Source: a virus
Taxonomy: Duplodnaviria; Caudoviricetes
Virus record (IMG/VR): IMGVR_UViG_3300025087_001783
Location: 1-57,089 of that record
DNA: 57,089 nt
Strand: one strand, 5' to 3'
Below the pieces are notes generated by a model. The model did no database searches. It saw only the letters and a list, made by a program, of their open reading frames with translations, and was not told the origin of the DNA. Shown here in pieces: positions 1 through 57,089 of this stretch (positions are counted from its first letter, which is position 1; each line of letters starts with the position of its first letter). Position numbers and translations under genes: made by a program.

Positions 1-3000
1 GGAAATCGTGTTATAACACCTGACGATCCTGTTGTGCCGGATGAAGTTTATCATATGACAACCAATTTGTCAGGTATTAGAAAATCAGGAGAAATTAGTG
101 CACGCGGCAAAGGTGGGTTGGGCGGTGATCAGCACGACCAGATTGTGTCAATGACTGTCAATCGTGACGTTGCTGAGCAGTTGGTTGAAGACACGCGCAT
201 GTTATCAACGTTGGCTCACAAGTATGTCCCAACAGGTTATAAGCTCGATTGGTCTGGTAAGGATGGTCCAGTTGATGTCGGACCAATAAAATGGAAATCT
301 CCTGAACATGGAGAATGGTCAAAAGCACTTGTTGCGGATTTGAATGCTCAAGCTGTCAAAGAAGGTTGGGAATTTACGATAGATCATGAGATGCAGTTGC
401 GGGAATATGGCTTCAATGATTGGCAGCGCATGTATTTTACGCAACGTGAGCATAGAGCTAATATTCGTAATCCATTGTTTTACGGTGCAGAAGGATTGGT
501 AAGCATTAATCCTGGAAATATTGGTTACGTTACAATTCCAAGGAACAATTTGCGTACAGGCGCGTTATTGATGGATTTTGATGTTCCTGGCCCAAATGCC
601 AGCCAGTGGGAACGTGAAAATCTTTTGTATGAAATTAGGTTATATGGTGACGTGCCATTGGTTGGTGCAACGTATTACAAGGAAAAGCACACCACAGCAA
701 TCATTGCATTTGATTGTAATGATGCTGCAATCATGGATTTGTGTAAGCATCTGCCAAGCGATCACGTGGATGACTTCCACATCACCCTGGCGTTTATTGG
801 TGATGTTGCTAATATTGATGTTGAAGCACTGAAGAACAAGTTGGAAGCATTTGCTGAACAGCAAGCACCTGTAGACGGCAAATTCAACGGATATGCCTTG
901 TTTGAAGACACAGGGGATGGCATGCCATTGGTGCTGTTGTATGACAGTCCGCAGTTGCCATTTCTCAGGCAGGCCTTGCGTGAGCAGTTCGGTGATTTGA
1001 TACCGGAGCAGGATCACGGATTTACTCCGCACTGCACGTTGTCATATGTTCAGCAACCGTACGAGCTGGATTTACAAGCATTTGACAAAATGTTTGACAA
1101 GATATCCTTGTGGGTTGGCGAGGAGCATTTTGACTATCCGTTGACAGGTAATGTTGTTGAGAAGGGTGGACCAGGTTCTGGCAATAAAGGTCATGCTGGC
1201 AGACCTGGGAAAGTAGGTGGCTCATTGCCATCAGGTGCTGTGACAGTTGGCTATCATAGGACATCATTAAACGCTGCTGATGCAATTCGTGCAAATGGTT
1301 TTTCTTTGGATTATTTTGGCAAAGGTGGTGGTTTTGGTGTTGTTGAAGAACCTGCAGGCATTTTTATTTCTCCAGAAGGCACACAAGGTGATTTTGAGCG
1401 GGAAGTGAATGAACGCGGCTTGGGATTTTCTGACGTCATAAAGGTTGCTGTACAAGACAATAAAGTTTGGCGTCCTGATAAGAAGCAGATGCGTGATGAG
1501 TTTGAAAAAGTCAGACATGCGTATTTGAAGACTAAATTTAATATCAGTGACGAGATTACGTCTTTATTGGAGCGTGGTGCATGGCGTGATATGAAGCGTT
1601 TGGTTGGCGAAGAAGAGTATGCAAATAAGTACAAGAAAATTTTTATGGATTATATTGATACATTGATGGAAGTTGATATCAAGAAAGCTTTTTCTAGTCA
1701 TATAATGCGCATGGGGTACACAGCAGTTGAATGGGAAGAGCCATTGTATCATGTCAGGCAAATGGTTGTACTTGATCCTAGTGCAATTACGATAATTAAG
1801 GATCATGTTGAGAAGGGTGGCGCTGGATCAGGGAATTACGGGCACAGCGGCAGGCCAGGGAAAGTGGGGGGATCAGCAAGTTCTAGTGCATATGATATAA
1901 GTGCTGAAGAGATTGGTATCGTGTATCATGGTGGGAAGTCAAAAGTTCGTGAAGTTGATCCTGAGCTTGTAAATACACGTGATTATGGATATTATGGCGA
2001 AGGATTTTATGTAACAACTGGCAGGGACTATGCAAAGACTTATGGCAGAACGATTTCTGAGTTTAGATTTGCTGACGATACGAAAATTTTACGTTCGGAA
2101 TTGCATGCCAAGAACGCGCATGCTGATCTTGTACGAGACGTTCTTGCCAGGGAATACGAAGTTGCATACCCAAGAATAAAAGGTAATCCAACAAAAGAAG
2201 CCAATTTTGCTGCATATCTTGAAGATGTAAAAGAAAGTCCTGTAGAATGGGCGCGTGTAGTGTATGCGTTTGGTAAGGCAAAAGGTTATGATGTAATCAT
2301 GCATTCAGGTGGGGAAATTGTTGTATTGAATTATGACAAGCTGCAATTTTTGAAAGAGTATGTTGTTGAAAAGCAGCTGCCAATTGACGATGCGAGCAAA
2401 GCTGTGTTATTGGAAATCCGTAAGAACATGTTCAACGACTTGGCAGATAACCTTGCTGATAGAGTATTTACAGGGGATATGACGGTTGGAGCATGGGAAG
2501 AGGCAATGCGTAAGGCAGTCAGGGAGCTGCACGCATCAGCAGCAGCGATTGCCAAAGGTGGTTGGGATCAGATGACGCCACAGGATTGGGGTCGTTTGGG
2601 ACCACAAATGAAGGAGCAGTATCGTTATTTGCATGGTTTTGCTGAGAAAATTGCTGAAAACAGGGACACAATTAGTATTGAGGCAATCAAGGCGCGTGCG
2701 CATATGTACGGTGAAGCAGCCGGCAACACAGCGGCAATCATTGAGGCAGGGGAGTTTGCTGGTGGAACGGAGCGACAGCCTGGCAGGTTCAAAGGATTAC
2801 CATTCATGCCGAAAGACGGCAGCACGGAATGTTTTTTCTGGGCTGACAAGGTTCGAGTATATACGCGCGAGAGAGGGTATGTGCGATTGGCGTCTATATT
2901 AGTTGGTGAGCATGTGTTGACACATAAAGGTCGTTTCAAAGAAGTGTTGACTAATGATTGTAAAGCTGTTAAGGATGTAAATTCTGTTGAAATAGAAGTC

Positions 3001-3756
3001 ATGATAGGCACTAAGTTGCACAAGTTGTGCACTACGCCAGATCATAGATTCTTAGGTGCTGATGGTAAATGGATATACGCGGCAAATTTGAAAGTGGGCG
3101 GCAATCTTGCTAGACTTGGTATGCAGTGTAAGAATGATGCGTGTGATGATGTGACACATCTTCCAAAAGATGGGAAAATGCACTATTGTTCAATGAGTTG
3201 TTCATGTATTGGTGAACGTAAGTATGAAAAAGCGCACGAAAAGGCCAGAGAAATTGAGGTTGATGGTGGTTATTGGCATGGTTCTCCAGAGCGTCAACGT
3301 AGTGATGAAATTCGTGATAATGCCATAATTGAGCAAAAAGATTATGACATATATAGGTTTGATGCATGGGATGTTGTAAAGGATAAGGATTTTATTAAAG
3401 ATCAACTTGTTAGAGCTTTTGCTAATCATGATGGCAAATATATTGCGGTTGGTGATGCAGAGATTATTAGCATAAAAAGAGTTGTAAGATCAGGCACAGT
3501 TAGATGCTTGACAGTAGAAGATGACGAATCTTTTGCAGTAACTGATGGCATAATCAGCCATAATTGCCTGATGTACTGCAAGTGTTACTGGGAACTTGCT
3601 GAAATTAGCAGAAGCAAAACCGCAAAAGTCATCCAAGCTGTGTGGAAACTGTCTCCTGCTGAGCACTGTCAAACCTGTTTGGATCGCAGAAACTATACGG
3701 TGGCGTTGACGGTGCCCTTGGATACAATTGTGCCAGCAACGATAGGTGGATATTGA
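1..3756 (+). CDS. MuF-like (minor head morphogenesis) polyvalent protein: ART-like, 2H-phosphoesterase, ART-like x2, MuF-like C-terminus with intein; 5'-truncated
   Basis: Frame is open from base 1 (GNRVITPDDPVVP...). Motifs: VYHMT..VSMT..EIR; FHITL/PHCTL (2H pair); GYHRT..GF..GIFIS; VYHGG..YGEGFYVT..AKTYG..GYD..EIVV; helical MuF-like region followed by PKDGSTE/C..CKC and AEHCQTC. Lies directly upstream of the protease and capsid genes. Confidence 0.75.
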   Translation, partial: GNRVITPDDPVVPDEVYHMTTNLSGIRKSGEISARGKGGLGGDQHDQIVSMTVNRDVAEQLVEDTRMLSTLAHKYVPTGYKLDWSGKDGPVDVGPIKWKSPEHGEWSKALVADLNAQAVKEGWEFTIDHEMQLREYGFNDWQRMYFTQREHRANIRNPLFYGAEGLVSINPGNIGYVTIPRNNLRTGALLMDFDVPGPNASQWERENLLYEIRLYGDVPLVGATYYKEKHTTAIIAFDCNDAAIMDLCKHLPSDHVDDFHITLAFIGDVANIDVEALKNKLEAFAEQQAPVDGKFNGYALFEDTGDGMPLVLLYDSPQLPFLRQALREQFGDLIPEQDHGFTPHCTLSYVQQPYELDLQAFDKMFDKISLWVGEEHFDYPLTGNVVEKGGPGSGNKGHAGRPGKVGGSLPSGAVTVGYHRTSLNAADAIRANGFSLDYFGKGGGFGVVEEPAGIFISPEGTQGDFEREVNERGLGFSDVIKVAVQDNKVWRPDKKQMRDEFEKVRHAYLKTKFNISDEITSLLERGAWRDMKRLVGEEEYANKYKKIFMDYIDTLMEVDIKKAFSSHIMRMGYTAVEWEEPLYHVRQMVVLDPSAITIIKDHVEKGGAGSGNYGHSGRPGKVGGSASSSAYDISAEEIGIVYHGGKSKVREVDPELVNTRDYGYYGEGFYVTTGRDYAKTYGRTISEFRFADDTKILRSELHAKNAHADLVRDVLAREYEVAYPRIKGNPTKEANFAAYLEDVKESPVEWARVVYAFGKAKGYDVIMHSGGEIVVLNYDKLQFLKEYVVEKQLPIDDASKAVLLEIRKNMFNDLADNLADRVFTGDMTVGAWEEAMRKAVRELHASAAAIAKGGWDQMTPQDWGRLGPQMKEQYRYLHGFAEKIAENRDTISIEAIKARAHMYGEAAGNTAAIIEAGEFAGGTERQPGRFKGLPFMPKDGSTECFFWADKVRVYTRERGYVRLASILVGEHVLTHKGRFKEVLTNDCKAVKDVNSVEIEVMIGTKLHKLCTTPDHRFLGADGKWIYAANLKVGGNLARLGMQCKNDACDDVTHLPKDGKMHYCSMSCSCIGERKYEKAHEKAREIEVDGGYWHGSPERQRSDEIRDNAIIEQKDYDIYRFDAWDVVKDKDFIKDQLVRAFANHDGKYIAVGDAEIISIKRVVRSGTVRCLTVEDDESFAVTDGIISHNCLMYCKCYWELAEISRSKTAKVIQAVWKLSPAEHCQTCLDRRNYTVALTVPLDTIVPATIGGY
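688..1150 (+). other. 2H-phosphoesterase domain (2'-5' RNA ligase/LigT/Acb1-like) within the polyprotein
   Basis: Two HxT motifs, DFHITL (His at 778) and FTPHCTL (His at 1030), about 84 aa apart. Confidence 0.8.
1162..1224 (+). repeat. Gly-rich peptide tag, copy 1: KGGPGSGNKGHAGRPGKVGGS
   Basis: Near-identical 21-aa motif also at 1813-1875, 20844-20906 and 21689-21751; conserved at protein level with divergent codons. Confidence 0.95.
1813..1875 (+). repeat. Gly-rich peptide tag, copy 2: KGGAGSGNYGHSGRPGKVGGS
   Basis: Direct translation; precedes the third ART-like domain. Confidence 0.95.
2830..3564 (+). mobile_element. Intein (245 aa) in the MuF-like domain, with a Cys-rich segment and a partial DUF559/Vsr-like endonuclease
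   Basis: N-junction STE|CFFWADKVRV, block-B-like TPDHRF, C-junction FAVTDGIISHN|C; splicing restores PKDGSTE-CLMYCKC; internal IEVDGGYWH...RD...YDIYRF. Confidence 0.9.
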
Positions 3757-3777
3757 GATTTTGCATTTAATTTTTAT

Positions 3778-3811
3778 AACTGGATGCCATTATGGCATCC
3801 AGTTTTGTTTT
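3778..3811 (+). terminator. Rho-independent terminator after the polyprotein gene
   Basis: AACTGGATGCCA-TTA-TGGCATCCAGTT perfect 12-bp stem followed by TTGTTTT. Confidence 0.75.
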
Positions 3812-3815
3812 AATC

Positions 3816-3840
3816 AAAGTATATATATTATATTCGGAGG
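3816..3840 (+). promoter_or_regulatory. Putative late promoter plus RBS (AAAGTATATATATTATATTcGGAG), copy 1
   Basis: 19 bp identical (23/24 overall) to 45856-45879; both copies head structural operons. Confidence 0.7.
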
Positions 3841-3846
3841 ATTTGT

Positions 3847-5220
3847 ATGCCTTGGCATAAGCAAACGCGCGGTGATGAGATTTGTGTTACAGATAAGAGT
3901 GGCAAGCAGTTGCATTGCTATCCTAACACACCTGCAGGTGAGAAGCGCGCTGATAAGTACATTGCCGCGTTGTATGCCAATGCTGGTGAGGAAGTCAAAG
4001 AGGTTGGCGAGGGCGTCTTTATTGAAAAAGAAAAGGATGGTCGTTACAGGATCATAGCAGTATCAACAGCACAGCTGAAGGACAGGGATGGAGAAACCTT
4101 TGACGTTGGTGCCATGGACTACGATATTGCTACTGCTGAAACGACTGGTGAGTATCCTGAATTTCGTGTTTTTCATCGCAAAAATCTAGGTATCGGTAAA
4201 GTTGAGAAGATGCGCCGCGTTGGCATTTTTGCGGTTGATGAGGGGCACAGCTACACTGACCCATTTTCATTACAGGTTTGTGAGAAGATGCTCTCCAACA
4301 ATGATGGCAAGTGGAGAGTATCGCGAGGATTTTATGCGCTGGAAGTCAGTGGCGGCTGTCCGCATTGTAATGAAAATTTGCTTGTAGAAAAGCAAAATAT
4401 GGTTGTAGGTTTTCTGTGCCCAACTTGCAAGACGTACCACCCACAGTACAAGGGAGTGCTCAAAGACGTGCACTTTCGTAAGACCAGAACGTTTGATGTG
4501 TCGGTGACAGATGTTCCCTGCGTCCCATACACAGGCGTTACTGCAATGAAGGATTTACCAACAACTGATCTGGAGGATGACATGGCATTAACTAAGAAGG
4601 ATTTGGAGAAAAAGCTGCGGGACGCAGGTGTATCCAAGGAAGCTATTGATGAGCGTCTTGGAAGCCTGACCGACGCGCAGCTGAAGGAGTTTAGCGACAT
4701 CCCATTTGCGCAGGTGCTCAAAGAGCTGGATGTGGAAACTCCCGAGAGCGACGAGCCGGAGGCAGTCGATCTTGACGAGATGCTGAAGGAAATTGCAGCT
4801 ATTGTTCGCAAAGAGGTTGAAGAGGCAGTTGAGGAAAAGCTGCGCACCGTGCTGGATGGCCTGGAGCTGAACGTTCCTGACATCGAGATCCCGGAGATGA
4901 AAGAGCTTGCCAAGATTGTAGAACTGGCTGCGGAAATCACAGAGCTTAAGGAAGCTGTCGAGGCATTGGCTCGTACTGATCAGGAGCGCCTGAAGGAGCT
5001 TATGTCTGACATGCCTCGAAATGGAAAACTGCGCGTGGCACGCTTCAAGGCCAAGAAACCTCCCATGGAGGACGAAGAGGAAGACGAAGAAGATGAAGAA
5101 AGCGAAGAAGAAATGCCCATGGCCCTGCGCAAAAAGCAGCATGATGCTGGAATGCGCATTATCGGCGCAGATGGCTTCAGTGCAGCCAGCATGACCGAAT
5201 TTATCTCGGGAGGTAAGTAA
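3847..5220 (+). CDS. Prohead protease/scaffold fusion
   Basis: HK97-type protease-like pattern (DRDGE..VFH..GIGKV..VSRGF..DVSV) with a CPHC/CPTC insert; acidic coiled-coil C-terminus; GGAGG RBS; directly upstream of the capsid gene. Confidence 0.7.
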   Translation: MPWHKQTRGDEICVTDKSGKQLHCYPNTPAGEKRADKYIAALYANAGEEVKEVGEGVFIEKEKDGRYRIIAVSTAQLKDRDGETFDVGAMDYDIATAETTGEYPEFRVFHRKNLGIGKVEKMRRVGIFAVDEGHSYTDPFSLQVCEKMLSNNDGKWRVSRGFYALEVSGGCPHCNENLLVEKQNMVVGFLCPTCKTYHPQYKGVLKDVHFRKTRTFDVSVTDVPCVPYTGVTAMKDLPTTDLEDDMALTKKDLEKKLRDAGVSKEAIDERLGSLTDAQLKEFSDIPFAQVLKELDVETPESDEPEAVDLDEMLKEIAAIVRKEVEEAVEEKLRTVLDGLELNVPDIEIPEMKELAKIVELAAEITELKEAVEALARTDQERLKELMSDMPRNGKLRVARFKAKKPPMEDEEEDEEDEESEEEMPMALRKKQHDAGMRIIGADGFSAASMTEFISGGK

Positions 5221-5222
5221 CA

Positions 5223-6719
5223 ATGGCTAAAATCCATCGCACTAACAAAAGTCCGTTGATGGGTATTTTCGACGGCATCCGCAGCGACCCTGATGAGCTG
5301 GCACGGTTTGGCGCTGCAATTGGCCTCGGTATTGCGCAGGCGCAGAATGTTGAGCGTGGGCGCATGCTGCCGATGTTCAAAGAGTCTCAGGGTGATATGG
5401 TCCCCAAGACCTATAGCATCTATGGTCGTTACAGCATCTTCGATCCGTGTAGCCCTGGGGACGTGTTTGGGTTGCAGGTGCAGACGGTTGGCCTGATGCC
5501 TTGGCTTGGATGGCGTCCGAATCGGTTCTACCGTCGGCGCGTGGATTTCATTCCTTGGTATGGTCCTGAGGGCACTGTGGCATGTAACAGCACTACTGGT
5601 GCTGGCAATCCATGCGATGACCCCAAGGGATGGGAGTATGGAGTTTGTGGTTATGACCTGGTGCATACCAGCTGGTACCATCGTGCTGGTGATCCCCTCA
5701 ATCCGCACACTATCACTCAGGATCGCTGCGAGACCACGCCGCGCTATCGCCTGAATGGTATGATGATCGCAGATGATGTTGAGTGGCAGATGAATGGTAT
5801 CATGAACGTTCTGCAGCAGGACCTGCGCCGCGACATGATCCACGGCAATCACGACAATGCCTATCAGATGGACGGCCTGGAAAACCTGGTGGTGACTGGG
5901 TACACTAATGATAATGGCACTACATGCCCGCAGATTGACAGCGCTGTTATTGATTGGGCACATGACGATCTGGATGGCGACGTCAACGGGTATGGCAATT
6001 TCTTCAACTACCTGGATGAGCTGGTCACTGAGATCGAGTATCGCGCCAGCGCCATCGGCACCATTGCCGAAACGGACATGGTGTTGCTGACCAGTCGGTT
6101 CATGGCAACCTGTCTGCTGGATGCTTATGCTTGCTACACCACTTGCGGTGTGACGTCTGACAATGACGTTACTGACCAGGCTCTCCGAGGTCAGCAGCGC
6201 GCGGCACGCATGGCGCTGAATGCTGGACCGCTGTATGACGGTGCTTCTGCAGTCGGATATCTGCCGCTGAAGAGCGGTCGGCGCGTCCCGATCATCGTTG
6301 ACGATGCCCTGGATATTGACAAATTCAATACCACATACTGCACTGACATCTACCTGCTGGTCCGCAGGATTGGCAGCATCGACGTGCTGTATGGCGAGTA
6401 TTTGGATCTGCGTGTGTACGAGAGCCGTGTGCGCGCCAAGTTCCCGGACTTCACCGTTCGGGCTGACGCTGCTGGGCGGTTTGTTACCAAAGGCAAAGAG
6501 GACAACTGGTGCTTGCAGCTTCAGATGGGCACCAGCCCTGAAATCTACATTGCTGCTCCTTGGGCACAGGCTCGATTCCAGGATGTCTGCTGCGCACGCC
6601 AGCGCCAGCCTCTGACTGGTGATCCGTTCCTGCCTAACAAGTACTATATGCCTGGTGGCAAGCCGGTACACTCTGCGTGGTTTGACGTTCCTGAAGGCAA
6701 CGATCAGACTGGTCTGTAG
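5223..6719 (+). CDS. Major capsid protein
   Basis: 498 aa after protease/scaffold, GGAGG RBS, C-ending codon bias, HK97-like 'MDGLENLV' segment, followed by a strong hairpin. Confidence 0.75.
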   Translation: MAKIHRTNKSPLMGIFDGIRSDPDELARFGAAIGLGIAQAQNVERGRMLPMFKESQGDMVPKTYSIYGRYSIFDPCSPGDVFGLQVQTVGLMPWLGWRPNRFYRRRVDFIPWYGPEGTVACNSTTGAGNPCDDPKGWEYGVCGYDLVHTSWYHRAGDPLNPHTITQDRCETTPRYRLNGMMIADDVEWQMNGIMNVLQQDLRRDMIHGNHDNAYQMDGLENLVVTGYTNDNGTTCPQIDSAVIDWAHDDLDGDVNGYGNFFNYLDELVTEIEYRASAIGTIAETDMVLLTSRFMATCLLDAYACYTTCGVTSDNDVTDQALRGQQRAARMALNAGPLYDGASAVGYLPLKSGRRVPIIVDDALDIDKFNTTYCTDIYLLVRRIGSIDVLYGEYLDLRVYESRVRAKFPDFTVRADAAGRFVTKGKEDNWCLQLQMGTSPEIYIAAPWAQARFQDVCCARQRQPLTGDPFLPNKYYMPGGKPVHSAWFDVPEGNDQTGL

Positions 6720-6764
6720 TATCGGGTTGATGAGGGTTGTCTCATCTTCCACCCTCCTTTCCTT

Positions 6765-6805
6765 GGGCACAGGGTCTAATAAACCCTGTGCCCTGAATTT
6801 ATTTT
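6765..6805 (+). terminator. Terminator after the capsid gene
   Basis: GGGCACAGGGT-CTAATAA-ACCCTGTGCCC 11-bp stem then TGAATTTATTTT. Confidence 0.7.
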
Positions 6806-6809
6806 CTGA

Positions 6810-6824
6810 CAAGTTTAGTATAAT
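6810..6824 (+). promoter_or_regulatory. Phage promoter motif CAAGTTTAG-TATAAT
   Basis: Identical 15-mer at 39511-39525; variants at 22082, 30289 and 35166. Confidence 0.7.
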
Positions 6825-6849
6825 GGTGGTATCGAAGCCATCGCGACAA

Positions 6850-6906
6850 CAGGTTGCCTGTAATACTGCGAGTCCTAGCGGAGTCCCGAAAGTGACAGGC
6901 AACCTG
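6850..6906 (+). ncRNA. Structured 5' leader or small RNA of unknown class
   Basis: Perfect 12-bp stem CAGGTTGCCTGT/ACAGGCAACCTG enclosing 33 nt, between the promoter and the first glycosyltransferase; no U-tract. Confidence 0.4.
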
Positions 6907-6929
6907 CCTCTTAATACCTGTGTATCCAT

Positions 6930-7775
6930 ATGACAATCATTTTTGCAAAAACACGTTGGCCTTATGACAGCTATCAGGATCTGTGGAAGCTGGTAGAGTT
7001 GTCTGGTTTTCCTGTTTGCTTTGTGGATGAGATGGACATTTTTAACCAGGAGCATACTTATGTCACAGCACCGTTCAATGGCGAGTTGCTGGACTTCATG
7101 AACGATTACAGGCGCAATAACAAGCGCGCTGAAATCGTACTGTGGAATCTGGAGCGTCCTGGTGGCTCAGGTACAATTGAGGAGTACATACGATCCAATA
7201 CAGAGCATATCCATAATGGGCATATCAGCAGGGTCATTGTATCGGACAAACAGCTGGCGCGTGACACAGGCTTCCAGTACGTGACTTTGGGATCGCATCC
7301 TGACCTCGGATCTCCGATTTTCATTCAGGATAAGGCATATGACGTCATACACCTGATGTGTTATAGCAATCGCAGAGGGCCATGGTTCAGCTATCCTGGA
7401 AATGAGTGGCACGCGTTGCAGTATGAGAATGACGTCATAAAAATCGCTCCGAATTGCTGGGGAGAGGAGCGACACAAAGCTCTACAGCAGTCCAGGTTTA
7501 TGCTAAGCATTCACCAGGACGATTTTATGTATATTGAACCATTGCGCCTTACATTGGCAGCTGCCTACGGATTACCAATAATTTCAGAAGAATGTGCGGA
7601 CTATTTCCCATACACGGATTGTGCAAAGACCAGTAATGCGGATGCATTGAAGAATGTTGCGCGATTAGTGAAGGAATATCTGCGTGACGATCACTGGTAT
7701 TTCCAGGGATTGAGGTTGCGAACGTTGATGACAGAAGAGTTTACATTTAGGAGATGCTTGGAGGAGATGCTATGA
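6930..7775 (+). CDS. Glycosyltransferase, GT-B/CgeB-like
   Basis: C-terminal SRFMLSIHQ..EPLRLTLAAAYGLPIISE resembles the GT-B (Glyco_trans_1_2-like) signature. Confidence 0.55.
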   Translation: MTIIFAKTRWPYDSYQDLWKLVELSGFPVCFVDEMDIFNQEHTYVTAPFNGELLDFMNDYRRNNKRAEIVLWNLERPGGSGTIEEYIRSNTEHIHNGHISRVIVSDKQLARDTGFQYVTLGSHPDLGSPIFIQDKAYDVIHLMCYSNRRGPWFSYPGNEWHALQYENDVIKIAPNCWGEERHKALQQSRFMLSIHQDDFMYIEPLRLTLAAAYGLPIISEECADYFPYTDCAKTSNADALKNVARLVKEYLRDDHWYFQGLRLRTLMTEEFTFRRCLEEML

Positions 7776-7972
7776 TTGAATTACCTCCTGGTGCAATACT
7801 GAAAATTGTGGAAGATGCCCTTAAATTTAGAGAGGACAAAGAAAGAGCTGTGTATAATTGTAAATATTTTAAGCGCAAGCTAGTGCTGGATGGGCAATTA
7901 GTACTGCCTGGGTTTGAAGGCATTATGCTAGAAAATCGTTTGGCGCCTTGGGGAATTGAGGTTATACAATGA
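7772..7972 (+). CDS. Small hypothetical protein with GQLVLPGFE motif
   Basis: GGAGGAG RBS, ATGA overlap with the upstream gene; motif shared with the next ORF. Confidence 0.6.
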   Translation: MIELPPGAILKIVEDALKFREDKERAVYNCKYFKRKLVLDGQLVLPGFEGIMLENRLAPWGIEVIQ

Positions 7973-8154
7973 GTTATGAGTATGATATTGTGGATGCGTT
8001 TGCATACATTATGGAGAAGCGAGAAATGGCATATTTTGCTAAAATGTTTAAATCTGGTGCAAGATTGTCAGTGTCAGGACAGCTGGTGCTACCTGGATTT
8101 GAGATTATGATTTTGCTCACGTGCCCCTCGTTGAAGAATGTTGAGATAATATAA
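7969..8154 (+). CDS. Small hypothetical protein with GQLVLPGFE motif (paralog of the previous ORF)
   Basis: GAGG RBS; translationally coupled on both sides. Confidence 0.6.
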   Translation: MSYEYDIVDAFAYIMEKREMAYFAKMFKSGARLSVSGQLVLPGFEIMILLTCPSLKNVEII

Positions 8155-8891
8155 TGATTGCAGCTTGCTATGTTTTGCACTACGGTAAAGAGTGGTTGCA
8201 GTGGTCCATGCGCAGCGTCAAGGATTTTGTTGATGATATCTATATTTTCTACTCCGCAACCCCCAGTCATGGTCACAGGACCACGATGACATGTCCGGAA
8301 ACTCGCAATGAGCTGTACGATATTGCCAGGGGTGCGTATTGGATCGACTGCGGTCCGTTCGGATGGGAGGGACAGCATCGGGATTTTGCATGCGACACAT
8401 TGAGAGATGCTGGTTACGATCAGATTTTGGTTGTGGATGCAGACGAGATATGGCCACCTGAATTGCTGCACAACTTTATTGAATTTTCAAAGAATAGCAG
8501 TGCCAAGAAGATACGGGTTGGCATGCGGCATTTTTGGCGGTCGCTGAAGTGGGTGTGCGATGACAGCACTGAACCACTCCGCATGTTCAATGTGCATGCC
8601 GACAATAAAGATGAGGTATACTACCCGCTCGATGGTGGAAAGGTCTACCATATGGGGTATGCCCAGAGCGCGACCATCATGCTTTACAAAATTTCCATTC
8701 ATGGGCATAAATCTGAATGGAGAGGAAATTGGTATCAGGAAAAGTTCTTGAATTGGAAGCCTGGTGATCTGGATGTGCATCCAACATGCGAGCGCAACTT
8801 CTGGGATCCGAAACCGTTTGTTGACGAGGATGGTACGCTGGAGTATTTGGTTGGCGACCATCCGTACTATAACCTGGATATTATACGATGA
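8154..8891 (+). CDS. Glycosyltransferase family 2-like (GT-A)
   Basis: N-terminal 'SMRSVKDFVDDIYI', DxD motif VVDADE, HMGY. Confidence 0.75.
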   Translation: MIAACYVLHYGKEWLQWSMRSVKDFVDDIYIFYSATPSHGHRTTMTCPETRNELYDIARGAYWIDCGPFGWEGQHRDFACDTLRDAGYDQILVVDADEIWPPELLHNFIEFSKNSSAKKIRVGMRHFWRSLKWVCDDSTEPLRMFNVHADNKDEVYYPLDGGKVYHMGYAQSATIMLYKISIHGHKSEWRGNWYQEKFLNWKPGDLDVHPTCERNFWDPKPFVDEDGTLEYLVGDHPYYNLDIIR

Positions 8892-9520
8892 TAACAATCC
8901 AGCGTATTGAAGAACTTGCACAGCAGGCGTTGGAACTACCTGTGGGTTGCGGCAATCAGCATCTTGCCTGTTTGCAAGAGAGCTGGGCACCATACTTGCG
9001 ATTTATGTACTTGTGCATCAAAACGTTTGATGTCAAGTTTGCATTAGAGCTGGGAGTAAACAAAGGCACATGCACTGGGCATATGGCGTATGGAAGTTCG
9101 CTGTGCTCAATATTTGGGATTGACATTGAACCTAACATGGACGCGTTGTACATGCAAAAGGAGTTCCCAAATATTAAGGCATTGTACAGAGGTTATACTA
9201 CAGATCCAATTGCTGTGCATATGATAGAGAACGATGTTAGGGAATTTGGTGAGATAGGCTTGATATTCCTGGATTCTACTCATGATGGCGACACGCCGCG
9301 TCAGGAGTTTGAAGCATACAAGCACCTGTTTGCTGACGAGTGTATTGTCGTAGTGGATGACTTGCTTGGGCCACGGCATCTAATGGAAAAGATGCAGGAG
9401 TTCTGGCAGTGGTTACCAGGGGAAAAGGTAGAACTGCATTACCTGCACCCTGTTCCCGATACGCACATCGGCATTATAGATCAGCCAGGGTTTGGTGTAA
9501 GTATTGTGAGGAAGGCATGA
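8888..9520 (+). CDS. Class I SAM-dependent methyltransferase (Methyltransf_24-like)
   Basis: LELGVNKG motif I, IFLDSTH, VVDD. Confidence 0.8.
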   Translation: MITIQRIEELAQQALELPVGCGNQHLACLQESWAPYLRFMYLCIKTFDVKFALELGVNKGTCTGHMAYGSSLCSIFGIDIEPNMDALYMQKEFPNIKALYRGYTTDPIAVHMIENDVREFGEIGLIFLDSTHDGDTPRQEFEAYKHLFADECIVVVDDLLGPRHLMEKMQEFWQWLPGEKVELHYLHPVPDTHIGIIDQPGFGVSIVRKA

Positions 9521-10188
9521 TCATATGTGGAATATATATGATAGAAAATCTTGTAAACCACAAAGTGTACATAGGATCATCTATAGATATTGAGAAACGC
9601 ATTTTGCACCATTCTACGGGAGTGGATGGTAAATATACTAGTGCACATTTGCGGAATGCTATTATTAAATATGGATTCGACAATTTTGTGTACGACGTAT
9701 TGATAACTTGTCATCCAGACATGTTATTATATTATGAGCAGCAATTTTTGGATGCAGTGGTGCCTGATTATAATCTCAGCATGATTGCTGGAAAGGTTGA
9801 AATGACAGAAGTTGTTAGAGGTAAAATTGCTGCTGCTATGCGTGGAAGTCGAATTAATGTAGGTAGGAAGCATACGGCAGAATCCAGGCATATAAACTCG
9901 CTATCAAAAATTGGTTTAAGGCATTCTGAAGAGACCAAACGTAAAATATCTGCAGCACAAAAAGGTAAGGCACATACTGTGTTTACGGACGAAATGCGCA
10001 AGAAAATGTCGATATCTCAGACTGGAAGAAAACATTCTGAGGAAACAAGACATAAAATTTCTAATACATTAAAGGGTAATCCTAAACTTAAGACTTGGAC
10101 AGGAAAGAAACACTCAGAAGAGTCCATTAAGAAAATGTCACAAGCACGTAAAGATTACTGGAAACGCAGAAAGGAACTATCATTATGA
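9517..10188 (+). mobile_element. Free-standing GIY-YIG homing endonuclease with NUMOD3 repeats
   Basis: CGIYMIENLVNHKVYIGSS; EQQFLD..YN; repeated HSEETKRKIS-type motifs; AT-richer than neighbours; ATGA overlaps at both ends. Confidence 0.9.
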
Positions 10189-10919
10189 TTAGTGGCTTTA
10201 CTTTTTGCCATAACAGTTTAGAGGGAGGCTATCCACTTGTAGAGGCTATTGACGCTGTGCGAGGTTGGGTGGATGAGATTGTGGTTGTTGACATGGCATC
10301 AACGGATGGTACTCGAGAGTTGCTGGAGCGAGAACATGTCAGGATTTTGGATGGGGAGTGGTTTGCTGGTAGTGACTGCCTGAAGAAAGCTCACGCCATG
10401 CACACCCAGTGTAAGGGAGATGTTATTATACACTTTGAGGCTGATGAAGTGTACGAAACAGGTTTGATCAGGCAAATTGTTGACATGCTGCATATCTGCG
10501 AGCAGCAGCAATTGAGCGTATGGCGTATACAGGTTGAACAGAATTTCCAGCGCGTGCGTTGGTATCCGCATATTGTGCATAGAGTATTCCCTAAGGGGAC
10601 TGCTATCAAGGATGGCGAGAGTACAAACCTGCGTGGTAACACTGCAGTCATTCCGCAGTGTTTCGGCATGCTGTGGGACATAACCTACAATTTTCGGGAC
10701 AATATTGTTGACAGGTGCGACAACAATGCGTTTTTGCATGGTGGGGATCCTAATTATCTGTTTGCTCCCAGTCATATATGTCAACCCTATCAGCTTACCA
10801 GGGAACAGCTTGTCGATTATCTTGACGAGCCACAGTGGAGATTTGTCAGTACTCCATTGAATATTCCACCTAATTTACGACCATTAGTAGGAAAGACCAA
10901 ATACGAGGCAAACCTATGA
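10185..10919 (+). CDS. Glycosyltransferase family 2
   Basis: VDEIVVVDMASTDGT and FEADE motifs. Confidence 0.8.
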   Translation: MISGFTFCHNSLEGGYPLVEAIDAVRGWVDEIVVVDMASTDGTRELLEREHVRILDGEWFAGSDCLKKAHAMHTQCKGDVIIHFEADEVYETGLIRQIVDMLHICEQQQLSVWRIQVEQNFQRVRWYPHIVHRVFPKGTAIKDGESTNLRGNTAVIPQCFGMLWDITYNFRDNIVDRCDNNAFLHGGDPNYLFAPSHICQPYQLTREQLVDYLDEPQWRFVSTPLNIPPNLRPLVGKTKYEANL

Positions 10920-11113
10920 AGATTAGAGACCTGATAAAAGCATTACAGTATATCGAAGAATCGTATGGAGATATTGAAGTACAACTACAGTCAGGGTTGC
11001 CGGAAAAAGCTCTTCCTGATTGGGTAAAGTATGTGTCATACCCTGAGTTCTTTGTTGTGCCAGAACTGTATGAAGAAGGTATGATAGTTAATTTGCGCAA
11101 TTGGCCATATTAG
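10916..11113 (+). CDS. Hypothetical protein
   Basis: 65-aa ORF with GAGG RBS, coupled to the upstream gene. Confidence 0.55.
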   Translation: MKIRDLIKALQYIEESYGDIEVQLQSGLPEKALPDWVKYVSYPEFFVVPELYEEGMIVNLRNWPY

Positions 11114-11120
11114 GTGTAGA

Positions 11121-11849
11121 ATGACTGTTGACTTTGTCACCTTTTGCTGTCCTAAGGATGTGCGCAGACTGGCAGTGCCTGGAGAACTGACTAATCGTGT
11201 AAACAGTCATGGTTATAAGTTCGACAATGTGTTTGTCGTCAGGCAGCGTTTGGCGAATGACTTTGACGACATTATCATTTCGTCATCGGATTTTACAGTC
11301 ACGGAAATTCGCAGCGAGGATCATCCCGATATCCTGGCTGAGTACAATATACCGGAGTTTGATGCACGCGCTGAGGATCTTACGCATGGCCCAAGCGCGG
11401 CGCACTACTGGAAGTGGCACGTCATCAACCACCTGATTGGATTGAAAGTCAGCACTGCTGATTACATCGTGTTTAGCGATTGCGATTGCAGGATTATCAA
11501 TCAAAAGTCACCTTGGGTGTTGAAAGCAATTGAGATCATTGAAGCGCACCCACAGCTGGTGTTGATCGTTGGGCCAAGCGATGGCGGTAACATGGCTGAG
11601 AGAATGTTACCAGGTGGCGTGCGATTAACGCAAAACGTTTCTCAGCAAATGTTCTTATGTAAGCGCGCGGTGTTTAAGTCAATAGATTTCGACCATCCAT
11701 GGGATGGTAAATTCACGGCTCCAGGAGGCCCTTTCCAGGAATATTATTGGCTTATGGAGGGTCGTATATGGAGAAATTTGCGAGCGCGTGGGATGTATAG
11801 AGCTATATTGCCAGAGGCATGGAGGTATTGGCATGATGGATGGCACTAG
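11121..11849 (+). CDS. Glycosyltransferase (GT-A-like)
   Basis: ADYIVFSDCD DxD motif; cluster context. Confidence 0.6.
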   Translation: MTVDFVTFCCPKDVRRLAVPGELTNRVNSHGYKFDNVFVVRQRLANDFDDIIISSSDFTVTEIRSEDHPDILAEYNIPEFDARAEDLTHGPSAAHYWKWHVINHLIGLKVSTADYIVFSDCDCRIINQKSPWVLKAIEIIEAHPQLVLIVGPSDGGNMAERMLPGGVRLTQNVSQQMFLCKRAVFKSIDFDHPWDGKFTAPGGPFQEYYWLMEGRIWRNLRARGMYRAILPEAWRYWHDGWH

Positions 11850-12351
11850 TGATAGAATGTTTGCAGAGTATTGCTTGACACATATCAAGCAGCTTGGAGT
11901 CTTGCAGTTGACATTTCCCGATACGCTAGACCTTCCAGGTTGTGAGTGCAAAAAGCTGGACGTGTACCAGGACGCGCGTGGAAGCCTAATTGAGCTTGTC
12001 AAAGAGCAATCATCCCTGACGATGTCCTATTGCAGCTACACCAAACCAACAGAAGCCCGCGACATGGATCGCTGGCATCTGCACAGACTTCAAACCGACA
12101 GGTTCTTCATCCTGCAAGGCAACTGCGTGTTTGGCTTGAGTGATGGCGAGAGAACTGTCAGGTTGGTGATGAGTGACGACAAGCCATGCATGCTGTACAT
12201 CCAACCTGGAATTTATCATTGTTTTCTGGCTGGTGCAAACGGAACGTTGTTAATCAACTTCCCGACCCAGCTGTTCAATCCTGATGATGAGTTGCGTATC
12301 CCGTTCAAAAATTTGGAGGCTCCCCACCCATGGAACATACTCGAGTCCTGA
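11833..12351 (+). CDS. rmlC: dTDP-4-dehydrorhamnose 3,5-epimerase-like cupin
   Basis: DARGSLIE, WHLHRLQTDRF, IQPGIYHCF; GGAGG RBS before ATG 11833; adjacent to rmlD. Confidence 0.8.
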   Translation: MMDGTSDRMFAEYCLTHIKQLGVLQLTFPDTLDLPGCECKKLDVYQDARGSLIELVKEQSSLTMSYCSYTKPTEARDMDRWHLHRLQTDRFFILQGNCVFGLSDGERTVRLVMSDDKPCMLYIQPGIYHCFLAGANGTLLINFPTQLFNPDDELRIPFKNLEAPHPWNILES

Positions 12352-13235
12352 TAACAGGCGCCAGCGGGCTGCTGGGAAAATATTTGTTGGGGTGCGTACC
12401 AGAGGGTGTTGAAGCGTTTGGCACGCATTACTGCAACTTCAATGGCAAGCAGGATTATCATTTGGATGTGCTGAGCACAGATGAAATCAATTATGTGTTC
12501 ATGTACGCGCGTCCGAATATCGTCATTCATTTGGCAGCGATTGGATCGGTTGATTTTTGTGAGCGAAACCCGTTCTTTGCGGACAGGGTCAATATTGGTG
12601 GGACTGCCCACATTGTTGATGCTTGCCAGCGATATGGTGCTAAAATTGTACTGTTGAGCACCAACGCTGTGTTTGATGGAACGCATCCACCGTACAAAGA
12701 GGAAGACCATCGCAACCCGCTTTCGGTATATGGGCATAGCAAAGTCAAGGCTGAGGATATTGTTGCGGAGTGTGATGACTTTTTGGTGGTGCGCACAGCG
12801 CGTATGTTTGGACGTAACTGGCGTGCAGGTAGGGACAACTGGCTGGACATTGTGCCTAATCGGCTGAGTGCTGGTAAGGTTCTTGAAGTTGTAACGGATG
12901 ATATTGGCAGACCAACCTATGCTGGTAATCTGGCTGAAACTGTATGGGACCTGCTAGAAATTGGCGCCAAAGGCTTCTATCACGTGGCAGGTGACGACAG
13001 TATTAGCATGTACCAGTTTGCGCGATTGATTGCCGAGACATACAACGTGTACCATGAGCATCCCCTGGACGTTGATCTAATCAAGCCTGTTACTACCAAA
13101 GAGAAATTTCCACATATTGCTACCAGGCCTGCTAACACAACGTTTGACCTGACAAAGTACTACAATACCAACGTGCGCAAGGTTGGAACCACGCAGCAAG
13201 GCTTGGATCGGATGGCAATACGAGGAGAGTTATGA
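12330..13235 (+). CDS. rmlD: dTDP-4-dehydrorhamnose reductase (SDR)
   Basis: ITGASGLLG, HLAA..VDFCE, STNAVFDG, YGHSK, PTYA, RP motifs. Confidence 0.9.
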   Translation: MEHTRVLITGASGLLGKYLLGCVPEGVEAFGTHYCNFNGKQDYHLDVLSTDEINYVFMYARPNIVIHLAAIGSVDFCERNPFFADRVNIGGTAHIVDACQRYGAKIVLLSTNAVFDGTHPPYKEEDHRNPLSVYGHSKVKAEDIVAECDDFLVVRTARMFGRNWRAGRDNWLDIVPNRLSAGKVLEVVTDDIGRPTYAGNLAETVWDLLEIGAKGFYHVAGDDSISMYQFARLIAETYNVYHEHPLDVDLIKPVTTKEKFPHIATRPANTTFDLTKYYNTNVRKVGTTQQGLDRMAIRGEL

Positions 13236-14080
13236 AACCTATCAGTGGTGCGACATTCATCAGAGACAACGAGGAAGGCGCGTTTTGCCTGTATGAAAGT
13301 ATGGCAAGCGTATTACCATTTGTTACTGACATGCACATCTTGGATGTCGGTAGTACTGATGGGACATTGCAGTGGCTGCAGTCTATTGCTGCAGTCAACC
13401 CAAAAATACACATACATCAGGGACGTTGGAGTGTTGTAGACGCGAAAGCGTTTGCGGACGCGGCCAATGATGCTATCTTGCTTTGTCAGAATGATGTGGT
13501 GTGGTTTTGGCAAGCGGATGAAATTCCCCACCAAAACGTGTTGAAGATGCTGCCTGAGTATATCAATACCCATGACAACCTGGTATTTTGGCGATATCAG
13601 CTGCGGGACAACTTCCAGGCGATGAAATGGTTCCCGCATCCTGTACACAGAATTGGAACCAAGCGCGACCTGCTATTGGTTGGGGATGGTATGAACACCA
13701 AGAACGTTTTTGGCTATGACGTTATTGGTGATTACAACCAGGGATGGTTCACAAAGTGGGGGACGATGAATGAGTTGGACATTCCTGTTGAGCAGATGGT
13801 GTTGGATGTCAGCCTGGTGGGGGCATTCAGGGAAAACATTATTGGAAGACGTAAACTGCATGCTCCGATGTGGCATGAAACGGATCATATCGAGGGCAAG
13901 AAACCCGACCAGTGGTACAAGGATGCGGTTGCTAATGATGCGTGGACAACGCAAACCACGCCATTCGATCTACCTGAAATTATGCGTTGGCATGTTGGTC
14001 GTGTAAAATATGCTATACGACCGCAGTTGATTGATGCATTGAAAGCTGATAGTACAGAGGAGATAATTGGTCTATTATGA
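13232..14080 (+). CDS. Glycosyltransferase family 2
   Basis: ILDVGSTDGT and WQADE motifs; paralogous to 10185-10919. Confidence 0.8.
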   Translation: MKPISGATFIRDNEEGAFCLYESMASVLPFVTDMHILDVGSTDGTLQWLQSIAAVNPKIHIHQGRWSVVDAKAFADAANDAILLCQNDVVWFWQADEIPHQNVLKMLPEYINTHDNLVFWRYQLRDNFQAMKWFPHPVHRIGTKRDLLLVGDGMNTKNVFGYDVIGDYNQGWFTKWGTMNELDIPVEQMVLDVSLVGAFRENIIGRRKLHAPMWHETDHIEGKKPDQWYKDAVANDAWTTQTTPFDLPEIMRWHVGRVKYAIRPQLIDALKADSTEEIIGLL

Positions 14081-14721
14081 AATTTACAATGAAACAACTG
14101 CAGGAATTGATTGCGATGGCGAAGGCTGATTTTGTCACACCAGATCCATATCTGAATAGTCAGCACGACGCGTCTACAAAGCTGATTGGGCATACCAACC
14201 CGTATTACCCGCTGTTTTATCTCATTTCCAAAACATTTCAGCCGGCAATGGTTGTTGAGCTTGGCAGCTGGCGAGCGTATGGCGCGTCCCATTTTGCTGG
14301 TGGCAATCCTGCTGGTAAGGTGGCAACCATTGACATCCACAAGGACGATCCTCTTGCCCAACAGCTTACGTTGGAAGCCCAGGCGCATTACGGTAACTTG
14401 AGATATTTTCATTCTTGGACGTGGGACGCTGTACCATTACTGCTGGAGCATTATGGTAAGCTGAGCATTGATGTGCTGTTTATTGATGCGTGGCATACCT
14501 ATGAGTATGCTATGCGGGAGTGGAAGCTATTTGGCCCGTACATGGCTGATAACTCTCTTGTGATTTGTGATGATCTGTTCAATGCTGCTGGCGCGTGCGA
14601 AAACATGATCCAGTGGTGGGAAGATTTTCAAAAAGATTCGCATATCAAAGAGAGCTTTCTGGATGGCGGGTTGCATCCTGGTGTTCCTATGGGATTTGCG
14701 AGGTATGTCAAAAATGGATAA
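14077..14721 (+). CDS. Class I SAM methyltransferase (Methyltransf_24-like)
   Basis: VELGSWRAYG, LFIDAWHTY, ICDD. Confidence 0.85.
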   Translation: MKFTMKQLQELIAMAKADFVTPDPYLNSQHDASTKLIGHTNPYYPLFYLISKTFQPAMVVELGSWRAYGASHFAGGNPAGKVATIDIHKDDPLAQQLTLEAQAHYGNLRYFHSWTWDAVPLLLEHYGKLSIDVLFIDAWHTYEYAMREWKLFGPYMADNSLVICDDLFNAAGACENMIQWWEDFQKDSHIKESFLDGGLHPGVPMGFARYVKNG

Positions 14722-15337
14722 TGTATTTGCCGATATCAACGAGTTAGTAAAACAGGCTGCGCAACCACTGGGTGATGAGTGGTTGGATGGGTACTACAAG
14801 GCATATCAGGATCATGTCAGCACACGGCTGAATTATTATCGCTTTTTGTATTTGATGGTTATGCATTTCAAGCCTGCTGTTGCTATCGAGTTGGGAGTTG
14901 AATTTGGGTTGGCATCGGCACATATGGCACGCGCTGCCGCCACATATGGTGGGACAGTCATTGGCGTAGATCATAACTATCACTCCGCACCTATGGAGAT
15001 TGTTGCGTATTGCAAGAACTACAACTACAGATTGGCAGATACCGTTGCAGCATTTCCGGATGTTAAGATGCTAGTGGATGGCAGGCCTGTCGGCTTGCTG
15101 TTCCAGGACTCGTCACACCACTATTTGGAGAGCAAGCGCGAGTTCGAGTTGTATTCAACCCTTATGTCAAAAGGTTCGTACTGGGTGTGTGATGACATTT
15201 TGCCAGCGTTCCATGATCCAAAGGTGGATCCTCCTGGAAAGGGGATGGTTGAATACTTTTGGGAATTGCCTGGTTATAAGCGCACCTATCCGGAGGTTCT
15301 AAATAAGGGTAATACTATAGGAATAGTAAAATTATGA
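14714..15337 (+). CDS. Class I SAM methyltransferase (Methyltransf_24-like)
   Basis: IELGVEFG, LFQDSSHHY, VCDD; start uncertain (14705 or 14714). Confidence 0.85.
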   Translation: MDNVFADINELVKQAAQPLGDEWLDGYYKAYQDHVSTRLNYYRFLYLMVMHFKPAVAIELGVEFGLASAHMARAAATYGGTVIGVDHNYHSAPMEIVAYCKNYNYRLADTVAAFPDVKMLVDGRPVGLLFQDSSHHYLESKREFELYSTLMSKGSYWVCDDILPAFHDPKVDPPGKGMVEYFWELPGYKRTYPEVLNKGNTIGIVKL

Positions 15338-15900
15338 TCACTGCTGGTCGTATTAGAGAGCTTGCCAAGCAGGCTCCAAATGAAAAAGTTTATCCAGATC
15401 AGCGATTCCCGCCGTCGATATACTACCGATTTATGAAGTTGCTGGCTGCGGAGATACAACCTACGAATAGCGTGGTATTAGGAGTGTGCGGAGGTGGGGA
15501 CTGTTTACATCTGGCGCAGGGATGGCCCGCTGGACAGGTGTATGGCGTAGATTATGCCAGGGATCACGTCGATAACATTAAGCATGTCGAGGCAACGTTC
15601 CCAAATTTTCATTTTCTGTGGAACGACTCGATTGATGTCATTAAATCCTTTGACAAGTTTAGCGGTCCGTGCGTGGATATATTGTTTATTGATACAATTC
15701 ATACCTATGAGCGTACCATTAGAGAATTTTATGCGTGGCAGCGTGTCCTCAATCCTGGTGCAGTGGTTATGCTGGATGATCTGTACAGGGATGGCATGCT
15801 TGCAGCATGGACAGATTTGCCTGGAGCAAAAATCCGATTGGACGAGTTGCATCTAGGTGGAAGTCCTACAGATGGCGGGTTTGGGGTGATATTGCTATGA
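15334..15900 (+). CDS. Class I SAM methyltransferase (Methyltransf_24-like)
   Basis: VVLGVCGG, LFIDTIHTY, MLDD. Confidence 0.85.
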   Translation: MITAGRIRELAKQAPNEKVYPDQRFPPSIYYRFMKLLAAEIQPTNSVVLGVCGGGDCLHLAQGWPAGQVYGVDYARDHVDNIKHVEATFPNFHFLWNDSIDVIKSFDKFSGPCVDILFIDTIHTYERTIREFYAWQRVLNPGAVVMLDDLYRDGMLAAWTDLPGAKIRLDELHLGGSPTDGGFGVILL

Positions 15901-16472
15901 GTGATGCACAAAACGTTGTTCAGCATTGTATAAAGATTGGTCTAGAGTACGATCCTCCCAAAGAGATATTGGAGTATTGTGGTGCGTATTATTCGCCGTA
16001 TTACAACTTTGCGTACGCGATGATGTGCGCTGCTGGAACGTATTGGCCATCGGTGGTTGCTGTAGAGTTGGGAGTTGAAAAAGCGCGCTGCTCTTTCAGT
16101 ATGCTGCAGTACGAAAATGGTATCGTGATCGGATTAGATACCCATCCAACTGTTGAAGCCAGCAGGCTGGCATTGCGAGAGCCACGCTTCATCTACCTCA
16201 ATCAACCCAGCTCCCAGGTTCCAGTCAATATACTTGAGCACAAGCGCATTTCCATTTTGCATATCGATACAGAGCATTCTTACGGCATGGCGAAAATGGA
16301 GTTTGAGGCATATTTCCCGTATTTGACGAATCCTGCATTTGTGTTGTTTGATGATATTCACGCCATGAACGACGATGTGTTGAAGTTCGTCAAGGAGCTG
16401 CCGTACTATAAAGTTATTGAAGATCGCTTGCATCCAATTTGTGGTTATGCTGTTGTGGCTGTGGAGACGTAA
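15897..16472 (+). CDS. Class I SAM methyltransferase (Methyltransf_24-like)
   Basis: VELGVEKA, LHIDTEHSY, LFDD. Confidence 0.85.
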   Translation: MSDAQNVVQHCIKIGLEYDPPKEILEYCGAYYSPYYNFAYAMMCAAGTYWPSVVAVELGVEKARCSFSMLQYENGIVIGLDTHPTVEASRLALREPRFIYLNQPSSQVPVNILEHKRISILHIDTEHSYGMAKMEFEAYFPYLTNPAFVLFDDIHAMNDDVLKFVKELPYYKVIEDRLHPICGYAVVAVET

Positions 16473-16473
16473 A

Positions 16474-18149
16474 ATGATTGTAAGTATTGTGACCGGCACC
16501 TATAATCGTCTCCAGCATTTGCACAACATGATCTACAGCGCGCGCAACTCAATTGGGTTGGGTATGGAGTATGAGATTATCGTTGTAGACGGTGGTAGTA
16601 CGGATGGCACGCTTGAATGGTGCAAGGAGCAGCCCGATGTCAAGCTGATTGAGCATGGGGAGCTGCGTGGCGCTGTGAAGGCATTCAATGATGGAGCGCG
16701 TGCCTCCAGTGGCTTGTATGTCATATTGGCGAATGACGATATCGTTTTTATTAACGAGAGTATCATGACAGCCGTGGCCTTTATGCAGGACAATCCTGGT
16801 GTTGGTATCGGCTGTTTTTATCAGGATCGTTACAAGCAGGATTGGCATGTTGAGCAAATGCCGGCAGTAATAAACGGACGCCAGATTAGCGCGTATTATG
16901 GGCAGGTTTGTATCGTACAACGTTGGTTGGGGGATCTTGTAGGTTGGTGGGGGGACTATTTGCGCACATATGGCGGGGATAATGAGCTGAGCTGCAATGT
17001 GCTGGAGGCAGGTTATAAGTACTGCCGATAGAATGTGCGCAGATACATGATACAACTCCCATGGATGGTTTGCGCAAGATCAATAATGATAATGTTATAA
17101 AACGTGGTAAGCACCCTGACACGGAGGCATTCGTCAAGCATTGGACACATGCAAATGGTAGAAAGGGTGCTATCATCAATTCCAAGCCGATACCTCGTCA
17201 GGATGTGCAACGCTTTCGGCGCGTTCTGTACGCACCAATTTACGAGCCAGGATACAGCATACAGAAGAAATCCAAACGAGGTTTGCGTGATGCACTGGCG
17301 AGGCGCATGTTGGTTGTGGAATGTGATTATGTTGCACAAACGTTCGATTATGTGTTCGACCTGGCGAACGCGTTTGATCCGGACCTGATTATCACTCAAA
17401 TTCAAAGCGTTGACATCAAGCTGAATGCTGAGACTATCAGGGAGTTACGCCACGAGCACCCAGGCGCCAAGTTTGTAAACTGGAATGGCGATTATCATCC
17501 TGAGCATCTATATAGTCCGGATTATATAGCTTTGCTTAAGCAGTTTGACTTGAATGGCTTTTGCACAACAGCAATTCAAGACAGGTACGAAGCGGAGGGA
17601 GTGCGTTGGTTCTACTGGCAAATAGGTTGCGAAGAGACCAACGTTGCATCTGATAAGTTTACACCCTGTTACGATTTGTTATTCTTGGCAAATGGTTATA
17701 GTGATGACCGCAAGCATCTGGTTGACATATTGCGTAGGCAGCGATTTACAACAGGTTTGTACGGTATTTGGCCTCCAGAGTATGGATCTAGAGGTAACAA
17801 CCTGTACGATTTTGACGGTGGTGCCAGGTTGTATCAGGCAAGCAAATTGGCACTGAGCGATAGCCAGTGGCCAGATGTGAACGGATATTGCAGTAACAGG
17901 CTGTTCCAGGCTATGGAAGCTGGTGCGTGCTTATTGCAGCAGCGGTTTGCAGGTATGGAGGAGTTATTAGGATTGGTGGATGGCGAGAATATCGTGGTTT
18001 GGGACAAGGCTGAAGATCTGCTGGATAGGATAGATTATTACTTGCACCATGACGAGGAGCGTCGCACTATAGCCAGGAATGCACGTGAGTTTATGCGTGC
18101 ACATCATAGCTTTGATGTGCGAGTGCAGGAATTGCTGGCGTATGTATAA
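16474..18149 (+). CDS. Two-domain glycosyltransferase (GT2 + CgeB-like GT-B) interrupted by a 1-nt frameshift near 17019
   Basis: 16474-17031 has SIVTGTYNR, VVDGGSTDGT, ANDD; a -1 shift at GGTTATAAG^T gives GYKVLPIECAQIHDTTPM, joining 17061-18149 (SNRLFQAMEAGACLL). Confidence 0.75.
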
Positions 18150-19413
18150 CGTCACGATTATCATCCCAGTTTATTGTACCAATCAGCAGGGATTGAATTG
18201 GCTGGATGAGTGTTTGCAGAGTGCATTGGCACAGGAATGCGCAGTGGTGGCATATGACGATGGATCTACGGTAAATGTTAGGGAGGTGCTAAGTAAATAT
18301 AATATAACATATTCCTATCGCGACGAGCACCTGGGTGTTAGTGCAGCAAGAAATGCTTGTGCTGAGCTTGCAAAAACATCGTTGATATTACCATTAGATT
18401 GTGATGACAGGCTCAAACCTGGTGCTGTAGAGAAACTGGTGTATAGATGGGCAGGTGTGCCAGTATACCCAGACCTGGAGAAATTTGGTAAGGTCCGTGA
18501 TCCGCATTACAGGTTGATGGATTTTCATTGTGATCACGTGCTAAACTATGTAGGATTTACAAGCGTGAACGTGCTGCACTCTGTAGAGCAGCATAAGGCA
18601 ATTGGTGGTTGGGACACCAGCCTGGATTTTTATGAAGATGGCGAGTATAATGCCAGGCTGTTGGGAACATATTGTGGACTTCATCTTGCGGAGCCGTTGG
18701 TTGAATACAGGATACATGACCACCAGCGCACGCAACAATATAAGAAGCAAGCAGCCCAGTACACAGCTGTCTTGCTCAATAAAATTAGGAGTTATGAAAT
18801 GGCCTGTAGAACATGTGGTGGAAAGCGCAGAACGGGTTTTGGCAACGATCCTACTCGTCCTGCTGCACAGACTAGTACACTCAATGCAACAGCTACTACG
18901 CGCGGTCCAATTGTTCAGGTGTCAGTTGGGGAAAGCTGGCGATCCTTGCCAAGCGAGTTCGAGGGCAGGATTTTGGCGCGTTATGTTGGCGGCAAGGGCA
19001 AAGGTCGGCATTACTATCAGGGTAAAATCTCTAACATTCCATATCGTGTTACTCATGGAGACGTGCTGTACGCGGACGCGCGGGATGTTCGGGATGCCGA
19101 GAACACTGCTGACACTCGCCAGCTGGTGCGTATCAAGCAGGAAGAGCTGGCGTCCAAGCCAGAGCCGGCAAAGGTTGTAGAGCCGGAGCTTCCCCAACTT
19201 GTTGAAGAGAAAGTTGAGCCGACTCCTGAACCTACTGCTCCAGTTGTCAAGGAGCTGCCTGAATTGAGCAACATGACAGTGGATGACGTGCTGGCACTGG
19301 ATTTGAGCGAACATGATGTACCAGCAATGATCCGTTCCGAGGCACGCGGCAAGAATCGCAAGGTTGTTATCAGCTACCTGAAGAACAAGGTGAAGCGTGG
19401 TGGAGCTAAATGA
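18142..19413 (+). CDS. Glycosyltransferase family 2 fused to a CxxC-starting, Pro/Glu-rich region ending in a LEM/Rho-N-like helical domain
   Basis: TIIIPVY, YDDGS, PLDCDD, GGWD..YEDGE; in-frame internal AGGAG+ATG at 18799 (MACRTCGG); C-terminal EARGKNRKVVISYL. Confidence 0.75.
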   Translation: MYNVTIIIPVYCTNQQGLNWLDECLQSALAQECAVVAYDDGSTVNVREVLSKYNITYSYRDEHLGVSAARNACAELAKTSLILPLDCDDRLKPGAVEKLVYRWAGVPVYPDLEKFGKVRDPHYRLMDFHCDHVLNYVGFTSVNVLHSVEQHKAIGGWDTSLDFYEDGEYNARLLGTYCGLHLAEPLVEYRIHDHQRTQQYKKQAAQYTAVLLNKIRSYEMACRTCGGKRRTGFGNDPTRPAAQTSTLNATATTRGPIVQVSVGESWRSLPSEFEGRILARYVGGKGKGRHYYQGKISNIPYRVTHGDVLYADARDVRDAENTADTRQLVRIKQEELASKPEPAKVVEPELPQLVEEKVEPTPEPTAPVVKELPELSNMTVDDVLALDLSEHDVPAMIRSEARGKNRKVVISYLKNKVKRGGAK

Positions 19414-19732
19414 TCTGATTGCCGCAATATTGATTGGGCTTGCCACATTCGCAATAACTTACCTGGTGCAGTGTACAGATGGCCCATTCAATATTTTCAA
19501 CAAGTTTAGGTTAATAGCAGGTATTCGCACGGAAACATACAATAAAGGCACTCCTGGCGAATATGCTATAGAGGTTGTGGATGACAAATTCTTTGCTAAA
19601 CTTGTTAGCTGCTGGTGGTGCATGAGCACGTGGGTGGCATTGGTGCTGACGTTGGTCACACTGTCGCACCCTGTTGCGTGGCCTGCAGCAATTGGGTTGG
19701 CAGGCCTTATGCATAAAATTGTGGAGGATTGA
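19397..19732 (+). CDS. DUF1360-like membrane protein
   Basis: Hydrophobic helices, DGPF and LVSCWWCMSTW motifs. Confidence 0.6.
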   Translation: MVELNDLIAAILIGLATFAITYLVQCTDGPFNIFNKFRLIAGIRTETYNKGTPGEYAIEVVDDKFFAKLVSCWWCMSTWVALVLTLVTLSHPVAWPAAIGLAGLMHKIVED

Positions 19733-20811
19733 TGGCTCGTTACACGGATGGCATTCTCCCAACTGGTCAAACCCTCCGATTATCATTAGACAGATATCAG
19801 GAGCTGATGCGCTTGCCGGAGGCATCATTCAATGGCATTTACCGTTCCACGGATGAGAGCTGTTACGACTGTGCACAGATCTGGAAACAGTACGATCGGG
19901 ATGCTATCGCAATCGCAATCGGGCAAGCTGAGGAGATGCGCGAGAGTGAGCTTGGTTATCATTTGGCGCCTGTGTACTTGAATGATGAGGAGTATGATTA
20001 CGACTACCCGATGATCCTCAAGAGGAAGCATCTGATTGAGATTGGCGAAGAGGCATCATCGGACATTTCCCTGGCAGCCGCGTTGACTTTGAGCGTTGGT
20101 GCAGTTATCAATGATCCTGTGGTATTGACGGTTGCTACCACAGTTACCTCCACGAGCGAGATAAAAGTTTATTATCCTGGAGAGGATGTTGAGATTCGTC
20201 CAAGCAGCATTTCCATTAGTGGAGGCGTGGCCACGATCAACATACCTCGCTCCAGGCTTTTGGATCCGGATATTGACACAAACTGCACTGAGCCAAATTA
20301 CGACGACGATAGCAATTTCATAACCACGGTTGATGTAAAGCGCGTATACAATAATGTCGAAGGCGCGTATTTTGTGTGGTTTGGGGATTGCGCAGTATTT
20401 TGCAATACGTCGTTCACGGAAACAACCCAGCTTGCATACCCTAGGATTACAGACACGCGGCTGAGCGTTGTTGAATTTTACCCTGCAACGCATTCAGGCA
20501 CGACCTGGTCCAGTGCCAACTGGTCAAAGTGCTGCTATCCGTGCAGGGTGCGTGTAAGTTATAAAAGTGGTAGGCAGTCCTCTGTCAGCACAGAGCTGCT
20601 GACATCGCGACTGGCGCATACGCTGCTGTCGGATATGTTGCCGAAATCCCAGGATCCTTGTGCCGACTGCTACAAGGATGATCGTATCAGGGATGCCAGC
20701 GAGTTGATAACTCCATATGGTACAGCGTCTGGTGCTATCAAGGCTTGGATGGCTGACAGCCGCGCAAAAATTGGTCAGGGATCAAAATTTCCTCGCGTAC
20801 GTTCTTGTTAG
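19732..20811 (+). CDS. Putative head-completion/head-tail adaptor protein
   Basis: GGAGG RBS; N-terminal helix then 'AEEMRESELGYHL' typical of adaptors; beta-rich Thr/Ser/Val composition; position after the capsid module. Confidence 0.4.
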   Translation: MARYTDGILPTGQTLRLSLDRYQELMRLPEASFNGIYRSTDESCYDCAQIWKQYDRDAIAIAIGQAEEMRESELGYHLAPVYLNDEEYDYDYPMILKRKHLIEIGEEASSDISLAAALTLSVGAVINDPVVLTVATTVTSTSEIKVYYPGEDVEIRPSSISISGGVATINIPRSRLLDPDIDTNCTEPNYDDDSNFITTVDVKRVYNNVEGAYFVWFGDCAVFCNTSFTETTQLAYPRITDTRLSVVEFYPATHSGTTWSSANWSKCCYPCRVRVSYKSGRQSSVSTELLTSRLAHTLLSDMLPKSQDPCADCYKDDRIRDASELITPYGTASGAIKAWMADSRAKIGQGSKFPRVRSC

Positions 20812-20822
20812 AGAGAGAGATT

Positions 20823-21215
20823 ATGAAATACAAAATCGTGCTCAAAGGTGGCGCAGGATCAGGAAACTATGGTCATGCAGGTAGACCTGGTAAGATAGGT
20901 GGAAGTTCCGAAGGTGGTGGAAAGGCATTTAGTCTTGATGATACGCGGATTGAAGACATAACAAAAGTTGCGTTTCCTAAAAGATATGGACGCAAAATGC
21001 GTATCACACAAAGATATGACACAAATGACGAAGCGCAATCCACTATACGAAAGATAGATAGAAATTTACGTAGGGATGGGTGGAAATATGTTGGAATTGT
21101 AGATACACACGCTGCAGCTAGACGATATCAAAAAGATGGTAGTGTTCTTGATATTAGCAAGCAGTGGATGCCCAGGTATGGTTACACTGTGCATGCGCAG
21201 TTGATAGAGGAATAG
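20823..21215 (+). CDS. Small protein with N-terminal Gly-rich tag (copy 3, 20844-20906)
   Basis: MKYKIVL-KGGAGSGNYGHAGRPGKIGGS followed by an unrelated ~100-aa basic domain. Confidence 0.75.
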   Translation: MKYKIVLKGGAGSGNYGHAGRPGKIGGSSEGGGKAFSLDDTRIEDITKVAFPKRYGRKMRITQRYDTNDEAQSTIRKIDRNLRRDGWKYVGIVDTHAAARRYQKDGSVLDISKQWMPRYGYTVHAQLIEE

Positions 21216-21236
21216 TGGCAAAGATGGAGAATACTC

Positions 21237-21668
21237 ATGGACAACTTGATTAACACGCTTTGGCTCGTATTTGCTGCAGCAATGCTCGTGCTGCTATTTG
21301 CAGGAGCAATGGAAATCAATAAATACCTGCTCAAAACCGGCAAGCACCCTGCACTCAGGCACTGGATGGCCCAGGCAATTACCCTGGCATATAAGACCAG
21401 CGACCAGGTATTTGATGCCACCAACCAGCGCCTATATGGAGTTGACAAGGTTGGGATTATCAAAATCATCTACACTATGCTGCCTGAAGTGATCATCGTG
21501 TTTGGGTTGAGGATGTACTGGAAGCGTTATGTCAGTCAGGACATGTTCGTTGCCCAGGTAAGTAAGTACTACGATGAGCTGGTGGAGCAGTATCATCTTG
21601 TACAGCATGCAGTATTGCGGGAAATGATCGAAGCTGTCGGTGCCGAAATGCCTGTTGTGGAGGACTAA
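21237..21668 (+). CDS. Possible holin (LL-H-like) or membrane protein
   Basis: Single N-terminal TM helix followed by A..AY...DQ..G.DK pattern; GGAG RBS. Confidence 0.4.
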   Translation: MDNLINTLWLVFAAAMLVLLFAGAMEINKYLLKTGKHPALRHWMAQAITLAYKTSDQVFDATNQRLYGVDKVGIIKIIYTMLPEVIIVFGLRMYWKRYVSQDMFVAQVSKYYDELVEQYHLVQHAVLREMIEAVGAEMPVVED

Positions 21669-22061
21669 TGAAATGCAAAATTAGACTCAAAGGTGGTCCA
21701 GGAAGTGGAAATAGAGGCCATGCTGGCAGGCCAGGGAAAGTTGGAGGCAGTTCTAGTGCTGGCGGTGGTGCAAATAAGGTGCGTGGCGTTAATAGTTATG
21801 GAGTTGATCTTGACAAGGTTATTATACACATGGGGGAGAAGTGGTCATGATTACAAAGGTGGCACAGTAATTAGTGTTGAAGATAGTGATTATGGGGCAT
21901 CGTTTAAGGTCACGCTTGGTTTGCACATTCCTGGTACCAAGCCTTATGTTGTAGAAGTACCCGATTGGAAAATCCGCAGGTTGACAGGTTCTGTAGATGA
22001 CATTTCGGATATTCCTGAAGATGTGCCATTTGATCTGAGACCGCATCTTACAGGCCTGTAA
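21668..22061 (+). pseudogene. Small tagged protein (tag copy 4, 21689-21751), frameshifted near 21824
   Basis: MKCKIRL-KGGPGSGNRGHAGRPGKVGGS frame stops at 21850; the +1 frame continues YTWGRSGHDYKGGTVISV... to 22061. Confidence 0.55.
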
Positions 22062-22081
22062 TATTACGGATAAGTTATAAG

Positions 22082-22125
22082 CAAGTTTAGTAATATAGGC
22101 AGCACTCCCACTGCCTATATTTTAT
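22082..22125 (+). promoter_or_regulatory. CAAGTTTAGT motif overlapping an 11-bp hairpin (terminator and/or promoter for the replication block)
   Basis: AATATAGGCAG-CACTCCCA-CTGCCTATATT followed by TTAT. Confidence 0.55.
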
Positions 22126-22140
22126 CCCCGTAGGTGGCAT

Positions 22141-23499
22141 ATGGAACTCAGCATTATTGCTGGCGACGTAAACTGCTCCGTGGCCCAGCCTAGAAATCAT
22201 TTGCATGCTCTGGCAATTATCCGCAATGTTTGCAGAGCGCGTCCTAATGGCTATCAATTCATGCCGCGTTACAGAAAAGGCATGTGGGATGGTTACATCA
22301 GCCTTATGCAAGGATTCTCCAAATTCCCAACGGGTTTGCTGCCATTGGTGGAGAAAACTTTGCTGGAGGCTGGTTACAATCTTACGATCAGTGCTCATAT
22401 CCCAGAAGATGCACAATATACAATCGAAGATGACTGTTTGAATGGCATAACTCTGAGAGACTACCAGATAGAAGCTGCACAGGCATTACTGCAAGCGCGG
22501 CGTGGTGTTGCTAAAATGGCGACCAATGCTGGTAAGACCGAGGTCATGGCTGCGATTATCAAACAGTTGCATGTCAGGACCATGGTGCTGGTGCATCGTA
22601 AGGAGCTGTTGTATCAGACTGCGCAGCGTTTTGAGCATCGTCTAGGTATACGTGTAGGTAAGATAGGAGATGGCATTCAGGACGTGCAGGGTGTTACTGT
22701 TGCCATGGTGCAAACATTATCAAAACGTATGCATGAGATCGACCTCAGCGATATTGGTTTGGTGATGGTGGATGAGTGTCACCATATGAGCAGCGACCAG
22801 CATATGGACTGCTTGCAGCATATACCTGGCGCGTATAGGTTCGGCTTTAGTGGTACTCCGCTCAAGTACGATCAGCTGAATGATCTCAAGCTGATTGCTG
22901 CAACTGGTGATATTGTATATGAAGTCACCAACAAGAACCTGATTGAAAATCAATATTCAGCAAAGCCTAAAATATGCCTGTGCGAGATGATTGATCTTGA
23001 GCGCAAGTCCTGGAAGCAGAAGTATTCCAGCGCGTACGAGGATTTGATCGTAAATAATAGCAGGCGCAACCGTAAGATTGCTAAGTTCGCCAAGGAAGCA
23101 ACAGGAACTGTGTTGGTGCTGGTGAATAGATTGGATCATGGTGAGAAACTGGCGAGCATGATTGTAGGCAGTCAGTTTGTGCACGGCAGTGATACAACAG
23201 ATACCAGGCAAAATATATTAGACGAGATGCGATCCGGTGCAGGTGGAGTGTATGTGGCGTCACCTATATTTGACGAGGGAGTTGATGTGCCGGCATTGGA
23301 CTGCGTGATATTGGCAGGAGGAGGAAAAAGTCACATAAAGCTGTTACAGCGTTTGGGCAGAGGCATGCGCAAGAAGGATAGAAATAACGTATTGTTGGTG
23401 TACGACTTCGTAGACAATACCAACCGATATTTGTATAATCACAGCCTTGCGAGGATAGCCACCTATGAAGAGGAAGAATTTGAAGTCCAACGCATTTGA
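22141..23499 (+). CDS. SF2 DEAD/DEAH helicase (UvsW-like)
   Basis: LRDYQ, ATNAGKT, DECH, SGT, DEGVDVP, QRLGRGMR. Confidence 0.9.
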   Translation: MELSIIAGDVNCSVAQPRNHLHALAIIRNVCRARPNGYQFMPRYRKGMWDGYISLMQGFSKFPTGLLPLVEKTLLEAGYNLTISAHIPEDAQYTIEDDCLNGITLRDYQIEAAQALLQARRGVAKMATNAGKTEVMAAIIKQLHVRTMVLVHRKELLYQTAQRFEHRLGIRVGKIGDGIQDVQGVTVAMVQTLSKRMHEIDLSDIGLVMVDECHHMSSDQHMDCLQHIPGAYRFGFSGTPLKYDQLNDLKLIAATGDIVYEVTNKNLIENQYSAKPKICLCEMIDLERKSWKQKYSSAYEDLIVNNSRRNRKIAKFAKEATGTVLVLVNRLDHGEKLASMIVGSQFVHGSDTTDTRQNILDEMRSGAGGVYVASPIFDEGVDVPALDCVILAGGGKSHIKLLQRLGRGMRKKDRNNVLLVYDFVDNTNRYLYNHSLARIATYEEEEFEVQRI

Positions 23500-24040
23500 A
23501 CCACAGCTGGTAGGGTTTTATAGGAGCGCCAACAAGCAGACGTTTGGAGCGCTGGTGCGCGTGCCATCTAGGCATTACAAACGCTTCAAGGAGTTTGAGC
23601 ACGTGCTGCAGGATATGAACATAAGCTGTCGGGAGTATGCGTATGCAACAGTCAAAATGCTGGAAAGCTGGGTGCATAAGAAGGGATTATCTTACGTTCC
23701 TGTGAACACATTTACAGGAACATGGCTGTTGACACGATATTTACGCACAGTCAACAGCGAAACAGTCAGCATTGATGTTACTAATGATAAAGATGACATG
23801 CTGTTACACAGCGAGTTGCAGGTTGCAAGGATGTACATCTATCATGGTGGTACGCGCCGCATGAGTGATGTTGTGAACGATTTGCGCCCATTGCTGCACG
23901 ACGAGTGGTTGGATGCATATGCTCGTGGCAGCGGCAGGCCTATTGCGCAAGCTCTTGAAATGCTCAGCAACGAATTTGGTATACATGCCAGCTCCTATGC
24001 AGATATCGTAACATGGCAGACAAATACAGCTACCCATTAG
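23465..24040 (+). CDS. Hypothetical protein (replication-associated by position)
   Basis: Overlaps the helicase genes on both sides. Confidence 0.6.
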   Translation: MKRKNLKSNAFEPQLVGFYRSANKQTFGALVRVPSRHYKRFKEFEHVLQDMNISCREYAYATVKMLESWVHKKGLSYVPVNTFTGTWLLTRYLRTVNSETVSIDVTNDKDDMLLHSELQVARMYIYHGGTRRMSDVVNDLRPLLHDEWLDAYARGSGRPIAQALEMLSNEFGIHASSYADIVTWQTNTATH

Positions 24041-25290
24041 AGTTTCGTAGGAAAGTCCTGGCCCTGATGCTGGACAACGTTTGGTTGTCTAGATTTGGCA
24101 TTGGTATCATCAAGCCGGAGTACTTCGACACGGATCAGGAAGAGCGTGTTGCCAGGGCCATCGTGCAATACAGGCAAACCTATGGCATAGCACCCAAGGA
24201 TCCTGACGATGTTATTATGATGGCTGGTGCTGGCACGGAAGACCTTGTACACGAGATCTACGAGGAGCAGGACAGCTATGACACTAAACTGGCAGAGGAC
24301 ATCGTTATCCAGTTTGCCAAAGAGCAGAGTGTAAAATTAGCAATTGTAGAGAGTATAGACGATATCCAGCGTGGGGATTTGAAAGCACCCCTGGCGCGTA
24401 TGAAGGAAGCTGTCAGTGTTGGAGATAGCATCCTTTCCCCAGGAATAGACCCGATTGCAGATATTGATAAATGGCTGTACGATTATTGGAGTAGCAAAGT
24501 TCCAACAGGTATGCCGCATGTCGATAATATTTTGGAGGGAGGACTTGGCCCTGGAGAATTGGGATGTATGCTGGCGCCACAGAACAAGGGCAAGAGTTTA
24601 TCATTAATCAACATAGGCTATGGTGCAGCCAGTATTCTTGCTGGTAAAAACGTTGCACACTTTACGCACGAGATGAGCACATCCCAGGTTGCCAAGCGTT
24701 ATGCGGCGCGTATGTGTTTCAGATTTCCATCCAAGACCGATGATCTGCAGGAGTATGCTGAAGAGGTTATTGAGGCAGCGCGCAAGTTACTGCCTGGTAA
24801 GATACGCGTTATTGGTGGTGCTACGAGGATGTCATCGCATGAGATTGATGCGCACATGGAACGACTGGTTGCGGAGGGATTTGAGCCTGGGCTGATAGTT
24901 GACGATTATGCGGATTTGATTGTACCAACCAGGCACTATAATGAGCGCAGGTTTGAGATCAGCGCCAATTTCGAGTATTTGCGAGGCCTTGGGGACAGGT
25001 TTGGTTGCCCAGTTTGGACAGCCAGCCAGTCGACGCGTGCCTCGCATTCTAAGGAACTTATCACGCTGGCAGATTTTGCGGAGGATATCGGCAAGGCCTC
25101 TGTTAGCGATGTTGTAATATCGTTATGCCAAACCCGTGAAGAGGAGGAGACCGAACGTTGTCGGTTGTATATGGCAAAAGTCCGAGACGGTCGCAACCAC
25201 TCTACAATCGCTGCTAAGTACTACAGCGATTGTCAGGCAGTTATTACTACGGGATTAGTGAAGTACAAGAAGCAGGAGCGCGATGTTTGA
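24013..25290 (+). CDS. Replicative DnaB/gp41-like helicase
   Basis: APQNKGKS Walker A, THEM, IVDDYADL, VWTASQ, AKVRDG. Confidence 0.9.
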   Translation: MADKYSYPLEFRRKVLALMLDNVWLSRFGIGIIKPEYFDTDQEERVARAIVQYRQTYGIAPKDPDDVIMMAGAGTEDLVHEIYEEQDSYDTKLAEDIVIQFAKEQSVKLAIVESIDDIQRGDLKAPLARMKEAVSVGDSILSPGIDPIADIDKWLYDYWSSKVPTGMPHVDNILEGGLGPGELGCMLAPQNKGKSLSLINIGYGAASILAGKNVAHFTHEMSTSQVAKRYAARMCFRFPSKTDDLQEYAEEVIEAARKLLPGKIRVIGGATRMSSHEIDAHMERLVAEGFEPGLIVDDYADLIVPTRHYNERRFEISANFEYLRGLGDRFGCPVWTASQSTRASHSKELITLADFAEDIGKASVSDVVISLCQTREEEETERCRLYMAKVRDGRNHSTIAAKYYSDCQAVITTGLVKYKKQERDV

Positions 25291-26152
25291 CGTTGTCAGC
25301 TTTGTAGAGCGCAATTTCCCTGAGTGCAATCAATCTGGATTTGAGCTGCAGGTTTGCTGTCCTATGTGCGATGACAGCAAACAGCACTTATACATCAACA
25401 CCCAGCGCCAGGTTTGTCATTGCTTCAAGTGTGGATACAGCAATAACTGGGTTGGGTTGGTGATGGACGTCACAGGCTTGCCGTACTACAGAGCAATCGG
25501 CGAGTTGTACCACGTCCCTCGCATGCGGGATTTTCATTCAAAGATTGAAGTTAAGCAGGATGCCAGACCTGCTGTGCAGTTACCTGAAGGCTTCAAGAAC
25601 ATACTGCTGGCAGAGGCCAAGCGTGCTAGAACGTATTTGAATAATAGAGGTATTACTGACAAGCAAATAGCACATTACAACCTCGGGATTGCTGTTAGCG
25701 TGCCAGGTAGGATTATCATTCCGATTGAGTTTGACTATTGGCAGGGAAGACGGTTGTACAAGTGGATGGATCCAAAATACATAAATCCAAAGAATCCTGC
25801 CAAAGAAGCTGTATTCAACAGTATTGCGTTGTCATTATATGAAGAGGTTGTTATTTGCGAGGGAGCATTCTCTGCCATGGCTGTGGGGGATAATGCTACT
25901 GCACTGATAGGTAAGGAATGCCCGCAGGAAAAGCTGGAGCGATTTGGTGGCAGTAAAGTCAGCAAATTTGTTGTAGCACTGGACAGTGATGCCAGAAAGC
26001 ATGCTATGATTTTAGCTGACAAGTTAAGTAGATTAGGGAAAGACGTCGAAATTTGGGAGTTTAACAGCGGTGATCCTGCAGAGAACGATGGAACTGTTCG
26101 TAAGCAGGATTACAATTTCAAGACGAAAGTGGAGGCTATGTTACGAAAATGA
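25283..26152 (+). CDS. DNA primase (Zn finger + Toprim)
   Basis: CPMC..H..CFKC; ICEGAFSA; ALDSDA; GDP. Confidence 0.9.
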   Translation: MFDVVSFVERNFPECNQSGFELQVCCPMCDDSKQHLYINTQRQVCHCFKCGYSNNWVGLVMDVTGLPYYRAIGELYHVPRMRDFHSKIEVKQDARPAVQLPEGFKNILLAEAKRARTYLNNRGITDKQIAHYNLGIAVSVPGRIIIPIEFDYWQGRRLYKWMDPKYINPKNPAKEAVFNSIALSLYEEVVICEGAFSAMAVGDNATALIGKECPQEKLERFGGSKVSKFVVALDSDARKHAMILADKLSRLGKDVEIWEFNSGDPAENDGTVRKQDYNFKTKVEAMLRK

Positions 26153-26364
26153 TTAAGCATATTGTAAAATCGTTTGATTTGTTGGTTAAGCTCATGGATG
26201 CAGCAAATATACTGCAAGTGCCATATGAAGTCACGAAAACGTATATTGACAAGAAACGTGGTGATGGATCTGTTGATGGAGTTGCACAATACACGATTAC
26301 TATCCACTCAAACGAGAATGAGACTCGTGAATTGCAGGAATCAATTTGGGACGGTATGCGATGA
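26149..26364 (+). CDS. Hypothetical protein
   Basis: 71-aa ORF coupled by ATGA overlaps. Confidence 0.55.
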
Positions 26365-26963
26365 TTGGTCCAATGAGCGACAAGCGTATCAGGGAATTAT
26401 GCACTGGCGACAATCCAATGATCGAGCCATTTGTTGATGAGAATGTGCGAGAAATCAGTGGTGCATCGACTGGAAATTACAGGTTTGCTAAGAAAGTTAT
26501 ATCCTATGGGTTGTCCTCGTATGGGTATGATATGCGTTTGGCAACCGATTTCAAGATAGTTACCAGCTTGTATGCTGGAATTATCGATCCGAAGAACATT
26601 GATGCCTTGCACATGCATGAAGAGCATTCAGAGGACTATATTATCATTCCACCAAATGCGTTTGCTTTGGCTCACACGGTTGAATACTGGCGCATCCCTC
26701 GCAACGTGGTAGGTATCGTGCTTGGGAAGAGCACGTACGCGCGCTGCGGGTTGATCGCAAATGTCACAGCCCTGGAGCCAGGCTGGGAGGGGCATCTGAC
26801 GATTGAATTATCAAACAGTGCTCCCCTGCCGCTGAAGGTGTATGTTGGCGAGGGAATTGCACAGTGCATCCTGTTCGAAGCCTCCGAAGAGTGCGAAGTG
26901 TCCTACGCTGACAAGCAGGGAAAATACCAGGCGCAAACAGGTATTACCCTGCCGCGATTGTGA
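26361..26963 (+). CDS. dcd: dCTP deaminase
   Basis: [44 protein letters not shown]. Confidence 0.95.
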
Positions 26964-27029
26964 ATCTTTTAAGGTTCGATTTGTGAAATCTAGAGTATAA
27001 TAAAAGTGCGAGGAAGATTCACCCTCGCA
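26956..27029 (+). promoter_or_regulatory. Putative early promoter (TATAAT 26996-27001) with palindromic operator-like sites and a 5' hairpin
   Basis: GATT-GTG-AATC (26956-26966), GATTT-GTG-AAATC (26978-26990), TGCGAGG/CCTCGCA stem (27007-27029). Confidence 0.5.
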
Positions 27030-27039
27030 GGAGGCTGCA

Positions 27040-27180
27040 ATGTTAAAGAACCTTTACCAGCTAATTTCTGAAGCGCAAGACTATGCAGAGGCATACGCTC
27101 GGCAGTATGCCATCACCGACCCTGATCTACTCAAGGCGATTTACGTCACGCACCTTGCGTACCTCTTGAACGAAAAGTAG
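27040..27180 (+). CDS. Small hypothetical protein (46 aa, below the ORF-track cutoff)
   Basis: AGGAGG RBS; MLKNLYQLISEAQDY...LLNEK; its stop overlaps the next RBS. Confidence 0.7.
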   Translation: MLKNLYQLISEAQDYAEAYARQYAITDPDLLKAIYVTHLAYLLNEK

Positions 27181-27189
27181 GAGGCTGCA

Positions 27190-29481
27190 ATGTCCACCGA
27201 GCGATTTACGGTCGCTGAATTTGAAGAGGTTTTGAACAAAGCGTGCCAGGGGGACGAGGATGAGGATTACACGCTGGAGCTGCGCAAGCGCGGCATTCAG
27301 GCTGGCGAGTACAGATACCAGATCGTGGCCCATAATACGGGGCACGGTCTGGTTTTCGTTGAAATTGCCAGCAGTATAGGTCCCAGCGGTATTGCCGACG
27401 ATACGGGGGAGAACAGCATCCGGCTCTGGCTGACTGGAGAAGACGGCATGCCGATGGGAAACAAGATTTCCCGCTGGGTCACCAGGGTAAAGAACTGGCA
27501 GGACAGGCTCTTCGATCAGTTGGACAGGCTTATCAGCATGGCGCAGGCTATTCGCTGGTGCGATAAATGCCTCTCTTTGGAAAAGGTCTTCATCGTCAAG
27601 AAGGAAGGACCAAACAAGGGCAGATTGTTCATCAAGTGCAACTGCCCCAACAGTTTTGACTGGCTGGAGGAAACCGACCAGGAGGATGAGCCAAAGCTGG
27701 TCAAGGCAAATGAAAAAGCACCGTATTGCCCAAAGTGCGGTGGCAAGATGGTCAAGCGCAACGGAAAGCGCGGACCATTTTACGGATGCTCGTTGTACCC
27801 TGCCTGTACTGGCACTCGGGATATCGAGGACGTCAAGTCCGACCAGGAGGCTGAGCGGGATATGAAACAGGCCTTTGCCAAGCGCGAGGTTGAACAGGAG
27901 CGCAAGGCATTCGAGAGCGATCCCGACATGGTGCGGATGGCGCAGGAGGATAAGCGCGCTGCGTTGCTCAGCAAGCTTGCGAAAACCGATGTTCAGCCAG
28001 TTGCGCAGTCAAAACCTGCCGGCAAGAAGTTTACCCCCACTCCCCAGCAGCTGGCGATTTTCAATTGGGTGCAGCAGAACGTTTTGAAGAAGACCGGCAA
28101 GAGCTTGGTCGTCAATGCTGGACCTGGTTGTGGAAAGACCAGGACTGGCATCGAGTGCACGTTCTTGATCCCCTCTTCATTCAAGGTTGCCTTCACAGCT
28201 TTCAACAAGCATATCGCAGCCGAGTTGCAGGAGAAGGCTCCAAAGCACGTGCGCTGTTGTACGCTTAACAGCCTGGGTTTTGCTGCTTGCCGCAAGGCGT
28301 TCGGGAACAGCATCACGGTAGACGAGTACAAAACTACTCGCATCCTTGAGACGGTGCTGGATAAGTACACCCACAAGCACTTGTATCCGGCAATCCTGCA
28401 ACTGGTATCGCTTTGCAAAGCCAAGCTGAGCGGTGCGACGGCTGCGGAACTGACCGAGATTGCGGATTATCATGGTATCGAGCTGAATGGGGATGCGGAT
28501 ACGGTTTTCGCGGCAGTGGCGATCGTTCTCGAGCAGGATATTGCGATGACAGGTGTTGTAGACTACGATGATCAGGTTTTCCTGCCGGTCTACTATAACC
28601 TGCCCTGCGAGAAGTTTGACGCAATCCTCGGTGACGAGTTACAGGACTTCAACAATGCCAATGCTGCGTTGATTATGCAGAGTCTGAAACCCACTGGCAG
28701 TTTCATCGGGATCGGGGACACCAATCAGAGCCTGTACGGATTTCGTGGTGCCAACGTTGATGCGATCGAGAATGTAGTGAAAATGCTTGATGCTGAGCAG
28801 CTGCCCCTGTCAGTAACATTCCGGTGCCCAAAGAGCCATGTACGTCACTGCAACGAGCATCGTCCGGATATTCCTCTGGCAGCTGCAGATTGGGCAATAG
28901 AAGGCACGCTGCGGTTTGACGTCACGGAAGAGCGCGCCCTTATGGAGTACAAGAGCGGTGACATGGTGATCTGCCGAACAAACGCTCCCCTGGTGGCGCC
29001 AGCGTTTGCTCTGATCCGCAAGGGGATCAAGGCCACGATCCGCGGCAGGGATATCGGCAAAGGCCTGACAGTGCTGATCCGCAAGCTGAAAGCACACGAC
29101 CTGTTTGACCTGATGAGGAAGTTGGAGGAGTACTCGGAGGTGGAGGTTGCTAAACTCATGGCTGCGGAGCGCAGTGCTCAGGCACAGACCCTGCAGGACA
29201 AAGTTGAAACGATAATCGCCTTGAGCGATGGTGTTTCTACGATCAGCGAGTTGGAGGATCGGATCGAGACAATCTTCAGTGACAAGGCAGAAGGCGTGGT
29301 ATTTTCATCTATCCACCGTGCAAAAGGCTTGGAGGCCAAAAACGTTTATATCCTACACCCAGAACTTATCCCGCACCCGATGGCGAAGAAGGAGTGGGAA
29401 CAGCGACAGGAAGGCAATTGCTGGTGGGTATCACGTACTCGCTCGTTGGAAAACCTGACAATCGTTCTTTCAGAAAGATAG
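27190..29481 (+). CDS. SF1 (UvrD/Rep-like) helicase with N-terminal GRF and topoisomerase-type Zn ribbons
   Basis: KKEGPNKGRLFIKC (zf-GRF), CPKCGGKMVKRNGKRGPFYGCSLYPAC (topo zf-C4), AGPGCGKT, DELQD, QSLYGFRGA, TFRCP, SIHRAKGLE. Confidence 0.9.
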   Translation: MSTERFTVAEFEEVLNKACQGDEDEDYTLELRKRGIQAGEYRYQIVAHNTGHGLVFVEIASSIGPSGIADDTGENSIRLWLTGEDGMPMGNKISRWVTRVKNWQDRLFDQLDRLISMAQAIRWCDKCLSLEKVFIVKKEGPNKGRLFIKCNCPNSFDWLEETDQEDEPKLVKANEKAPYCPKCGGKMVKRNGKRGPFYGCSLYPACTGTRDIEDVKSDQEAERDMKQAFAKREVEQERKAFESDPDMVRMAQEDKRAALLSKLAKTDVQPVAQSKPAGKKFTPTPQQLAIFNWVQQNVLKKTGKSLVVNAGPGCGKTRTGIECTFLIPSSFKVAFTAFNKHIAAELQEKAPKHVRCCTLNSLGFAACRKAFGNSITVDEYKTTRILETVLDKYTHKHLYPAILQLVSLCKAKLSGATAAELTEIADYHGIELNGDADTVFAAVAIVLEQDIAMTGVVDYDDQVFLPVYYNLPCEKFDAILGDELQDFNNANAALIMQSLKPTGSFIGIGDTNQSLYGFRGANVDAIENVVKMLDAEQLPLSVTFRCPKSHVRHCNEHRPDIPLAAADWAIEGTLRFDVTEERALMEYKSGDMVICRTNAPLVAPAFALIRKGIKATIRGRDIGKGLTVLIRKLKAHDLFDLMRKLEEYSEVEVAKLMAAERSAQAQTLQDKVETIIALSDGVSTISELEDRIETIFSDKAEGVVFSSIHRAKGLEAKNVYILHPELIPHPMAKKEWEQRQEGNCWWVSRTRSLENLTIVLSER

Positions 29482-29490
29482 GAGGCTGCG

Positions 29491-29694
29491 ATGAAGAAAG
29501 TTATTACTATTACGGTTATTGTTGGGGATGTGCATACTGATCTTGATAAGATGAATCCCCATGATATCGAGCGCGCGGTGCGGGAAGGATGCGTGGAAGT
29601 GCGCCTCCCGAATGGGAGCATTTTCCTTAGTCCTCGCGATGACGACGTTGCTGTAAGTGTATTGGAAATATTCCCCTATCGAACAGGAGGATGA
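29491..29694 (+). CDS. Hypothetical protein
   Basis: Shared extended RBS; 67 aa. Confidence 0.65.
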   Translation: MKKVITITVIVGDVHTDLDKMNPHDIERAVREGCVEVRLPNGSIFLSPRDDDVAVSVLEIFPYRTGG

Positions 29695-29695
29695 T

Positions 29696-30073
29696 ATGAA
29701 GCTAATCCTTGTTGTGAAGCGTAAAGGCGCACCGGACTCCAGCGCGTGGGAAGAGACACTGGATGTTCCAAGAATGCCGGATGATGGTGCATACGATTAT
29801 GCGGAGGCAATCATCCGCAGGTTCAATAATACGCTTAAGCCAGGTGAAAGTCCGCGTGCATTGGTTGACTTGTATGAGGATATTGATGCAAAGGAGGTTA
29901 TTGAGCACGATTGGGAAAAGACCAATCTTATTACGATTAATGATCGCAATGGCCTGTATGATGCCTATCGCTGTTGCAAGTGTGGTATTACCGGCAAGCG
30001 GTTTGGTTTGGGTAGAAACGTCACACGTGATGGAAAGTACTCTGCTAAGAAGTACGAAAATTGTAAGGAGTAG
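29696..30073 (+). CDS. Hypothetical protein with C-terminal H/CxxC Zn-binding pattern
   Basis: AGGAGG RBS; HDW..YRCCKCG. Confidence 0.65.
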   Translation: MKLILVVKRKGAPDSSAWEETLDVPRMPDDGAYDYAEAIIRRFNNTLKPGESPRALVDLYEDIDAKEVIEHDWEKTNLITINDRNGLYDAYRCCKCGITGKRFGLGRNVTRDGKYSAKKYENCKE

Positions 30074-30082
30074 GAGGCTGCA

Positions 30083-30904
30083 ATGGCAAACACGATTTGT
30101 GTGAGTTGGAAGGTTATCAATCATAATTACACTACTCATCATTTGGCATATGCTGGTGCTGATGAATGCTTGTGCGGTGCGGTAATTCCCGAGTTTGCGG
30201 AAAAGGTTGCATATGACGAAATGAAAATTTGTCAGCGGTGTAGATGTTTACATCATAAGCATGCGCACCACGCAGAAAAAGTTGCTGTCAAGTTTAGTAC
30301 AATAGAGGACGAGATGATGGGATTTGCGCAATATTTGGCAGCAAGAAATGCAGGAGAGGTTGTTCTAATGGAGCAGGACGAGCTGGTTGGTGAGCTGTGT
30401 GAGGAGATTGTTAAGGGTTTGCGTTACTACGCTGACAAAGACCTGACCGACGATCAGCTGAAAGCAGTCCTGCGCAAGATGATGGACAACCGGATAGCTG
30501 AGTTGCGATACAGGCACTACGTTACTCATCGTGCTGCACTCATTGGAGCAGCGTCTCTATGCGACGATGATGCGGAGTTTATTACCTCGGACGACATTAC
30601 CCCCGACCAGGCCTATGCCAGTATGGAATATGTCGATGGTGTACGTGCGGCGCTGTCGGATACTGCTGCGAAAGTGTTTGATGCGCTTGTTCATGGCACC
30701 AGTGAGAAGCTGGGAGTGTTGGTTTGGCTATCATGCGTGCGAGCCAATACAGTGCATGCCAATAGCAAAGCGGTATTAAAATACTGGCACGTTGCTCAAG
30801 CGCTGGACATGGACGAGCGCACGGTGCGTGACGCGTTCAATGAGATACGGGCTGTTATGGTGTATGACACCCCGATGGTAAGCAACCAGATCGAATATAC
30901 ATAG
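30083..30904 (+). CDS. Sigma70/ECF-like transcription factor
   Basis: Region-2-like (EQDELVGELC..RKMMDNRIAELR) and C-terminal HTH (HVAQALDMDERTVRDAF); alternative start at 30314 behind CAAGTTTAGTACAAT (30289-30303). Confidence 0.55.
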   Translation: MANTICVSWKVINHNYTTHHLAYAGADECLCGAVIPEFAEKVAYDEMKICQRCRCLHHKHAHHAEKVAVKFSTIEDEMMGFAQYLAARNAGEVVLMEQDELVGELCEEIVKGLRYYADKDLTDDQLKAVLRKMMDNRIAELRYRHYVTHRAALIGAASLCDDDAEFITSDDITPDQAYASMEYVDGVRAALSDTAAKVFDALVHGTSEKLGVLVWLSCVRANTVHANSKAVLKYWHVAQALDMDERTVRDAFNEIRAVMVYDTPMVSNQIEYT

Positions 30905-30915
30905 AGGAGGTTCTT

Positions 30916-31377
30916 GTGACTGCTGCAGTGGATGAGGTCAGTAAGCAGTTTACCAAAAAGGAACTGCACAAGATTGCCGAGGAGCTGGAGATTGGCGTTG
31001 ATATCGGAGCTAGTGCTACCAGCATTGTCTCTACCGTCATTGGCGATCTTGACGAAAATGGAGTTCCCGAGATTGAGGATTGCAGCGACCTGCTCGCAGA
31101 GTTCCTGGTTGCTGCCGAGTATATTGACGAGAATGGAAATCCTGTCCAGGAAGAGGAGGAAAAATCATCAGAAGAACCTGTCATTGATGATGCTAAGAAA
31201 CCGGAGTGTTTCGGATTTCAAGACAGCCGCGATCCGGCGTGTGCAAAGTGCAAGGTTGTTGCAGCGTGCACCAAAGAGCGTGTCCGAACACGCCCAACGT
31301 GTTTTGGTAAGTTGTTCAAAGCGCATGATCCTGAGTGCCAGGCATGCCTAGAGTTTGCAGAATGTAAAGGAGCGTGA
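30916..31377 (+). CDS. Hypothetical protein with duplicated CFG...CxxC Zn modules
   Basis: PECFG..DPACAKC and PTCFG..DPECQAC; GAGGAGG RBS. Confidence 0.65.
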   Translation: MTAAVDEVSKQFTKKELHKIAEELEIGVDIGASATSIVSTVIGDLDENGVPEIEDCSDLLAEFLVAAEYIDENGNPVQEEEEKSSEEPVIDDAKKPECFGFQDSRDPACAKCKVVAACTKERVRTRPTCFGKLFKAHDPECQACLEFAECKGA

Positions 31378-31381
31378 AATT

Positions 31382-32125
31382 ATGGGAAAGCGACGTCGCA
31401 TTGTTCGTCGGAGTGGTAGTGCCTCGAAACCTGCAGTGTCCGATCAGGACCTCGAAGAAGAGGAAGATCTGGAAGTCGAAGGCGAAGAGCCTGAAGACGA
31501 GTACGACGAGGAAGATCTGGAAGTCGAAGATCTCGAAGAAGAAGATGAGGACGAGGAAGAAGAGGAAATTCCTGTTCGCAAGAGCAAGACCGTTGCTCCT
31601 CCGGCAAAGCCTGCCTCCAAGAAACCCGCACCGGCAAAGCCCGCTGTCAAGAAACCTGCCAAGCCCGTTGATGAGGACGAAGACGAGGATGAGGAAACTC
31701 CTGCCCCTGCCAAAGTCACCATCAAGAAGATCGACCAGCAGATGGCTGAGCTGACCCTGACTGGGCTGCTGGAAGCCATGGACGACGGCAACAGCCTGCT
31801 GATCACCAAGCTGGAAACTGGCAAGTGGCAGATTTCCACTACTGATGCCAAGGTTGTTGGTCGTGGATTCAAGCGTGGTAGGGATTACGATATGGAAGTC
31901 GAGGATCCGAAATTCCACGAGTGGCGTGATGAGTGGCGCGCGCTGTCTTTCGAAGAGAAGAAAAAGCGTGCCAAGAAAGCTGGCGCCACTTGGGAGCCGC
32001 ACGACAATCCTCAGATCGAGGTCATCCGCATGGCAGAGGCCTATCGCGCCAAGCTGGGCATCCACAAGTACAAGCCAGAATATCGGACCTACGCTGCACG
32101 CGCAGCTGTCCGCGCTGGCAAGTAA
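31382..32125 (+). CDS. Acidic / Lys-Pro-Ala-rich hypothetical protein
   Basis: AGGAG RBS; low-complexity E/D and KKPA tracts; followed by a hairpin. Confidence 0.7.
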   Translation: MGKRRRIVRRSGSASKPAVSDQDLEEEEDLEVEGEEPEDEYDEEDLEVEDLEEEDEDEEEEEIPVRKSKTVAPPAKPASKKPAPAKPAVKKPAKPVDEDEDEDEETPAPAKVTIKKIDQQMAELTLTGLLEAMDDGNSLLITKLETGKWQISTTDAKVVGRGFKRGRDYDMEVEDPKFHEWRDEWRALSFEEKKKRAKKAGATWEPHDNPQIEVIRMAEAYRAKLGIHKYKPEYRTYAARAAVRAGK

Positions 32126-32145
32126 TATCAACTATCTGTTTTGGA

Positions 32146-32183
32146 AAACCATGCTGCCTGTGTCATTCCAGGCAGCATGGTTT
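32146..32183 (+). terminator. Stem-loop/terminator
   Basis: AAACCATGCTGCCTG-TGTCATTC-CAGGCAGCATGGTTT 15-bp stem. Confidence 0.65.
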
Positions 32184-32195
32184 GGGAAATAAACA

Positions 32196-33254
32196 ATGGC
32201 CTCCGCGATTAAAGACAACCCGTTCTCCGCAGATTATCATTTACTGTATTTTGCTGAATTTGTGAAAGCTGTGCAGGATGCTGGTGGAACCACACCGCAT
32301 ATGCTGATGACAGTCGAGTCCGCAAGGCGCCAAAAGCACACGGATGAAAAACTGTGGTGGGCAGGTTGTTATGCGTTCGTGTACAACTACGCCAGCGCGG
32401 AGGTTTTATACAACCACTGGCGTCCAGGAGAATGGACTGTGGACGAACTATCTAAGTGGATTGGCGAAAACTGGAAGGGCATTAAGTTTCGCAAGGAGCG
32501 CAAGGCTGCTAGGAGCGTGGCGCGCTTGACAACTTGCATGCAAACGTACTATGATTTTATGGAGCGCGTTCCGGATCGTGATTGGTTCCGCAGCAAAAAT
32601 GGGTATTCCGGTGGGGAGCGTTATAACGCCGCGTTTGAGGATATATGCAACAATGTAAAGTACATGGGCAGATATATTGCAATCCGGTGGTTGGAGGTTG
32701 TGCGGCGCGTGTTTGACATCGACATGGAGATGCCTGACTTGCGGTCCAGGGATGGCGATCATCCTCGCAAGGCATTGGCACTGATGTATCCGGAGCATCT
32801 GACTGCACTGATGGGTGGCAACTCTGATGCTGAAATTGCTGAAACGGATGAGGTTGTTGAGATTTGCAAAGAGGACTTGCGCAAGCTGTATGGCGTCAAA
32901 ACGGATTATTACACCATGCAGTCGCTGCTGTGCGAGTATAAGCAGAGCTGCCTTGGGCGCAGACAATATCCTGGCAAGTCCGTTGACAGCGAGTTGTCAT
33001 ACTTCGAAAAGGTTTGCACGGATTGGTGGGGGGATGCGTTTCGTGAGCAGACAATCATGTACGACGTTCGTAGAACGATATTTCCATCCTACATGCTTGG
33101 AGAGGTCCAGGGTTGGAGTGGAGTACGCGAGGAGCTGGGTAATGTGCTGGTTGACCATGGCTATACTTGGAGTGACAGGGTGTATAATTATGTCAAAACC
33201 AAGGATTTTTCCAATCCTGTGTTGCGGTCTAGCAAGGTTACGAGTATTCTATGA
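32196..33254 (+). CDS. Amino acid:DNA transferase-like protein (aGPT-Pplase2/ADDT family)
   Basis: KYMGRYIAIRWLE, HPRKAL, QSLLCEYK..YPG motifs; adjacent to a kinase and aGPT-Pplase1. Confidence 0.7.
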   Translation: MASAIKDNPFSADYHLLYFAEFVKAVQDAGGTTPHMLMTVESARRQKHTDEKLWWAGCYAFVYNYASAEVLYNHWRPGEWTVDELSKWIGENWKGIKFRKERKAARSVARLTTCMQTYYDFMERVPDRDWFRSKNGYSGGERYNAAFEDICNNVKYMGRYIAIRWLEVVRRVFDIDMEMPDLRSRDGDHPRKALALMYPEHLTALMGGNSDAEIAETDEVVEICKEDLRKLYGVKTDYYTMQSLLCEYKQSCLGRRQYPGKSVDSELSYFEKVCTDWWGDAFREQTIMYDVRRTIFPSYMLGEVQGWSGVREELGNVLVDHGYTWSDRVYNYVKTKDFSNPVLRSSKVTSIL

Positions 33255-33685
33255 GAGCCACACCTATTTTACCAGGGAAATTATACCAGGGTCCAGAGTT
33301 CGGTAACAGGCCTTTGCAGGAGAAATTATCATTAATCAGGGATAATAGGATTGATGTCGTAATTAATGTTTACAAGAATCCTGATGTCAAGTTGCGAGAG
33401 AGGATGTACGAGTATATCTATTTCCCTATGTCGGATGGAAAAACATTCAATGCACTGGAGCTGATGGATCTTGCGGAGCGCGCTGCGGATTTGCTCAGGG
33501 CAGGTTATGTTATTTATACCCACTGCCATGCTGGCAGGAATCGCAGTGGATTCCTGAACGCGTTGATTGTTAGGGACTATTGCAATATTCCCGGTCATCA
33601 GGCATTGCAGCATGTCAGGCAAATGCGACCGCGCGCTGTTGACAACGAGTATTTTGAGTGGTTCTTAGAGGAGATTGATGCATGA
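33251..33685 (+). CDS. Dual-specificity/protein-tyrosine phosphatase-fold protein
   Basis: HCHAGRNRS (HCX5R), upstream PMSD acid loop, VRQMRP. Confidence 0.9.
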   Translation: MRATPILPGKLYQGPEFGNRPLQEKLSLIRDNRIDVVINVYKNPDVKLRERMYEYIYFPMSDGKTFNALELMDLAERAADLLRAGYVIYTHCHAGRNRSGFLNALIVRDYCNIPGHQALQHVRQMRPRAVDNEYFEWFLEEIDA

Positions 33686-34287
33686 TCATACAGTTGCGCG
33701 GCACATCAGGATCAGGCAAAACCTATACCGCTCGATCGTTTATGGAGTGCTATGCTCCCGACATTCAAATTTGTGATATTGGCGGCAAGACTGTTGCGCA
33801 TTGCGTGTATTGGGAGATGCAACCTGTATACTTGTTGGGCAGTTACAAGAATGTTTGTGGGGGATGCGATAGCATCAGCAGTCAGGACATGGTTTGCAGC
33901 CTGGTGCGGCATTTCAGCCAGTTTGGGCATGTAATTTTCGAGGGCCTGATAATGTCGCACTTATACGCGCGCTATGCAGCGTTGGCAGATGAGATGTCAG
34001 AAGCTGGGGATGTATTTACGTTTGCGTTTATGGATACTCCACTAGAGTTGTGCTTGGAGCGTATCGTACAGCGCAGGATTACCAAAGGTAATTATAAGGA
34101 GCTTAATCCTGACAATACGATTGGCAAGTACGAATCTACGCATGCTGTGGCAGAAAAGCTCAGGAAAGCTGGGTACAACGTTGTTTGGATCAATCATAAG
34201 AAAACTCCTGTTACACAGCTGATCAGTTTGCTGCATAAAGACAACATACCATTTGAGCAGTCCTATCGGGAGGAAAGTTTCCGATGA
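33682..34287 (+). CDS. P-loop nucleotide/DNA kinase of base-modification clusters
   Basis: IIQLRGTSGSGKT, GSY..CGGCD, FEG, CLERIVQRR. Confidence 0.75.
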   Translation: MIIQLRGTSGSGKTYTARSFMECYAPDIQICDIGGKTVAHCVYWEMQPVYLLGSYKNVCGGCDSISSQDMVCSLVRHFSQFGHVIFEGLIMSHLYARYAALADEMSEAGDVFTFAFMDTPLELCLERIVQRRITKGNYKELNPDNTIGKYESTHAVAEKLRKAGYNVVWINHKKTPVTQLISLLHKDNIPFEQSYREESFR

Positions 34288-35174
34288 AGCTGAAAGCGTC
34301 GCATGTTGCTAGATATTTTCAATTCTGCGCAGAACGGCATGCAATATATGCATGTAGGCAACGCGGCGATGAGTGGCCATGGACAACCAACGAAATCCTG
34401 AAAACATACAAGTTTACCAATGTATACAGAGAGTTAGACATTGGGACGGTATGGTTGCGAGAGAACATTCGTGGGCCGTATGCTGATGATCCGGAGCTGT
34501 TTTTCAATATTGCATTGTATCGCAGGTACAACTATTGGCCCATGGCTGAATGTATAGGATATGTTGATGTTTACGAGGAAGTGCTACAGCTTCCTGACAT
34601 AGCGCGCTCTTACAAAACGCACGGTGGGCAGGTGTTTACAGGTGCGCACATGATTAACTGCCCAAAACCGTTCAAAAGCAAGATCGACTACGTGTTTGAT
34701 ATTGGCGCCAAAGAGCTGTGGGAAAAGCGCAGGGGTATAGAGGATTGTCATTCATTGCAGGAAGCGTTCAACTGGCTGAAAACATTGGGAGGTTTTGGCC
34801 CATTTATTAGCTATGAGGTTGTTACAGATTTGCGTTGGACGCGCTATTTACAAGACGCTCCTGACATAAATACTTGGGCAAACCCTGGTCCTGGGGCACA
34901 GCGTGGTATATTGCGGTTGATGGACTACCCTATCAACAATCATGCAGGCCTCCCAAAGCTACCACCAGGGGTAAAGTGTCCTGGCAGCTTTATTGCTGCA
35001 ATGCAGGCACTGTTAGAAAAATCCAGGAGCGTTCTGCCTGATTGGATGCCGGCATTTGAATTAAGGGATGTGGAGCACAGCTTGTGCGAATTTGACAAGT
35101 ACGAGCGTGTCAGGACTGGCGAGGGTCGTCCAAGAAGCAAGTTCGTACCGCCACATTTACGCGATCAAGTTTAG
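34284..35174 (+). CDS. aGPT-Pplase1 / 5-hmdU DNA kinase helical-domain family protein
   Basis: ERH.IY..PWT..IL..YKFTNVYRELD, GFGPFISYEVVTDL, GPGAQRG, EHSLCEFDKY. Confidence 0.85.
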   Translation: MKLKASHVARYFQFCAERHAIYACRQRGDEWPWTTNEILKTYKFTNVYRELDIGTVWLRENIRGPYADDPELFFNIALYRRYNYWPMAECIGYVDVYEEVLQLPDIARSYKTHGGQVFTGAHMINCPKPFKSKIDYVFDIGAKELWEKRRGIEDCHSLQEAFNWLKTLGGFGPFISYEVVTDLRWTRYLQDAPDINTWANPGPGAQRGILRLMDYPINNHAGLPKLPPGVKCPGSFIAAMQALLEKSRSVLPDWMPAFELRDVEHSLCEFDKYERVRTGEGRPRSKFVPPHLRDQV

Positions 35175-35180
35175 TTAAAT

Positions 35181-35465
35181 ATGAACACCAAGCAATATTA
35201 CCTAGAGCTGACAGATAAGGAAAAAGAAGACGCCAAGAATTTCCATAACGCTGTTGTTGCTGCGGTTGATAAGTTTGCGGCAACCTACGGATATATGCCA
35301 AGCTGTGTGTATATGCGCGAGGATCAGATAATTGATGGGTTTGTAATACCTGCGAAAGTTGCTCCGCAGCCGCCATACCATATCATGCTTGGCCCATATG
35401 TAATTGCTCGCACCCCTAAGATATTCATAGGAGTTAGAAATGGAAAACGAAATCACAAAAGCTAA
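35181..35465 (+). CDS. Hypothetical protein
   Basis: 94-aa ORF within the cluster. Confidence 0.55.
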   Translation: MNTKQYYLELTDKEKEDAKNFHNAVVAAVDKFAATYGYMPSCVYMREDQIIDGFVIPAKVAPQPPYHIMLGPYVIARTPKIFIGVRNGKRNHKS

Positions 35466-35877
35466 GACTCTTGAAGTCACTGCTGACGATTTGTACAAGG
35501 ATTTATCTGGAAAGGCTGGTGATCATGTCAATGATGTCAATGTGCTGATGTCATTGCTGCACAACCTACACGTTGCCAAGGAGCGAGTGTACAATTTATC
35601 ATTTTGCCGGAGAGGTCTGGTTGGAGTTTGGATGAACCTGGCTCGCAAGTATGACAGGATCGATGCCATGTCCTGCTCCGAAGACTATCGCAATTTTACC
35701 TATATTGACACGCTATTTGACACGGCTGCGTACGCGCTGAAGATGATTGATATCCTGCGCAAGATGTACCCAGAGGCATTTGACAAGTGGCTGGAGAACG
35801 TGTATTGCGAATACACTGGACATAGTATCACTCACGTTCGTAAGATACTGAATGGGGATGGAAATGAACAGCGATAA
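35440..35877 (+). CDS. Nucleotide-modification-associated domain (Nmad1/DUF1599-like, MazG-fold)
   Basis: AK..Y..RKYDRI..DTLFDTAAYA pattern; AGGAG RBS. Confidence 0.6.
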   Translation: MENEITKAKTLEVTADDLYKDLSGKAGDHVNDVNVLMSLLHNLHVAKERVYNLSFCRRGLVGVWMNLARKYDRIDAMSCSEDYRNFTYIDTLFDTAAYALKMIDILRKMYPEAFDKWLENVYCEYTGHSITHVRKILNGDGNEQR

Positions 35878-36052
35878 GGATGTATACATCGAGATTGATG
35901 TTATTAAGCTGATGATCACGACAGCGGCAGCACTGTCGTTTTGCATGACAGTTATCTTGTTTATTACTGGGCTTATACTGCTGTGCGTTTTGTCGTTGCT
36001 TATTACGCTGCCTCTTTGCATGCTATTCCTAGCATACGTTATGGAAGCGTGA
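35864..36052 (+). CDS. Small membrane protein
   Basis: Long hydrophobic stretch. Confidence 0.45.
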   Translation: MNSDKDVYIEIDVIKLMITTAAALSFCMTVILFITGLILLCVLSLLITLPLCMLFLAYVMEA

Positions 36053-36053
36053 T

Positions 36054-38609
36054 ATGAGCAATCCTTCTGAGACCAACGAGGTTTGCATAAAGTGTGGATT
36101 GTGGAAGGGATGCAAAACACCATTTATGCCCGCTCATGGCCCAGAGGATGCAAAGCTGACGATTGTAGGAGAGGCTCCTGGAGCACAGGAGGATGAGATT
36201 GGAATACCGTTTGTTGGACAGAGTGGGGAATTGTTGCGTAATGTATTGCGGGAGGTTGGTTTTGATCCTGAGAAGGATGTCAGATATACGAACGTCGTAC
36301 GTTGCAGGCCTCCGGACAATAAACTAGGTTCGAAGGCGATTATCAAAGCCTGTAGCCAATTTGCCCATCAAGAGCTGGCTGGCACCCCACAAGGGCAAAT
36401 TTGGTTGATGGGAGGCAGTGCTCTCATGGGGATTCTAGGAGAAGTTGGCATCACTGCTTGGAACGGGATAAAGGTAGAAAAGGGTGGAAATACCTTTGTC
36501 CCACTCTATCACCCTGCTTATATTCTGCGCAATATGAACATGCTGGACGAGTGGTTGGATGCCATGCTGAAGGCAGTAGATGGAGAAGAGGAGCGTAAGG
36601 GTTTTGAGCGCGTGATTATCAATACTGTGCAGGGCATGCTAGAGATGCAGCTGGACCTCGCGGAGTATGATGTTATCAGTTACGACACAGAGACCAGCGA
36701 TCTCAATCCATATGCTGAGTACAGCTTCGTACTGTCTGCCAGCTTTGCCAGGCCTGGACGCGCGTACGCATTTCCATTAGATCATCCAGAAACACCATGG
36801 TCTGTAGCTGAGCGGGAGCAGGTATATGATATATTATGCGATGTATTGATGTCGCATAACGGTCGTGTTGTTGGACACAATATCAAGTTTGACCAGCTGC
36901 ATACATTGGCTTATGCGGACATAGATTTTGCTGCTGGTGGGGACAGCATGCTTATCAGCCACTTGCTGGATAGTCGCAGAGGTATTCATGGATTGAAGCA
37001 TTTGGCAGGTATGCACCTAGGAATGTATGAGTATGAACAAGAACTATCTATTTATATTAACAGTCATCCAGAGGCAAACCCACATAAAGGTGGTTCGTAT
37101 GCTTTTGTACCTTTGGACATTTTGTTGCCATATGGTGCTATGGATGCAGAGGCCACGTTATTACTGGTTGAAAAGTTGTATGATAGTTTATCGGACGCGC
37201 AGCGGACGCTTTATGACGAGATGGTGATACCTGCCAGCAATGTACTGTGTCGTATGCAGAGTAATGGGTTGAATCTGGACACGTACATTGCAGCGCGTTA
37301 TGCTAAGATTTACAACTGGCGCCAGCATCGTTTGTACGAGGAGTTGCAAAACGATCCTAAGGTTCGTAGGATGGTCAAAAAACATGCTACGAACAAGAAA
37401 TGGAAATTCAACCCAAACTCGTCGTACCACTTGTCAGAGCTGTATTTTGAGCAGTATAAAATACCTGTTGTTGGAGAAACTCCAAAGGGCAGGCCGTCCA
37501 CAAGCGCGAAGCTGTACAAGAACCTTGAGGAAAGATTTCCAATATTACACAAAGTGCGATATTATAAGTTGCTGACAAAAATGCTTGGGACATACATTGA
37601 GCCTGTACAGGGGAAGTGGTTGTCAGCAGATGGTAGGGTGCGTTCTACATACTTGCTGCACGGGACTGTTACCGGCAGGCTTGCCTCTGAGCAGCCAAAT
37701 TTACAAAACATTCCCACACCCGAAAAAGAGCCAGGTACATTGCTGGAAACCTTGCCAATCAAGAATGTGTTTACTCATACCTACAAGGGTGGGTTGGTGA
37801 TGAGTGTTGACTATAGTGGTATGGAGCTGAGAGTATTTGCAAGCGTTGCAAAATGCATGTTGATGATATCTATTCACAAGAGCGGGCTGGATTTCCATAG
37901 AATGGTTGCAGCTTTGAGCTTGCGCATGATCAGCAAAAACGATATGCTGCAGGTGGATGATTGGGCATATGCAAAAGCACAATTCCAGCCAATCATAGGA
38001 CAGATAGACAAGCCGACGCGTTATGTTTACAAATGGACGAACTGGACATTATTGTACGGTGGCGACGAGTACACGTTGCACCGTATGTACGACGTGCCCA
38101 TTGAAGACGCGCAGGAAACCGTGCGTATGTATTATGACATGTTCCCAGAAGTGCTTGAGTACAGGGAAAGTTGTAGGGAGTTTGCTGAGGATCATGGCTA
38201 TATAGAGAGTCCGTTCGGGCGCAGGGCACAATTGCCGTACATCAATGACAGAGATAATGGAAAACGCAACAAGGCTGTGCGAGAAGCAGTCAATATGCCT
38301 GTGCAGTCAGCAGCCAGTGATACACTGTTGTGCGCTGCTATTATCATTAATAGGTATATGCAAGAGCAATGCATGAAGTCTATGCTTGTAAATACTGTGC
38401 ACGACAGCTTGATGATTGACGCGCATCCAAAGGAAATAGAGCATTTGGCATATCTGTGCAAGACTCGTATGGAGAATATCAGTAAGTACGCGGCAGTGCA
38501 AATGCCAAATGTGGATTTCAGCTGGCTTATAAGCCCGCTTAAGGCAGATGTAGATGTCGGCACCCATTATGGTGTCATGGAGGATATTGACGAATGGATG
38601 AAAAAGTAG
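36054..38609 (+). CDS. polA: Family A DNA polymerase with N-terminal family-4 uracil-DNA-glycosylase-like domain
   Basis: CIKCGL..VGEAPG..PFVG..CRPP..HPAY (UDG); DTET, HNIKFD, YGAMD (3'-5' exo); TGRLAS..PNLQNIP, DYSGMELR, NMPVQS, VHDS. Confidence 0.95.
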   Translation: MSNPSETNEVCIKCGLWKGCKTPFMPAHGPEDAKLTIVGEAPGAQEDEIGIPFVGQSGELLRNVLREVGFDPEKDVRYTNVVRCRPPDNKLGSKAIIKACSQFAHQELAGTPQGQIWLMGGSALMGILGEVGITAWNGIKVEKGGNTFVPLYHPAYILRNMNMLDEWLDAMLKAVDGEEERKGFERVIINTVQGMLEMQLDLAEYDVISYDTETSDLNPYAEYSFVLSASFARPGRAYAFPLDHPETPWSVAEREQVYDILCDVLMSHNGRVVGHNIKFDQLHTLAYADIDFAAGGDSMLISHLLDSRRGIHGLKHLAGMHLGMYEYEQELSIYINSHPEANPHKGGSYAFVPLDILLPYGAMDAEATLLLVEKLYDSLSDAQRTLYDEMVIPASNVLCRMQSNGLNLDTYIAARYAKIYNWRQHRLYEELQNDPKVRRMVKKHATNKKWKFNPNSSYHLSELYFEQYKIPVVGETPKGRPSTSAKLYKNLEERFPILHKVRYYKLLTKMLGTYIEPVQGKWLSADGRVRSTYLLHGTVTGRLASEQPNLQNIPTPEKEPGTLLETLPIKNVFTHTYKGGLVMSVDYSGMELRVFASVAKCMLMISIHKSGLDFHRMVAALSLRMISKNDMLQVDDWAYAKAQFQPIIGQIDKPTRYVYKWTNWTLLYGGDEYTLHRMYDVPIEDAQETVRMYYDMFPEVLEYRESCREFAEDHGYIESPFGRRAQLPYINDRDNGKRNKAVREAVNMPVQSAASDTLLCAAIIINRYMQEQCMKSMLVNTVHDSLMIDAHPKEIEHLAYLCKTRMENISKYAAVQMPNVDFSWLISPLKADVDVGTHYGVMEDIDEWMKK

Positions 38610-38827
38610 ATGGACCGCAGGTTATTAGGATTCCCGTTGATATGCGCGGCAAGCAAGTGCTGGTGTTTAGCAACTTGCCGGAGTTTATCGACAAGCAAAA
38701 ATTGTCGGAGGACGTTCGCGCATGGCTCAATAGTGACGATCCTATTTATGCAGTGTTTTCCAATACTGATATTAGGGTTGAATTGGTGAGGATTTCCAGA
38801 GGAAGGAGAAACGGTCATGGGCGATGA
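38594..38827 (+). CDS. Hypothetical protein
   Basis: GGAGG RBS; 77 aa. Confidence 0.55.
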   Translation: MDEKVDGPQVIRIPVDMRGKQVLVFSNLPEFIDKQKLSEDVRAWLNSDDPIYAVFSNTDIRVELVRISRGRRNGHGR

Positions 38828-38972
38828 ACCATTCTATTACAATTCAGAGGATTTCAAGGACTTTCCAGAAGTGACAAGCCAGGATGGGGAAACGTACACT
38901 GGTATTGACACTGTCATCACCTACGATAATGATGGGGAACAGCATGTGGAGGTTATTGTAGATGAACGATGA
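38817..38972 (+). CDS. Small acidic hypothetical protein (51 aa)
   Basis: AAGGAG RBS; MGDEPFYYNSEDF...VIVDER; fills the gap between neighbours. Confidence 0.55.
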   Translation: MGDEPFYYNSEDFKDFPEVTSQDGETYTGIDTVITYDNDGEQHVEVIVDER

Positions 38973-39519
38973 TATTATCCATGAGATTTCTGGAACACAG
39001 ATATCAGTTGTTGATATGCGTGGCAAGCTGCGCACGTTCGACATCGGCGATATTTTCAATATTGACGAGAGTAACATCAGCAAGGAATTTACCCAGCAAG
39101 CAAGCCTGTACGCGTTCTTTGCAGCATTGGCTGCTACTGCTGAGAAGAAAGCTGCTGATGCGGACTTCTTGAAAGACCAGGAATATGCTCAAGCCGATCA
39201 AGCCAGCCGCGAGGATTTGGAGGAGCAGAGTATCAAATATACTGAGGCAGTTATCAAGTCCATGGTCGTCACGGATGCAGGTTATACCAAGCGTGTGCGC
39301 AATCATATTATTGCAGAGTACGATTACAGGTTATTGAAGGCATTGGCATCCGCGCTGGAGCAGCGTGCAAATATGTTGATTAGTTTGGGGGCATACTTGC
39401 GGCACGAGTTGGATCAGACTGCTATGAATATCAAACGTGCTCAGACTGATGGAGCTGTTGAGGAAGCCAAACGTTTGATGCGTGAACGTAAAGGCGATAA
39501 AAATAGTGGGCAAGTTTAG
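38962..39519 (+). CDS. UvsY-like recombination mediator
   Basis: Coiled coil with TEAVIKS..D..Y and ALEQRANMLISLGA; next to the SSB gene. Confidence 0.6.
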   Translation: MNDDIIHEISGTQISVVDMRGKLRTFDIGDIFNIDESNISKEFTQQASLYAFFAALAATAEKKAADADFLKDQEYAQADQASREDLEEQSIKYTEAVIKSMVVTDAGYTKRVRNHIIAEYDYRLLKALASALEQRANMLISLGAYLRHELDQTAMNIKRAQTDGAVEEAKRLMRERKGDKNSGQV

Positions 39520-39525
39520 TATAAT
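39511..39525 (+). promoter_or_regulatory. Phage promoter motif CAAGTTTAG-TATAAT
   Basis: Identical to 6810-6824. Confidence 0.7.
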
Positions 39526-39529
39526 AGAG

Positions 39530-39576
39530 TTGCCTAGGAGTTGTGGTTGGCAGCCTCTACTGCAATTCCTAGGCAA
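39530..39576 (+). ncRNA. 18-bp RNA hairpin with 11-nt loop (candidate antisense sRNA or structured ssb leader)
   Basis: TTGCCTAGGAGTTGTGGT / ACTGCAATTCCTAGGCAA is fully paired only if three G-U wobbles are allowed, which points to a + strand RNA structure; loop TGGCAGCCTCT. Confidence 0.65.
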
Positions 39577-39580
39577 TCTA

Positions 39581-39604
39581 ATCACTCGATCACTCAATCA
39601 CTAA
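39581..39604 (+). repeat. Tandem 8-nt repeat ATCACT(CG/CA/AA) x3 upstream of the ssb RBS
   Basis: ATCACTCG-ATCACTCA-ATCACTAA. Confidence 0.8.
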
Positions 39605-39620
39605 CAAAAAGGAGTACGAA

Positions 39621-40508
39621 ATGGCTGTAACAAAGAAACCCGCAAAAATGGATCGTGGCGCGAGGCTGGCTGCTTTGCGCGATAAGATCAAGAACACCGA
39701 TCTTGGAGGCGGTGGGGGTGCTGGATTTTGGTCGCCGAAAGAGGGCGCCAACGTGATCCGTATCCTGCCTGAGGTTGGAGACATGCCGTTCTTTTTCCAA
39801 ACGGTCGGGCGGCATTACTTCCCTCCGGATGGTAAGAAGAACGTATATTGCCCAAAGTTTACCACCGAGGGAGAGCGCGAGTGTCCAGTCTGCGAAATTG
39901 TAGAGGATCTGTATAAGAGTGGTGATGCTGCAAACAAAACGCTTGCTGGCCAGCTGCGAGTTCGCAAGCAGTACTGGATGAATGTCATCGATCGCAGTGC
40001 TGACAAGGACAAAACTGCTCCGCTAATCTACACCCCTGGCCAGAAGGTTTTCGGATCGATCGTGGCACTGATCCAGGATCCGGATTATGGTGACATCCAC
40101 GACATTGAGCAAGGCCTGGATATTACCATTAATCGGTCAGGTAAGGGTTTGGAGACCGAGTATGAAGTGGTTCCACGGCGCAAGGCCTCCCCTCTCAGTC
40201 AGGATCCTGACAAAGCTGCTGAATGGATTGAGAAAGCCAAAGACCTGTCCTGGGCGGAAGTCAGTGAAGATCCCGATGAGGATAAGGAGCTGTCCAGCGG
40301 GCATGCTGTGTATATCCTGCCGTATGATCGTATCGTCAAGGATCATGATCTTGACGATCCGGACTTCATCACTGACGAGGAAGAAGATGATGATGTCGAT
40401 GAAGAAGACGAGGACGAAGATGAAGATGAGGACGAGGAAGATCCACCGACCACTCGTCCTGCTCGTCGAGCACCTACTCGCACGGCGCGACGTTCTACCA
40501 GGCGATAG
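39621..40508 (+). CDS. Single-stranded DNA-binding protein (T4 gp32-like)
   Basis: FW..G.NVIRILP, H..YCP..CPVCE, YWMNVIDR, G.DITI..G.G..TEY; acidic tail. Confidence 0.8.
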   Translation: MAVTKKPAKMDRGARLAALRDKIKNTDLGGGGGAGFWSPKEGANVIRILPEVGDMPFFFQTVGRHYFPPDGKKNVYCPKFTTEGERECPVCEIVEDLYKSGDAANKTLAGQLRVRKQYWMNVIDRSADKDKTAPLIYTPGQKVFGSIVALIQDPDYGDIHDIEQGLDITINRSGKGLETEYEVVPRRKASPLSQDPDKAAEWIEKAKDLSWAEVSEDPDEDKELSSGHAVYILPYDRIVKDHDLDDPDFITDEEEDDDVDEEDEDEDEDEDEEDPPTTRPARRAPTRTARRSTRR

Positions 40509-40517
40509 GGTGCAATA

Positions 40518-41726
40518 ATGCAGCCAGTCCGCATCATTCACTTTGCAGACCTCCACATAGGCGTAGACCGCAACGGTCCTGTCGATCCGGAAACAGCTAT
40601 CAACGGCAGAGTGTTGGACTTTCTGGACGCGTTGGATGCTGCAGTGGATTATGCTGTAGAGAATGATGCGGACTTGGCATTGTTTGCTGGGGATGCGTTT
40701 CATAAGCACAACCCTGACCCAACATATGTCAGGGAGTTTGCAGAGCGTATTATCCGACTGGCTGAGCAGTGTCCGGTTGTGCTATTGCTTGGAAATCATG
40801 ATATGCCAGGAATTATCGAGAAGGCCACTGCGATCGACATGTTTGATGTATTCAACGTGCCAAATGTCATAGTAGGTTGGCGAGACGAGTTACACATTAT
40901 CAAAACCAAGCGTGGTAGTGTGCAGGTTGCTACTGTGCCATATCCTATGAAACAACAGCTGCTAACTGCCAAACAGCTGCGTAAGTGTAAGGACGTCAAG
41001 CAATTATTGCAAGCTGCCGTCAAGCGCATTATCATTAATCTTGCAGAGCAGGTTGTTGACACCATGCCGGCAGTGCTGGTTGGGCACTTTTCAGTAACCA
41101 ACGCGACGTACGGCAGTGAGCGCATGCTATCATTGGACAACGGTGCAGAGGTTGCACTGGAGGATTTACTAGATCCGTGGGACTACGTGGCATTGGGGCA
41201 TTTGCATATGCAGCAATGCTTGACAGAGGATTATGAGGATGCAGCTCCTGTAGTTTACAGCGGATCATTGGAGCGCGTTGATTTTGGGGAGGAGCATCAG
41301 CCCAAGGGTTTTATGTGGGTGGAAATCGGGGATGAGATTGCCTACGATTTTGTAGAGGTTGATGCGCGTCCATATGTTACAATTGACGTGAATGTGTCAA
41401 AGTCTAAGCACCCCACAGAAAAGGTTTTACAGCGTATACAGGCAATGGATTTACAGAGTGCGGTTGTTAGGATAAGGATTAATGCAGTAGACTCCTCCTA
41501 TTTGCAAGAGGAGCGTATACATCAGGCAGTTATACAGGCAGGCGCGTATTTTGTGCACTCATTGAGCATCACTCGCAGGCCTGTTAAAACAGAGACGCGT
41601 TTGGCAGACGTTAAGCTATCAACACTGCCAGCGATTGATGCGTTACAGGTATACCTGGAAGAAACAGGGGCGAAAAACATTCCAGGATTGCTGCAGTTGG
41701 CGAGGGAGGTTATGTGTGATGGATGA
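40518..41726 (+). CDS. SbcD/Mre11-like metallophosphoesterase nuclease
   Basis: ADLHIG, AGDAFH, GNHD, GH, ALGHLH, YSGS..DFGE. Confidence 0.9.
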   Translation: MQPVRIIHFADLHIGVDRNGPVDPETAINGRVLDFLDALDAAVDYAVENDADLALFAGDAFHKHNPDPTYVREFAERIIRLAEQCPVVLLLGNHDMPGIIEKATAIDMFDVFNVPNVIVGWRDELHIIKTKRGSVQVATVPYPMKQQLLTAKQLRKCKDVKQLLQAAVKRIIINLAEQVVDTMPAVLVGHFSVTNATYGSERMLSLDNGAEVALEDLLDPWDYVALGHLHMQQCLTEDYEDAAPVVYSGSLERVDFGEEHQPKGFMWVEIGDEIAYDFVEVDARPYVTIDVNVSKSKHPTEKVLQRIQAMDLQSAVVRIRINAVDSSYLQEERIHQAVIQAGAYFVHSLSITRRPVKTETRLADVKLSTLPAIDALQVYLEETGAKNIPGLLQLAREVMCDG

Positions 41727-41928
41727 TATTATCATTATATTGACGGTGATTTATGTATTGATAGGTGTTGGTATAATGTCGGCTGTTATGACATCACTGT
41801 CGTCAAAGCTGCACAAAGACAACCTACTGTACACAATCGTTGCAGTAGTTATGGCTATTATATTGGGCCTATTATGGCCAGGATTCGTGGCATATGTGCT
41901 ATTCTCCCCAACCTCCATCAAGCGCTGA
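41719..41928 (+). CDS. Small membrane protein
   Basis: Two hydrophobic helices, LLWP motif; GGAGG RBS. Confidence 0.55.
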   Translation: MDDIIIILTVIYVLIGVGIMSAVMTSLSSKLHKDNLLYTIVAVVMAIILGLLWPGFVAYVLFSPTSIKR

Positions 41929-42019
41929 CGACTCTCCAGTGCTGGACAATGAGAGTGACGGTTGTGATATTTGCGACGACGATTATCATCAGAGCCTGCA
42001 TGATTGCGAGGAGTGAACA

Positions 42020-42466
42020 ATGTCATTAGATGTGTGGTTGGAGCTTGATGGATATGGTACCATTTGTAAAAATGGTATGATCCCTATCCGAGAGAATGGA
42101 AGGACTGTAGAAATTACTCGTGATGAATGGGACGCGCGCTATCCTGGACGAGAACCTGTAATTTGTAGTGTTGATGACAATACTGTATTTAGTGCAAATA
42201 TCACACATAATCTTGGTCGTATGGCCAATGAGGCAGGTATATACAAACACTTGTGGCGTCCAGAAGAAGTAAATACTACTTTGGCAAAAGATCTTATTGA
42301 GCCATTGCGTGAAGGATTAAAAGTATTACAAGGTGATCGTGAGCGTTTCGAGAAATTTAATCCAGAAAATGGTTGGGGGGATTATGATGGCTTGGTGAAT
42401 TTTGTTAGTGGATATCTTAGAGCTTGCGAGGAATTTCCTGACGCTAAAATTAGGGTGTGGAGATAA
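42020..42466 (+). CDS. Hypothetical phage protein
   Basis: GAGGAG RBS; MSLDV..ANITHNLG..NPENGWGDY. Confidence 0.7.
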   Translation: MSLDVWLELDGYGTICKNGMIPIRENGRTVEITRDEWDARYPGREPVICSVDDNTVFSANITHNLGRMANEAGIYKHLWRPEEVNTTLAKDLIEPLREGLKVLQGDRERFEKFNPENGWGDYDGLVNFVSGYLRACEEFPDAKIRVWR

Positions 42467-43482
42467 TGTATATGAGTAAATCTAAGGATTTGGTTGACGC
42501 GCTCAGCGGTGGGAAATTACGGTTGCCTGTGTCGTTGTTAAGCGATGATAATTCCCCGTGTATTGTGTCGGAGTGGTTGCCTAGTGGATGCCTGTCTTTG
42601 GATAAAATTCTTGGGGGAGGATTTCCTGTAGGTAGGATCACGGAGATTTTTGGTGATACATCCACTGGCAAAAGTCTGATTGCAGCACAGGTTATTGCGC
42701 TTGCTCAGCAGGATGGGCACATATGCGTGCTGGCAGATACGGAAACTGCAACCAGCTTGCCAATTATGCAAGCGGTTGGGGTTGATCCTGACAACCTAGT
42801 ATACGCGGCTCCTGATACTATGGAGGACGTGTTTACAATCTTCGAGAACGCGATATTATCAAAACCCAAGGACAGCTTGCTGTTGCTGGTGTGGGACAGT
42901 GTTGCTGCGAGTTCCACGCGTAGGGAGATGGAGAATGAGTATGGCAAGGCCTCTATGGGTGGAGGCGCCAATATTCTCAGCCAGGCGCTGCGTAAAATCA
43001 CGCGTATGGTTGGCAAGCAAAGAGTTTGCGGCATTTTTCTCAATCAAGTGCGTGAGAAAATTGGAGTTATGTTCGGAGATAACGAGACAACCTATGGGGG
43101 AAAGGCTTTGCCGTACTACGCCAGCGTGAGGCTGCGCCTGAAGCTGGGACAGAAGATTAAGTCAGGTAAGAAAATCGTAGGATTATCAACTCGTGCCAGC
43201 TGTGTAAAAAACAAGGTTGCCATGCCATTTTTGGGTTGCGAATTGCCGATTTATTTTGGGCATGGTATCGATGATCCGGAGGCAACTCTGTTGTACCTGA
43301 AGGCATCAGGACTTGTTACAGGCGCAACCCACAAGCATATTACCATTAATGGAGAGGATTGTTCATTCACTTCCAGCAACTGGCCTGATTTGTACGATGC
43401 GCAATATGATGCCATTGCAGATATAATTATGACACACGATGCGGACTCGGACGAGGTGTTTGATGATGCTACTGCTGATTGA
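42466..43482 (+). CDS. recA: RecA/UvsX-like recombinase
   Basis: SLDKILGGGFPVGRITEIFGDTSTGKS, WDSVAA, NQVREKIGVMFG, GGKALPYYASVRL, KNKV. Confidence 0.9.
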   Translation: MYMSKSKDLVDALSGGKLRLPVSLLSDDNSPCIVSEWLPSGCLSLDKILGGGFPVGRITEIFGDTSTGKSLIAAQVIALAQQDGHICVLADTETATSLPIMQAVGVDPDNLVYAAPDTMEDVFTIFENAILSKPKDSLLLLVWDSVAASSTRREMENEYGKASMGGGANILSQALRKITRMVGKQRVCGIFLNQVREKIGVMFGDNETTYGGKALPYYASVRLRLKLGQKIKSGKKIVGLSTRASCVKNKVAMPFLGCELPIYFGHGIDDPEATLLYLKASGLVTGATHKHITINGEDCSFTSSNWPDLYDAQYDAIADIIMTHDADSDEVFDDATAD

Positions 43483-44437
43483 TGGGAACAACCTGGCGCA
43501 CCGCTGTCGGCATGTATTTTCATTATCGAACAGGGGCAAAGATGTCAGCGTGACATATGGATTTTTGCGCACGTTATACTCTTACTTGCGCAAGTATGAG
43601 CCACAGTGCGTAGTAGTGTGTTGGGATGGGGGAATCCCGAAATTCAGGGTGGCGGCAGTACCAGAGTACAAAGCCAACAGGCACAAAGACGACGATCCTG
43701 TTGAGTATGAGGATTTTCTGCGACAGATGCGAGAGCTGAGCGACTACGCGCTGCCTATGTTGGGAGTGGTGACGGTGCGCAAATGGGGTGTGGAGGCAGA
43801 TGACCTGATCGCAGCAGCCGCGCGGCTGAGTACGTTTGGTGATACGATGATTGTGTCATCGGATAAGGATTTATTGCAATGCTGTGATAGGCACGTTACT
43901 GTAGTGCGCCCAAGCACCAACGGCAAAGATGACAAGATTTACGATGTTGATACGGTAGAGCAAGAATTTGATGTAGGGTTTGAGCATTATGTCGAATGGC
44001 GAGCGCTGCAAGGTGATAAGAGTGATAATATTCCTGGAGTTCCAGGTATAGGCGAGAAAACTGCTAGCAAGCTGTTTAGACAATATGGGACGTTGACAGG
44101 CATAACCAACGCGGCAGCAGGTATAAACCCTGCTGGGACGATTGATGGCAGGCTTGGGGAAGCCATTATGCAGTTTGGCTTTGACCGCATAGCCAGGAAC
44201 ATTTTCATTACGTCCCTGCATGCAGATAGAGTTGGCGCCAAAGCCGCGTTGTTAGATGCGGTGGAGGTGTGGAAGCCTGCCAACAAGGATCGGATGAAAA
44301 AGTACTTTTATACGAATGCGTTTATGTCATTGCTAGATGGGGATTTTATTGGTAGGTTGCTGAAGCTGCGACCTCCAGTCCTACTGAGTAATATGACTGT
44401 GCCAAAGGTTTGCCACAAGAGATTTCCAATAGTGTAG
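43463..44437 (+). CDS. 5'-3' exonuclease / flap endonuclease
   Basis: LIDGNNL, YKANR, EADD, SSDKDLLQ, GDKSDNIPGVPGIGEKTA. Confidence 0.95.
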   Translation: MMLLLIDGNNLAHRCRHVFSLSNRGKDVSVTYGFLRTLYSYLRKYEPQCVVVCWDGGIPKFRVAAVPEYKANRHKDDDPVEYEDFLRQMRELSDYALPMLGVVTVRKWGVEADDLIAAAARLSTFGDTMIVSSDKDLLQCCDRHVTVVRPSTNGKDDKIYDVDTVEQEFDVGFEHYVEWRALQGDKSDNIPGVPGIGEKTASKLFRQYGTLTGITNAAAGINPAGTIDGRLGEAIMQFGFDRIARNIFITSLHADRVGAKAALLDAVEVWKPANKDRMKKYFYTNAFMSLLDGDFIGRLLKLRPPVLLSNMTVPKVCHKRFPIV

Positions 44438-44448
44438 TGGAGGATTAT

Positions 44449-44673
44449 ATGTTGAAATCTGTAACAAAAGTTGGATGTATAAATGTGCTTGCAGGTATCA
44501 TAGCTATAATTTTATATTATGTGTACGTAGGTATACACACGCCAATATTGGCAAGATCGCCAGAAATGTTACAGGATGCAATTAGGAGCGGTGCCTGGGT
44601 TGCATCTACGGCAGGTGTAATACAAGGTTTGCGATGCTTTTTCAATAAGATTAATAGGCATATTGGTATATGA
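44449..44673 (+). CDS. Small membrane protein
   Basis: GGAGG RBS; hydrophobic segments. Confidence 0.45.
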   Translation: MLKSVTKVGCINVLAGIIAIILYYVYVGIHTPILARSPEMLQDAIRSGAWVASTAGVIQGLRCFFNKINRHIGI

Positions 44674-45140
44674 AGTGCTACATAGGCATTGATCCTGGTA
44701 AAGCAGGGGGAGTGGCAGTTATTGCAGATAATGGCATTGACTGTATATTTCCAATACCTTTGGCTGGTAAGGACATCGATGCTGCAATGTTGGCTGCGAA
44801 AATATATGACTTGAGTGAAGTGTACGATTGCGTTGTTTGCATAGAGAAAGTCACAGCTATGCCAGGGCAAGGTGTCACATCAACATTTTCATTTGGAGTT
44901 GGGTTTGGGATTTTACTAGGTATTTGTGCAGCGTTGGTGCTGCCAGTGCACCTGGTCACACCGCAAGCCTGGAAAAAAGTCATCCTGGCTGGTACAACCA
45001 AGGACAAAGCGGCAGCAATCAGTTACGTGTCTAGAGCATATCCAGGGGTGAGTTTGCTGGCAACAGCGCGCTCTAGGAAGCCACACGACGGCATTGCAGA
45101 TGCAATCTGCATTGCGGAGTATGCCTCTAGAACCTATTGA
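44670..45140 (+). CDS. RuvC-like Holliday junction resolvase
   Basis: IGIDPG, IEKV, FSFG, PQAWKK, DGIADA. Confidence 0.85.
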   Translation: MKCYIGIDPGKAGGVAVIADNGIDCIFPIPLAGKDIDAAMLAAKIYDLSEVYDCVVCIEKVTAMPGQGVTSTFSFGVGFGILLGICAALVLPVHLVTPQAWKKVILAGTTKDKAAAISYVSRAYPGVSLLATARSRKPHDGIADAICIAEYASRTY

Positions 45141-45853
45141 CTATTATCTTCGATAATGACGCGACCACCAAGCTGGTGCTTGAATGGCAGCAGAGCGGTG
45201 ATCAAGAAGTTCTAGACGCAATCTTCCAAAATACCAGGGCATTAATTGAGGCAATTGTTAGTTCGTACGATTCTACATGTAGAGCGGACTTAATACAAGT
45301 TGCATCAGTTAAGTTGCAGTATGCCTTGAAGTATTTTAATCCGAGGATTGCGTGTCTTCACACATATTTTACTACTGTAATCCATAATGAGTGCAAAACC
45401 TATGTGCGTAGGCACGCGCGTCAAGACGGCATGCTGGATAATTTGGAGATGTTCGAAGAATGTGCAGGTGATTTGGAGCCAACGCTCGATGATGACAGCA
45501 TGCTGGAGGATCTTATGCTGCGCAACCGTAGACGATTTCCAAGTTTTGACACATGTGTAATTGATGACATTACCACATATATCTATGACGCGTTGCAAGG
45601 TAATTTGTTTAGTAGTACACGCAAACTGATAGCAGACCTCGTGCTGCGGTATGATTTGCCAAAGCCAGTGGCGACCATTGTGTATCAGAGCACCTTAGTT
45701 TACCTGCGATCATTAGCGATGACGAAAATCGTACGGTCTGAGTGCAAGCTGGACGAGTTTTCCATTCACCAGGATTTGAGAGAGATAATGGGGGAAGATG
45801 TATATGCAAAATTGTCGTTATTGTTTAGCAATATCACCCTAAAATTGAATTAG
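45137..45853 (+). CDS. Sigma70-like factor (region 2), possible late sigma factor
   Basis: WQQSGD....AI..LIEAI..DLIQ..AL.YFNP..LHTYF..IHN pattern; TTG start; immediately precedes the late-promoter motif. Confidence 0.6.
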   Translation: MTIIFDNDATTKLVLEWQQSGDQEVLDAIFQNTRALIEAIVSSYDSTCRADLIQVASVKLQYALKYFNPRIACLHTYFTTVIHNECKTYVRRHARQDGMLDNLEMFEECAGDLEPTLDDDSMLEDLMLRNRRRFPSFDTCVIDDITTYIYDALQGNLFSSTRKLIADLVLRYDLPKPVATIVYQSTLVYLRSLAMTKIVRSECKLDEFSIHQDLREIMGEDVYAKLSLLFSNITLKLN

Positions 45854-45855
45854 CA

Positions 45856-45879
45856 AAAGTATATATATTATATTTGGAG
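45856..45879 (+). promoter_or_regulatory. Putative late promoter plus RBS, copy 2
   Basis: AAAGTATATATATTATATTtGGAG, matches 3816-3839. Confidence 0.7.
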
Positions 45880-45884
45880 TATGT

Positions 45885-46403
45885 ATGTCTATTGTGTTCA
45901 AAGCTATCAAGCCTTCAAGATTACGACAGGATGCCATGCGTTTGGCCATGCTGAGTTTGATGCACAGGGTTGGGCGGGAAATGAAAAAGGATTTTGAGGC
46001 AACACAGGACACATGGCAACCAGAAGACAAGGCAAAGTTTGATTCCTTGATTAGTATGTCAGGTGGTGGTCCAACAGTTGTTGTAGCACCTAACGAAAAT
46101 GGTGATGTGTGGACGATAGTTAATAACGGTGCACCTCCGCATGACATACCGCTTGAGCCAAAGACAGATGGATTCCTGGTTTTCCAAACAGGTTATAAAC
46201 CCAAAACCGTACCAGGAGTGATCGGCAGTGTACAGGGTGGAAAATTTGGAGGTTATACCAAGCGCAAAAGCGTGCATCATCCAGGGCACGAAGGCAGGAA
46301 ATTTACAGTTGCAATACAGAAAAAGTGGCTCCCGAAATTCAAGCGCATGGCAGAAGACACCATGCGTGAGGTTGCCAAAAAGTCCGGTCATGGAGTGCGT
46401 TGA
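45885..46403 (+). CDS. Neck/tail-completion protein (HK97 gp10-like)
   Basis: G.PPHDI and KSVHHPG..F motifs; start of the tail operon. Confidence 0.55.
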   Translation: MSIVFKAIKPSRLRQDAMRLAMLSLMHRVGREMKKDFEATQDTWQPEDKAKFDSLISMSGGGPTVVVAPNENGDVWTIVNNGAPPHDIPLEPKTDGFLVFQTGYKPKTVPGVIGSVQGGKFGGYTKRKSVHHPGHEGRKFTVAIQKKWLPKFKRMAEDTMREVAKKSGHGVR

Positions 46404-46756
46404 TGGATGTAAAAATTGTTGGCAGGGAAAATGGAAAAGTACTTGTTGAGTGGCGCGAGGATGGATGTTTGCGTCGTGGCATAGTCCCAGAGGAGGTTGT
46501 GAATGGAGAAGTCATAGACGATGAGTTGCTGTCGTTGGCAATTACTTACGGCATCGATTTCGAGTTCTTGTTAGAGCAAGCCTTGGACAATGTCACACCG
46601 CAAGCCATTACCTGCCGGCTCCATAATGCAGGTATTTGGACTTATGAAGACATGCGCGCTAATCCTACGGTGGTGCGTGGGGTGATCATGGCCGCGTATG
46701 GCGTTGATTTTCAAACACTGTATAGAATTGCAGAAGAAAACAAGACCCGGAGGTAA
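46400..46756 (+). CDS. Hypothetical tail-module protein
   Basis: Coupled ORF in the tail operon. Confidence 0.6.
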   Translation: MMDVKIVGRENGKVLVEWREDGCLRRGIVPEEVVNGEVIDDELLSLAITYGIDFEFLLEQALDNVTPQAITCRLHNAGIWTYEDMRANPTVVRGVIMAAYGVDFQTLYRIAEENKTRR

Positions 46757-46758
46757 AC

Positions 46759-48258
46759 ATGGGCGATTTTGCATTAGCAGGTGAGGGTGCCATCTGGGTA
46801 CAAAAAGATGGCCCGAACACGGAACCAAAATATATGGGATGTCACGAAACTGGTGACATCTCCGAGCCGCGTGGCGATGTCAAGCTGTACTACTGCCCTG
46901 ATCCCAACCAGATCAACAAGTGGGTAGTGTCTGACAGCGGTCAGGGTGCGCCAGGGCTTGTTACTACCAGTATTGCCACCAGGCTGCGGGCAGTCAAGGA
47001 CGAGCTGGACTCCATGGTTTGTCCAGGAGCCATCTATGTCCATCATGTCAGCTGTGGCAAGCCAAACGTTTTCGACGCGTATGACTACACGTTCCTGCTC
47101 CGGCGACCGCGCGTCACTCAGCGTACATTATCAAAACTGACTGCCAGGGTGCCTGATAGTCAGGATGAGAGTCTGAAGGCATACGAAATCAGCGCTGAGA
47201 GCATTGACGATCTGTTCAAATTCACGCTTACCAGTGTTGAGAATTCGCAGGTTGACAGCTTGCTGGACGTTACCAGTTGCGACGCGGAGCAGTGTGCTGG
47301 CGACTGCGGTGATGCAGTGCGCCTGGGAACTAACGTGTATGGCGCCAGTGGTACGCGCTCCGGCTCTCCTGTCAACATGAGCGAGGTTATCAACAGCGAT
47401 GATGGTGGCGGCACGTGGTCAGCGCTGGCACAATATCCATTCCTGGCTGGCGAGGTTATTGCATCCATCCGCTGCATGAAAATCGATGACGAGACTACTC
47501 GTATCATCGTGGCGCGTGGTACGATTGATGCAGCCAACCCGATGGAAATCGCGTACAGTGACGACGGTGGGGCAACCTGGACACACGTTGATGTTGGTAG
47601 TACCAACGGGCAGTATGCTCTTGGTCCCAAGGCACTGTTCGTCCTGGATTACTACAATATCTGGCTGTGCACCAGCGGTGGTTACATCTATTTCTCTAGC
47701 GATGGCGGTGCTAGCTGGACCGCTCAGACCAGCGGTGGCTTGACCACCCAGGATCTGCGCGCTATTGAAATGGCAGATGAGAAAAACGGATGGGCTGTTG
47801 GCGACAGCAATGCTATCCTCAAAACCACCACGCAGGATGCCAACGGGCAAAATATTTGGGCAGTGGTGACTGGTCCTGCGGGACAGGCTGCTGACAATAT
47901 TTACTCTGTGGCAGTGTTTAGCCAGTATCGTTGCTGGATCACCTACAGCGACAACGAACTGTGGTACACTCGTGATGGCGGTGACAACTGGAGCCAGCGT
48001 ACTTATGGCGCAGTGACTGGTGGAAGCGTGTCATACATCAGCTTTTACGACGAGTGGGTTGGCGTGCTGGTGTACAACTCCGCAGCATCTGTTGGTACAC
48101 TGTATGTAACCATCAACGGTGGCTATACTTGGAAGGCGCTGAGCACCCCAACTAATGCTGGGCTGAACGCGGCCATCATGCCGACGCCGACCCTGCTGTA
48201 TGCGGTTGGAAATGTGTACAGTGGTTCTGCCATGATCATTCGCGGCAGCGGTGGATAA
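46759..48258 (+). CDS. Major tail (tube) protein with C-terminal BNR/Asp-box beta-propeller
   Basis: GGAGG RBS, capsid-like codon bias, position before chaperone and TMP; repeats SDDGGGTW, SDDGGATW, SSDGGASW, TRDGGDNW, TINGGYTW. Confidence 0.65.
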   Translation: MGDFALAGEGAIWVQKDGPNTEPKYMGCHETGDISEPRGDVKLYYCPDPNQINKWVVSDSGQGAPGLVTTSIATRLRAVKDELDSMVCPGAIYVHHVSCGKPNVFDAYDYTFLLRRPRVTQRTLSKLTARVPDSQDESLKAYEISAESIDDLFKFTLTSVENSQVDSLLDVTSCDAEQCAGDCGDAVRLGTNVYGASGTRSGSPVNMSEVINSDDGGGTWSALAQYPFLAGEVIASIRCMKIDDETTRIIVARGTIDAANPMEIAYSDDGGATWTHVDVGSTNGQYALGPKALFVLDYYNIWLCTSGGYIYFSSDGGASWTAQTSGGLTTQDLRAIEMADEKNGWAVGDSNAILKTTTQDANGQNIWAVVTGPAGQAADNIYSVAVFSQYRCWITYSDNELWYTRDGGDNWSQRTYGAVTGGSVSYISFYDEWVGVLVYNSAASVGTLYVTINGGYTWKALSTPTNAGLNAAIMPTPTLLYAVGNVYSGSAMIIRGSGG

Positions 48259-48281
48259 GTAGTAGTACGCTCGGGTTTTAT

Positions 48282-48341
48282 ACCAGTCATTGGGATGGAT
48301 GCATTGGGACGTCTCCCAGTGGCGTCCCAGTGACTGGTTTT
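48282..48341 (+). terminator. Long interrupted hairpin/terminator after the tail tube gene
   Basis: ACCAGTCATTGGGATG...CGTCCCAGTGACTGGT outer stem, CATTGGGA/TCCCAGTG inner stem, then T-run. Confidence 0.65.
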
Positions 48342-48366
48342 ATATTAGGAGAGGAGCAGTAAGGAA

Positions 48367-49201
48367 ATGAAGGGATACAATAAAAAATCGAATAATGGAA
48401 ATAAGGGGAATCAGCCAAAGACCAAGCGCGTGTTTCATACTACATCTACCGGCAAAACTGTGGAAATCGTTGGTATTGATCCAATGCTGCTTGACAGCAT
48501 CAGGGAAAGCATCGATTGGCCAGAGCATCCTCAATACAGCATCAAGATTGGCACGTCTGAGGAATGGCACGATCTCGATGAGGAAGTTGTCAAGCAGGAG
48601 GTTGAAGCTGGTAACATAGACCTGGCCCAGGAGTATCAGGCATTGCTGGATGGACACAAGCGCGCGCTCGTGGATGCCAATGCACTGCTCAATACGCGTG
48701 TCACACGTGCTATCCTGACAAAAGGTATCAAGGTTGATGTTGAAAATGACGAGGACTGGGCTGACACCCAGGAGTTCCTCGGCGTCGGCGCTGGAAAGAA
48801 CAAGCTGCAGCGCAAATACGATTACATTGTGTCGCAGGTTATTGGTATTGACACTGACTTATACGATCTAATGGAAAAAGTTATGGCACATACAGGTGTC
48901 CCACAGGAGCATCTGGACACTGCCAGGAGCATGTTTCGGGATCCGGTGGACGAAGGGAAAGAAAAGAACACCACTGGCGAAGCTGCCAAAGAAACAGGGC
49001 AATTGGGAGTATAACGCCAGTTTTGCATTGCTGCACACAGTCTTTGAATGGAAAAGGTTGCCATCGGAATTTGGTTTGTGTAAGCCGGACGAGGATTTGG
49101 TAATGATGATGGCATACAGTTCTGCAATTGAGGAGATGAAATCGTACGAGGCAATGGTTGCTGAGGAAGAGGCAGAACTGCGAAACGCTAGAGGTGCATG
49201 A
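48367..49201 (+). CDS. Tail assembly chaperone (48367-49014) with probable +1 frameshift extension to 49201
   Basis: Sits between tube and TMP; the overlapping +1 ORF ends at the TMP start (ATGA); TTT-CGG at 48934-48939. Confidence 0.65.
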
Positions 49202-52200
49202 TGGAAGAAGTTGGTGTACAAGCTGTAATGAACACTGGCAGGTTCGATGCCGGTGTGAAATCGTACATTGCAGGTTTGGAAAATATGCGTATGCGAACAT
49301 TAGCGTTCGCAGTTACGGTTGGTAACCTCGCATCCAGAGCAATAGAAACGCTTGTACAAAAGCTGTATTCGTTCCTGCGTGGTGCTGCCGATGTTGCAGC
49401 ACGTGCGCAGTCATTGAGTTATGTGTTACAGATTGTTGGGCAGCGAGCAGGTTATACTGTAGAACAATTGGATGGGTATGTAGAGGCCTTACGTCAGACT
49501 GGTATTCAGACTGACGAGGCCTCTTCAGCCATCGTTCAGTTTATCAAAAATCAGCTGGATCTGACGCAAGTTACAAAGCTGGCGCGTGTTGCGCAAGATG
49601 CTGCTGTTATTGGTAATGTAAACTCCTCAGAGGCATTCAACAGAATTATTTATGGTATGACAACATACCAGACTGAGATCTTGCGTGGTATTGGCATACA
49701 GATACGCATGGATGATGCCATGAAAAAGTATGCTGAGACTATCGATAAGACAGCAAGTTCGTTGACAAACGCAGAGCGCACGCAAGCAATTATGAACGCC
49801 ATCCTCGAAGAGGGTGAGAAGATTGCTGGCTCTTATGAAGCAGCCATGCAAACGCCAGGAAAACAACTCAGCTCTTTGTCACGTGATATCTATGAGTTGA
49901 CGCGCGTTGCTGGCGAGCCGTTCTTGGTTGCGTTTGCTAACATTGTTGGTATTATGCGTGAAGTTGCTCAGGCAATGCGTAAGTTGTTAGAAGAGGGCGG
50001 TGCTTTGCATGGAGTGATGGTTGCGTTGGGTGGCGCGCTTGCCGCACTAACAGGAATATTGCGCGACAATGTTTCAGCTTGGTTGAAGGTTGTAACAGGT
50101 GCAGCCGATTTTTCATCAATCGTATCTAGTGCATTTGATACGGTTGCTGGCGGTATGAGCAGGGCTGCTAGGAATGTTGGCAAAACGCTTGATGGTACAT
50201 CTCAAGATTTTGATGAGATGGCAAGGCGCATGACAGAAGCTGGCGCGGCTGTTGCCAGGAGCGTTGAAGAAACCCACAAGACCACTGCTGAAGAGTTTAT
50301 TGATATGGCTGCAGACGCTGCAGATTGGGGTGCTAACATTGTCATTAGCTTGGCAAACGGCATTATAGCAGGTGCCACAGCTGTTATCAATGCCATGGCT
50401 TACATCTACCAGATTATTGCCAGCCTGTTGATGCCAGGTTCTCCTCCTAAACTACTGCCTGATATTGATAAATGGGGTGCTGCAGCGATAACTGTATACA
50501 TGGAAGGTTGGCGTAATGCCGACTTCTCTGTGTTCAAGGATATTTCCAATATCGTCAGCAGCTTTTTGCGGTCGTTGGGTGATAATGATATTGCAGAAAA
50601 GGATGTTATTCCAACGATCCTTGGCTCACGCGCTGCAATTATGGATACCATCAATTTAGTCAGGGCAACTGGCAAAGTCACTGATGACATGCTGTCCAAT
50701 TTGATGAGCAAACTTGGGCCAGTGTCTGACGAGTTTAGTGCCTTTATCAAGAATACATTGATGCAAGAGGCAGCATCTAAGAGACTGGCTGACGCTCAAA
50801 AACGCTTGAATGACGTCACGATGTTCTATGATGATGTATTACGAGAGCTGAACGCACAGCTTGCAGATGCATCTGATACCTATGATGAGAACAAGCGTTT
50901 GGTGGAAATTGAAGAGGCTATGGCATCGGGTTTGCTGACGCAAAGCGAGATGGCAGACCTGTCAAATGAGCGACGTAAGATTCTGCTGCGCCAGCAAATA
51001 CGAGATGTTGAGGCGCTGAAGGATACAGCAGTTGCTGCTGAGGAGGAGAAGGTTGAAGCTGCTGCCGATGAAGTAAACGCGATAGCAATGCAAATTGCTG
51101 CACAAAAAGAGCTGATTAATGTTCAGATAGAGCAAAACGAGCTGATTAAGCAGCAGATTGCATTGATGGAGCGTTTGGCAGAATCCGCAAAGCGTGGAGG
51201 TGGAGGAGGTGGAGGAGGTGGTCAAGAACTGCCTATACCTGCTGGTGGAGGTGGCGGTGGTGATCTGAGTATTACTGATGCCATGTCAGATGCTATCAAA
51301 AAAGCTGAGCGCAGGATCCGTATCAGGTTGATGCTGATGTGGAAAAACATTGCCAGCAGTTTCAGAGAGAGCACTGCCCCGCTTACAGAGGCTTGGAACA
51401 ATATACAGGAAAAGTTCTCTGTTATATTTGATCCTATCAAAGAAATTGCCATTAATGCATTTAACGCTATTGGAAATGCACTGTCGTATGTTTGGACACA
51501 GTATATTATGCCAATTGTTAATGGCATTATTGATCTTTTCCAATGGCAGTTACCAGAGGCAACATCTGTATGGCAAGATGTGCTGGCAAATACTTTTGCG
51601 CCAGCCATTGAAAAGATTTGGTTGGCCATACAAGAAAATCTTATGCCTATATTGGCAGAGTTGAAGGCATGGCTGGATACCAATCTGCCGATTGCTATTG
51701 AAGTTGCTAGTGCATATTGGAAAGAAGTATTGTGGCCAGCAATCAGCGAGTTGATGACGTACATATACGAAACGGTGGTGCCGTTATTAGCAGATCTGGT
51801 TGTTTGGTTGATAGAGCAGATTCCAGTTGCGTTGCAAACAGCCAGTGATTACTGGACAGACGTATTGCAACCAGCACTAGAAGCTGTGTGGGATTTCATG
51901 TCCACAAAAGTCATCCCGACTGTTGCTGATATTGTCAATTGGTTGGCAGTAAATGTTCCTGCTGCAATTAGCACATCCAGTGATTTTTGGACTGGAACGT
52001 TGCAACCTGCTATGCAAAGCGTTTGGGATTTTATTGATACATATTTGCTGCCAATATTTAGTGTGGTTATCGATATTGTTGAGATAACTCTTGGTATTGC
52101 ACTTGAAAATTGTGCAGTATCGTGGGGTATTGTAGTTGCTGCCATGATTGGTGTGCGCAACTACATTCAAGAAGATCTTGGTCCGAAAATTGAATGGCTT

Positions 52201-52713
52201 ACAGATAACGTGCTAACACCGTTATTTGAATTTGTCAGGGATGATCTTGGTCCGAAAATACAGTGGTTGAAGAACAGCGTGTTTGTACCTCTTGGCACTG
52301 CATTGGAGGGTGGCGTAAAGCGCGCGTTGAAGTGGGTGTATGACATGCTAGTGAACCTTAAGGAATTGCTAGGTAATTTTGAATTACCACCTTGGTTGCA
52401 ACCAGGCAGTCCTACACCATTTGAGAATGGGTTGGTAGGAATTGGCCATGCACTGAAGACGCTGTATGACAAGGATTTGCCAAGGTTCAGCGGTGTTTTG
52501 GAACACAAGTTTGCAAACCAAGATATGAGTGCTATGCTTGGTATGGTACGAGGATCAATGCGATCTGCGTCAACGGCTGTTAACAATGTGTATAACAACA
52601 CTACTGTGCAACGCAATATTACTATGGATATTGATCCACATTATCAAAACAGTCAATCTCCTGCTGACATACGCATGGATGTCAGTGCAGCGTTGTTTGC
52701 AATGAGGATATAA
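49198..52713 (+). CDS. Tape measure protein
   Basis: 1171 aa, Ala-rich helical, periodic Trp repeats, GSP motifs, follows the chaperone. Confidence 0.9.
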   Translation: MMEEVGVQAVMNTGRFDAGVKSYIAGLENMRMRTLAFAVTVGNLASRAIETLVQKLYSFLRGAADVAARAQSLSYVLQIVGQRAGYTVEQLDGYVEALRQTGIQTDEASSAIVQFIKNQLDLTQVTKLARVAQDAAVIGNVNSSEAFNRIIYGMTTYQTEILRGIGIQIRMDDAMKKYAETIDKTASSLTNAERTQAIMNAILEEGEKIAGSYEAAMQTPGKQLSSLSRDIYELTRVAGEPFLVAFANIVGIMREVAQAMRKLLEEGGALHGVMVALGGALAALTGILRDNVSAWLKVVTGAADFSSIVSSAFDTVAGGMSRAARNVGKTLDGTSQDFDEMARRMTEAGAAVARSVEETHKTTAEEFIDMAADAADWGANIVISLANGIIAGATAVINAMAYIYQIIASLLMPGSPPKLLPDIDKWGAAAITVYMEGWRNADFSVFKDISNIVSSFLRSLGDNDIAEKDVIPTILGSRAAIMDTINLVRATGKVTDDMLSNLMSKLGPVSDEFSAFIKNTLMQEAASKRLADAQKRLNDVTMFYDDVLRELNAQLADASDTYDENKRLVEIEEAMASGLLTQSEMADLSNERRKILLRQQIRDVEALKDTAVAAEEEKVEAAADEVNAIAMQIAAQKELINVQIEQNELIKQQIALMERLAESAKRGGGGGGGGGQELPIPAGGGGGGDLSITDAMSDAIKKAERRIRIRLMLMWKNIASSFRESTAPLTEAWNNIQEKFSVIFDPIKEIAINAFNAIGNALSYVWTQYIMPIVNGIIDLFQWQLPEATSVWQDVLANTFAPAIEKIWLAIQENLMPILAELKAWLDTNLPIAIEVASAYWKEVLWPAISELMTYIYETVVPLLADLVVWLIEQIPVALQTASDYWTDVLQPALEAVWDFMSTKVIPTVADIVNWLAVNVPAAISTSSDFWTGTLQPAMQSVWDFIDTYLLPIFSVVIDIVEITLGIALENCAVSWGIVVAAMIGVRNYIQEDLGPKIEWLTDNVLTPLFEFVRDDLGPKIQWLKNSVFVPLGTALEGGVKRALKWVYDMLVNLKELLGNFELPPWLQPGSPTPFENGLVGIGHALKTLYDKDLPRFSGVLEHKFANQDMSAMLGMVRGSMRSASTAVNNVYNNTTVQRNITMDIDPHYQNSQSPADIRMDVSAALFAMRI

Positions 52714-52717
52714 GCTC

Positions 52718-53653
52718 ATGCATCGATCACAGCAAATAGAGTTCCACGACTATATATCTCCTGATGGGCGCACATATCGGTTTGATAATCGTAACGATAG
52801 ATTTGTGTATGCGTTTGAGGGTGATGGCATGCCTGACATAGACTACATCACTCAGCAAGGTCCTGGTCAGCATGGCGAGACAGTTATTGATTATCAATTG
52901 AAGCCCAGGACTATACAGTTATTGCACAGGCGCAATGGTTGTGGTAGAAGTAATTATTGGGACAACCGTGCTGACATGTTGAATTTACTACGTCCTAACA
53001 GGCAGTCCTACGGTAGTGTTAATCCAGGCAGGTTGCGCAGACGTTTGCCTGGTGGGACAGTGCGAGATATTGATGTATTTATCATGCCAACCACTCCCAA
53101 GTTCTCGGCGCGTCCTGAAGATTCCTACGATGAGTTTGGCATTTCAGAGGTGATTAGATTTTACGCACCTGATCCAACATACTATGATCCCACGCAGGTT
53201 TGTTTGGAGTGGACATTAGCATCGCAAGATCATCTAATATTTCCAATAACGTTTCCTATTATGTTTGGCACGTCTGTTATCGATGCAGATCTGGTGGTGA
53301 CGTATGCAGGGACGTGGTTGGCATATCCAACTATTGAGATCACTGGTCCAATTTCAGGTTTGGAAATAATCAATGAGACATTAGGTAAAACCTTGGCACT
53401 CAATTATGTGATCTCAGCTGGAGAAACCGTCACGATTAATTTAGCGTATGGCAACAAATCCGTCACCAGTGATATTGCTGGTAATCTTATTGGAGCATTG
53501 AAGGATGACGGTGAAGACCTGGTAGGGTTTTACTTGGCTCCGGATCCGGAGGCCAGCGGTGGCGTAAATGCATTGAATGTTGTTGGGGCAAGTGCGATTG
53601 TTGGTACTACGTCTGTTGAGATTGCGTATTATACGCGATACATAGGCATATGA
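52718..53653 (+). CDS. Distal tail protein (Dit-like)
   Basis: Follows TMP; PRTI.L, F.APDP.YY, FPITFP, G...AYP.I.ITGP motifs. Confidence 0.75.
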   Translation: MHRSQQIEFHDYISPDGRTYRFDNRNDRFVYAFEGDGMPDIDYITQQGPGQHGETVIDYQLKPRTIQLLHRRNGCGRSNYWDNRADMLNLLRPNRQSYGSVNPGRLRRRLPGGTVRDIDVFIMPTTPKFSARPEDSYDEFGISEVIRFYAPDPTYYDPTQVCLEWTLASQDHLIFPITFPIMFGTSVIDADLVVTYAGTWLAYPTIEITGPISGLEIINETLGKTLALNYVISAGETVTINLAYGNKSVTSDIAGNLIGALKDDGEDLVGFYLAPDPEASGGVNALNVVGASAIVGTTSVEIAYYTRYIGI

Positions 53654-53668
53654 GATTGGAGGATTGTC

Positions 53669-54469
53669 ATGACTGAGAAAAGTTTTGTTTGGGGTGGAAT
53701 TTCTGTCGGGGATGCTACACTTGCACCCTATGATGATGATGAGTTTAGCGACATGTTGGCATTGCTGCTGCAATATGACAGGACTGTGCAGGGTATTGTC
53801 AAAACTGCGCATACATCGTACAGCAGCAATCTAGAGGTCACCAACCCAGCTGGTGATACAATTCGAGTTGGCACTGGTGCAGCGTTTGTCGATGGGAAAC
53901 TGTACACAAATAACGCAGCAATAGATTTTGACTTTTCTGCCTATGCAAATGGAACGTATTATGTTGCATTGCGCAAGGCTTTTGCTGCACAAACTGTCAG
54001 GGCTGTAATCGTGTCAGGTGTTACTCAAACCGATGGTTCTACGTGGGAGATTGCCATTGCTACGGTTGTGAAGGCTGGTGCAGGATCCTATACCATCACT
54101 GACACTCGCAAATACCTGCCATCTACTGCTGCACCTGTATATAAAGGTAGGCAGGGTGGGGATGCCAGTGATTGGAATGTTTATGGTACAACTGATTATG
54201 TACCAGGTAATGTGATTATTCAATCCGGATTTTGTGCCATTGATATTGCGAATGGTAATACTGATGGTCCATACGGTGTCACATTTCCAAAACCATTTTC
54301 GCAGCCTCCACACGTGTTTGCTGTTCCATCATCTTCCATAGACCCTGACACTGCTGCAGTTATGATTAGTACTGTCACAGCAACAACCGTTGTCATTATT
54401 GCAAATCGTGCTGGAAGTACTGGCGATATTACAACTGGTGTTTATTGGATGGCTATAGGACCTGAATAA
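53669..54469 (+). CDS. Minor tail/baseplate protein with C-terminal H-lectin/gp53-like domain
   Basis: V..GAAFVDG, ITDTR, IQSG..VTFPKPFSQPP..YWMAIG. Confidence 0.6.
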   Translation: MTEKSFVWGGISVGDATLAPYDDDEFSDMLALLLQYDRTVQGIVKTAHTSYSSNLEVTNPAGDTIRVGTGAAFVDGKLYTNNAAIDFDFSAYANGTYYVALRKAFAAQTVRAVIVSGVTQTDGSTWEIAIATVVKAGAGSYTITDTRKYLPSTAAPVYKGRQGGDASDWNVYGTTDYVPGNVIIQSGFCAIDIANGNTDGPYGVTFPKPFSQPPHVFAVPSSSIDPDTAAVMISTVTATTVVIIANRAGSTGDITTGVYWMAIGPE

Positions 54470-54473
54470 TTAT

Positions 54474-56759
54474 ATGGCATACAAGGTCTATGTTGCCACA
54501 GAAGATTTGGGGGTGTACTATTCATCCGATTTTGAATTGGATGGAGGACAGCCAACATGGACTGCTGTCAACGATGGTTTGCCCACTACGGATGTGCTGC
54601 AATTTGATGTTGCGCACATGCACCCATACAGGTTGACAAAGCAATTTCTCATTTTGGAAGGCACTCGCACAATATATCGCAGGCTTGGTTTTGGACTTTG
54701 GAGTCCGATACTTACGGTTGCTGAAGCACGAGCACGTGTAGGTGTGCCGGATGGGAGCTTGCATTGGGTTGCTACAGATACAGTCATCCCTGGTGTTGTG
54801 TATGCGTTGTTTTATTATGGTATCATCTTCACAGGTGCTGGAATATACGTCCTGAAATCAACAGATTGGGGAGATAGCTGGTCCGTGCTACCTGTTGTTA
54901 CACTGGTAGATTATGGATACATACATGATGTTGGTAACATGATGGCACGTAATGGGCATGTATGGGTTGGCGGTAATGCAGGTGGTTATGCTGGGGCAGG
55001 TAGGGTGTTCTACAGTGCAAATGGGGGAGAAAGTTTTGCTAATACTACCACGCTTGGGTCGTCGGACTGGTCACCGTCTGTGTATTCTCCTGCCGACGAA
55101 CCAAATGTTTGCTATGCATATGATCGCAGTGGTATTACATATGGATTTATTAAGGTGCTAGATAGCATGGCATGGAGCTATGTACGTAGTGCTGGTTTGG
55201 GTGACGCGCCTCTAGGATCTGATAGATTGTGGATAAATCCAAATACATATCTGCGACAGCGCCAACGCTTTAGTAACTCGTTGTATTATACGCATGATGG
55301 ATGGGCATCGGAGACTATCAGTACTGTAAACTACTCTAGTGTCAGAGGATTATACACTGTCCCGCAAAATAATACTCATATTGTTGTTGGTCGGATATCA
55401 TCATCGACTGATCCATCAATTGCAGTAATGCCGGAAACAGGATTATCATTATTAGGTCGTGCGGGATCTGGCTATAGTGCATCACCATATACTGACTCCA
55501 TACCAAAACCAACAGTTTCTGGTGGTGTTAGTAATTGGGGTATACAGATCGTTTCCGGATGGCAAGATCAGGAAACTGCGAGTTGTTATGTCGCTACATC
55601 TTCGTTGGAATCTGTGGCAAGGCGTTATTATGGCAGGCTGCGAGATCAAAATGGAAATGTTGTTGCCATATTTGACAATTGGTTGGCATTGGAGTATGGT
55701 CGCACGATTGATGATGTTGATTATGCTGTTATGCAATTGGATGGAAATGATACTCGCAGAGACCTGTTTGAGCTTGATGGACAGTTTGAAATTATGTGCT
55801 CTGTGCCTGGATGTGATGTTGGTTGGTACAGGGATTTTATTGGATTATTTCGCATGCCAGAGCGTGAGACATTGCCTAACAATAGCAAATATTTTGTGGC
55901 GCATTTTGTTGGGCTGAATGATTTGCTGGCACGCACAGCTATAGCTTACAAGGGTGGTACGATTCGTGCTGAAAAGAGCGACGTTGCAGAAACTGTCATG
56001 AAAGAGTATGTTGAGGAAAACTGTGGTCCTGGTGCGACTGTTGCCAATGGTAGGGAGTATGACGGTGTACTGCCGTATTTTATAGTTGATACGGATGGTG
56101 GAGAGGGTGTATTATGGCGCGGCACGCGCGAGTTTGCTAATCTATTGGATGTATTGAAAGATATTTCCAATACACGTGGTATAGACTTTGCTGTTGAATA
56201 CACAGGGTATCCGGAGTTTACGTTCAAAACCTATGTAGATCAGTTGGGGAGTGATCGCACGAAAACAGGCCTGGATCGATCAACCGGATTGAACGCATAC
56301 GGAAATGTGCCTGTGTCGTTCTCAATACCGCTTGGCAATGTGCAAAAGATGAAATACACTAAGGATCGACGCGCGGAGATTAACGTTGTGTACGTATTGG
56401 GTAAAGGGGAGCGCTCCACCAGGCAAATTGTAGTGCGCACCAACTTGGATGCCATGGTAGACAGTCCGTGGAATCGTAGAGAATCGTCTCGCAGTGGCTC
56501 ATCGCAAGACTATACATATCAGCTTAATCAGCTTGGAGATGAGATGTTGGAGCAATGCCAAGCAGTTGAGAAGCTAGAATTTGAACCGCTTCAGCAGCCA
56601 AGTTGCTTGTATGGCAAGCACTATTTTCTTGGTGATAGGGTTGTGGCTATATATGATGATATAAGCATGGTCAAACGCCTGACTGGTGTAAAGGTTGGCA
56701 TGGCAAGCAACCGTCATACAATTTCTCTGACATTCAGCGATGTTCCGAGGTTGGTATGA
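54474..56759 (+). CDS. Tail hub (siphovirus Gp37-like) protein with N-terminal beta-propeller
   Basis: N-terminal STDWGDSW/SANGGESF Asp-boxes; C-terminal NVVYVLGKGE..R and YGKHYFLGDRV. Confidence 0.65.
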   Translation: MAYKVYVATEDLGVYYSSDFELDGGQPTWTAVNDGLPTTDVLQFDVAHMHPYRLTKQFLILEGTRTIYRRLGFGLWSPILTVAEARARVGVPDGSLHWVATDTVIPGVVYALFYYGIIFTGAGIYVLKSTDWGDSWSVLPVVTLVDYGYIHDVGNMMARNGHVWVGGNAGGYAGAGRVFYSANGGESFANTTTLGSSDWSPSVYSPADEPNVCYAYDRSGITYGFIKVLDSMAWSYVRSAGLGDAPLGSDRLWINPNTYLRQRQRFSNSLYYTHDGWASETISTVNYSSVRGLYTVPQNNTHIVVGRISSSTDPSIAVMPETGLSLLGRAGSGYSASPYTDSIPKPTVSGGVSNWGIQIVSGWQDQETASCYVATSSLESVARRYYGRLRDQNGNVVAIFDNWLALEYGRTIDDVDYAVMQLDGNDTRRDLFELDGQFEIMCSVPGCDVGWYRDFIGLFRMPERETLPNNSKYFVAHFVGLNDLLARTAIAYKGGTIRAEKSDVAETVMKEYVEENCGPGATVANGREYDGVLPYFIVDTDGGEGVLWRGTREFANLLDVLKDISNTRGIDFAVEYTGYPEFTFKTYVDQLGSDRTKTGLDRSTGLNAYGNVPVSFSIPLGNVQKMKYTKDRRAEINVVYVLGKGERSTRQIVVRTNLDAMVDSPWNRRESSRSGSSQDYTYQLNQLGDEMLEQCQAVEKLEFEPLQQPSCLYGKHYFLGDRVVAIYDDISMVKRLTGVKVGMASNRHTISLTFSDVPRLV

Positions 56760-57089
56760 GTATCGCACAACTGACAAATATTATACAGGCATTGGCAGAT
56801 CGCATACGGCAGTTGGAGCGTATTGAGGTGCGAGGATATATTGGTTCTGGCACTCATACGGAATTGACTATTAGTGGCGGTGTTATTACCATTACAGCCA
56901 TTACCAGCTATCACTCTGTAGATACAGAAAGTGATGCAGCCTCGGACGATTTGGATACCATTAGCGGTGGTATAGAGGGTATGCTGCTGTTTATTTGCGC
57001 TGAGGACGATGCTCGTACGGTAGTTGTAAAGCACGGCACAGGTAATATATTGTTAAGCGGTGCTGCAGATTTCAGCTTGGACAGCTCAT
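56756..57089 (+). CDS. Minor tail/fiber protein, 3'-truncated
   Basis: MSIAQLTNIIQALADRIRQLERIE... open to the window end; N-terminal coiled coil. Confidence 0.6.
   Translation, partial: MSIAQLTNIIQALADRIRQLERIEVRGYIGSGTHTELTISGGVITITAITSYHSVDTESDAASDDLDTISGGIEGMLLFICAEDDARTVVVKHGTGNILLSGAADFSLDSS

Follow-up and report, generated by a model that had tools for sequence, protein, structure and literature searches.

The viral DNA stretch of 57,089 nucleotides analysed here (the window) encodes four copies of a 21-residue glycine-rich tag, KGGxGSGNxGHxGRPGKxGGS, and our results support the view that this tag is a portable peptide unit under selection ahead of unrelated protein modules. Exactly four copies were found against an expectation of zero, at 1162-1224, 1813-1875, 20844-20906 and 21689-21751, where the original prediction had placed them. 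The six-frame search with the regular expression G.GSGN.GH.GRPG gave four matches only, all on the + strand (1168-1209, 1819-1860, 20850-20891 and 21695-21736), and the degenerate DNA pattern of the tag matched four times in the window versus zero times in each of 100 dinucleotide shuffles. Copies 1 (KGGPGSGNKGHAGRPGKVGGS) and 2 (KGGAGSGNYGHSGRPGKVGGS) lie inside an ORF that is open at its 5' end (1-3756), and copies 3 and 4 stand behind the eight-residue leaders MKYKIVLK (ATG at 20823) and MKCKIRLK (ATG at 21668). When pairs of copies were compared over 29 codons, 19-23 residues were shared and only 5-9 of these were encoded by the identical codon, as had been noticed before, and the nucleotide identity between the copies was 56-67%. 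Since the codons are scrambled and the DNA identity is low, the conserved entity is therefore the peptide. Lys immediately precedes GG in all four copies (VVEK, HVEK, IVLK and IRLK), and the tag forms five successive G-x-x triplets, with Gly at every third residue from GN to GGS. The structure prediction of the isolated peptide gave a pLDDT of 60, with neither secondary structure nor a fold.

The tag is not confined to the window. A profile of it matched 5,869, 915 and 156 cluster representatives among 1.84 billion proteins at E<=1e-3, 1e-10 and 1e-30, respectively, with up to 10 copies per protein, and 13 columns, including S, N, H, R and P, were invariant over 140 aligned copies. At least 161 stretches in IMG/VR carry the tag, and only 66 stretches do so in 185,579 cellular species genomes. 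Half of the tag ORFs from the cellular genomes (27 of 54) contain a Pfam family, either of the phage head (Phage_portal_3 in 11, Phage_Mu_F in 3, and Portal_Mu, Peptidase_S78 and DUF2213 in 1 each) or of effectors (NUDIX in 12, Zeta_toxin in 4, Ntox50 in 2, and also PBECR3, ART and Gln_amidase), and none of these 27 ORFs contains a housekeeping family. These phage-type carriers and the profile spread, together with the codon data, bear out the earlier proposals of a portable unit and of a tie to head assembly, the carriers elsewhere being portal, MuF and head-protease fusions. The tag was not found in the literature or the family libraries searched, nor was a cultured phage carrying it; the header present in FP_Brigit is different. 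The tag is a header and not a footer, and a domain-sized module nearly always follows. The median distance from 153 last tags to the stop codon was 269 aa, with only one of them closer than 40 aa, and the shortest of 43 tag-to-tag gaps was 109 aa. In 30 of 203 cases, no more than 16 aa separate the first tag from the earliest possible start, and the leaders before the tag are as short as 7-10 aa.

In the window, ORF 1-3756 (+ strand; 1251 aa within the window) encodes a 5'-truncated polyvalent cargo protein, in which a module of no assigned family is followed by a 2H phosphoesterase domain, tag 1, module 1, tag 2, module 2 and a MuF-like region split by an intein. The 2H domain (757-1134, aa 253-378) was identified by two H-x-T/S motifs (HITL at aa 260 and HCTL at aa 344) together with profile matches to Pfam 2_5_RNA_ligase2 (50.8 bits, cut-off 27), LigT_PEase (35.9 bits) and, weakly, Acb1. 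A proposed protease site, NVVEK (1150-1164), precedes tag 1, with the cut expected after K388, and another, DHVEK (1801-1815), precedes tag 2. Module 2 (1876-2373) itself ends with YVVEK, which forms a third junction like these two but carries no tag. ART-like domains had been predicted after both tags; this holds weakly for module 2, which resembles DUF3990 (28.9 bits) and ART-PolyVal (18.7 bits) below both cut-offs, and fails for module 1 (1225-1800, ~190 aa), for which the profile search returned no family and a search for stand-alone relatives found none.

The naming of this protein as a MuF-like polyprotein was not confirmed as written. The putative MuF-like region (2374-2829 as the N-extein, and 3565-3756 as the C-extein with the stop codon) matches phrog_24776 at aa 815-911, and no match to Phage_Mu_F (PF04233) or any other Pfam family was found over 2374-2829 and 3565-3753. 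When compared with eight MuF ORFs using hhalign, it gave a probability of 56% and an E-value of 1.1e-4 over 74 columns, the end of the alignment extending into the intein. The intein (2830-3564, aa 944-1188) starts at C944, ends with HN at 1187-1188 and is followed by C1189; it matches NCBIfam intein_Cterm (28.7 bits, cut-off 15.6) and, under the cut-off of 35.8, Pfam Intein_splicing (31.5 bits). With a 2H domain, a weakly DUF3990/ART-like module, two family-less modules and an intein, this single polypeptide combines several unrelated effector-type domains in the way of polyvalent proteins. The ORF lies directly upstream of a protease-scaffold gene and a candidate capsid gene, and its 5' end, a possible position for a portal, falls outside the window.

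The protease-scaffold gene (3847-5220, + strand) encodes a predicted head maturation protease with an assemblin fold (aa ~59-250, with a Zn-ribbon insert) and an acidic, helical, scaffold-like tail. The AF2 model had a mean pLDDT of 85.6, and its comparison with VIA-align gave Z-scores of 11.3 for the VZV protease (124 residues aligned, rmsd 3.0), 9.5 for the HCMV protease and 8.9 for T4 gp21 (128 aligned, rmsd 3.1), the next unrelated chain scoring 5.2. In the Foldseek search, the top rows were exclusively herpesvirus proteases. Judged from this model, the product folds like an assemblin-type head protease, and we do not file it as a member of the S77 or S78 family. Neither Peptidase_S78 (PF04586) nor Peptidase_S77 (PF03420) matched aa 1-250, where Pfam at E<=1 gave zinc ribbons only; an atlas lead (score 0.92) pointed to a cluster with S78 in 69% of its members, and at least 139 relatives were found, none with a Pfam domain among the matches listed. 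Residues H110, S73, S141 and S159 do not vary among 38 relatives and are candidates for the catalytic His and Ser. The next gene (5223-6719, + strand) is a candidate for the major capsid protein by its position and by atlas leads to SU10_MCP clusters (0.96-0.97), and it had no Pfam or PHROG match.

Copies 3 and 4 head two small stand-alone genes on the + strand. The first (20823-21215) encodes 130 aa, in which the leader MKYKIVLK and the tag are followed by a Gly-rich linker and a module of ~95 aa with no known family in Pfam and PHROG searches. The second (21668-21850) encodes 60 aa, of which only 32 follow the leader MKCKIRLK and the tag; it is possibly truncated or frameshifted, and its leader and tag head a 115-aa protein elsewhere (P0009). 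The two genes had been described as sharing a leader and tag with different C-termini; the leaders and tags are as described, and the brevity of the second gene qualifies the remainder. In related phages, the same leader and tag stand in front of different modules, and these eight-residue leaders have the form of a short N-terminal propeptide before unrelated cargo. Both genes lie ~14 kb from the capsid gene and adjoin replication genes, and the stand-alone tagged genes of another contig (L292) are likewise found among replication genes, so that the expected restriction to head-module genes did not hold. This distance from the head genes, and the near absence of cargo in one of the genes, speak against the reading that we favour below.

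Within a phage, the residue preceding GG does not vary, and it follows the head lineage, which we present as a new observation. Its identity within a protein was 0.73 versus 0.28 overall, and the flanks at -5 to -10 of GG were no more alike within proteins than between them. By the class of this residue, all 33 multi-tag contigs were homogeneous (29 strictly so), compared with a mean of 3.8 and a maximum of 11 in 10,000 shuffles. Glu after L/I/F-x (E-type) occurs in phages with a T4-type portal and a gp21-type protease: Portal_T4 scored above the cut-off in 6 of 11 E-type contigs versus none of 25 non-E contigs, and Peptidase_S77 was found in three of the five E-type contigs examined versus none of five K- or D-type contigs. 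The triplets before GG in the T4-portal contigs (LFE, LLE, ILE, FFE, FAE or ITE) match the gp21 cleavage site, described as L/I-X-E (PMC9026906). The propeptides of stand-alone tagged genes in T4-like phages are ~20 aa long and end with L-F-E, and two of them contain QEFV, close to the QEFI described within the T4 capsid targeting sequence (PMC8442874). As an exception, one E-type contig rated 100% complete lacks Portal_T4, and its sites MTE and YRE deviate from L/I-x-E. Moreover, because the six E-type T4-portal contigs fall into roughly two groups, and independent lineages are few, the link with head lineage could stem from shared descent.

In phages with a DUF2213 protease, the residue is D or L/A. 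Phage_portal_3 was detected in five and DUF2213 in four of six D-type contigs, the DUF2213 ORFs hit PHROGs that are labelled head maturation protease, and Phage_portal_3 fusions in cellular genomes have D in all nine distinct tags. An S78 fusion (L167) has K before GG, and the Pfam S78 model matched in one of five K-type contigs and not on the window protease, so the link of K to S78 is thin. Contrary to the expected co-occurrence with one protease type, the tag is found alongside proteases of the gp21, DUF2213 and S78 or assemblin-like types. Cutting at Lys, as originally proposed, is plausible: K precedes GG in 4/4 copies of the window, and the position is phage-specific and, among T4-like phages, agrees with the gp21 site. 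The K-E/E-K and xKE patterns noted at the junctions and in the scaffold do not hold in general, as K-type phages vary in the second residue upstream of GG.

Based on these observations, our best reading, which we cautiously regard as somewhat probable, is that a protease site particular to the lineage precedes a universal header, which remains attached to the cargo after release. Of the three parts of this unit, the first would be a short stretch that differs with the head lineage, the second the invariant core GGxGSGNxGHxGRPGxxGGS, and the third a Gly/Ser linker; the whole would mark the start of each cargo module carried inside the phage head. The phage's own head-maturation protease would cut between GG and the residue before it, which in the window would mean a cut after K by the assemblin-fold enzyme of 3847-5220. 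Assemblin-fold proteases prefer a small residue after the cut, and GG supplies one directly after the proposed site. Cutting would free the polyprotein modules and strip the eight-residue leaders from both small proteins, so that the invariant core would form the N-terminus of every released module. The parts upstream of the cut would most likely provide entry into the prohead. Fused modules would rely on a carrier domain, be it portal, MuF or protease, and the products of stand-alone genes on their short leader, in the way of the T4 capsid targeting sequence. Routing by leader or carrier domain seems more likely than routing by the tag, which had been proposed as the routing signal and probably is not, as it lies on the mature side of the CTS-like propeptide in T4-like phages. 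Cleavage, packaging and ejection of the tagged proteins are what we infer. Cleavage leaves the core unexplained, because different proteases would not be expected to share a requirement for one invariant prime side of 20 residues; our leading guesses are that the core may be a prime-side docking element for assemblin-fold proteases, or a post-cleavage N-terminal cap or threading leader.

Alternatively, the tag itself could be an address signal that binds a prohead component (capsid protein, scaffold, portal or protease), with cleavage being secondary. It is the sole element common to all stand-alone tagged proteins and all fused modules, the leaders are down to 7-10 aa, and encapsulins, which are HK97-fold shells, take up cargo via short Gly-rich peptides. 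We nevertheless consider this unlikely, since head proteins differ greatly across the lineages that share the core (T4-type, Phage_portal_3/DUF2213 and HK97-type), T4-like phages have the tag behind both a CTS-like propeptide and a cut site, and portal- or MuF-fused modules keep the tag despite an existing route into the head. The cargo-loading peptides of encapsulins and the HK97 protease targeting peptide also direct cargo into HK97-fold shells from a C-terminal position and are specific to their own shell, whereas the tag is an N-terminal header that is invariant across very different head lineages. We rejected an encapsulin-type loading peptide on this position, as the tag precedes its module.

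A self-cleaving tag, in which the invariant Ser, Asn and His carry out autoproteolysis by Asn cyclisation or a Gly-Ser acyl shift with no phage protease, seems more doubtful still. It would suit a core that is invariant regardless of head lineage and includes S, N, H and R, and the N-x-G-H spacing bears a likeness to NPTH, the N-x-x-H type of site at which type III secretion switch proteins undergo Asn cyclisation. However, it does not predict that the residue before GG varies by head lineage, nor that in T4-like phages this residue coincides with the gp21 site, and known self-cleaving sites lie in strained folded loops, whereas the peptide alone had no predicted fold. A generic interdomain linker without a specific reader, already disfavoured, would account for the glycine richness, the subsequent Gly/Ser runs, the lack of predicted structure and the position between domains; the invariance of N, H, R and P among the 13 fixed columns, the scrambled codons, the N-terminal placement on single-domain proteins after eight-residue leaders and the near absence from cellular genomes make it very improbable. 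We give equally little credence to a DNA-level recombination joint for module shuffling between phages, or to a short collagen-like or polyglycine-II oligomerising element. The sharing of one leader and tag by different modules in related phages would fit the former and the successive triplets the latter, but the low DNA identity with randomised synonymous sites argues against a joint, and a stable triple helix needs more than five G-x-x triplets.

The preferred reading, a protease site followed by a retained header, is close to the T4 system, in which the internal proteins and Alt are described as carrying an N-terminal propeptide that is removed by gp21, the cargo staying in the head and being ejected (PMC9026906, PMC8442874). 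Both have a short N-terminal propeptide before unrelated cargo and a head-protease site, which is probable in the tagged proteins, and the tag of T4-portal contigs stands behind a CTS-like leader whose last residues are L/I/F-x-E. Unlike in the tagged proteins, no invariant core of 20 residues is described for the mature part of the T4 proteins, and the core of the tag is common to lineages with gp21-type, DUF2213-type and S78-like proteases. The window has K, not E, before the cut and no S77/S78 Pfam match, L/I-x-E and Peptidase_S77 being found only in E-type relatives, and we rejected its membership of the T4-type CTS system; by analogy, it may work like that system though not a member.

Phage-type polyvalent proteins are described as late-gene products in which unrelated effector domains (2H, ART, NUDIX and toxins) are joined to MuF or portal proteins; it has been proposed that they are delivered into the host along with the DNA, and that their processing relies on internal metallopeptidase (MPTase) domains (Iyer, Burroughs, Anand, de Souza, Aravind 2017, PMC5512222). 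ORF 1-3756 has their architecture, but at its boundaries a probable head-protease site is followed by a conserved tag, and the words linker, glycine and GRPG are absent from the main text of that paper. In the MuF polymorphic toxins of temperate phages, a MuF head domain is joined to variable C-terminal toxin domains (Jamet et al. 2017, PMC5576092), and linker, glycine and cleavage terms are missing from the main text of that paper; in the window, by contrast, the putative MuF-like part is C-terminal, and the tag also heads MuF-less proteins. Taken as a whole, the original prediction is partly supported. The tag is widespread and phage-specific, occurring in thousands of other uncultured phages, and this near-invariant stretch of 20 residues probably labels proteins that are carried within the virus head.

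A six-frame scan of the window gave exactly four matches to the core of the glycine-rich tag, G.GSGN.GH.GRPG, and the degenerate DNA pattern of the tag also matched four times, compared with none in 100 shuffles. Two copies lie in the 5'-open polyprotein ORF (1-3756), and the other two are in the small genes at 20823 and 21668, where they are preceded by the 8-residue leaders MKYKIVLK and MKCKIRLK, respectively. When the tag copies were compared in pairs, 19-23 of 29 residues were in common, although identical codons were used at only 5-9 of them. Since the residues are kept while the codons differ, selection acts on the peptide, as the original prediction had proposed. The peptide alone showed no secondary structure in an AF2 model (pLDDT 60.6). 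An AT-hook reading of the GRP triplet was rejected, since GRPG is most often followed by Glu.

The polyprotein begins with an unknown module and a 2H phosphoesterase (757-1134, 50.8 bits, HITL and HCTL motifs), followed by NVVEK, tag 1, module 1, DHVEK, tag 2, module 2, YVVEK without a tag and an intein-split region. The 2H phosphoesterase, which is part of the probable capsid cargo, is weakly similar to the anti-CBASS protein Acb1 (16.6 bits, under the cut-off). When we compared the whole polyprotein with 50,697 phage records by tblastn, 83 records matched, solely via the 2H domain. In Arthrobacter and Gordonia phages, this domain is fused to genes for the head protease, and the tag was absent from those 2H-matching genes; it is also fused to portals in phages with Leu or Ala immediately before the GG of the tag (L/A-type; L240, L259, L274 and L298). 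Module 1 had no family match, and a word-index protein search with tag plus module 1 returned nothing at 1e-5, while module 2 has weak DUF3990 and ART-PolyVal likeness, both sub-threshold. The last region is only tentatively "MuF-like", as it was labelled earlier: no Pfam match was obtained, and hhalign against MuF gave a probability of 56%. The intein (2830-3564, amino acids 944-1188, 245 residues) splits this region. Inteins also interrupt head genes of tag-bearing relatives, namely portal or terminase-like ORFs in L231, L232, L291 and L261, and the MuF fusion of L163 is likewise intein-interrupted.

The product of the gene at 3847-5220 belongs to a protein family with at least 139 members, none of which has a Pfam domain. 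The fold of its first 250 residues was predicted with a mean pLDDT of 85.6, and the nearest solved folds were VZV protease (Z 11.3), HCMV protease (Z 9.5) and T4 gp21 (Z 8.9), followed by the next unrelated chain at Z 5.2; Foldseek was in agreement. Judging from these fold matches, the modelled product is a head-maturation protease of assemblin fold, into which a zinc ribbon is inserted and which carries an acidic, scaffold-like tail. The four-cysteine zinc ribbon lies within the protease domain (4357-4428), and C171, C174, C191 and C194 are invariant in 38 relatives. The family profile gave rows at chance level only against PDB sequences, and no cultured relatives of the protease were found. 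Co-folding of protease residues 1-236 with the tag alignment, which was run without controls, gave 0.01, 0.61 and 0.02 (mark 0.32).

The window, a whole virus record, comes from a siphovirus-like phage that has genes for the tape measure, Dit and tail as well as a replication block. Domain and PHROG searches found neither the terminase large subunit nor the portal in the 57,089 bases, and therefore the genome is incomplete. A terminase small subunit match (33682-34287, phrog_800, E 6e-19) stands amid the replication genes, well away from those of the head. A candidate capsid gene, whose basis is an atlas lead only, comes directly after 3847-5220, and right behind it is a 12-kb island (6930-19413) with glycosyltransferases, five Methyltransf_24 genes, an RmlD-like reductase and a GIY-YIG/NUMOD3 homing endonuclease (9409-10188). 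Comparable clusters of sugar and methyl genes adjoin the head genes in relatives with Lys before GG (K-type; L235, L251, L265 and L292).

The tag is placed as a header in front of modules. In the best 150 proteins, successive tags had a median spacing of 220 residues. The median distance from the last tag to the stop codon was 269 amino acids, and it was below 40 in 1 of 153; in this set, no two tags were less than 109 amino acids apart. The first tag lay at most 16 residues from the earliest start in 30 of 203 cases, behind leaders such as MKLSIRFK and MTITLLVRVK. Such stand-alone genes are represented in the window by gene A (20823-21215, 130 aa) and gene B (21668-21850, 60 aa), between which lies the gene (21237-21668) for a protein of 143 residues that has a hydrophobic N-terminus and no family match. 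A word-index protein search with gene A gave 11 matches from 29 candidates, and the window leaders plus tag also head tagged proteins elsewhere (P0009, P0011 and P0013), the C-termini of which differ. By tag-to-stop distance, gene B is an outlier with 32 residues past the tag, and it may be a cargo gene that is truncated, frameshifted or in decay. Its end is overlapped by an ORF of 87 codons in another frame (ATG 21798 to 22061); relatives of the ORF at 21798-22058 were sought as a frameshift test, and none was found.

Beyond the window, the DNA pattern of the tag was detected in IMG/VR in at least 161 stretches with at least 189 distinct contexts, and a second scan yielded 418 confirmed stretches. 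A profile built from 140 copies, with 13 invariant columns, matched 5,869 cluster representatives at E<=1e-3 and 156 at E<=1e-30 among 1.84 billion, with up to 10 copies in single proteins. In 185,579 cellular species genomes, the tag was present in only 66 stretches. A Pfam family was assigned to 27 of 54 tag ORFs from cellular genomes and none to the other 27, and every assigned family was either head-assembly (Phage_portal_3 11, Portal_Mu 1, Phage_Mu_F 3, Peptidase_S78 1, DUF2213 1) or effector/toxin (NUDIX 12, Zeta_toxin 4, Ntox50 2, PBECR3, ART, Gln_amidase). Contrary to expectation, the tag is not confined to head-module genes: in L292, a stand-alone ADP-ribosyltransferase (8122-8796, 67 bits) that bears the tag and a leader of 11 residues stands among recombination and radical-SAM genes, and therefore tagged genes outside head modules recur.

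No cultured phage carrying the tag was found by tblastn of phage records or by searches with polyprotein, protease and portal-fusion queries. The 35-aa tag segment had no match in the 50,697 phage records by tblastn, probably because of low-complexity masking. A polyprotein with Glu before GG (E-type) gave one weak match to cultured phages, and a portal fusion with Asp (D-type) led to Faecalibacterium phage FP_Brigit, which bears a different header. The portal-NUDIX fusion of FP_Brigit (8908-11394) has at the place of its relatives' tag a short header consisting of an HPRD..GQF core and then a Gly/Ser linker, before the last module; this cultured phage could serve as an experimental entry point. 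No model in Pfam, PHROGs or NCBIfam covers the tag, the tag strings had no match in the literature searched, and nothing on the tag was found in the literature on phage glycine-rich linkers, polyvalent proteins and MuF. The main text of the MuF-toxin paper (PMC5576092) mentions no such linker, and neither does the main text of the polyvalent-protein paper (PMC5512222), the supplementary domain alignments of which might hold the motif.

The residue before GG is the most phage-specific position, with an identity of 0.73 within a protein versus 0.28 overall, and the flanks farther upstream are no more alike within than between proteins. Among 47 distinct contigs, all 33 with at least two tags had tags of a single class (K, D, N, E or L/A/F), compared with a mean of 3.8 such contigs, and a maximum of 11, over 10,000 shuffles. 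This class goes with the head lineage. A T4-type portal was over the cut-off in 6 of 11 E-type contigs versus 0 of 25 non-E contigs, and a gp21-family protease was present in 3 of 5 E-type contigs tested versus 0 of 5 K- or D-type. The residues before GG in these E-type contigs are LFE, LLE, ILE, FFE, FAE or ITE, and T4 gp21 cuts after L/I-X-E, as stated in an excerpt of PMC9026906. The stand-alone tagged genes of T4-like phages have propeptides of about 20 residues with L-F-E at the end; two of these propeptides contain QEFV, a near match to QEFI in the capsid targeting sequence of T4 (excerpt of PMC8442874). One complete E-type contig is an exception, without T4 portal and with sites not fitting L/I-x-E. 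Phage_portal_3 and DUF2213 were found in 5/6 and 4/6 D-type contigs, and weaker matches in L/A-type contigs (4/6 and 5/6, respectively), which also have portal-2H fusions. The DUF2213 ORFs hit PHROGs annotated as head maturation protease, and the literature listing on DUF2213 held nothing on specificity. In cellular genomes, Phage_portal_3 fusions have Asp in 9 of 9 distinct tags, and the lone S78 fusion has Lys. The link of Lys to S78 is thin: the Pfam S78 model, which is too insensitive for the K-type lineage, matched 1 of 5 K-type and 0 of 5 D-type contigs. The A2 profile gave weak matches among 919 ORFs in three K-type loci only.

The simplest account, which we hold to be slightly more probable than its negation, is a composite unit in which a lineage-specific protease site would be followed by an invariant header staying on the freed cargo. 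The Lys before GG in the window phage fits a putative cut after Lys, and the tag is more likely to lie on the mature side of this cut than to be the routing signal itself. The idea of cargo release by the head protease is therefore partly supported, and the portion less likely to hold is that the tag itself routes the cargo. Two further expectations failed, as several protease types (gp21-family, DUF2213 and S78) accompany the tag instead of one, and the K-E/E-K and xKE patterns do not hold generally. As the lineages are few and related, the residue-lineage pattern may in part be due to common descent. The 13 invariant positions are retained even between head lineages in which the remaining head proteins can hardly be aligned. 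A bolder reading, which we regard as rather doubtful, is that the core serves as a universal signal whatever the head lineage, acting after the head protease exposes it as a new N-terminus. It might then lead the threading or ejection of the protein, or act as a docking peptide for a partner shared by all tailed phages; the portal-tail channel, the assemblin-fold protease and the packaged DNA are examples of such partners. If this universal-signal reading were true, every core-carrying protein would be an injected effector, thousands of which could be listed in metagenomes by a sequence-only rule, and the core would offer a transferable means of bringing foreign proteins into phage heads.

Phage proteins injected with the DNA are the first weapons against host defences and are hard to spot from sequence. 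With a conserved header after a protease site as the marker, such cargo would be directly recognisable in the genomes of uncultured phages, and in the window phage it would include the weakly Acb1-like 2H phosphoesterase and a weakly ART-like module. The header would also mark the module boundaries of giant polyvalent proteins, and the residue before GG would predict the protease specificity of each phage.

Follow-up and report, generated by a model that had tools for sequence, protein, structure and literature searches.

A candidate anti-RBS loop in the ssb leader of an uncultured groundwater phage matches an extended ribosome-binding site shared by four genes

Phages P1 and P7 encode in their immI region the antisense RNA C4, which is described as exposing loops that pair with mRNA, one of them occluding a ribosome-binding site (RBS); RNase P releases C4 from a longer transcript, and a small number of loop bases, differing from P1 to P7 along with the targets, determine its specificity (PMC5320573). 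The SAS of cluster K mycobacteriophages is presented as a conserved asymmetric motif built of a Shine-Dalgarno (SD) core and flanks that have no partner in 16S rRNA. Found in a single orientation, it precedes the ATG of some non-structural genes by a few bases, frequently shares nucleotides with the stop codon before it, and occurs at genes that belong to different families; as to a partner, the authors left open 'either RNA or protein' (PMC3203893), and the function of SAS was still called untested in 2025 (PMC12699233). In phages T4 and RB69, the gene 32 operator is reported to begin with a folded element at its 5' end; the RNA behind it, over 40 nt long and less structured, carries short repeats and includes the RBS (PMC535899). 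The Rsa RNAs of S. aureus, which carry a UCCC motif, are described as sRNAs with C/U-rich loops that bind the SD sequences of several mRNAs (PMC2790875). Finally, the PeSL (promoter-early stem-loop) elements of T4-type phages are short repeated modules that border small non-essential genes and are associated with modular shuffling (PMC2839356).

The window, by which we mean the whole stretch of DNA that was analysed, is 57,089 nt long and comes from an uncultured groundwater phage. It holds four copies of a tag, AGGAGGCTGC(A/G)ATG, found at gene starts only, and the genes so headed lie in the replication region (Table 1). Searched as the pattern AGGAGGCTGCRATG with up to one mismatch allowed, the tag gives four matches, all of them exact and on the + strand, compared with 0.09 expected from shuffled sequence, where none of 100 shuffles reaches four. 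Every match runs into the ATG of an open reading frame, and the tag is absent from all other curated starts of the window (69 starts listed), which confirms the claim of an earlier note on this DNA that four genes share one extended RBS seen at no other start. The spacer CUGC is invariant in all four sites; the starts at 29696 and 30916, neighbours of the tagged genes, also have AGGAGG and a 5-nt spacer, but with different spacer letters. At three of the four sites the SD shares nucleotides with the TAG that ends the gene before it (TAGGAGG), and the similarity among these three extends about 7 nt further upstream (repeat family D17). The promoter-like sequence 5' of the operon may drive the tagged genes; relative G001 has TAGTATAAT at the corresponding place upstream of its helicase gene. 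The small hairpin next to the first tagged RBS folds no better than shuffles (z -1.15).

Table 1. Positions of the tagged operon and ssb leader features in the window.
Feature	Coordinates	Strand	Remarks
Promoter-like AGTATAAT	26994..27001	+	Upstream of tagged operon; without the CAAGTTTAG block of the ssb-type promoter
Small 7-bp 5' hairpin	27007..27029	+	Adjoins first tagged RBS
Extended RBS tag, copy 1 (AGGAGGCTGCAATG)	27029..27042	+	Start of 46-aa ORF 27040-27180
Extended RBS tag, copy 2	27179..27192	+	Start of 27190-29481 (763 aa), UvrD-type helicase with zinc ribbons; upstream TAG overlaps SD
Extended RBS tag, copy 3 (AGGAGGCTGCGATG)	29480..29493	+	Start of 67-aa ORF 29491-29694; helicase TAG overlaps SD
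Extended RBS tag, copy 4	30072..30085	+	Start of 273-aa ORF 30083-30904
Internal family promoter motif (CAAGTTTAGTACAATAGAG)	30289..30307	+	Just 5' of the conserved part of the putative sigma-like protein
Family promoter motif CAAGTTTAGTATAATAGAG	39511..39529	+	Contains the TAG stop of the upstream gene
19-bp hairpin	39529..39577	+	Starts where the promoter motif ends; no U run after it
11-nt loop UGGCAGCCUCU	39548..39558	+	Anti-RBS stretch GCAGCCUCU = 39550-39558
ssb leader, G-poor, mostly unpaired	39578..39620	+	Three (A)ATCACT repeats; ssb SD AAGGAG
Gp32-type single-strand DNA-binding protein gene (ssb)	39621..40508	+	PF08804 2.3e-16; phrog_1192 5.1e-38

The fourth tagged gene encodes the protein that had been proposed as a sigma-like factor among the targets. 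Its residues 1-70 form a Cys/His-rich extension present only in the window phage, and residues ~71-258, conserved in the family, are probably sigma-like, as judged from a predicted fold. With the prediction for 30314-30904 (pLDDT 75), nearly all of the top Foldseek matches listed are sigma factors, but the best E-value is 0.016 and TM is ~0.25. In Pfam, one of nine members matches Sigma70_r3 at 0.062 and one of nine r2 at 0.18, and a PDB profile search found no sigma factor. The internal promoter motif recurs at the same place in G001 (74845), G002 (35620) and G010.

About 10 kb downstream, the ssb gene is preceded by a promoter motif, CAAGTTTAGTATAAT, that has eight matches in the window (up to three mismatches) compared with 1.64 expected, is common to the window and its relatives, and lies upstream of ssb in G001, L005, L025, L031 and others; what the earlier note called a class B promoter is therefore a real repeated motif. 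Directly behind it, arms at 39529-39547 and 39559-39577 form a stem of 19 bp with four G-U pairs counting the terminal one, and the 18-bp stem with three G-U pairs described earlier is the same stem minus that pair. For the 99-nt stretch that includes the hairpin, the folding energy is -32.3 kcal/mol (z -4.0), a value that none of 200 shuffles attains. An intrinsic terminator was considered and rejected: the stem is followed by AAUCUAAUCACU with no U run, and it is absent from the list of a terminator scan. No Rfam family, C4 included, reaches its gathering score on the window, and at 39480-39640 a search at E <= 1 returned chance-level miRNA rows only.

The loop stretch GCAGCCUCU pairs with GGAGGCUGC over nine contiguous nucleotides, eight Watson-Crick and one G-U, as had been claimed; the further claim, that single bulges extend the pairing, fails, since extension needs a 1x1 mismatch instead. 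As to geometry, fitting a 9-bp helix into 11 loop nucleotides imposes strain, and the stem would have to open at its G-U-rich top. Ranked against the 68 start regions of the window, as the earlier note had suggested, the loop places the four tagged sites at ranks 1-4 (-18.7 to -19.0 kcal/mol, the next at -15.6), and the loop-tag duplex reaches -18.7 kcal/mol compared with -10.3 for the canonical anti-SD tail. If only the window is considered, this match carries little evidential weight. Complements as good as GCAGCCUCU number two on the + strand, compared with 0.87 expected, and one of these, inside a gene at 54301, is a perfect complement. An equal best energy is reached by 2.7% of 300 shuffled loops, and the longest-match measure is not significant in the window when the anti-SD core is kept (P 0.6).

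We raise our assessment above this window-only level because of relatives that share 42-62% protein identity with the window phage. The tag GGAGGCUGA stands at ten gene starts in G006, four in G010 and one in L031, and in all three phages a tRNA-like element occupies the same place upstream of ssb and has UCAGCCUCC in its enlarged loop. On the + strand, 10/10 copies of GGAGGCTG in G006 and 5/5 in G010 are followed by ATG or GTG; UCAGCCUCCUGG lies ~100 nt 5' of ssb in G006, the G010 ssb leader holds UUCAGCCUCCA, and L031 has UUCAGCCUCC in its ssb leader in addition to its one tag site. The stretch CAGCCTC[CT] occurs in the ssb leader of 4 of 13 sources checked, with the tag present in all four, and in 0 of 8 sources without a repeated tag; G005, which also has the tag, shows one mismatch in its loop. 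Whole-element scans gave 11 matches in G006 and 4 in G010, compared with none in either control. Loop and tag change together, so that a check proposed in the earlier note comes out in its favour. Position 9 of the tag is C in 4/4 window sites, where it pairs with a loop G, and A in the tRNA-like clade (G006 10/10, G010 4/4, L031 1/1), where it pairs with a loop U. The phages that carry the tag class of the window belong mostly to one clade, and therefore this switch from C:G to A:U represents a single evolutionary event. Two further lineages have unrelated pairs: L059 carries a different tag, GAUUUGUAAGGAG(C), at three starts, that of the helicase included, which its own leader loop GCUCCUUACAGAU matches over 12-13 contiguous pairs, and in G004 CUCCUCUUGACUAG pairs with one start over 14 pairs.

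The strict null model kept the anti-SD core fixed and shuffled the flanks 200 times, at 13 loci with loops chosen by eye and on three measures; 5/13 loci (the window, G010, G006, G004 and L059) reach P <= 0.02 on at least one measure. In the other 8/13 the match is absent or not significant, among them the complete genome G001 and the near-complete G005 (CheckV 90%), and such a loop is missing from four complete genomes, G002, G003, G007 and G008. Across 27 distinct ssb leaders, eight have a hairpin loop with an anti-SD 4-mer, compared with 2.3 expected from random windows. The loop element always lies directly 3' of the conserved promoter motif, where the structured elements vary freely in sequence and size among the relatives. 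The tRNA-like version (L031, G006, G010 and G005) lacks a D arm and has an enlarged anticodon loop; a true tRNA was rejected for it, with an Rfam tRNA score of 25.4 bits against a cut-off of 29 and no ARAGORN call. The G001 loop fits the ssb start of its own phage best (rank 1/106), and because of this some phages may have a cis target.

Because related phages changed tag and loop together, the loop probably belongs to an antisense RNA that controls translation. The likeliest reading, to which we give a probability of roughly 0.55, is that the ssb leader carries a trans-acting anti-RBS RNA directed against the tagged genes; it builds on what is observed, namely the sequences, the fold, the conserved location of the element just after the promoter, and the way tag and loop co-vary among relatives. 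The ssb transcript would start from the promoter CAAGTTTAGTATAAT and fold at its 5' end into the stable hairpin, whose loop would serve as an anti-RBS tuned to a 'private' extended SD tag, (U)AGGAGGCUGC, that marks four genes in the operon of the helicase and the putative sigma-like protein, 10 kb upstream of ssb. Pairing in trans with the SD and spacer at the four tagged start regions, the loop would compete with the 30S subunit and lower the translation of the tagged genes once the ssb promoter is active. We infer RNA production, pairing in vivo, repression and this timing from the sequences. Of the RNA runs searched, none contains the phage. In the relatives, the anti-RBS would be displayed on the D-arm-less tRNA-like scaffold, which could be excised as a small RNA. 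The coordinated RBS occlusion proposed in the earlier note is partly supported: the joint change of tag and loop and the ranking at 1-4 of 68 speak for it, and the 8/13 loci with an absent or non-significant match speak against it. In that proposal the targets are putatively early and the ssb promoter putatively middle.

The hairpin could instead act purely in cis on the ssb message, as a 5' stabilising stem-loop or as the folded nucleation part of a gp32-type autogenous operator, if its match to the tag were a coincidence. The protein belongs to the gp32 family (PF08804), and in the T4 and RB69 operators, as described, a folded 5' element is likewise followed by a less structured repeat leader with the RBS (PMC535899); in the window, 43 nt of G-poor leader containing three AUCACU units come after the hairpin. 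A count of T[TC]AC units over 21 family ssb leaders gives 44 compared with 7.0 expected, and 9/21 leaders have at least three, for a motif that was picked after inspecting the same leader sequences. The freedom with which elements behind the promoter vary in sequence and size would also suit a cis role, as does the G001 loop with its own ssb start as best partner. A purely cis element, however, leaves unexplained that the loop follows the tag carried by other genes in G006, G010, L031, L059 and G004, and that the window loop is such a poor partner for the ssb start of its own phage (rank 138/141). We regard this reading as doubtful: as a sole role it is weakened, and as an addition a cis role of the leader is likely. 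The G-poor remainder with its AUCACU repeats probably also serves gp32-type control of ssb, which is compatible with a trans anti-RBS role of the loop.

The shared RBS could also mark a junction that cassette exchange left behind or makes use of: small lineage-specific genes would each have arrived with a copy of a strong stop-SD-start module, kept for efficient translational coupling with no dedicated regulator. This alternative, already raised in the earlier note as a cassette boundary, fits part of the data, because the small tagged ORFs of 46 and 67 aa (p46, p67) and a 125-aa ORF that sits between tagged genes (p125) have no homologue in any fetched relative, and homologues do exist for the helicase, for the sigma-like protein and for the genes downstream. 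The TAG overlap in three sites and their ~7 nt of upstream likeness point the same way, and T4-type phages are described as recombining at short regulatory cassettes, the PeSL (PMC2839356). Coupling has no need of the spacer CUGC, yet the spacer is invariant in 4/4 sites; the tag is kept across phages at ~50% protein identity, on non-homologous genes; and a complement in an RNA loop is not predicted. As an explanation free of any regulator it is unlikely, and cassette exchange and trans anti-RBS control can be true together.

Pure chance, by which C/U-rich loops fit any SD and a complement was sought in 57 kb after the tag had been seen, would agree with the window figures (two sites against 0.87, equal energy in 2.7% of shuffled loops, an ordinary longest match under the kept core), but it is already quite unlikely: the relation recurs in relatives with three different sequences, 5/13 loci are significant under the core-kept null, and the G006 and G010 scans exceed their controls. 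Very improbable is a DNA operator of a sequence-specific protein, with the ssb-leader copy as an inverted operator just 3' of the promoter: as DNA, loop stretch and tag are reverse complements, and the stoperators of cluster A mycobacteriophages are reported as repeated 13-bp junction sites that act on transcription (PMC3203893), but the strand and the distance to the ATG are strict (G006 10/10, G010 5/5, window 4/4 exact 14-mers), the inverted copy sits in an apical loop, of a hairpin or tRNA-like fold, in every lineage that has one, which a DNA site does not need, and the window copy pairs through a G-U, meaningful for RNA and not for DNA.

Set beside the described systems, the locus differs from PeSL, where the stem-loop is a terminator and the repeat a promoter, in that its repeat is an RBS and its stem-loop has no U run. 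A C-rich hairpin loop of the Rsa type, placed on the SD of multiple targets, blocks initiation. Unlike the Rsa RNAs, which are bacterial sRNA genes with a generic SD complement, the window phage uses an extended private tag, and therefore only the tagged genes match the loop well. As with the gene 32 operator, the ssb gene codes for a gp32-family protein and follows a 5' fold and a poorly structured repeat leader of at least 40 nt, RBS included, an architecture compatible with a candidate autogenous operator. The T4 operator has a pseudoknot and UUAAA/UAAA repeats, whereas the window has a plain 19-bp hairpin and AUCACU repeats, with no sequence similarity between the two; the T4 element is not known to include an anti-RBS loop for other genes. 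The window tag has the layout of SAS: it lies ahead of the start codons of non-structural genes, within the 3-7 bp distance typical of SAS, in one orientation, with an SD core and conserved flanks unpaired with 16S rRNA. Membership of SAS was rejected, AGGAGGCTGC falling outside the consensus GGGATAGGAGCCC with up to two deviations allowed, and the sequence (GGGATAGGAGCCC versus UAGGAGGCUGC/A), the phage group and the host all differ. A complementary RNA loop does not appear in the accounts of SAS available to us, whereas the window tag has a candidate partner RNA. In the C4 system, finally, one finds the likeness of an exposed loop complementary to the target RBS that co-varies with its targets among relatives. 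Unlike C4, the putative RNA of the window has one loop with 4-10 targets that share a tag and lie in another operon 10 kb away, is the leader of ssb rather than part of an immunity operon and has no Rfam C4 match, and in this phage family the scaffold is interchangeable, a hairpin or a tRNA-like fold.

The window comprises an entire 57,089-bp phage record in which the long ORFs all lie on the + strand (G+C 47%), with no tRNA genes and no Rfam family matches. The sequence AGGAGGCTGC(A/G)ATG, an extended ribosome-binding site (RBS) made of a Shine-Dalgarno (SD) core and spacer and here called the tag, occurs four times against 0.09 expected, a count reached in 0 of 100 shuffles. The earlier note had described one extended RBS on four genes, and every copy indeed sits at an ATG. 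The TAG stop of the preceding gene overlaps the SD at three of the four copies, and the starts at 29696 and 30916, neighbours of the tagged genes, carry AGGAGG followed by five different letters. None of the fetched relatives contains a homologue of the 46-, 67- or 125-aa ORF, an absence that would also suit tag-bearing cassettes entering and leaving genomes.

The motif CAAGTTTAGTATAATAGAG is found at 39511, and a 19-bp hairpin begins in its last bases, ends at 39577 and displays the 11-nt loop UGGCAGCCUCU (fold z −4.0), so that a stem-loop does stand right behind the promoter motif. Between the hairpin and the gene of a gp32-type SSB lie 43 nt of G-poor leader, in which AUCACU occurs three times. 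What had been called a class B promoter is a true repeated motif, with eight matches in the window (up to three mismatches) against 1.64 expected. The 9-nt pairing of GCAGCCUCU with GGAGGCUGC was also recovered, with eight Watson-Crick pairs and one G-U; RNAcofold displayed no loop-to-strand contact, a kind of contact outside its model.

Taken from the window by itself, the loop-tag complementarity is weak evidence. Two stretches of the + strand pair with the tag 9-mer at no more than one G-U, against 0.87 ± 0.83 in 100 shuffles: the loop at 39550 and a perfect intragenic complement at 54301. The latter is probably due to chance; if it is not, the tag would have another partner to pair with, on a late transcript. 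The four tagged sites rank 1–4 among 68 start regions by loop energy, as predicted, a ranking that is true by construction, and an equal best energy was obtained with 2.7% of 300 shuffled loops. On the window evidence alone, the antisense idea would be a long shot, and the favoured readings would be a gp32-type operator or simply a hairpin that stabilises the 5' end. Across 21 loci, the final 60 nt before ssb contain 44 T[TC]AC units (AUCACU, UUACU), a motif selected post hoc after the leaders had been inspected, against an expectation of 7.0; nine of these 21 leaders hold at least three units, and the window stretch spans 39578–39620. These repeats recall the UUAAA units in the operator of T4 gene 32, and the G-poor, repeat-bearing leader of the window parallels the T4/RB69 gene 32 operator as described in PMC535899. 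The ssb leader is likely to have an additional role in cis, in autoregulation of SSB. For the window loop, its own ssb start ranks only 138th of 141, which rules out pairing in cis there, and the lack of a U run rules out an intrinsic terminator.

Comparative evidence had to come from distant phages. Searches of 26900–31000 and 38900–40600 against phage records by megablast and blastn gave no DNA relatives, and protein tblastn gave distant phages only, below 60% identity. A search with the DNA polymerase, followed by one with an SSB alignment, retrieved relatives at 42–62% protein identity from IMG/VR and metagenomes; no collection searched held relatives at 60–99% identity, only identical fragments (L004, L024). 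An IMG/VR scan with SSB alone gave, among the matches listed, relatives at only 27–28%, and one with the 273-aa protein gave none. Twelve IMG/VR records (G001–G012) were compared, eleven of them whole and G009 in part, together with related loci around ssb (L numbers). Among the sequencing runs listed as containing the phage, none is an RNA run. Contigs from four DNA runs were aligned with 26900–39800; among the differences listed none falls at the tags or the hairpin, with patchy cover that is almost nil over 29917–30778 in one run. The promoter block CAAGTTTAGTA is common to the family, precedes ssb in most members and occurs in 15 exact copies in G002, and the structured element 3' of the ssb promoter is highly variable in size and sequence. 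Because the block is common to relatives at only ~50% protein identity, it suggests a phage-encoded specificity factor for this promoter.

The tag is not private to the window genome. In G006 (40.7 kb), all ten + strand copies of GGAGGCTG have an ATG or GTG within the next 12 nt; (U)AGGAGGCUGA stands at ten starts, and UCAGCCUCCUGG lies ~100 nt upstream of ssb. All five tag copies of G010 are at starts and its ssb leader contains UUCAGCCUCCA; L031 has one tagged start and a leader with UUCAGCCUCC. G005 combines tagged starts with the loop UUCAGCCCCUU, which has one internal mismatch; when its 144 starts are ordered by energy, the tagged ones come 2nd, 6th and 8th, which is not significant. At position 9, the tag has C in 4/4 window sites, opposite a loop G, and A in G006 (10/10), G010 (4/4) and L031 (1/1), opposite a loop U. 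Loop and tag thus co-vary, as C:G in the window and A:U in the three relatives, which is the outcome that the check proposed in the earlier note called for. The string CAGCCTC[CT] is present in the ssb leader of four of 13 sources, the window, G006, G010 and L031, all of them tag holders, and is missing from all eight sources that have no repeated tag; the remaining tag holder, G005, is the one with the one-mismatch loop.

The loop is displayed on different scaffolds. In L031, G006, G010 and G005, the anti-RBS stretch occupies an enlarged 'anticodon' loop of a tRNA-like fold with an acceptor stem and a T arm bearing GGTTCGAATCC but no D arm, which scored 25.4 bits against the Rfam tRNA model (cut-off 29) and was not called by ARAGORN. 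A quick SSB tree groups these four as a single clade (SH-aLRT 100) that excludes the window, and it places the untagged G002 closer to this clade than the window.

Coordinates of sequence features in the window and in related phages (G, IMG/VR records; L, loci or contigs around ssb)
Feature	Source	Position	Detail
Tag copy ending in an ORF's ATG	Window	27029	46-aa ORF
Tag copy ending in an ORF's ATG	Window	27179	763-aa UvrD-type helicase with zinc ribbons
Tag copy ending in an ORF's ATG	Window	29480	67-aa ORF
Tag copy ending in an ORF's ATG	Window	30072	273-aa ORF
Promoter-like block CAAGTTTAGTA with A/T-rich −10-like part	Window	6810, 19501, 22082, 26020, 30289, 35166, 39511	
Terminator-like hairpin	Window	6765–6793	14 bp; 5' of promoter copy 6810
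Long structured leader	Window	6851–6907	12-bp outer stem; after promoter copy 6810, before ORF 6930
Second hairpin	Window	22094–22119	Directly 3' of promoter copy 22082; anti-SD-like loop CACUCCCA; best candidate start-region partner 46403, −15.8 kcal/mol
Perfect 9-nt tag complement GCAGCCTCC	Window	54301–54309	Inside ORF 53669–54469
70-nt repeat	Window	1155–1224, 1806–1875, 20837–20906, 21682–21751	67–74% identity to reference copy; encodes Gly-rich peptide, twice in 1240-aa ORF and at N termini of small ORFs 20823 and 21668
Amino acid:DNA transferase ORF	Window	32196–33254	Pfam PF18724, 1.1e-14
tRNA-like element between family promoter and ssb	L031	4377–4448	
tRNA-like element between family promoter and ssb	G006	~39760–39840	Oriented record
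tRNA-like element between family promoter and ssb	G010	~35080–35170	
tRNA-like element between family promoter and ssb	L038/G005		
tRNA-like element between family promoter and ssb	L065		
tRNA-like element between family promoter and ssb	L125		
DUF3800-VI RNA (Rfam)	L038	13381–13433	37.6 bits (cut-off 35); in long ssb leader, upstream of tRNA-like element
Apical loop UUUCCUGCGA and ssb SD region UUGCAGGAAA	G001	10068–10077, 10129–10138	10-nt pairing

Other phages of the family hold tag-loop pairs of unrelated sequence. L059 (the same phage as L130) has GAUUUGUAAGGAG at three starts, that of a helicase among them, and the loop GCUCCUUACAGAU on the first hairpin after the ssb promoter, which forms 12–13 contiguous pairs with the tag. 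The leader of G004 (the same phage as L039) carries CUCCUCUUGACUAG, which makes 14 pairs with CUAGUCAAGAGGAG at the start of a 121-aa ORF, a match that has one target only and a stretch partly paired in the minimum-energy fold. Among 106 start regions, the G001 loop fits the phage's own ssb start best and the helicase start fourth best; because that loop pairs over 10 nt with the SD region of ssb in the same phage, it may act in cis there.

A strict null, in which the anti-SD core was retained and the flanks alone of loops chosen by eye were shuffled 200 times, was applied to the longest match, the number of starts with at least nine pairs, and the mean of the three best energies. Five of 13 loci stand out: the window (P = 0.01 and 0.02), G010 (0.01), G006 (all ≤0.015), G004 (0 and 0.01) and L059 (0, 0.025 and 0). 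The other eight do not (G005, L031 at 0.08, G001 at 0.08, L109, L108, L104, L115 and L107), and L104, L107, L108, L115 and L031 among them are contigs of 4–13 kb. When whole leaders from 31 sources were scanned against all start regions for hits of at least 10 nt, with the reversed leader as control, leader and control hits numbered 11 vs 0 in G006, 4 vs 0 in G010, 1 vs 0 in L031, 6 vs 3 in G004 and 3 vs 5 in L059, where the control hits stem from a repeat-rich leader. By an automatic count, 8/27 distinct ssb leaders have an anti-SD 4-mer within a hairpin loop, against 2.3 expected; such a loop is therefore common in the family and not universal. The count rules out an anti-SD core in every leader loop, and no such loop was found in G002, G003, G007 or G008.

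The 273-aa tagged protein matches nothing in Pfam or PHROGs, and a profile search against PDB found no sigma factor. The predicted fold of its conserved part (pLDDT 75) gave Foldseek matches that, among those listed, are nearly all sigma factors; the best E is 0.016, a weak score, so we regard the protein as no more than probably sigma-like. Residues 1 to ~70 (30083–30313) form a Cys/His-rich extension of lower G+C (42%) that has no counterpart in any of the nine homologues found; similarity to these begins at residue 71–94. The homologues of G006 (30127) and G005 (42466, here as AGAGGCUGAAAUG) carry the tag as well. The window, G001, G002 and G010 carry a copy of the family promoter within this gene, just 5' of the conserved part, so that a later, untagged internal route to the protein is conceivable. 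Since another ORF matches an amino acid:DNA transferase family, the phage may carry hypermodified bases.

The claim that RNA from the ssb leader acts in trans on the RBS of the four tagged genes thus gains from the joint variation of tag and loop in relatives, but eight of 13 loci fail the strict null. We place the probability that loop and tag pair functionally in trans at about 0.55. The ssb promoter would give rise to an RNA whose 5' hairpin exposes the anti-RBS loop. The loop-tag duplex has −18.7 kcal/mol, against −10.3 kcal/mol for a canonical anti-SD tail on the same tag, so that this RNA, either as part of the ssb mRNA or after cleavage, could compete successfully with 30S subunits, but only where a start is tagged. 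In relatives, the placement of the loop on tRNA-like scaffolds suggests, by analogy with C4 RNA, release by tRNA-processing enzymes. A wider and more doubtful reading takes private, extended SD tags as an address code in a family of uncultured phages, read by the 5' end of the ssb transcript. A block of replication-region genes, the phage's own sigma-like factor included, would be tagged, and one reader RNA would serve them all on exchangeable scaffolds, either a simple hairpin or a tRNA-like fold lacking the D arm, which tRNA-processing enzymes of the host could free. Activity of the sigma-dependent ssb promoter would switch the tagged genes off, the sigma factor would persist through its untagged internal start, and the joint drift of tag and reader would leave each lineage with its own code.

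Masking of an RBS by antisense RNA is well established, for instance in the C4 RNA of P1/P7 and in S. aureus sRNAs with C-rich loops. C4 RNA is freed by a tRNA-processing enzyme (PMC5320573), and a tRNA-like display in relatives of the window phage would be an unusual path to a stable small RNA. If functional, the pairing would be a simple, portable post-transcriptional means of turning off a phage gene set; it would supply a computational rule for discovering such regulons and a short testable pair, loop plus 10-nt tag, with natural compensatory variants. In the literature on known analogues, we found no private tag read by a leader-borne loop, without claiming that none is in print. Phage start-associated motifs that join an SD core to bases unreadable by the ribosome have been on record since 2011, their partner not known (PMC3203893), and such sequences were still described as untested in 2025 (PMC12699233). 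The start-associated sequences of cluster K mycobacteriophages, as far as the available text describes them, resemble the window tag in every positional feature and differ from it in sequence, and that text names no known partner. The RNA loop reported here, in a fixed place behind a conserved promoter and covarying with the tag in relatives, is a candidate partner for a tag of this type, and the same logic could account for the start-associated sequences of other phages.

Follow-up and report, generated by a model that had tools for sequence, protein, structure and literature searches.

Thymidine hypermodifications shield the DNA of phages against nucleases, including restriction enzymes, and they are a source of new base-acting enzymes. 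To our knowledge, the groups appended to thymidine that have been characterised so far are derived from amino acids or polyamines. As described in the parts of Lee et al. 2021 (PMC8989533) drawn on here, a kinase phosphorylates 5-hydroxymethyl-dU (5-hmdU) in DNA to 5-PmdU, the cysteine of a DNA transferase (ADDT) attacks C6 with expulsion of the phosphate, and a nucleophile then joins the exocyclic methylene. The same parts cover the 5-NedU and 5-AcNmdU clusters of the YuA-like Pseudomonas phages M6 and PaMx11, where aGPT-Pplase2 is the glycine:DNA transferase and tailoring enzymes, 5-HMUDK, aGPT-Pplase1, Nmad5, a dUMP hydroxymethylase and PolA are also encoded. For 5-NeOmdU of Salmonella phage ViI, they describe a serine:DNA transferase (gp247) that uses a hydroxyl nucleophile and yields an ether-linked group. 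SP-15 and YerA41, two phages with hypermodified T, are reported to have a UDG-fused PolA (bioRxiv 10.1101/2025.03.26.645540).

Genes of the cassette

The window analysed here is the whole 57,089-nucleotide stretch, and its source record is a linear fragment with a CheckV completeness of 73%. The initial annotation had read part of it as a DNA base-modification cluster, and this reading was supported by the Pfam assignments and the YuA-like gene order: judged from sequence, the region is a cassette for post-replicative thymidine hypermodification via 5-hmdU. The annotated run of ADDT, HCX5R phosphatase, P-loop kinase and aGPT-Pplase1 was recovered by Pfam matches, as was the dCTP deaminase gene. 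The features are as follows:

26346..26963, + strand: dCTP deaminase (dcd); PF22769 E 9.8e-35, TIGR02274 E 9.7e-46
32196..33254, + strand: ADDT, aGPT-Pplase2-clade DNA transferase, 352 aa; PF18724 E 1.1e-14
33251..33685, + strand: CX5R dual-specificity (PTP-fold) phosphatase (DSP), 144 aa; DSPc PF00782 E 9.8e-10
33682..34287, + strand: predicted P-loop 5-hmdU DNA kinase, 201 aa; PF18748 28.0 bits (cut-off 27)
34284..35174, + strand: aGPT-Pplase1/HMUDK_hel helical protein, 296 aa; PF18723 E 1.1e-46
35181..35465, + strand: 94-aa ORF with no Pfam, PHROG or NCBIfam match
35440..35877, + strand: 145-aa ORF, tentatively a divergent Nmad1-like protein; iterative HMM only
36054..38609, + strand: family-A DNA polymerase (PolA) with N-terminal UDG and 3'-5' exonuclease, 851 aa

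By ORF coordinates, the four genes from ADDT to aGPT-Pplase1 overlap by 4 nt at each junction, and only 70 bp separate ADDT from the gene upstream. The YuA-like order is Pplase2, a variable tailoring slot, kinase, Pplase1, Nmad, a thymidylate-synthase (TS) family gene and Pol. The PF18723 family is called 'aGPT-Pplase1' in phage records, and the window protein is ~39% identical to the YuA-like phage versions. The three polymerase domains were matched by PF03167 (E 2.1e-25), PF01612 (E 3.8e-16) and PF00476 (E 8.4e-72).

The Nmad1-like gene of the initial annotation was retained only through transitive homology. The ORF at 35440-35877 gave no Pfam match even at E ≤ 10, and its pairwise comparison with the Nmad1 protein of locus L006 gave E 0.11. 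An iterative HMM search, in which drift is possible, joined it to L003:4132-4542 and L006:11323-12081, which are PF07659 Nmad1 (DUF1599) proteins in equivalent positions.

In the alignment, Cys246 of the window ADDT (motif LLCEYKQ) fell on the Cys of its aGPT-Pplase2 counterparts from Yuavirus and Sonora, and it was invariant in all nine clade members compared (9/9). YuA-type proteins have Glu at −4 from this Cys, and the window protein has Gln242 there and Glu247 at +1; the part of the PMC8989533 text on these proteins carries no residue numbers. The closest ADDT relatives were found in L007 (63–65% identity) and L117 (58%). In a quick tree, the window ADDT fell inside a clade of ADDT-DSP-kinase cassettes, which was split from the YuA-type ADDTs at 100% SH-aLRT. 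Together with those of L007 and L102, it formed a fully supported subclade with a long stem branch, which lay among ADDTs that adjoin a myo-inositol-/inositol-3-phosphate synthase (MIPS) gene. The kinase has the Walker A motif GTSGSGKT and shares 29% identity (E 1e-15) with the Yuavirus PAC6 kinase, taken, by synteny, as the ortholog of M6 gp54. On the PF18748 match and this identity, 33682-34287 is predicted to encode a 5-hmdU DNA kinase.

The phosphatase and its gene neighbourhood

The P-loop of the DSP is HCHAGRNRS. Its AlphaFold2 model (pLDDT 96.9) had the DUSP/Tk-PTP fold, with TM about 0.8 to MKP5, DUSP1 and Tk-PTP; the fold search returned this generic DUSP fold only and nothing toward inositol phosphatases. 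Cys92 and Arg98 were conserved in 47/47 family members and Asp62 in 38/47. In L003 and L004, two MIPS-positive loci, the DSP had the identical P-loop and 51% identity to the window protein.

The initial annotation considered a PTP-fold phosphatase to be a component not yet characterised in such clusters, and proposed a neighbourhood analysis of the PTP and ADDT genes. The two genes proved to be linked in other genomes as well. When the search was seeded with the phosphatase, ADDT lay immediately upstream of DSP in 8/9 loci, and among distinct clade ADDTs the DSP was ≤760 bp downstream in 41/42 (window counted). A P-loop kinase was found near ADDT in 42/42, by the clade's own kinase HMM in 41 and by a Ploopntkinase3 gene in L102. 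Of the eight metagenome loci of the window ADDT subclade, five were assessable and had DSP after ADDT (5/5), and in L005 the DSP and the P-loop kinase are fused in one 354-aa ORF. The core order ADDT-DSP-kinase recurred on very different phage backbones. Searches found no DSP adjoining ADDT in cultured phages, and a motif-based scan of the genomes of 185,579 species found zero DSP relatives. No paper was found on the ADDT-DSP pair or on DSP as a hypermodification component, consistent with the initial annotation. Throughout this large clade of cassettes, so far known from uncultured phages, the DSP is a constant third component.

In relatives, MIPS (PF01658, E 1e-34 to 1e-38) was located 0–1 genes upstream of ADDT, often accompanied there by a SAM methyltransferase. 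It adjoined 36/42 distinct ADDTs, a figure inflated by the 80 MIPS-seeded loci included in the set. In the ADDT-seeded set (18 loci), MIPS was present in 12, absent in four and unassessable in two; for the eight ADDT-DSP loci of the phosphatase-seeded set, the numbers were six, one and one. All MIPS-positive ADDTs had DSP (36/36). The MIPS of G001, the closest complete relative, gave a full-length match (E 4e-138) to M. tuberculosis Ino1 (1GR0).

No PF01658 match was found across the 57 kb of the window. Within its ADDT subclade, no adjacent MIPS was seen in L102, L118, L120, L122/L123 and L124; L007, L119 and L121 were unassessable. In G004 (complete, 96.7 kb), the ADDT-DSP pair was present with MIPS nowhere in the record, and MIPS was likewise not found with the pairs in G009 (62% complete) and G010 (35% complete). 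The link of the DSP to MIPS is therefore looser than that to ADDT and the kinase, which is also compatible with a MIPS-independent role of the DSP.

Proposed pathway and alternative explanations

The cassette with its DSP, usually beside MIPS in relatives, would make an undescribed DNA base, probably of inositol type. A more specific reading, to which we give about equal chances of being right or wrong, is a family of inositol-type thymidine hypermodifications in which the DSP removes a cyclitol phosphate, with the window as a MIPS-less member. In such a pathway, 5-hmdU would be supplied, most likely, by an off-contig MilA-like dUMP hydroxymethylase, to which dcd would feed dU nucleotides, and stray dU would be removed by the UDG-polymerase. 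The MIPS of the clade would convert glucose-6-phosphate to inositol phosphate. ADDT would join the cyclitol via a hydroxyl group, as in ViI with serine, and the DSP would strip the cyclitol phosphate, most likely on the DNA-bound product, the free metabolite being a less likely substrate. A base of the inosityl-oxymethyl-dU type would result, with O-methylation in some phages. The MIPS-less window would depend for inositol phosphate, or for another phosphorylated alcohol, on the host or on the ~27% of the genome missing from the record. The DSP substrate and the order of the steps are as we infer them. Tentatively, and with somewhat less confidence than an even chance, the DSP may be the first phosphatase to act on a DNA-base-attached group, stripping an ADDT-installed inositol phosphate, host-supplied in the window, to leave a cyclitol-ether thymidine, which would belong to a hitherto undescribed class of DNA bases.

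The initial annotation had proposed a variant pathway to a possibly new base, with the phosphatase editing or finishing a phospho-intermediate. The phosphatase did turn out to be a genuine component; as its usual partner in relatives is MIPS, dephosphorylation of inositol phosphate is a better founded role than 5-phosphomethyl editing. Close to the original idea, the DSP could be a DNA-nucleobase phosphatase that returns 5-PmdU to 5-hmdU, editing or finishing sites left unused by the transferase. It is kept with ADDT and the kinase where MIPS is missing (window, G004, G009, G010) and forms a single protein with the kinase in L005; after the L007 cassette comes a radical-SAM/TET-associated-glycosyltransferase fusion, for which free 5-hmdU could be a substrate. 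However, such an enzyme would run a futile cycle with the neighbouring kinase, its own fusion partner in L005, and its presence in 36/36 MIPS-positive cassettes would be left unexplained. M6, PaMx11 and ViI go via 5-PmdU, and the protein table for M6, PaMx11, ViI, SP10 and PhiW-14 in PMC8989533 lists no phosphatase; nor was a DSP found beside ADDT in cultured phages. We regard a nucleobase phosphatase as unlikely.

It is also conceivable, if quite unlikely, that ADDT of the MIPS-less subclade attaches a different phosphorylated host metabolite (e.g., a sugar phosphate, glycerol phosphate or phospho-amino alcohol), from which the DSP trims the phosphate to give a different base. The long stem of the fully supported window/L007/L102 subclade among MIPS-positive ADDTs, the missing adjacent MIPS in most metagenomic subclade members and the retention of a DSP with intact catalytic residues are in line with this. 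Against it, MIPS abuts the L117 ADDT, which is 58% identical to that of the window, the P-loop of the window DSP is the same as in MIPS-positive relatives, and no enzyme for making an alternative substrate was found next to the window cassette.

The absence of a hydroxymethylase, noted in the initial annotation, holds for the 57-kb window, where neither a thymidylate-synthase-like gene (PF00303) nor a TET/JBP gene (PF12851) was matched, but is not supported as a feature of the pathway, the record being a 73% fragment and most related records having a TS-family gene. The record is linear and incomplete, so the absence of TS and TET genes tells little about the phage. PF00303 was matched in 4/5 related records, including 3/3 complete ones, and a TS-family gene was inside the fetched flanks of 28/42 distinct ADDTs. 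The TS-family protein of G001 matched MilA (E 2e-28) better than true thymidylate synthases (E 1e-12). Its gene is ~34 kb away from the cassette, within a 36-kb block (11.3–47.1 kb) without counterpart in the window; the first gene in common with the 5' end of the window follows 2.2 kb later. The first ~780 aa of window ORF1 have no counterpart in G001, and this imperfect synteny leaves an off-contig location of the hydroxymethylase only suggested. The apparent lack of the gene is probably an artefact of the incomplete contig, and the G001 arrangement suggests a hydroxymethylase just beyond the contig end. A phage truly without dUMP hydroxymethylase, obtaining its hydroxymethyl or phosphomethyl pyrimidine in some other way, as the variant pathway would have it, would fit the two missing families and the empty YuA-like TS slot between Pplase1/Nmad and the polymerase. 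It is very unlikely given the 73% completeness, the TS-family gene in all three complete relatives, its ~34-kb distance from the cassette in G001, and the kinase, dcd and UDG-polymerase, which would presuppose a supply of dU-derived 5-hmdU.

A DSP unrelated to DNA modification, i.e., an operon passenger acting as a protein or RNA-end phosphatase in host takeover, would agree with its fold and closest solved structures, which are protein phosphatases, and with the stand-alone DSPs of mycobacteriophages, but is highly improbable in view of the same ADDT-to-kinase position in 41/42 distinct cassettes on very different backbones, the 4-nt overlaps on both sides, the L005 kinase fusion and the failure of the motif-based scan to find a relative among the genomes of 185,579 species.

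The conserved cassette with a Cys-phosphatase and, usually, MIPS would imply a new chemical class of DNA base, carrying a cyclitol or other polyol. The same cassette would imply a new enzyme activity, dephosphorylating either the base-appended group or a nucleobase phosphate. Being a MIPS-less member, the window offers a useful contrast between what the DSP needs and what the synthase supplies. Pathway genes 'missing' from IMG/VR fragments are weak evidence.

Comparison with known systems

Canonical inositol synthesis has two steps, catalysed by Ino1/MIPS and then by inositol monophosphatase. The relatives of the window show the same pairing of synthase (Ino1-type, E 4e-138 to 1GR0) and phosphatase. 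In contrast to the canonical route, they have a Cys-based DSP in place of an IMPase or HAD enzyme, and it is encoded among DNA-modifying enzymes; the window itself differs further in having no synthase.

M6 and PaMx11 resemble the window in core enzymes, gene order and the conserved catalytic Cys. The tailoring slot between transferase and kinase is occupied by the DSP in the window, whereas PLP/radical-SAM or FAD-lyase/acetyltransferase enzymes are described there for M6 and PaMx11 in the part of PMC8989533 on these clusters. YuA-type and window ADDTs share only 18–19% identity and belong to separate clades. Unlike M6 and PaMx11, the window clade is usually headed by MIPS, and the window has a UDG-fused polymerase and no TS gene in the cluster or the fragment.

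As far as it is described in the same source, ViI differs in using a free amino acid and a PLP decarboxylase, with neither phosphatase nor MIPS, and is by that description a precedent for ADDT coupling of an O-nucleophile, as in the proposed cyclitol transfer. The SP-15 and YerA41 polymerases, likened here by domain description, combine UDG, exonuclease and PolA in one protein, as does the polymerase of the window.

Gene content of the window

Domain profiles bore out the hypermodification gene run read from the sequence in the initial annotation, with ADDT (a DNA transferase of the aGPT-Pplase2 clade), phosphatase, kinase and Pplase1 followed by the polymerase, and with dcd present. Judged by this gene content, the region is a real hypermodification cassette. 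The window record (57,089 bases, linear) carries every long ORF on the + strand. The genes concerned are:

26346-26963, + strand: dCTP deaminase
32196-33254, + strand: ADDT, 352 aa (PF18724, E 1.1e-14)
33251-33685, + strand: DSPc phosphatase, 144 aa (PF00782, E 9.8e-10; P-loop HCHAGRNRS)
33682-34287, + strand: 5-hmdU DNA kinase, 201 aa (PF18748, 28.0 bits, cut-off 27; Walker A GTSGSGKT)
34284-35174, + strand: HMUDK_hel, 296 aa (PF18723, E 1.1e-46)
35181-35465, + strand: 94-aa ORF without a family match
35440-35877, + strand: 145-aa ORF without a direct family match
36054-38609, + strand: family-A polymerase with UDG and exonuclease domains at the N-terminus

The ADDT, phosphatase (DSP), kinase and HMUDK_hel genes are joined consecutively by 4-nt overlaps, and PF18723 (HMUDK_hel) carries the name aGPT-Pplase1 in several phage records. 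The 145-aa ORF had been described as Nmad1-like; a direct profile match was not obtained, and the description is tentative, by a transitive tie in which an iterative HMM search from this ORF reached positional equivalents in two related loci (L003 and L006), both PF07659 Nmad1. The UDG domain is fused N-terminally to the window PolA (36054-38609), and the same arrangement is reported for SP-15-like polymerases of T-hypermodified phages in a 2025 preprint (bioRxiv 10.1101/2025.03.26.645540).

DNA near-identical to the window was not found in 50,697 phage records. Terminase PF03237 was not matched in the window, and likewise not in three complete relatives, so its absence says nothing about a missing packaging module. 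Positions 6930-19413 form a glycan-biosynthesis island with four GT2 and two GT1-like glycosyltransferases, five Methyltransf_24 (rhamnosyl-O-methyltransferase-like) proteins, an RmlD-like reductase, and an FdtA/WxcM-like isomerase. The island is split by a GIY-YIG/NUMOD3 homing endonuclease (9409-10188), and the closest complete relative (G001) shares its last four genes only; virion proteins, the host surface and DNA are candidate targets. The RmlD-like protein was used as a host hint in a motif-based scan of genome contigs, and nothing was found. At 1-3756, a 1251-aa ORF with a cut 5' end contains a LigT/2H-phosphoesterase-like domain, a weak Acb1-like match and DUF3990, with an intein (~aa 979-1185) inside a domain homologous to a 222-aa G001 protein. 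A sigma-70 region-2 protein is encoded at 45137-45853, downstream of RecA and 5'-3' exonuclease genes.

Linkage of the phosphatase and inositol phosphate synthase

Relatives of the window phosphatase were scarce (8 clusters in a 5.8-billion-protein collection). Against cultured phages, tblastn with the window phosphatase gave no match. The family member from L113 matched only DSPs that stand alone in mycobacteriophage and Rhodococcus records, weakly (E 4e-5 to 6e-4), and these are not the records in which ADDT was matched; the searches thus revealed no cultured phage carrying ADDT and DSP as a pair. A motif-based scan of the genomes of 185,579 species with the phosphatase alignment gave 14 pattern matches and no relatives. 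Loci in viral contigs were recovered with alignment queries (single-protein phosphatase or ADDT queries gave no pattern match), the fetched loci were scanned with HMMs built from our own alignments, and counts were made over 42 distinct ADDTs, window included.

The linkage of phosphatase and ADDT seen in the window held in the gene-neighbourhood check: an ADDT homologue lies immediately upstream at 8 of the 9 viral-contig loci encoding phosphatase relatives, and 41/42 distinct ADDTs have a phosphatase at most 760 bp downstream, the sole exception (L111) having a radical-SAM/SPASM gene in that position. A kinase homologue follows in 6 of the 8 ADDT-phosphatase loci (L003, L004, L006, L008, L009 and L010), directly except in L009. 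Over the 42 ADDTs, the kinase was matched in 41 and a Ploopntkinase3 gene was present in the remaining one (L102); Pplase1 was found in 24 and a TS-family gene in 28 within the fetched flanks.

Cys92 and Arg98 of the phosphatase are kept in 47/47 family members and Asp62 in 38/47. Its AlphaFold2 model (pLDDT 96.9) has a predicted minimal DUSP fold (TM ~0.8 to MKP5, DUSP1 and Tk-PTP). At one locus (L005:9992-11056, in a 99-kb phage record), a 354-aa ORF fuses the DSP (aa 29-145) to a P-loop kinase (aa 152-305), directly after ADDT and the gene for myo-inositol-1-phosphate synthase (MIPS). The phosphatase is a real pathway component, apparently undescribed.

In relatives, MIPS (PF01658, E 1e-34 to 1e-38) stands 0-1 positions upstream of ADDT, often beside a SAM methyltransferase of FkbM or class-I type; the G001 protein aligns along its entire length with M. 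tuberculosis Ino1 (E 4e-138). MIPS adjoins 36/42 distinct ADDTs, a count that includes 80 loci fetched with MIPS as the query, so the ADDT-seeded search (18 loci: present in 12, absent in 4, not assessable in 2) and the phosphatase-seeded search (8 ADDT-DSP loci: 6, 1 and 1, respectively) are less biased. The 80 best viral-contig loci for MIPS include 39 with a clade ADDT; 37 of these also have the phosphatase, and the sequence of the other two ends at the ADDT. The phosphatase is present in every assessable MIPS-positive cassette (36/36 distinct ADDTs). It also occurs without MIPS, in the window, in three related virus records (G004, complete; G009, 62% complete; G010, 35% complete), and in several metagenome loci of the window's ADDT subclade; one complete record (G011) has a clade ADDT with neither. 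When the genes around MIPS-less cassettes were scanned against Pfam, no gene able to replace MIPS was shared between loci; the neighbours were methyltransferases, a HAD hydrolase (L009), a radical-SAM/TAGT fusion (L007), and P-loop kinases. In a phage locus without ADDT (L092), the ORF downstream of MIPS was checked for a HAD phosphatase and gave a weak methyltransferase-like match only.

No ADDT of this clade is present in the other 41 of the 80 best viral loci for MIPS (among L059-L101). Many of them have a partial TS-family match 0.5-3 kb upstream of MIPS, and phage MIPS may therefore have a link to other hydroxymethyl-pyrimidine systems as well. In the cultured, 159-kb Stenotrophomonas phage Moby (L116, MN095772.1, 28187-33601), an inositol-3-phosphate synthase lies within a FolE-MIPS-x-QueC-TGT-QueE (7-deazaguanine) run, a hint that a different DNA-modification system may also involve cyclitols.

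A quick maximum-likelihood tree separated the 42 ADDTs from YuA-type proteins with full support, and the MIPS-less ones were scattered in it. The window groups with L007 and L102, again with full support, in a subclade that lies within MIPS-positive sequences. With this subclade as the query, a metagenome scan gave 8 loci: MIPS abuts the ADDT in L117 (58% identical to the window's ADDT), is absent nearby in L118, L120, L122/L123 and L124, and was not assessable in L119 and L121. The window phosphatase, kinase, Pplase1 and polymerase are nearest to those of MIPS-positive L003, L004 and L006 (46-61% identity) and its ADDT to that of L007 (63% identity); from these differing nearest relatives, the cassette looks mosaic. 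In L007 (1505-5127), the cassette extends to a second ORF with weak DSP similarity, a divergent kinase, and a 716-aa fusion of radical-SAM and TET-associated glycosyltransferase; tblastn with the genes downstream in L007 and L102 gave no match in the window.

The hydroxymethylase

The hydroxymethylase reported missing in the initial annotation is indeed not in the 57-kb window (PF00303 and PF12851 both without a match in the profile search), yet the record is 73% complete (CheckV), with ~21 kb missing, and a TS-family gene, the candidate dUMP hydroxymethylase, is present in 4/5 related records with the same ADDT-phosphatase pair, including 3/3 of those at least 90% complete. The absence is most likely a fragment artefact. 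In G001 (78,810 bases with direct terminal repeats; its proteins share 30-64% identity with those of the window), ~34 kb separate the TS-family gene from the cassette; the gene lies inside a 36-kb block (11.3-47.1 kb) without a window counterpart, and the first gene in common with the window's 5' end follows 2.2 kb downstream. Its product matched MilA (CMP hydroxymethylase) at E 2e-28 versus 1e-12 for true thymidylate synthases, and its core is 39% identical to a YuA-type homologue. The first ~780 aa of the cut window ORF1 have no G001 counterpart; with synteny imperfect at the break, this location of the missing gene is therefore a suggestion.

In L102:6404-8008, L120:190-1737 and L124:1445-2953, a domain of the 145-aa-ORF family is either fused to a hydroxymethylase-like gene of the TS family or lies directly against it, which ties the small, tentatively Nmad1-like protein to the hydroxymethylase step.

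Possible route and comparison with YuA-like clusters

Domain identities, conserved order, retained catalytic residues and co-occurrence statistics were observed; the chemistry may run as follows. In the clade, MIPS would supply inositol phosphate, ADDT would join it via a hydroxyl group, and the DSP would take off the cyclitol phosphate. Action of the DSP on the DNA-bound product is the variant that we favour, because DSPs usually act on macromolecule-borne phosphates, the gene is in the tailoring-slot position, and in one case it is fused to a DNA kinase. Removal of the phosphate from free inositol phosphate, ahead of transfer, fits the data equally well. Reversal of 5-PmdU (phosphorylated 5-hmdU in DNA) by the DSP is unlikely: it would agree with the MIPS-independent linkage of the DSP, but it implies a futile cycle with the neighbouring kinase and leaves the constant presence of the DSP with MIPS unexplained. 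The modified base is probably of cyclitol type for the clade as a whole; in the MIPS-less window it may or may not be, and the cyclitol or other phospho-alcohol would have to be supplied by the host or by genes in the unsequenced part of the genome.

A search of the accessible literature found no published account of MIPS or DSP in such a cassette, and in the two papers with both terms "inositol" occurred beside thymidine hypermodification only in glycosyltransferase names. The main text of Lee et al. 2021 (PMC8989533) names radical-SAM, PLP, flavin, amidoligase and glutaminotransferase partners and mentions neither a phosphatase nor an inositol synthase, although its figures or supplements might show such cassettes.

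According to the same main text (PMC8989533), 5-PmdU is the product of the kinase, from which the clade-2 Pplase (ADDT) expels the phosphate via a Cys-C6 adduct and an exocyclic methylene. In our alignment, Cys246 of the window ADDT is matched to the Cys of YuA-type proteins; four residues before it, where those proteins have Glu, the window has Gln242, and Glu247 comes directly after it. In the YuA-like Pseudomonas phage PAC6 and Stenotrophomonas phage Sonora, the order is Pplase2, variable slot, kinase, Pplase1, Nmad5, TS and PolA. In M6 this slot is filled by a PLP decarboxylase with a radical-SAM isomerase, and in PaMx11 by an FAD lyase with an acetyltransferase (PMC8989533, main text), whereas in the window it is occupied by the phosphatase.
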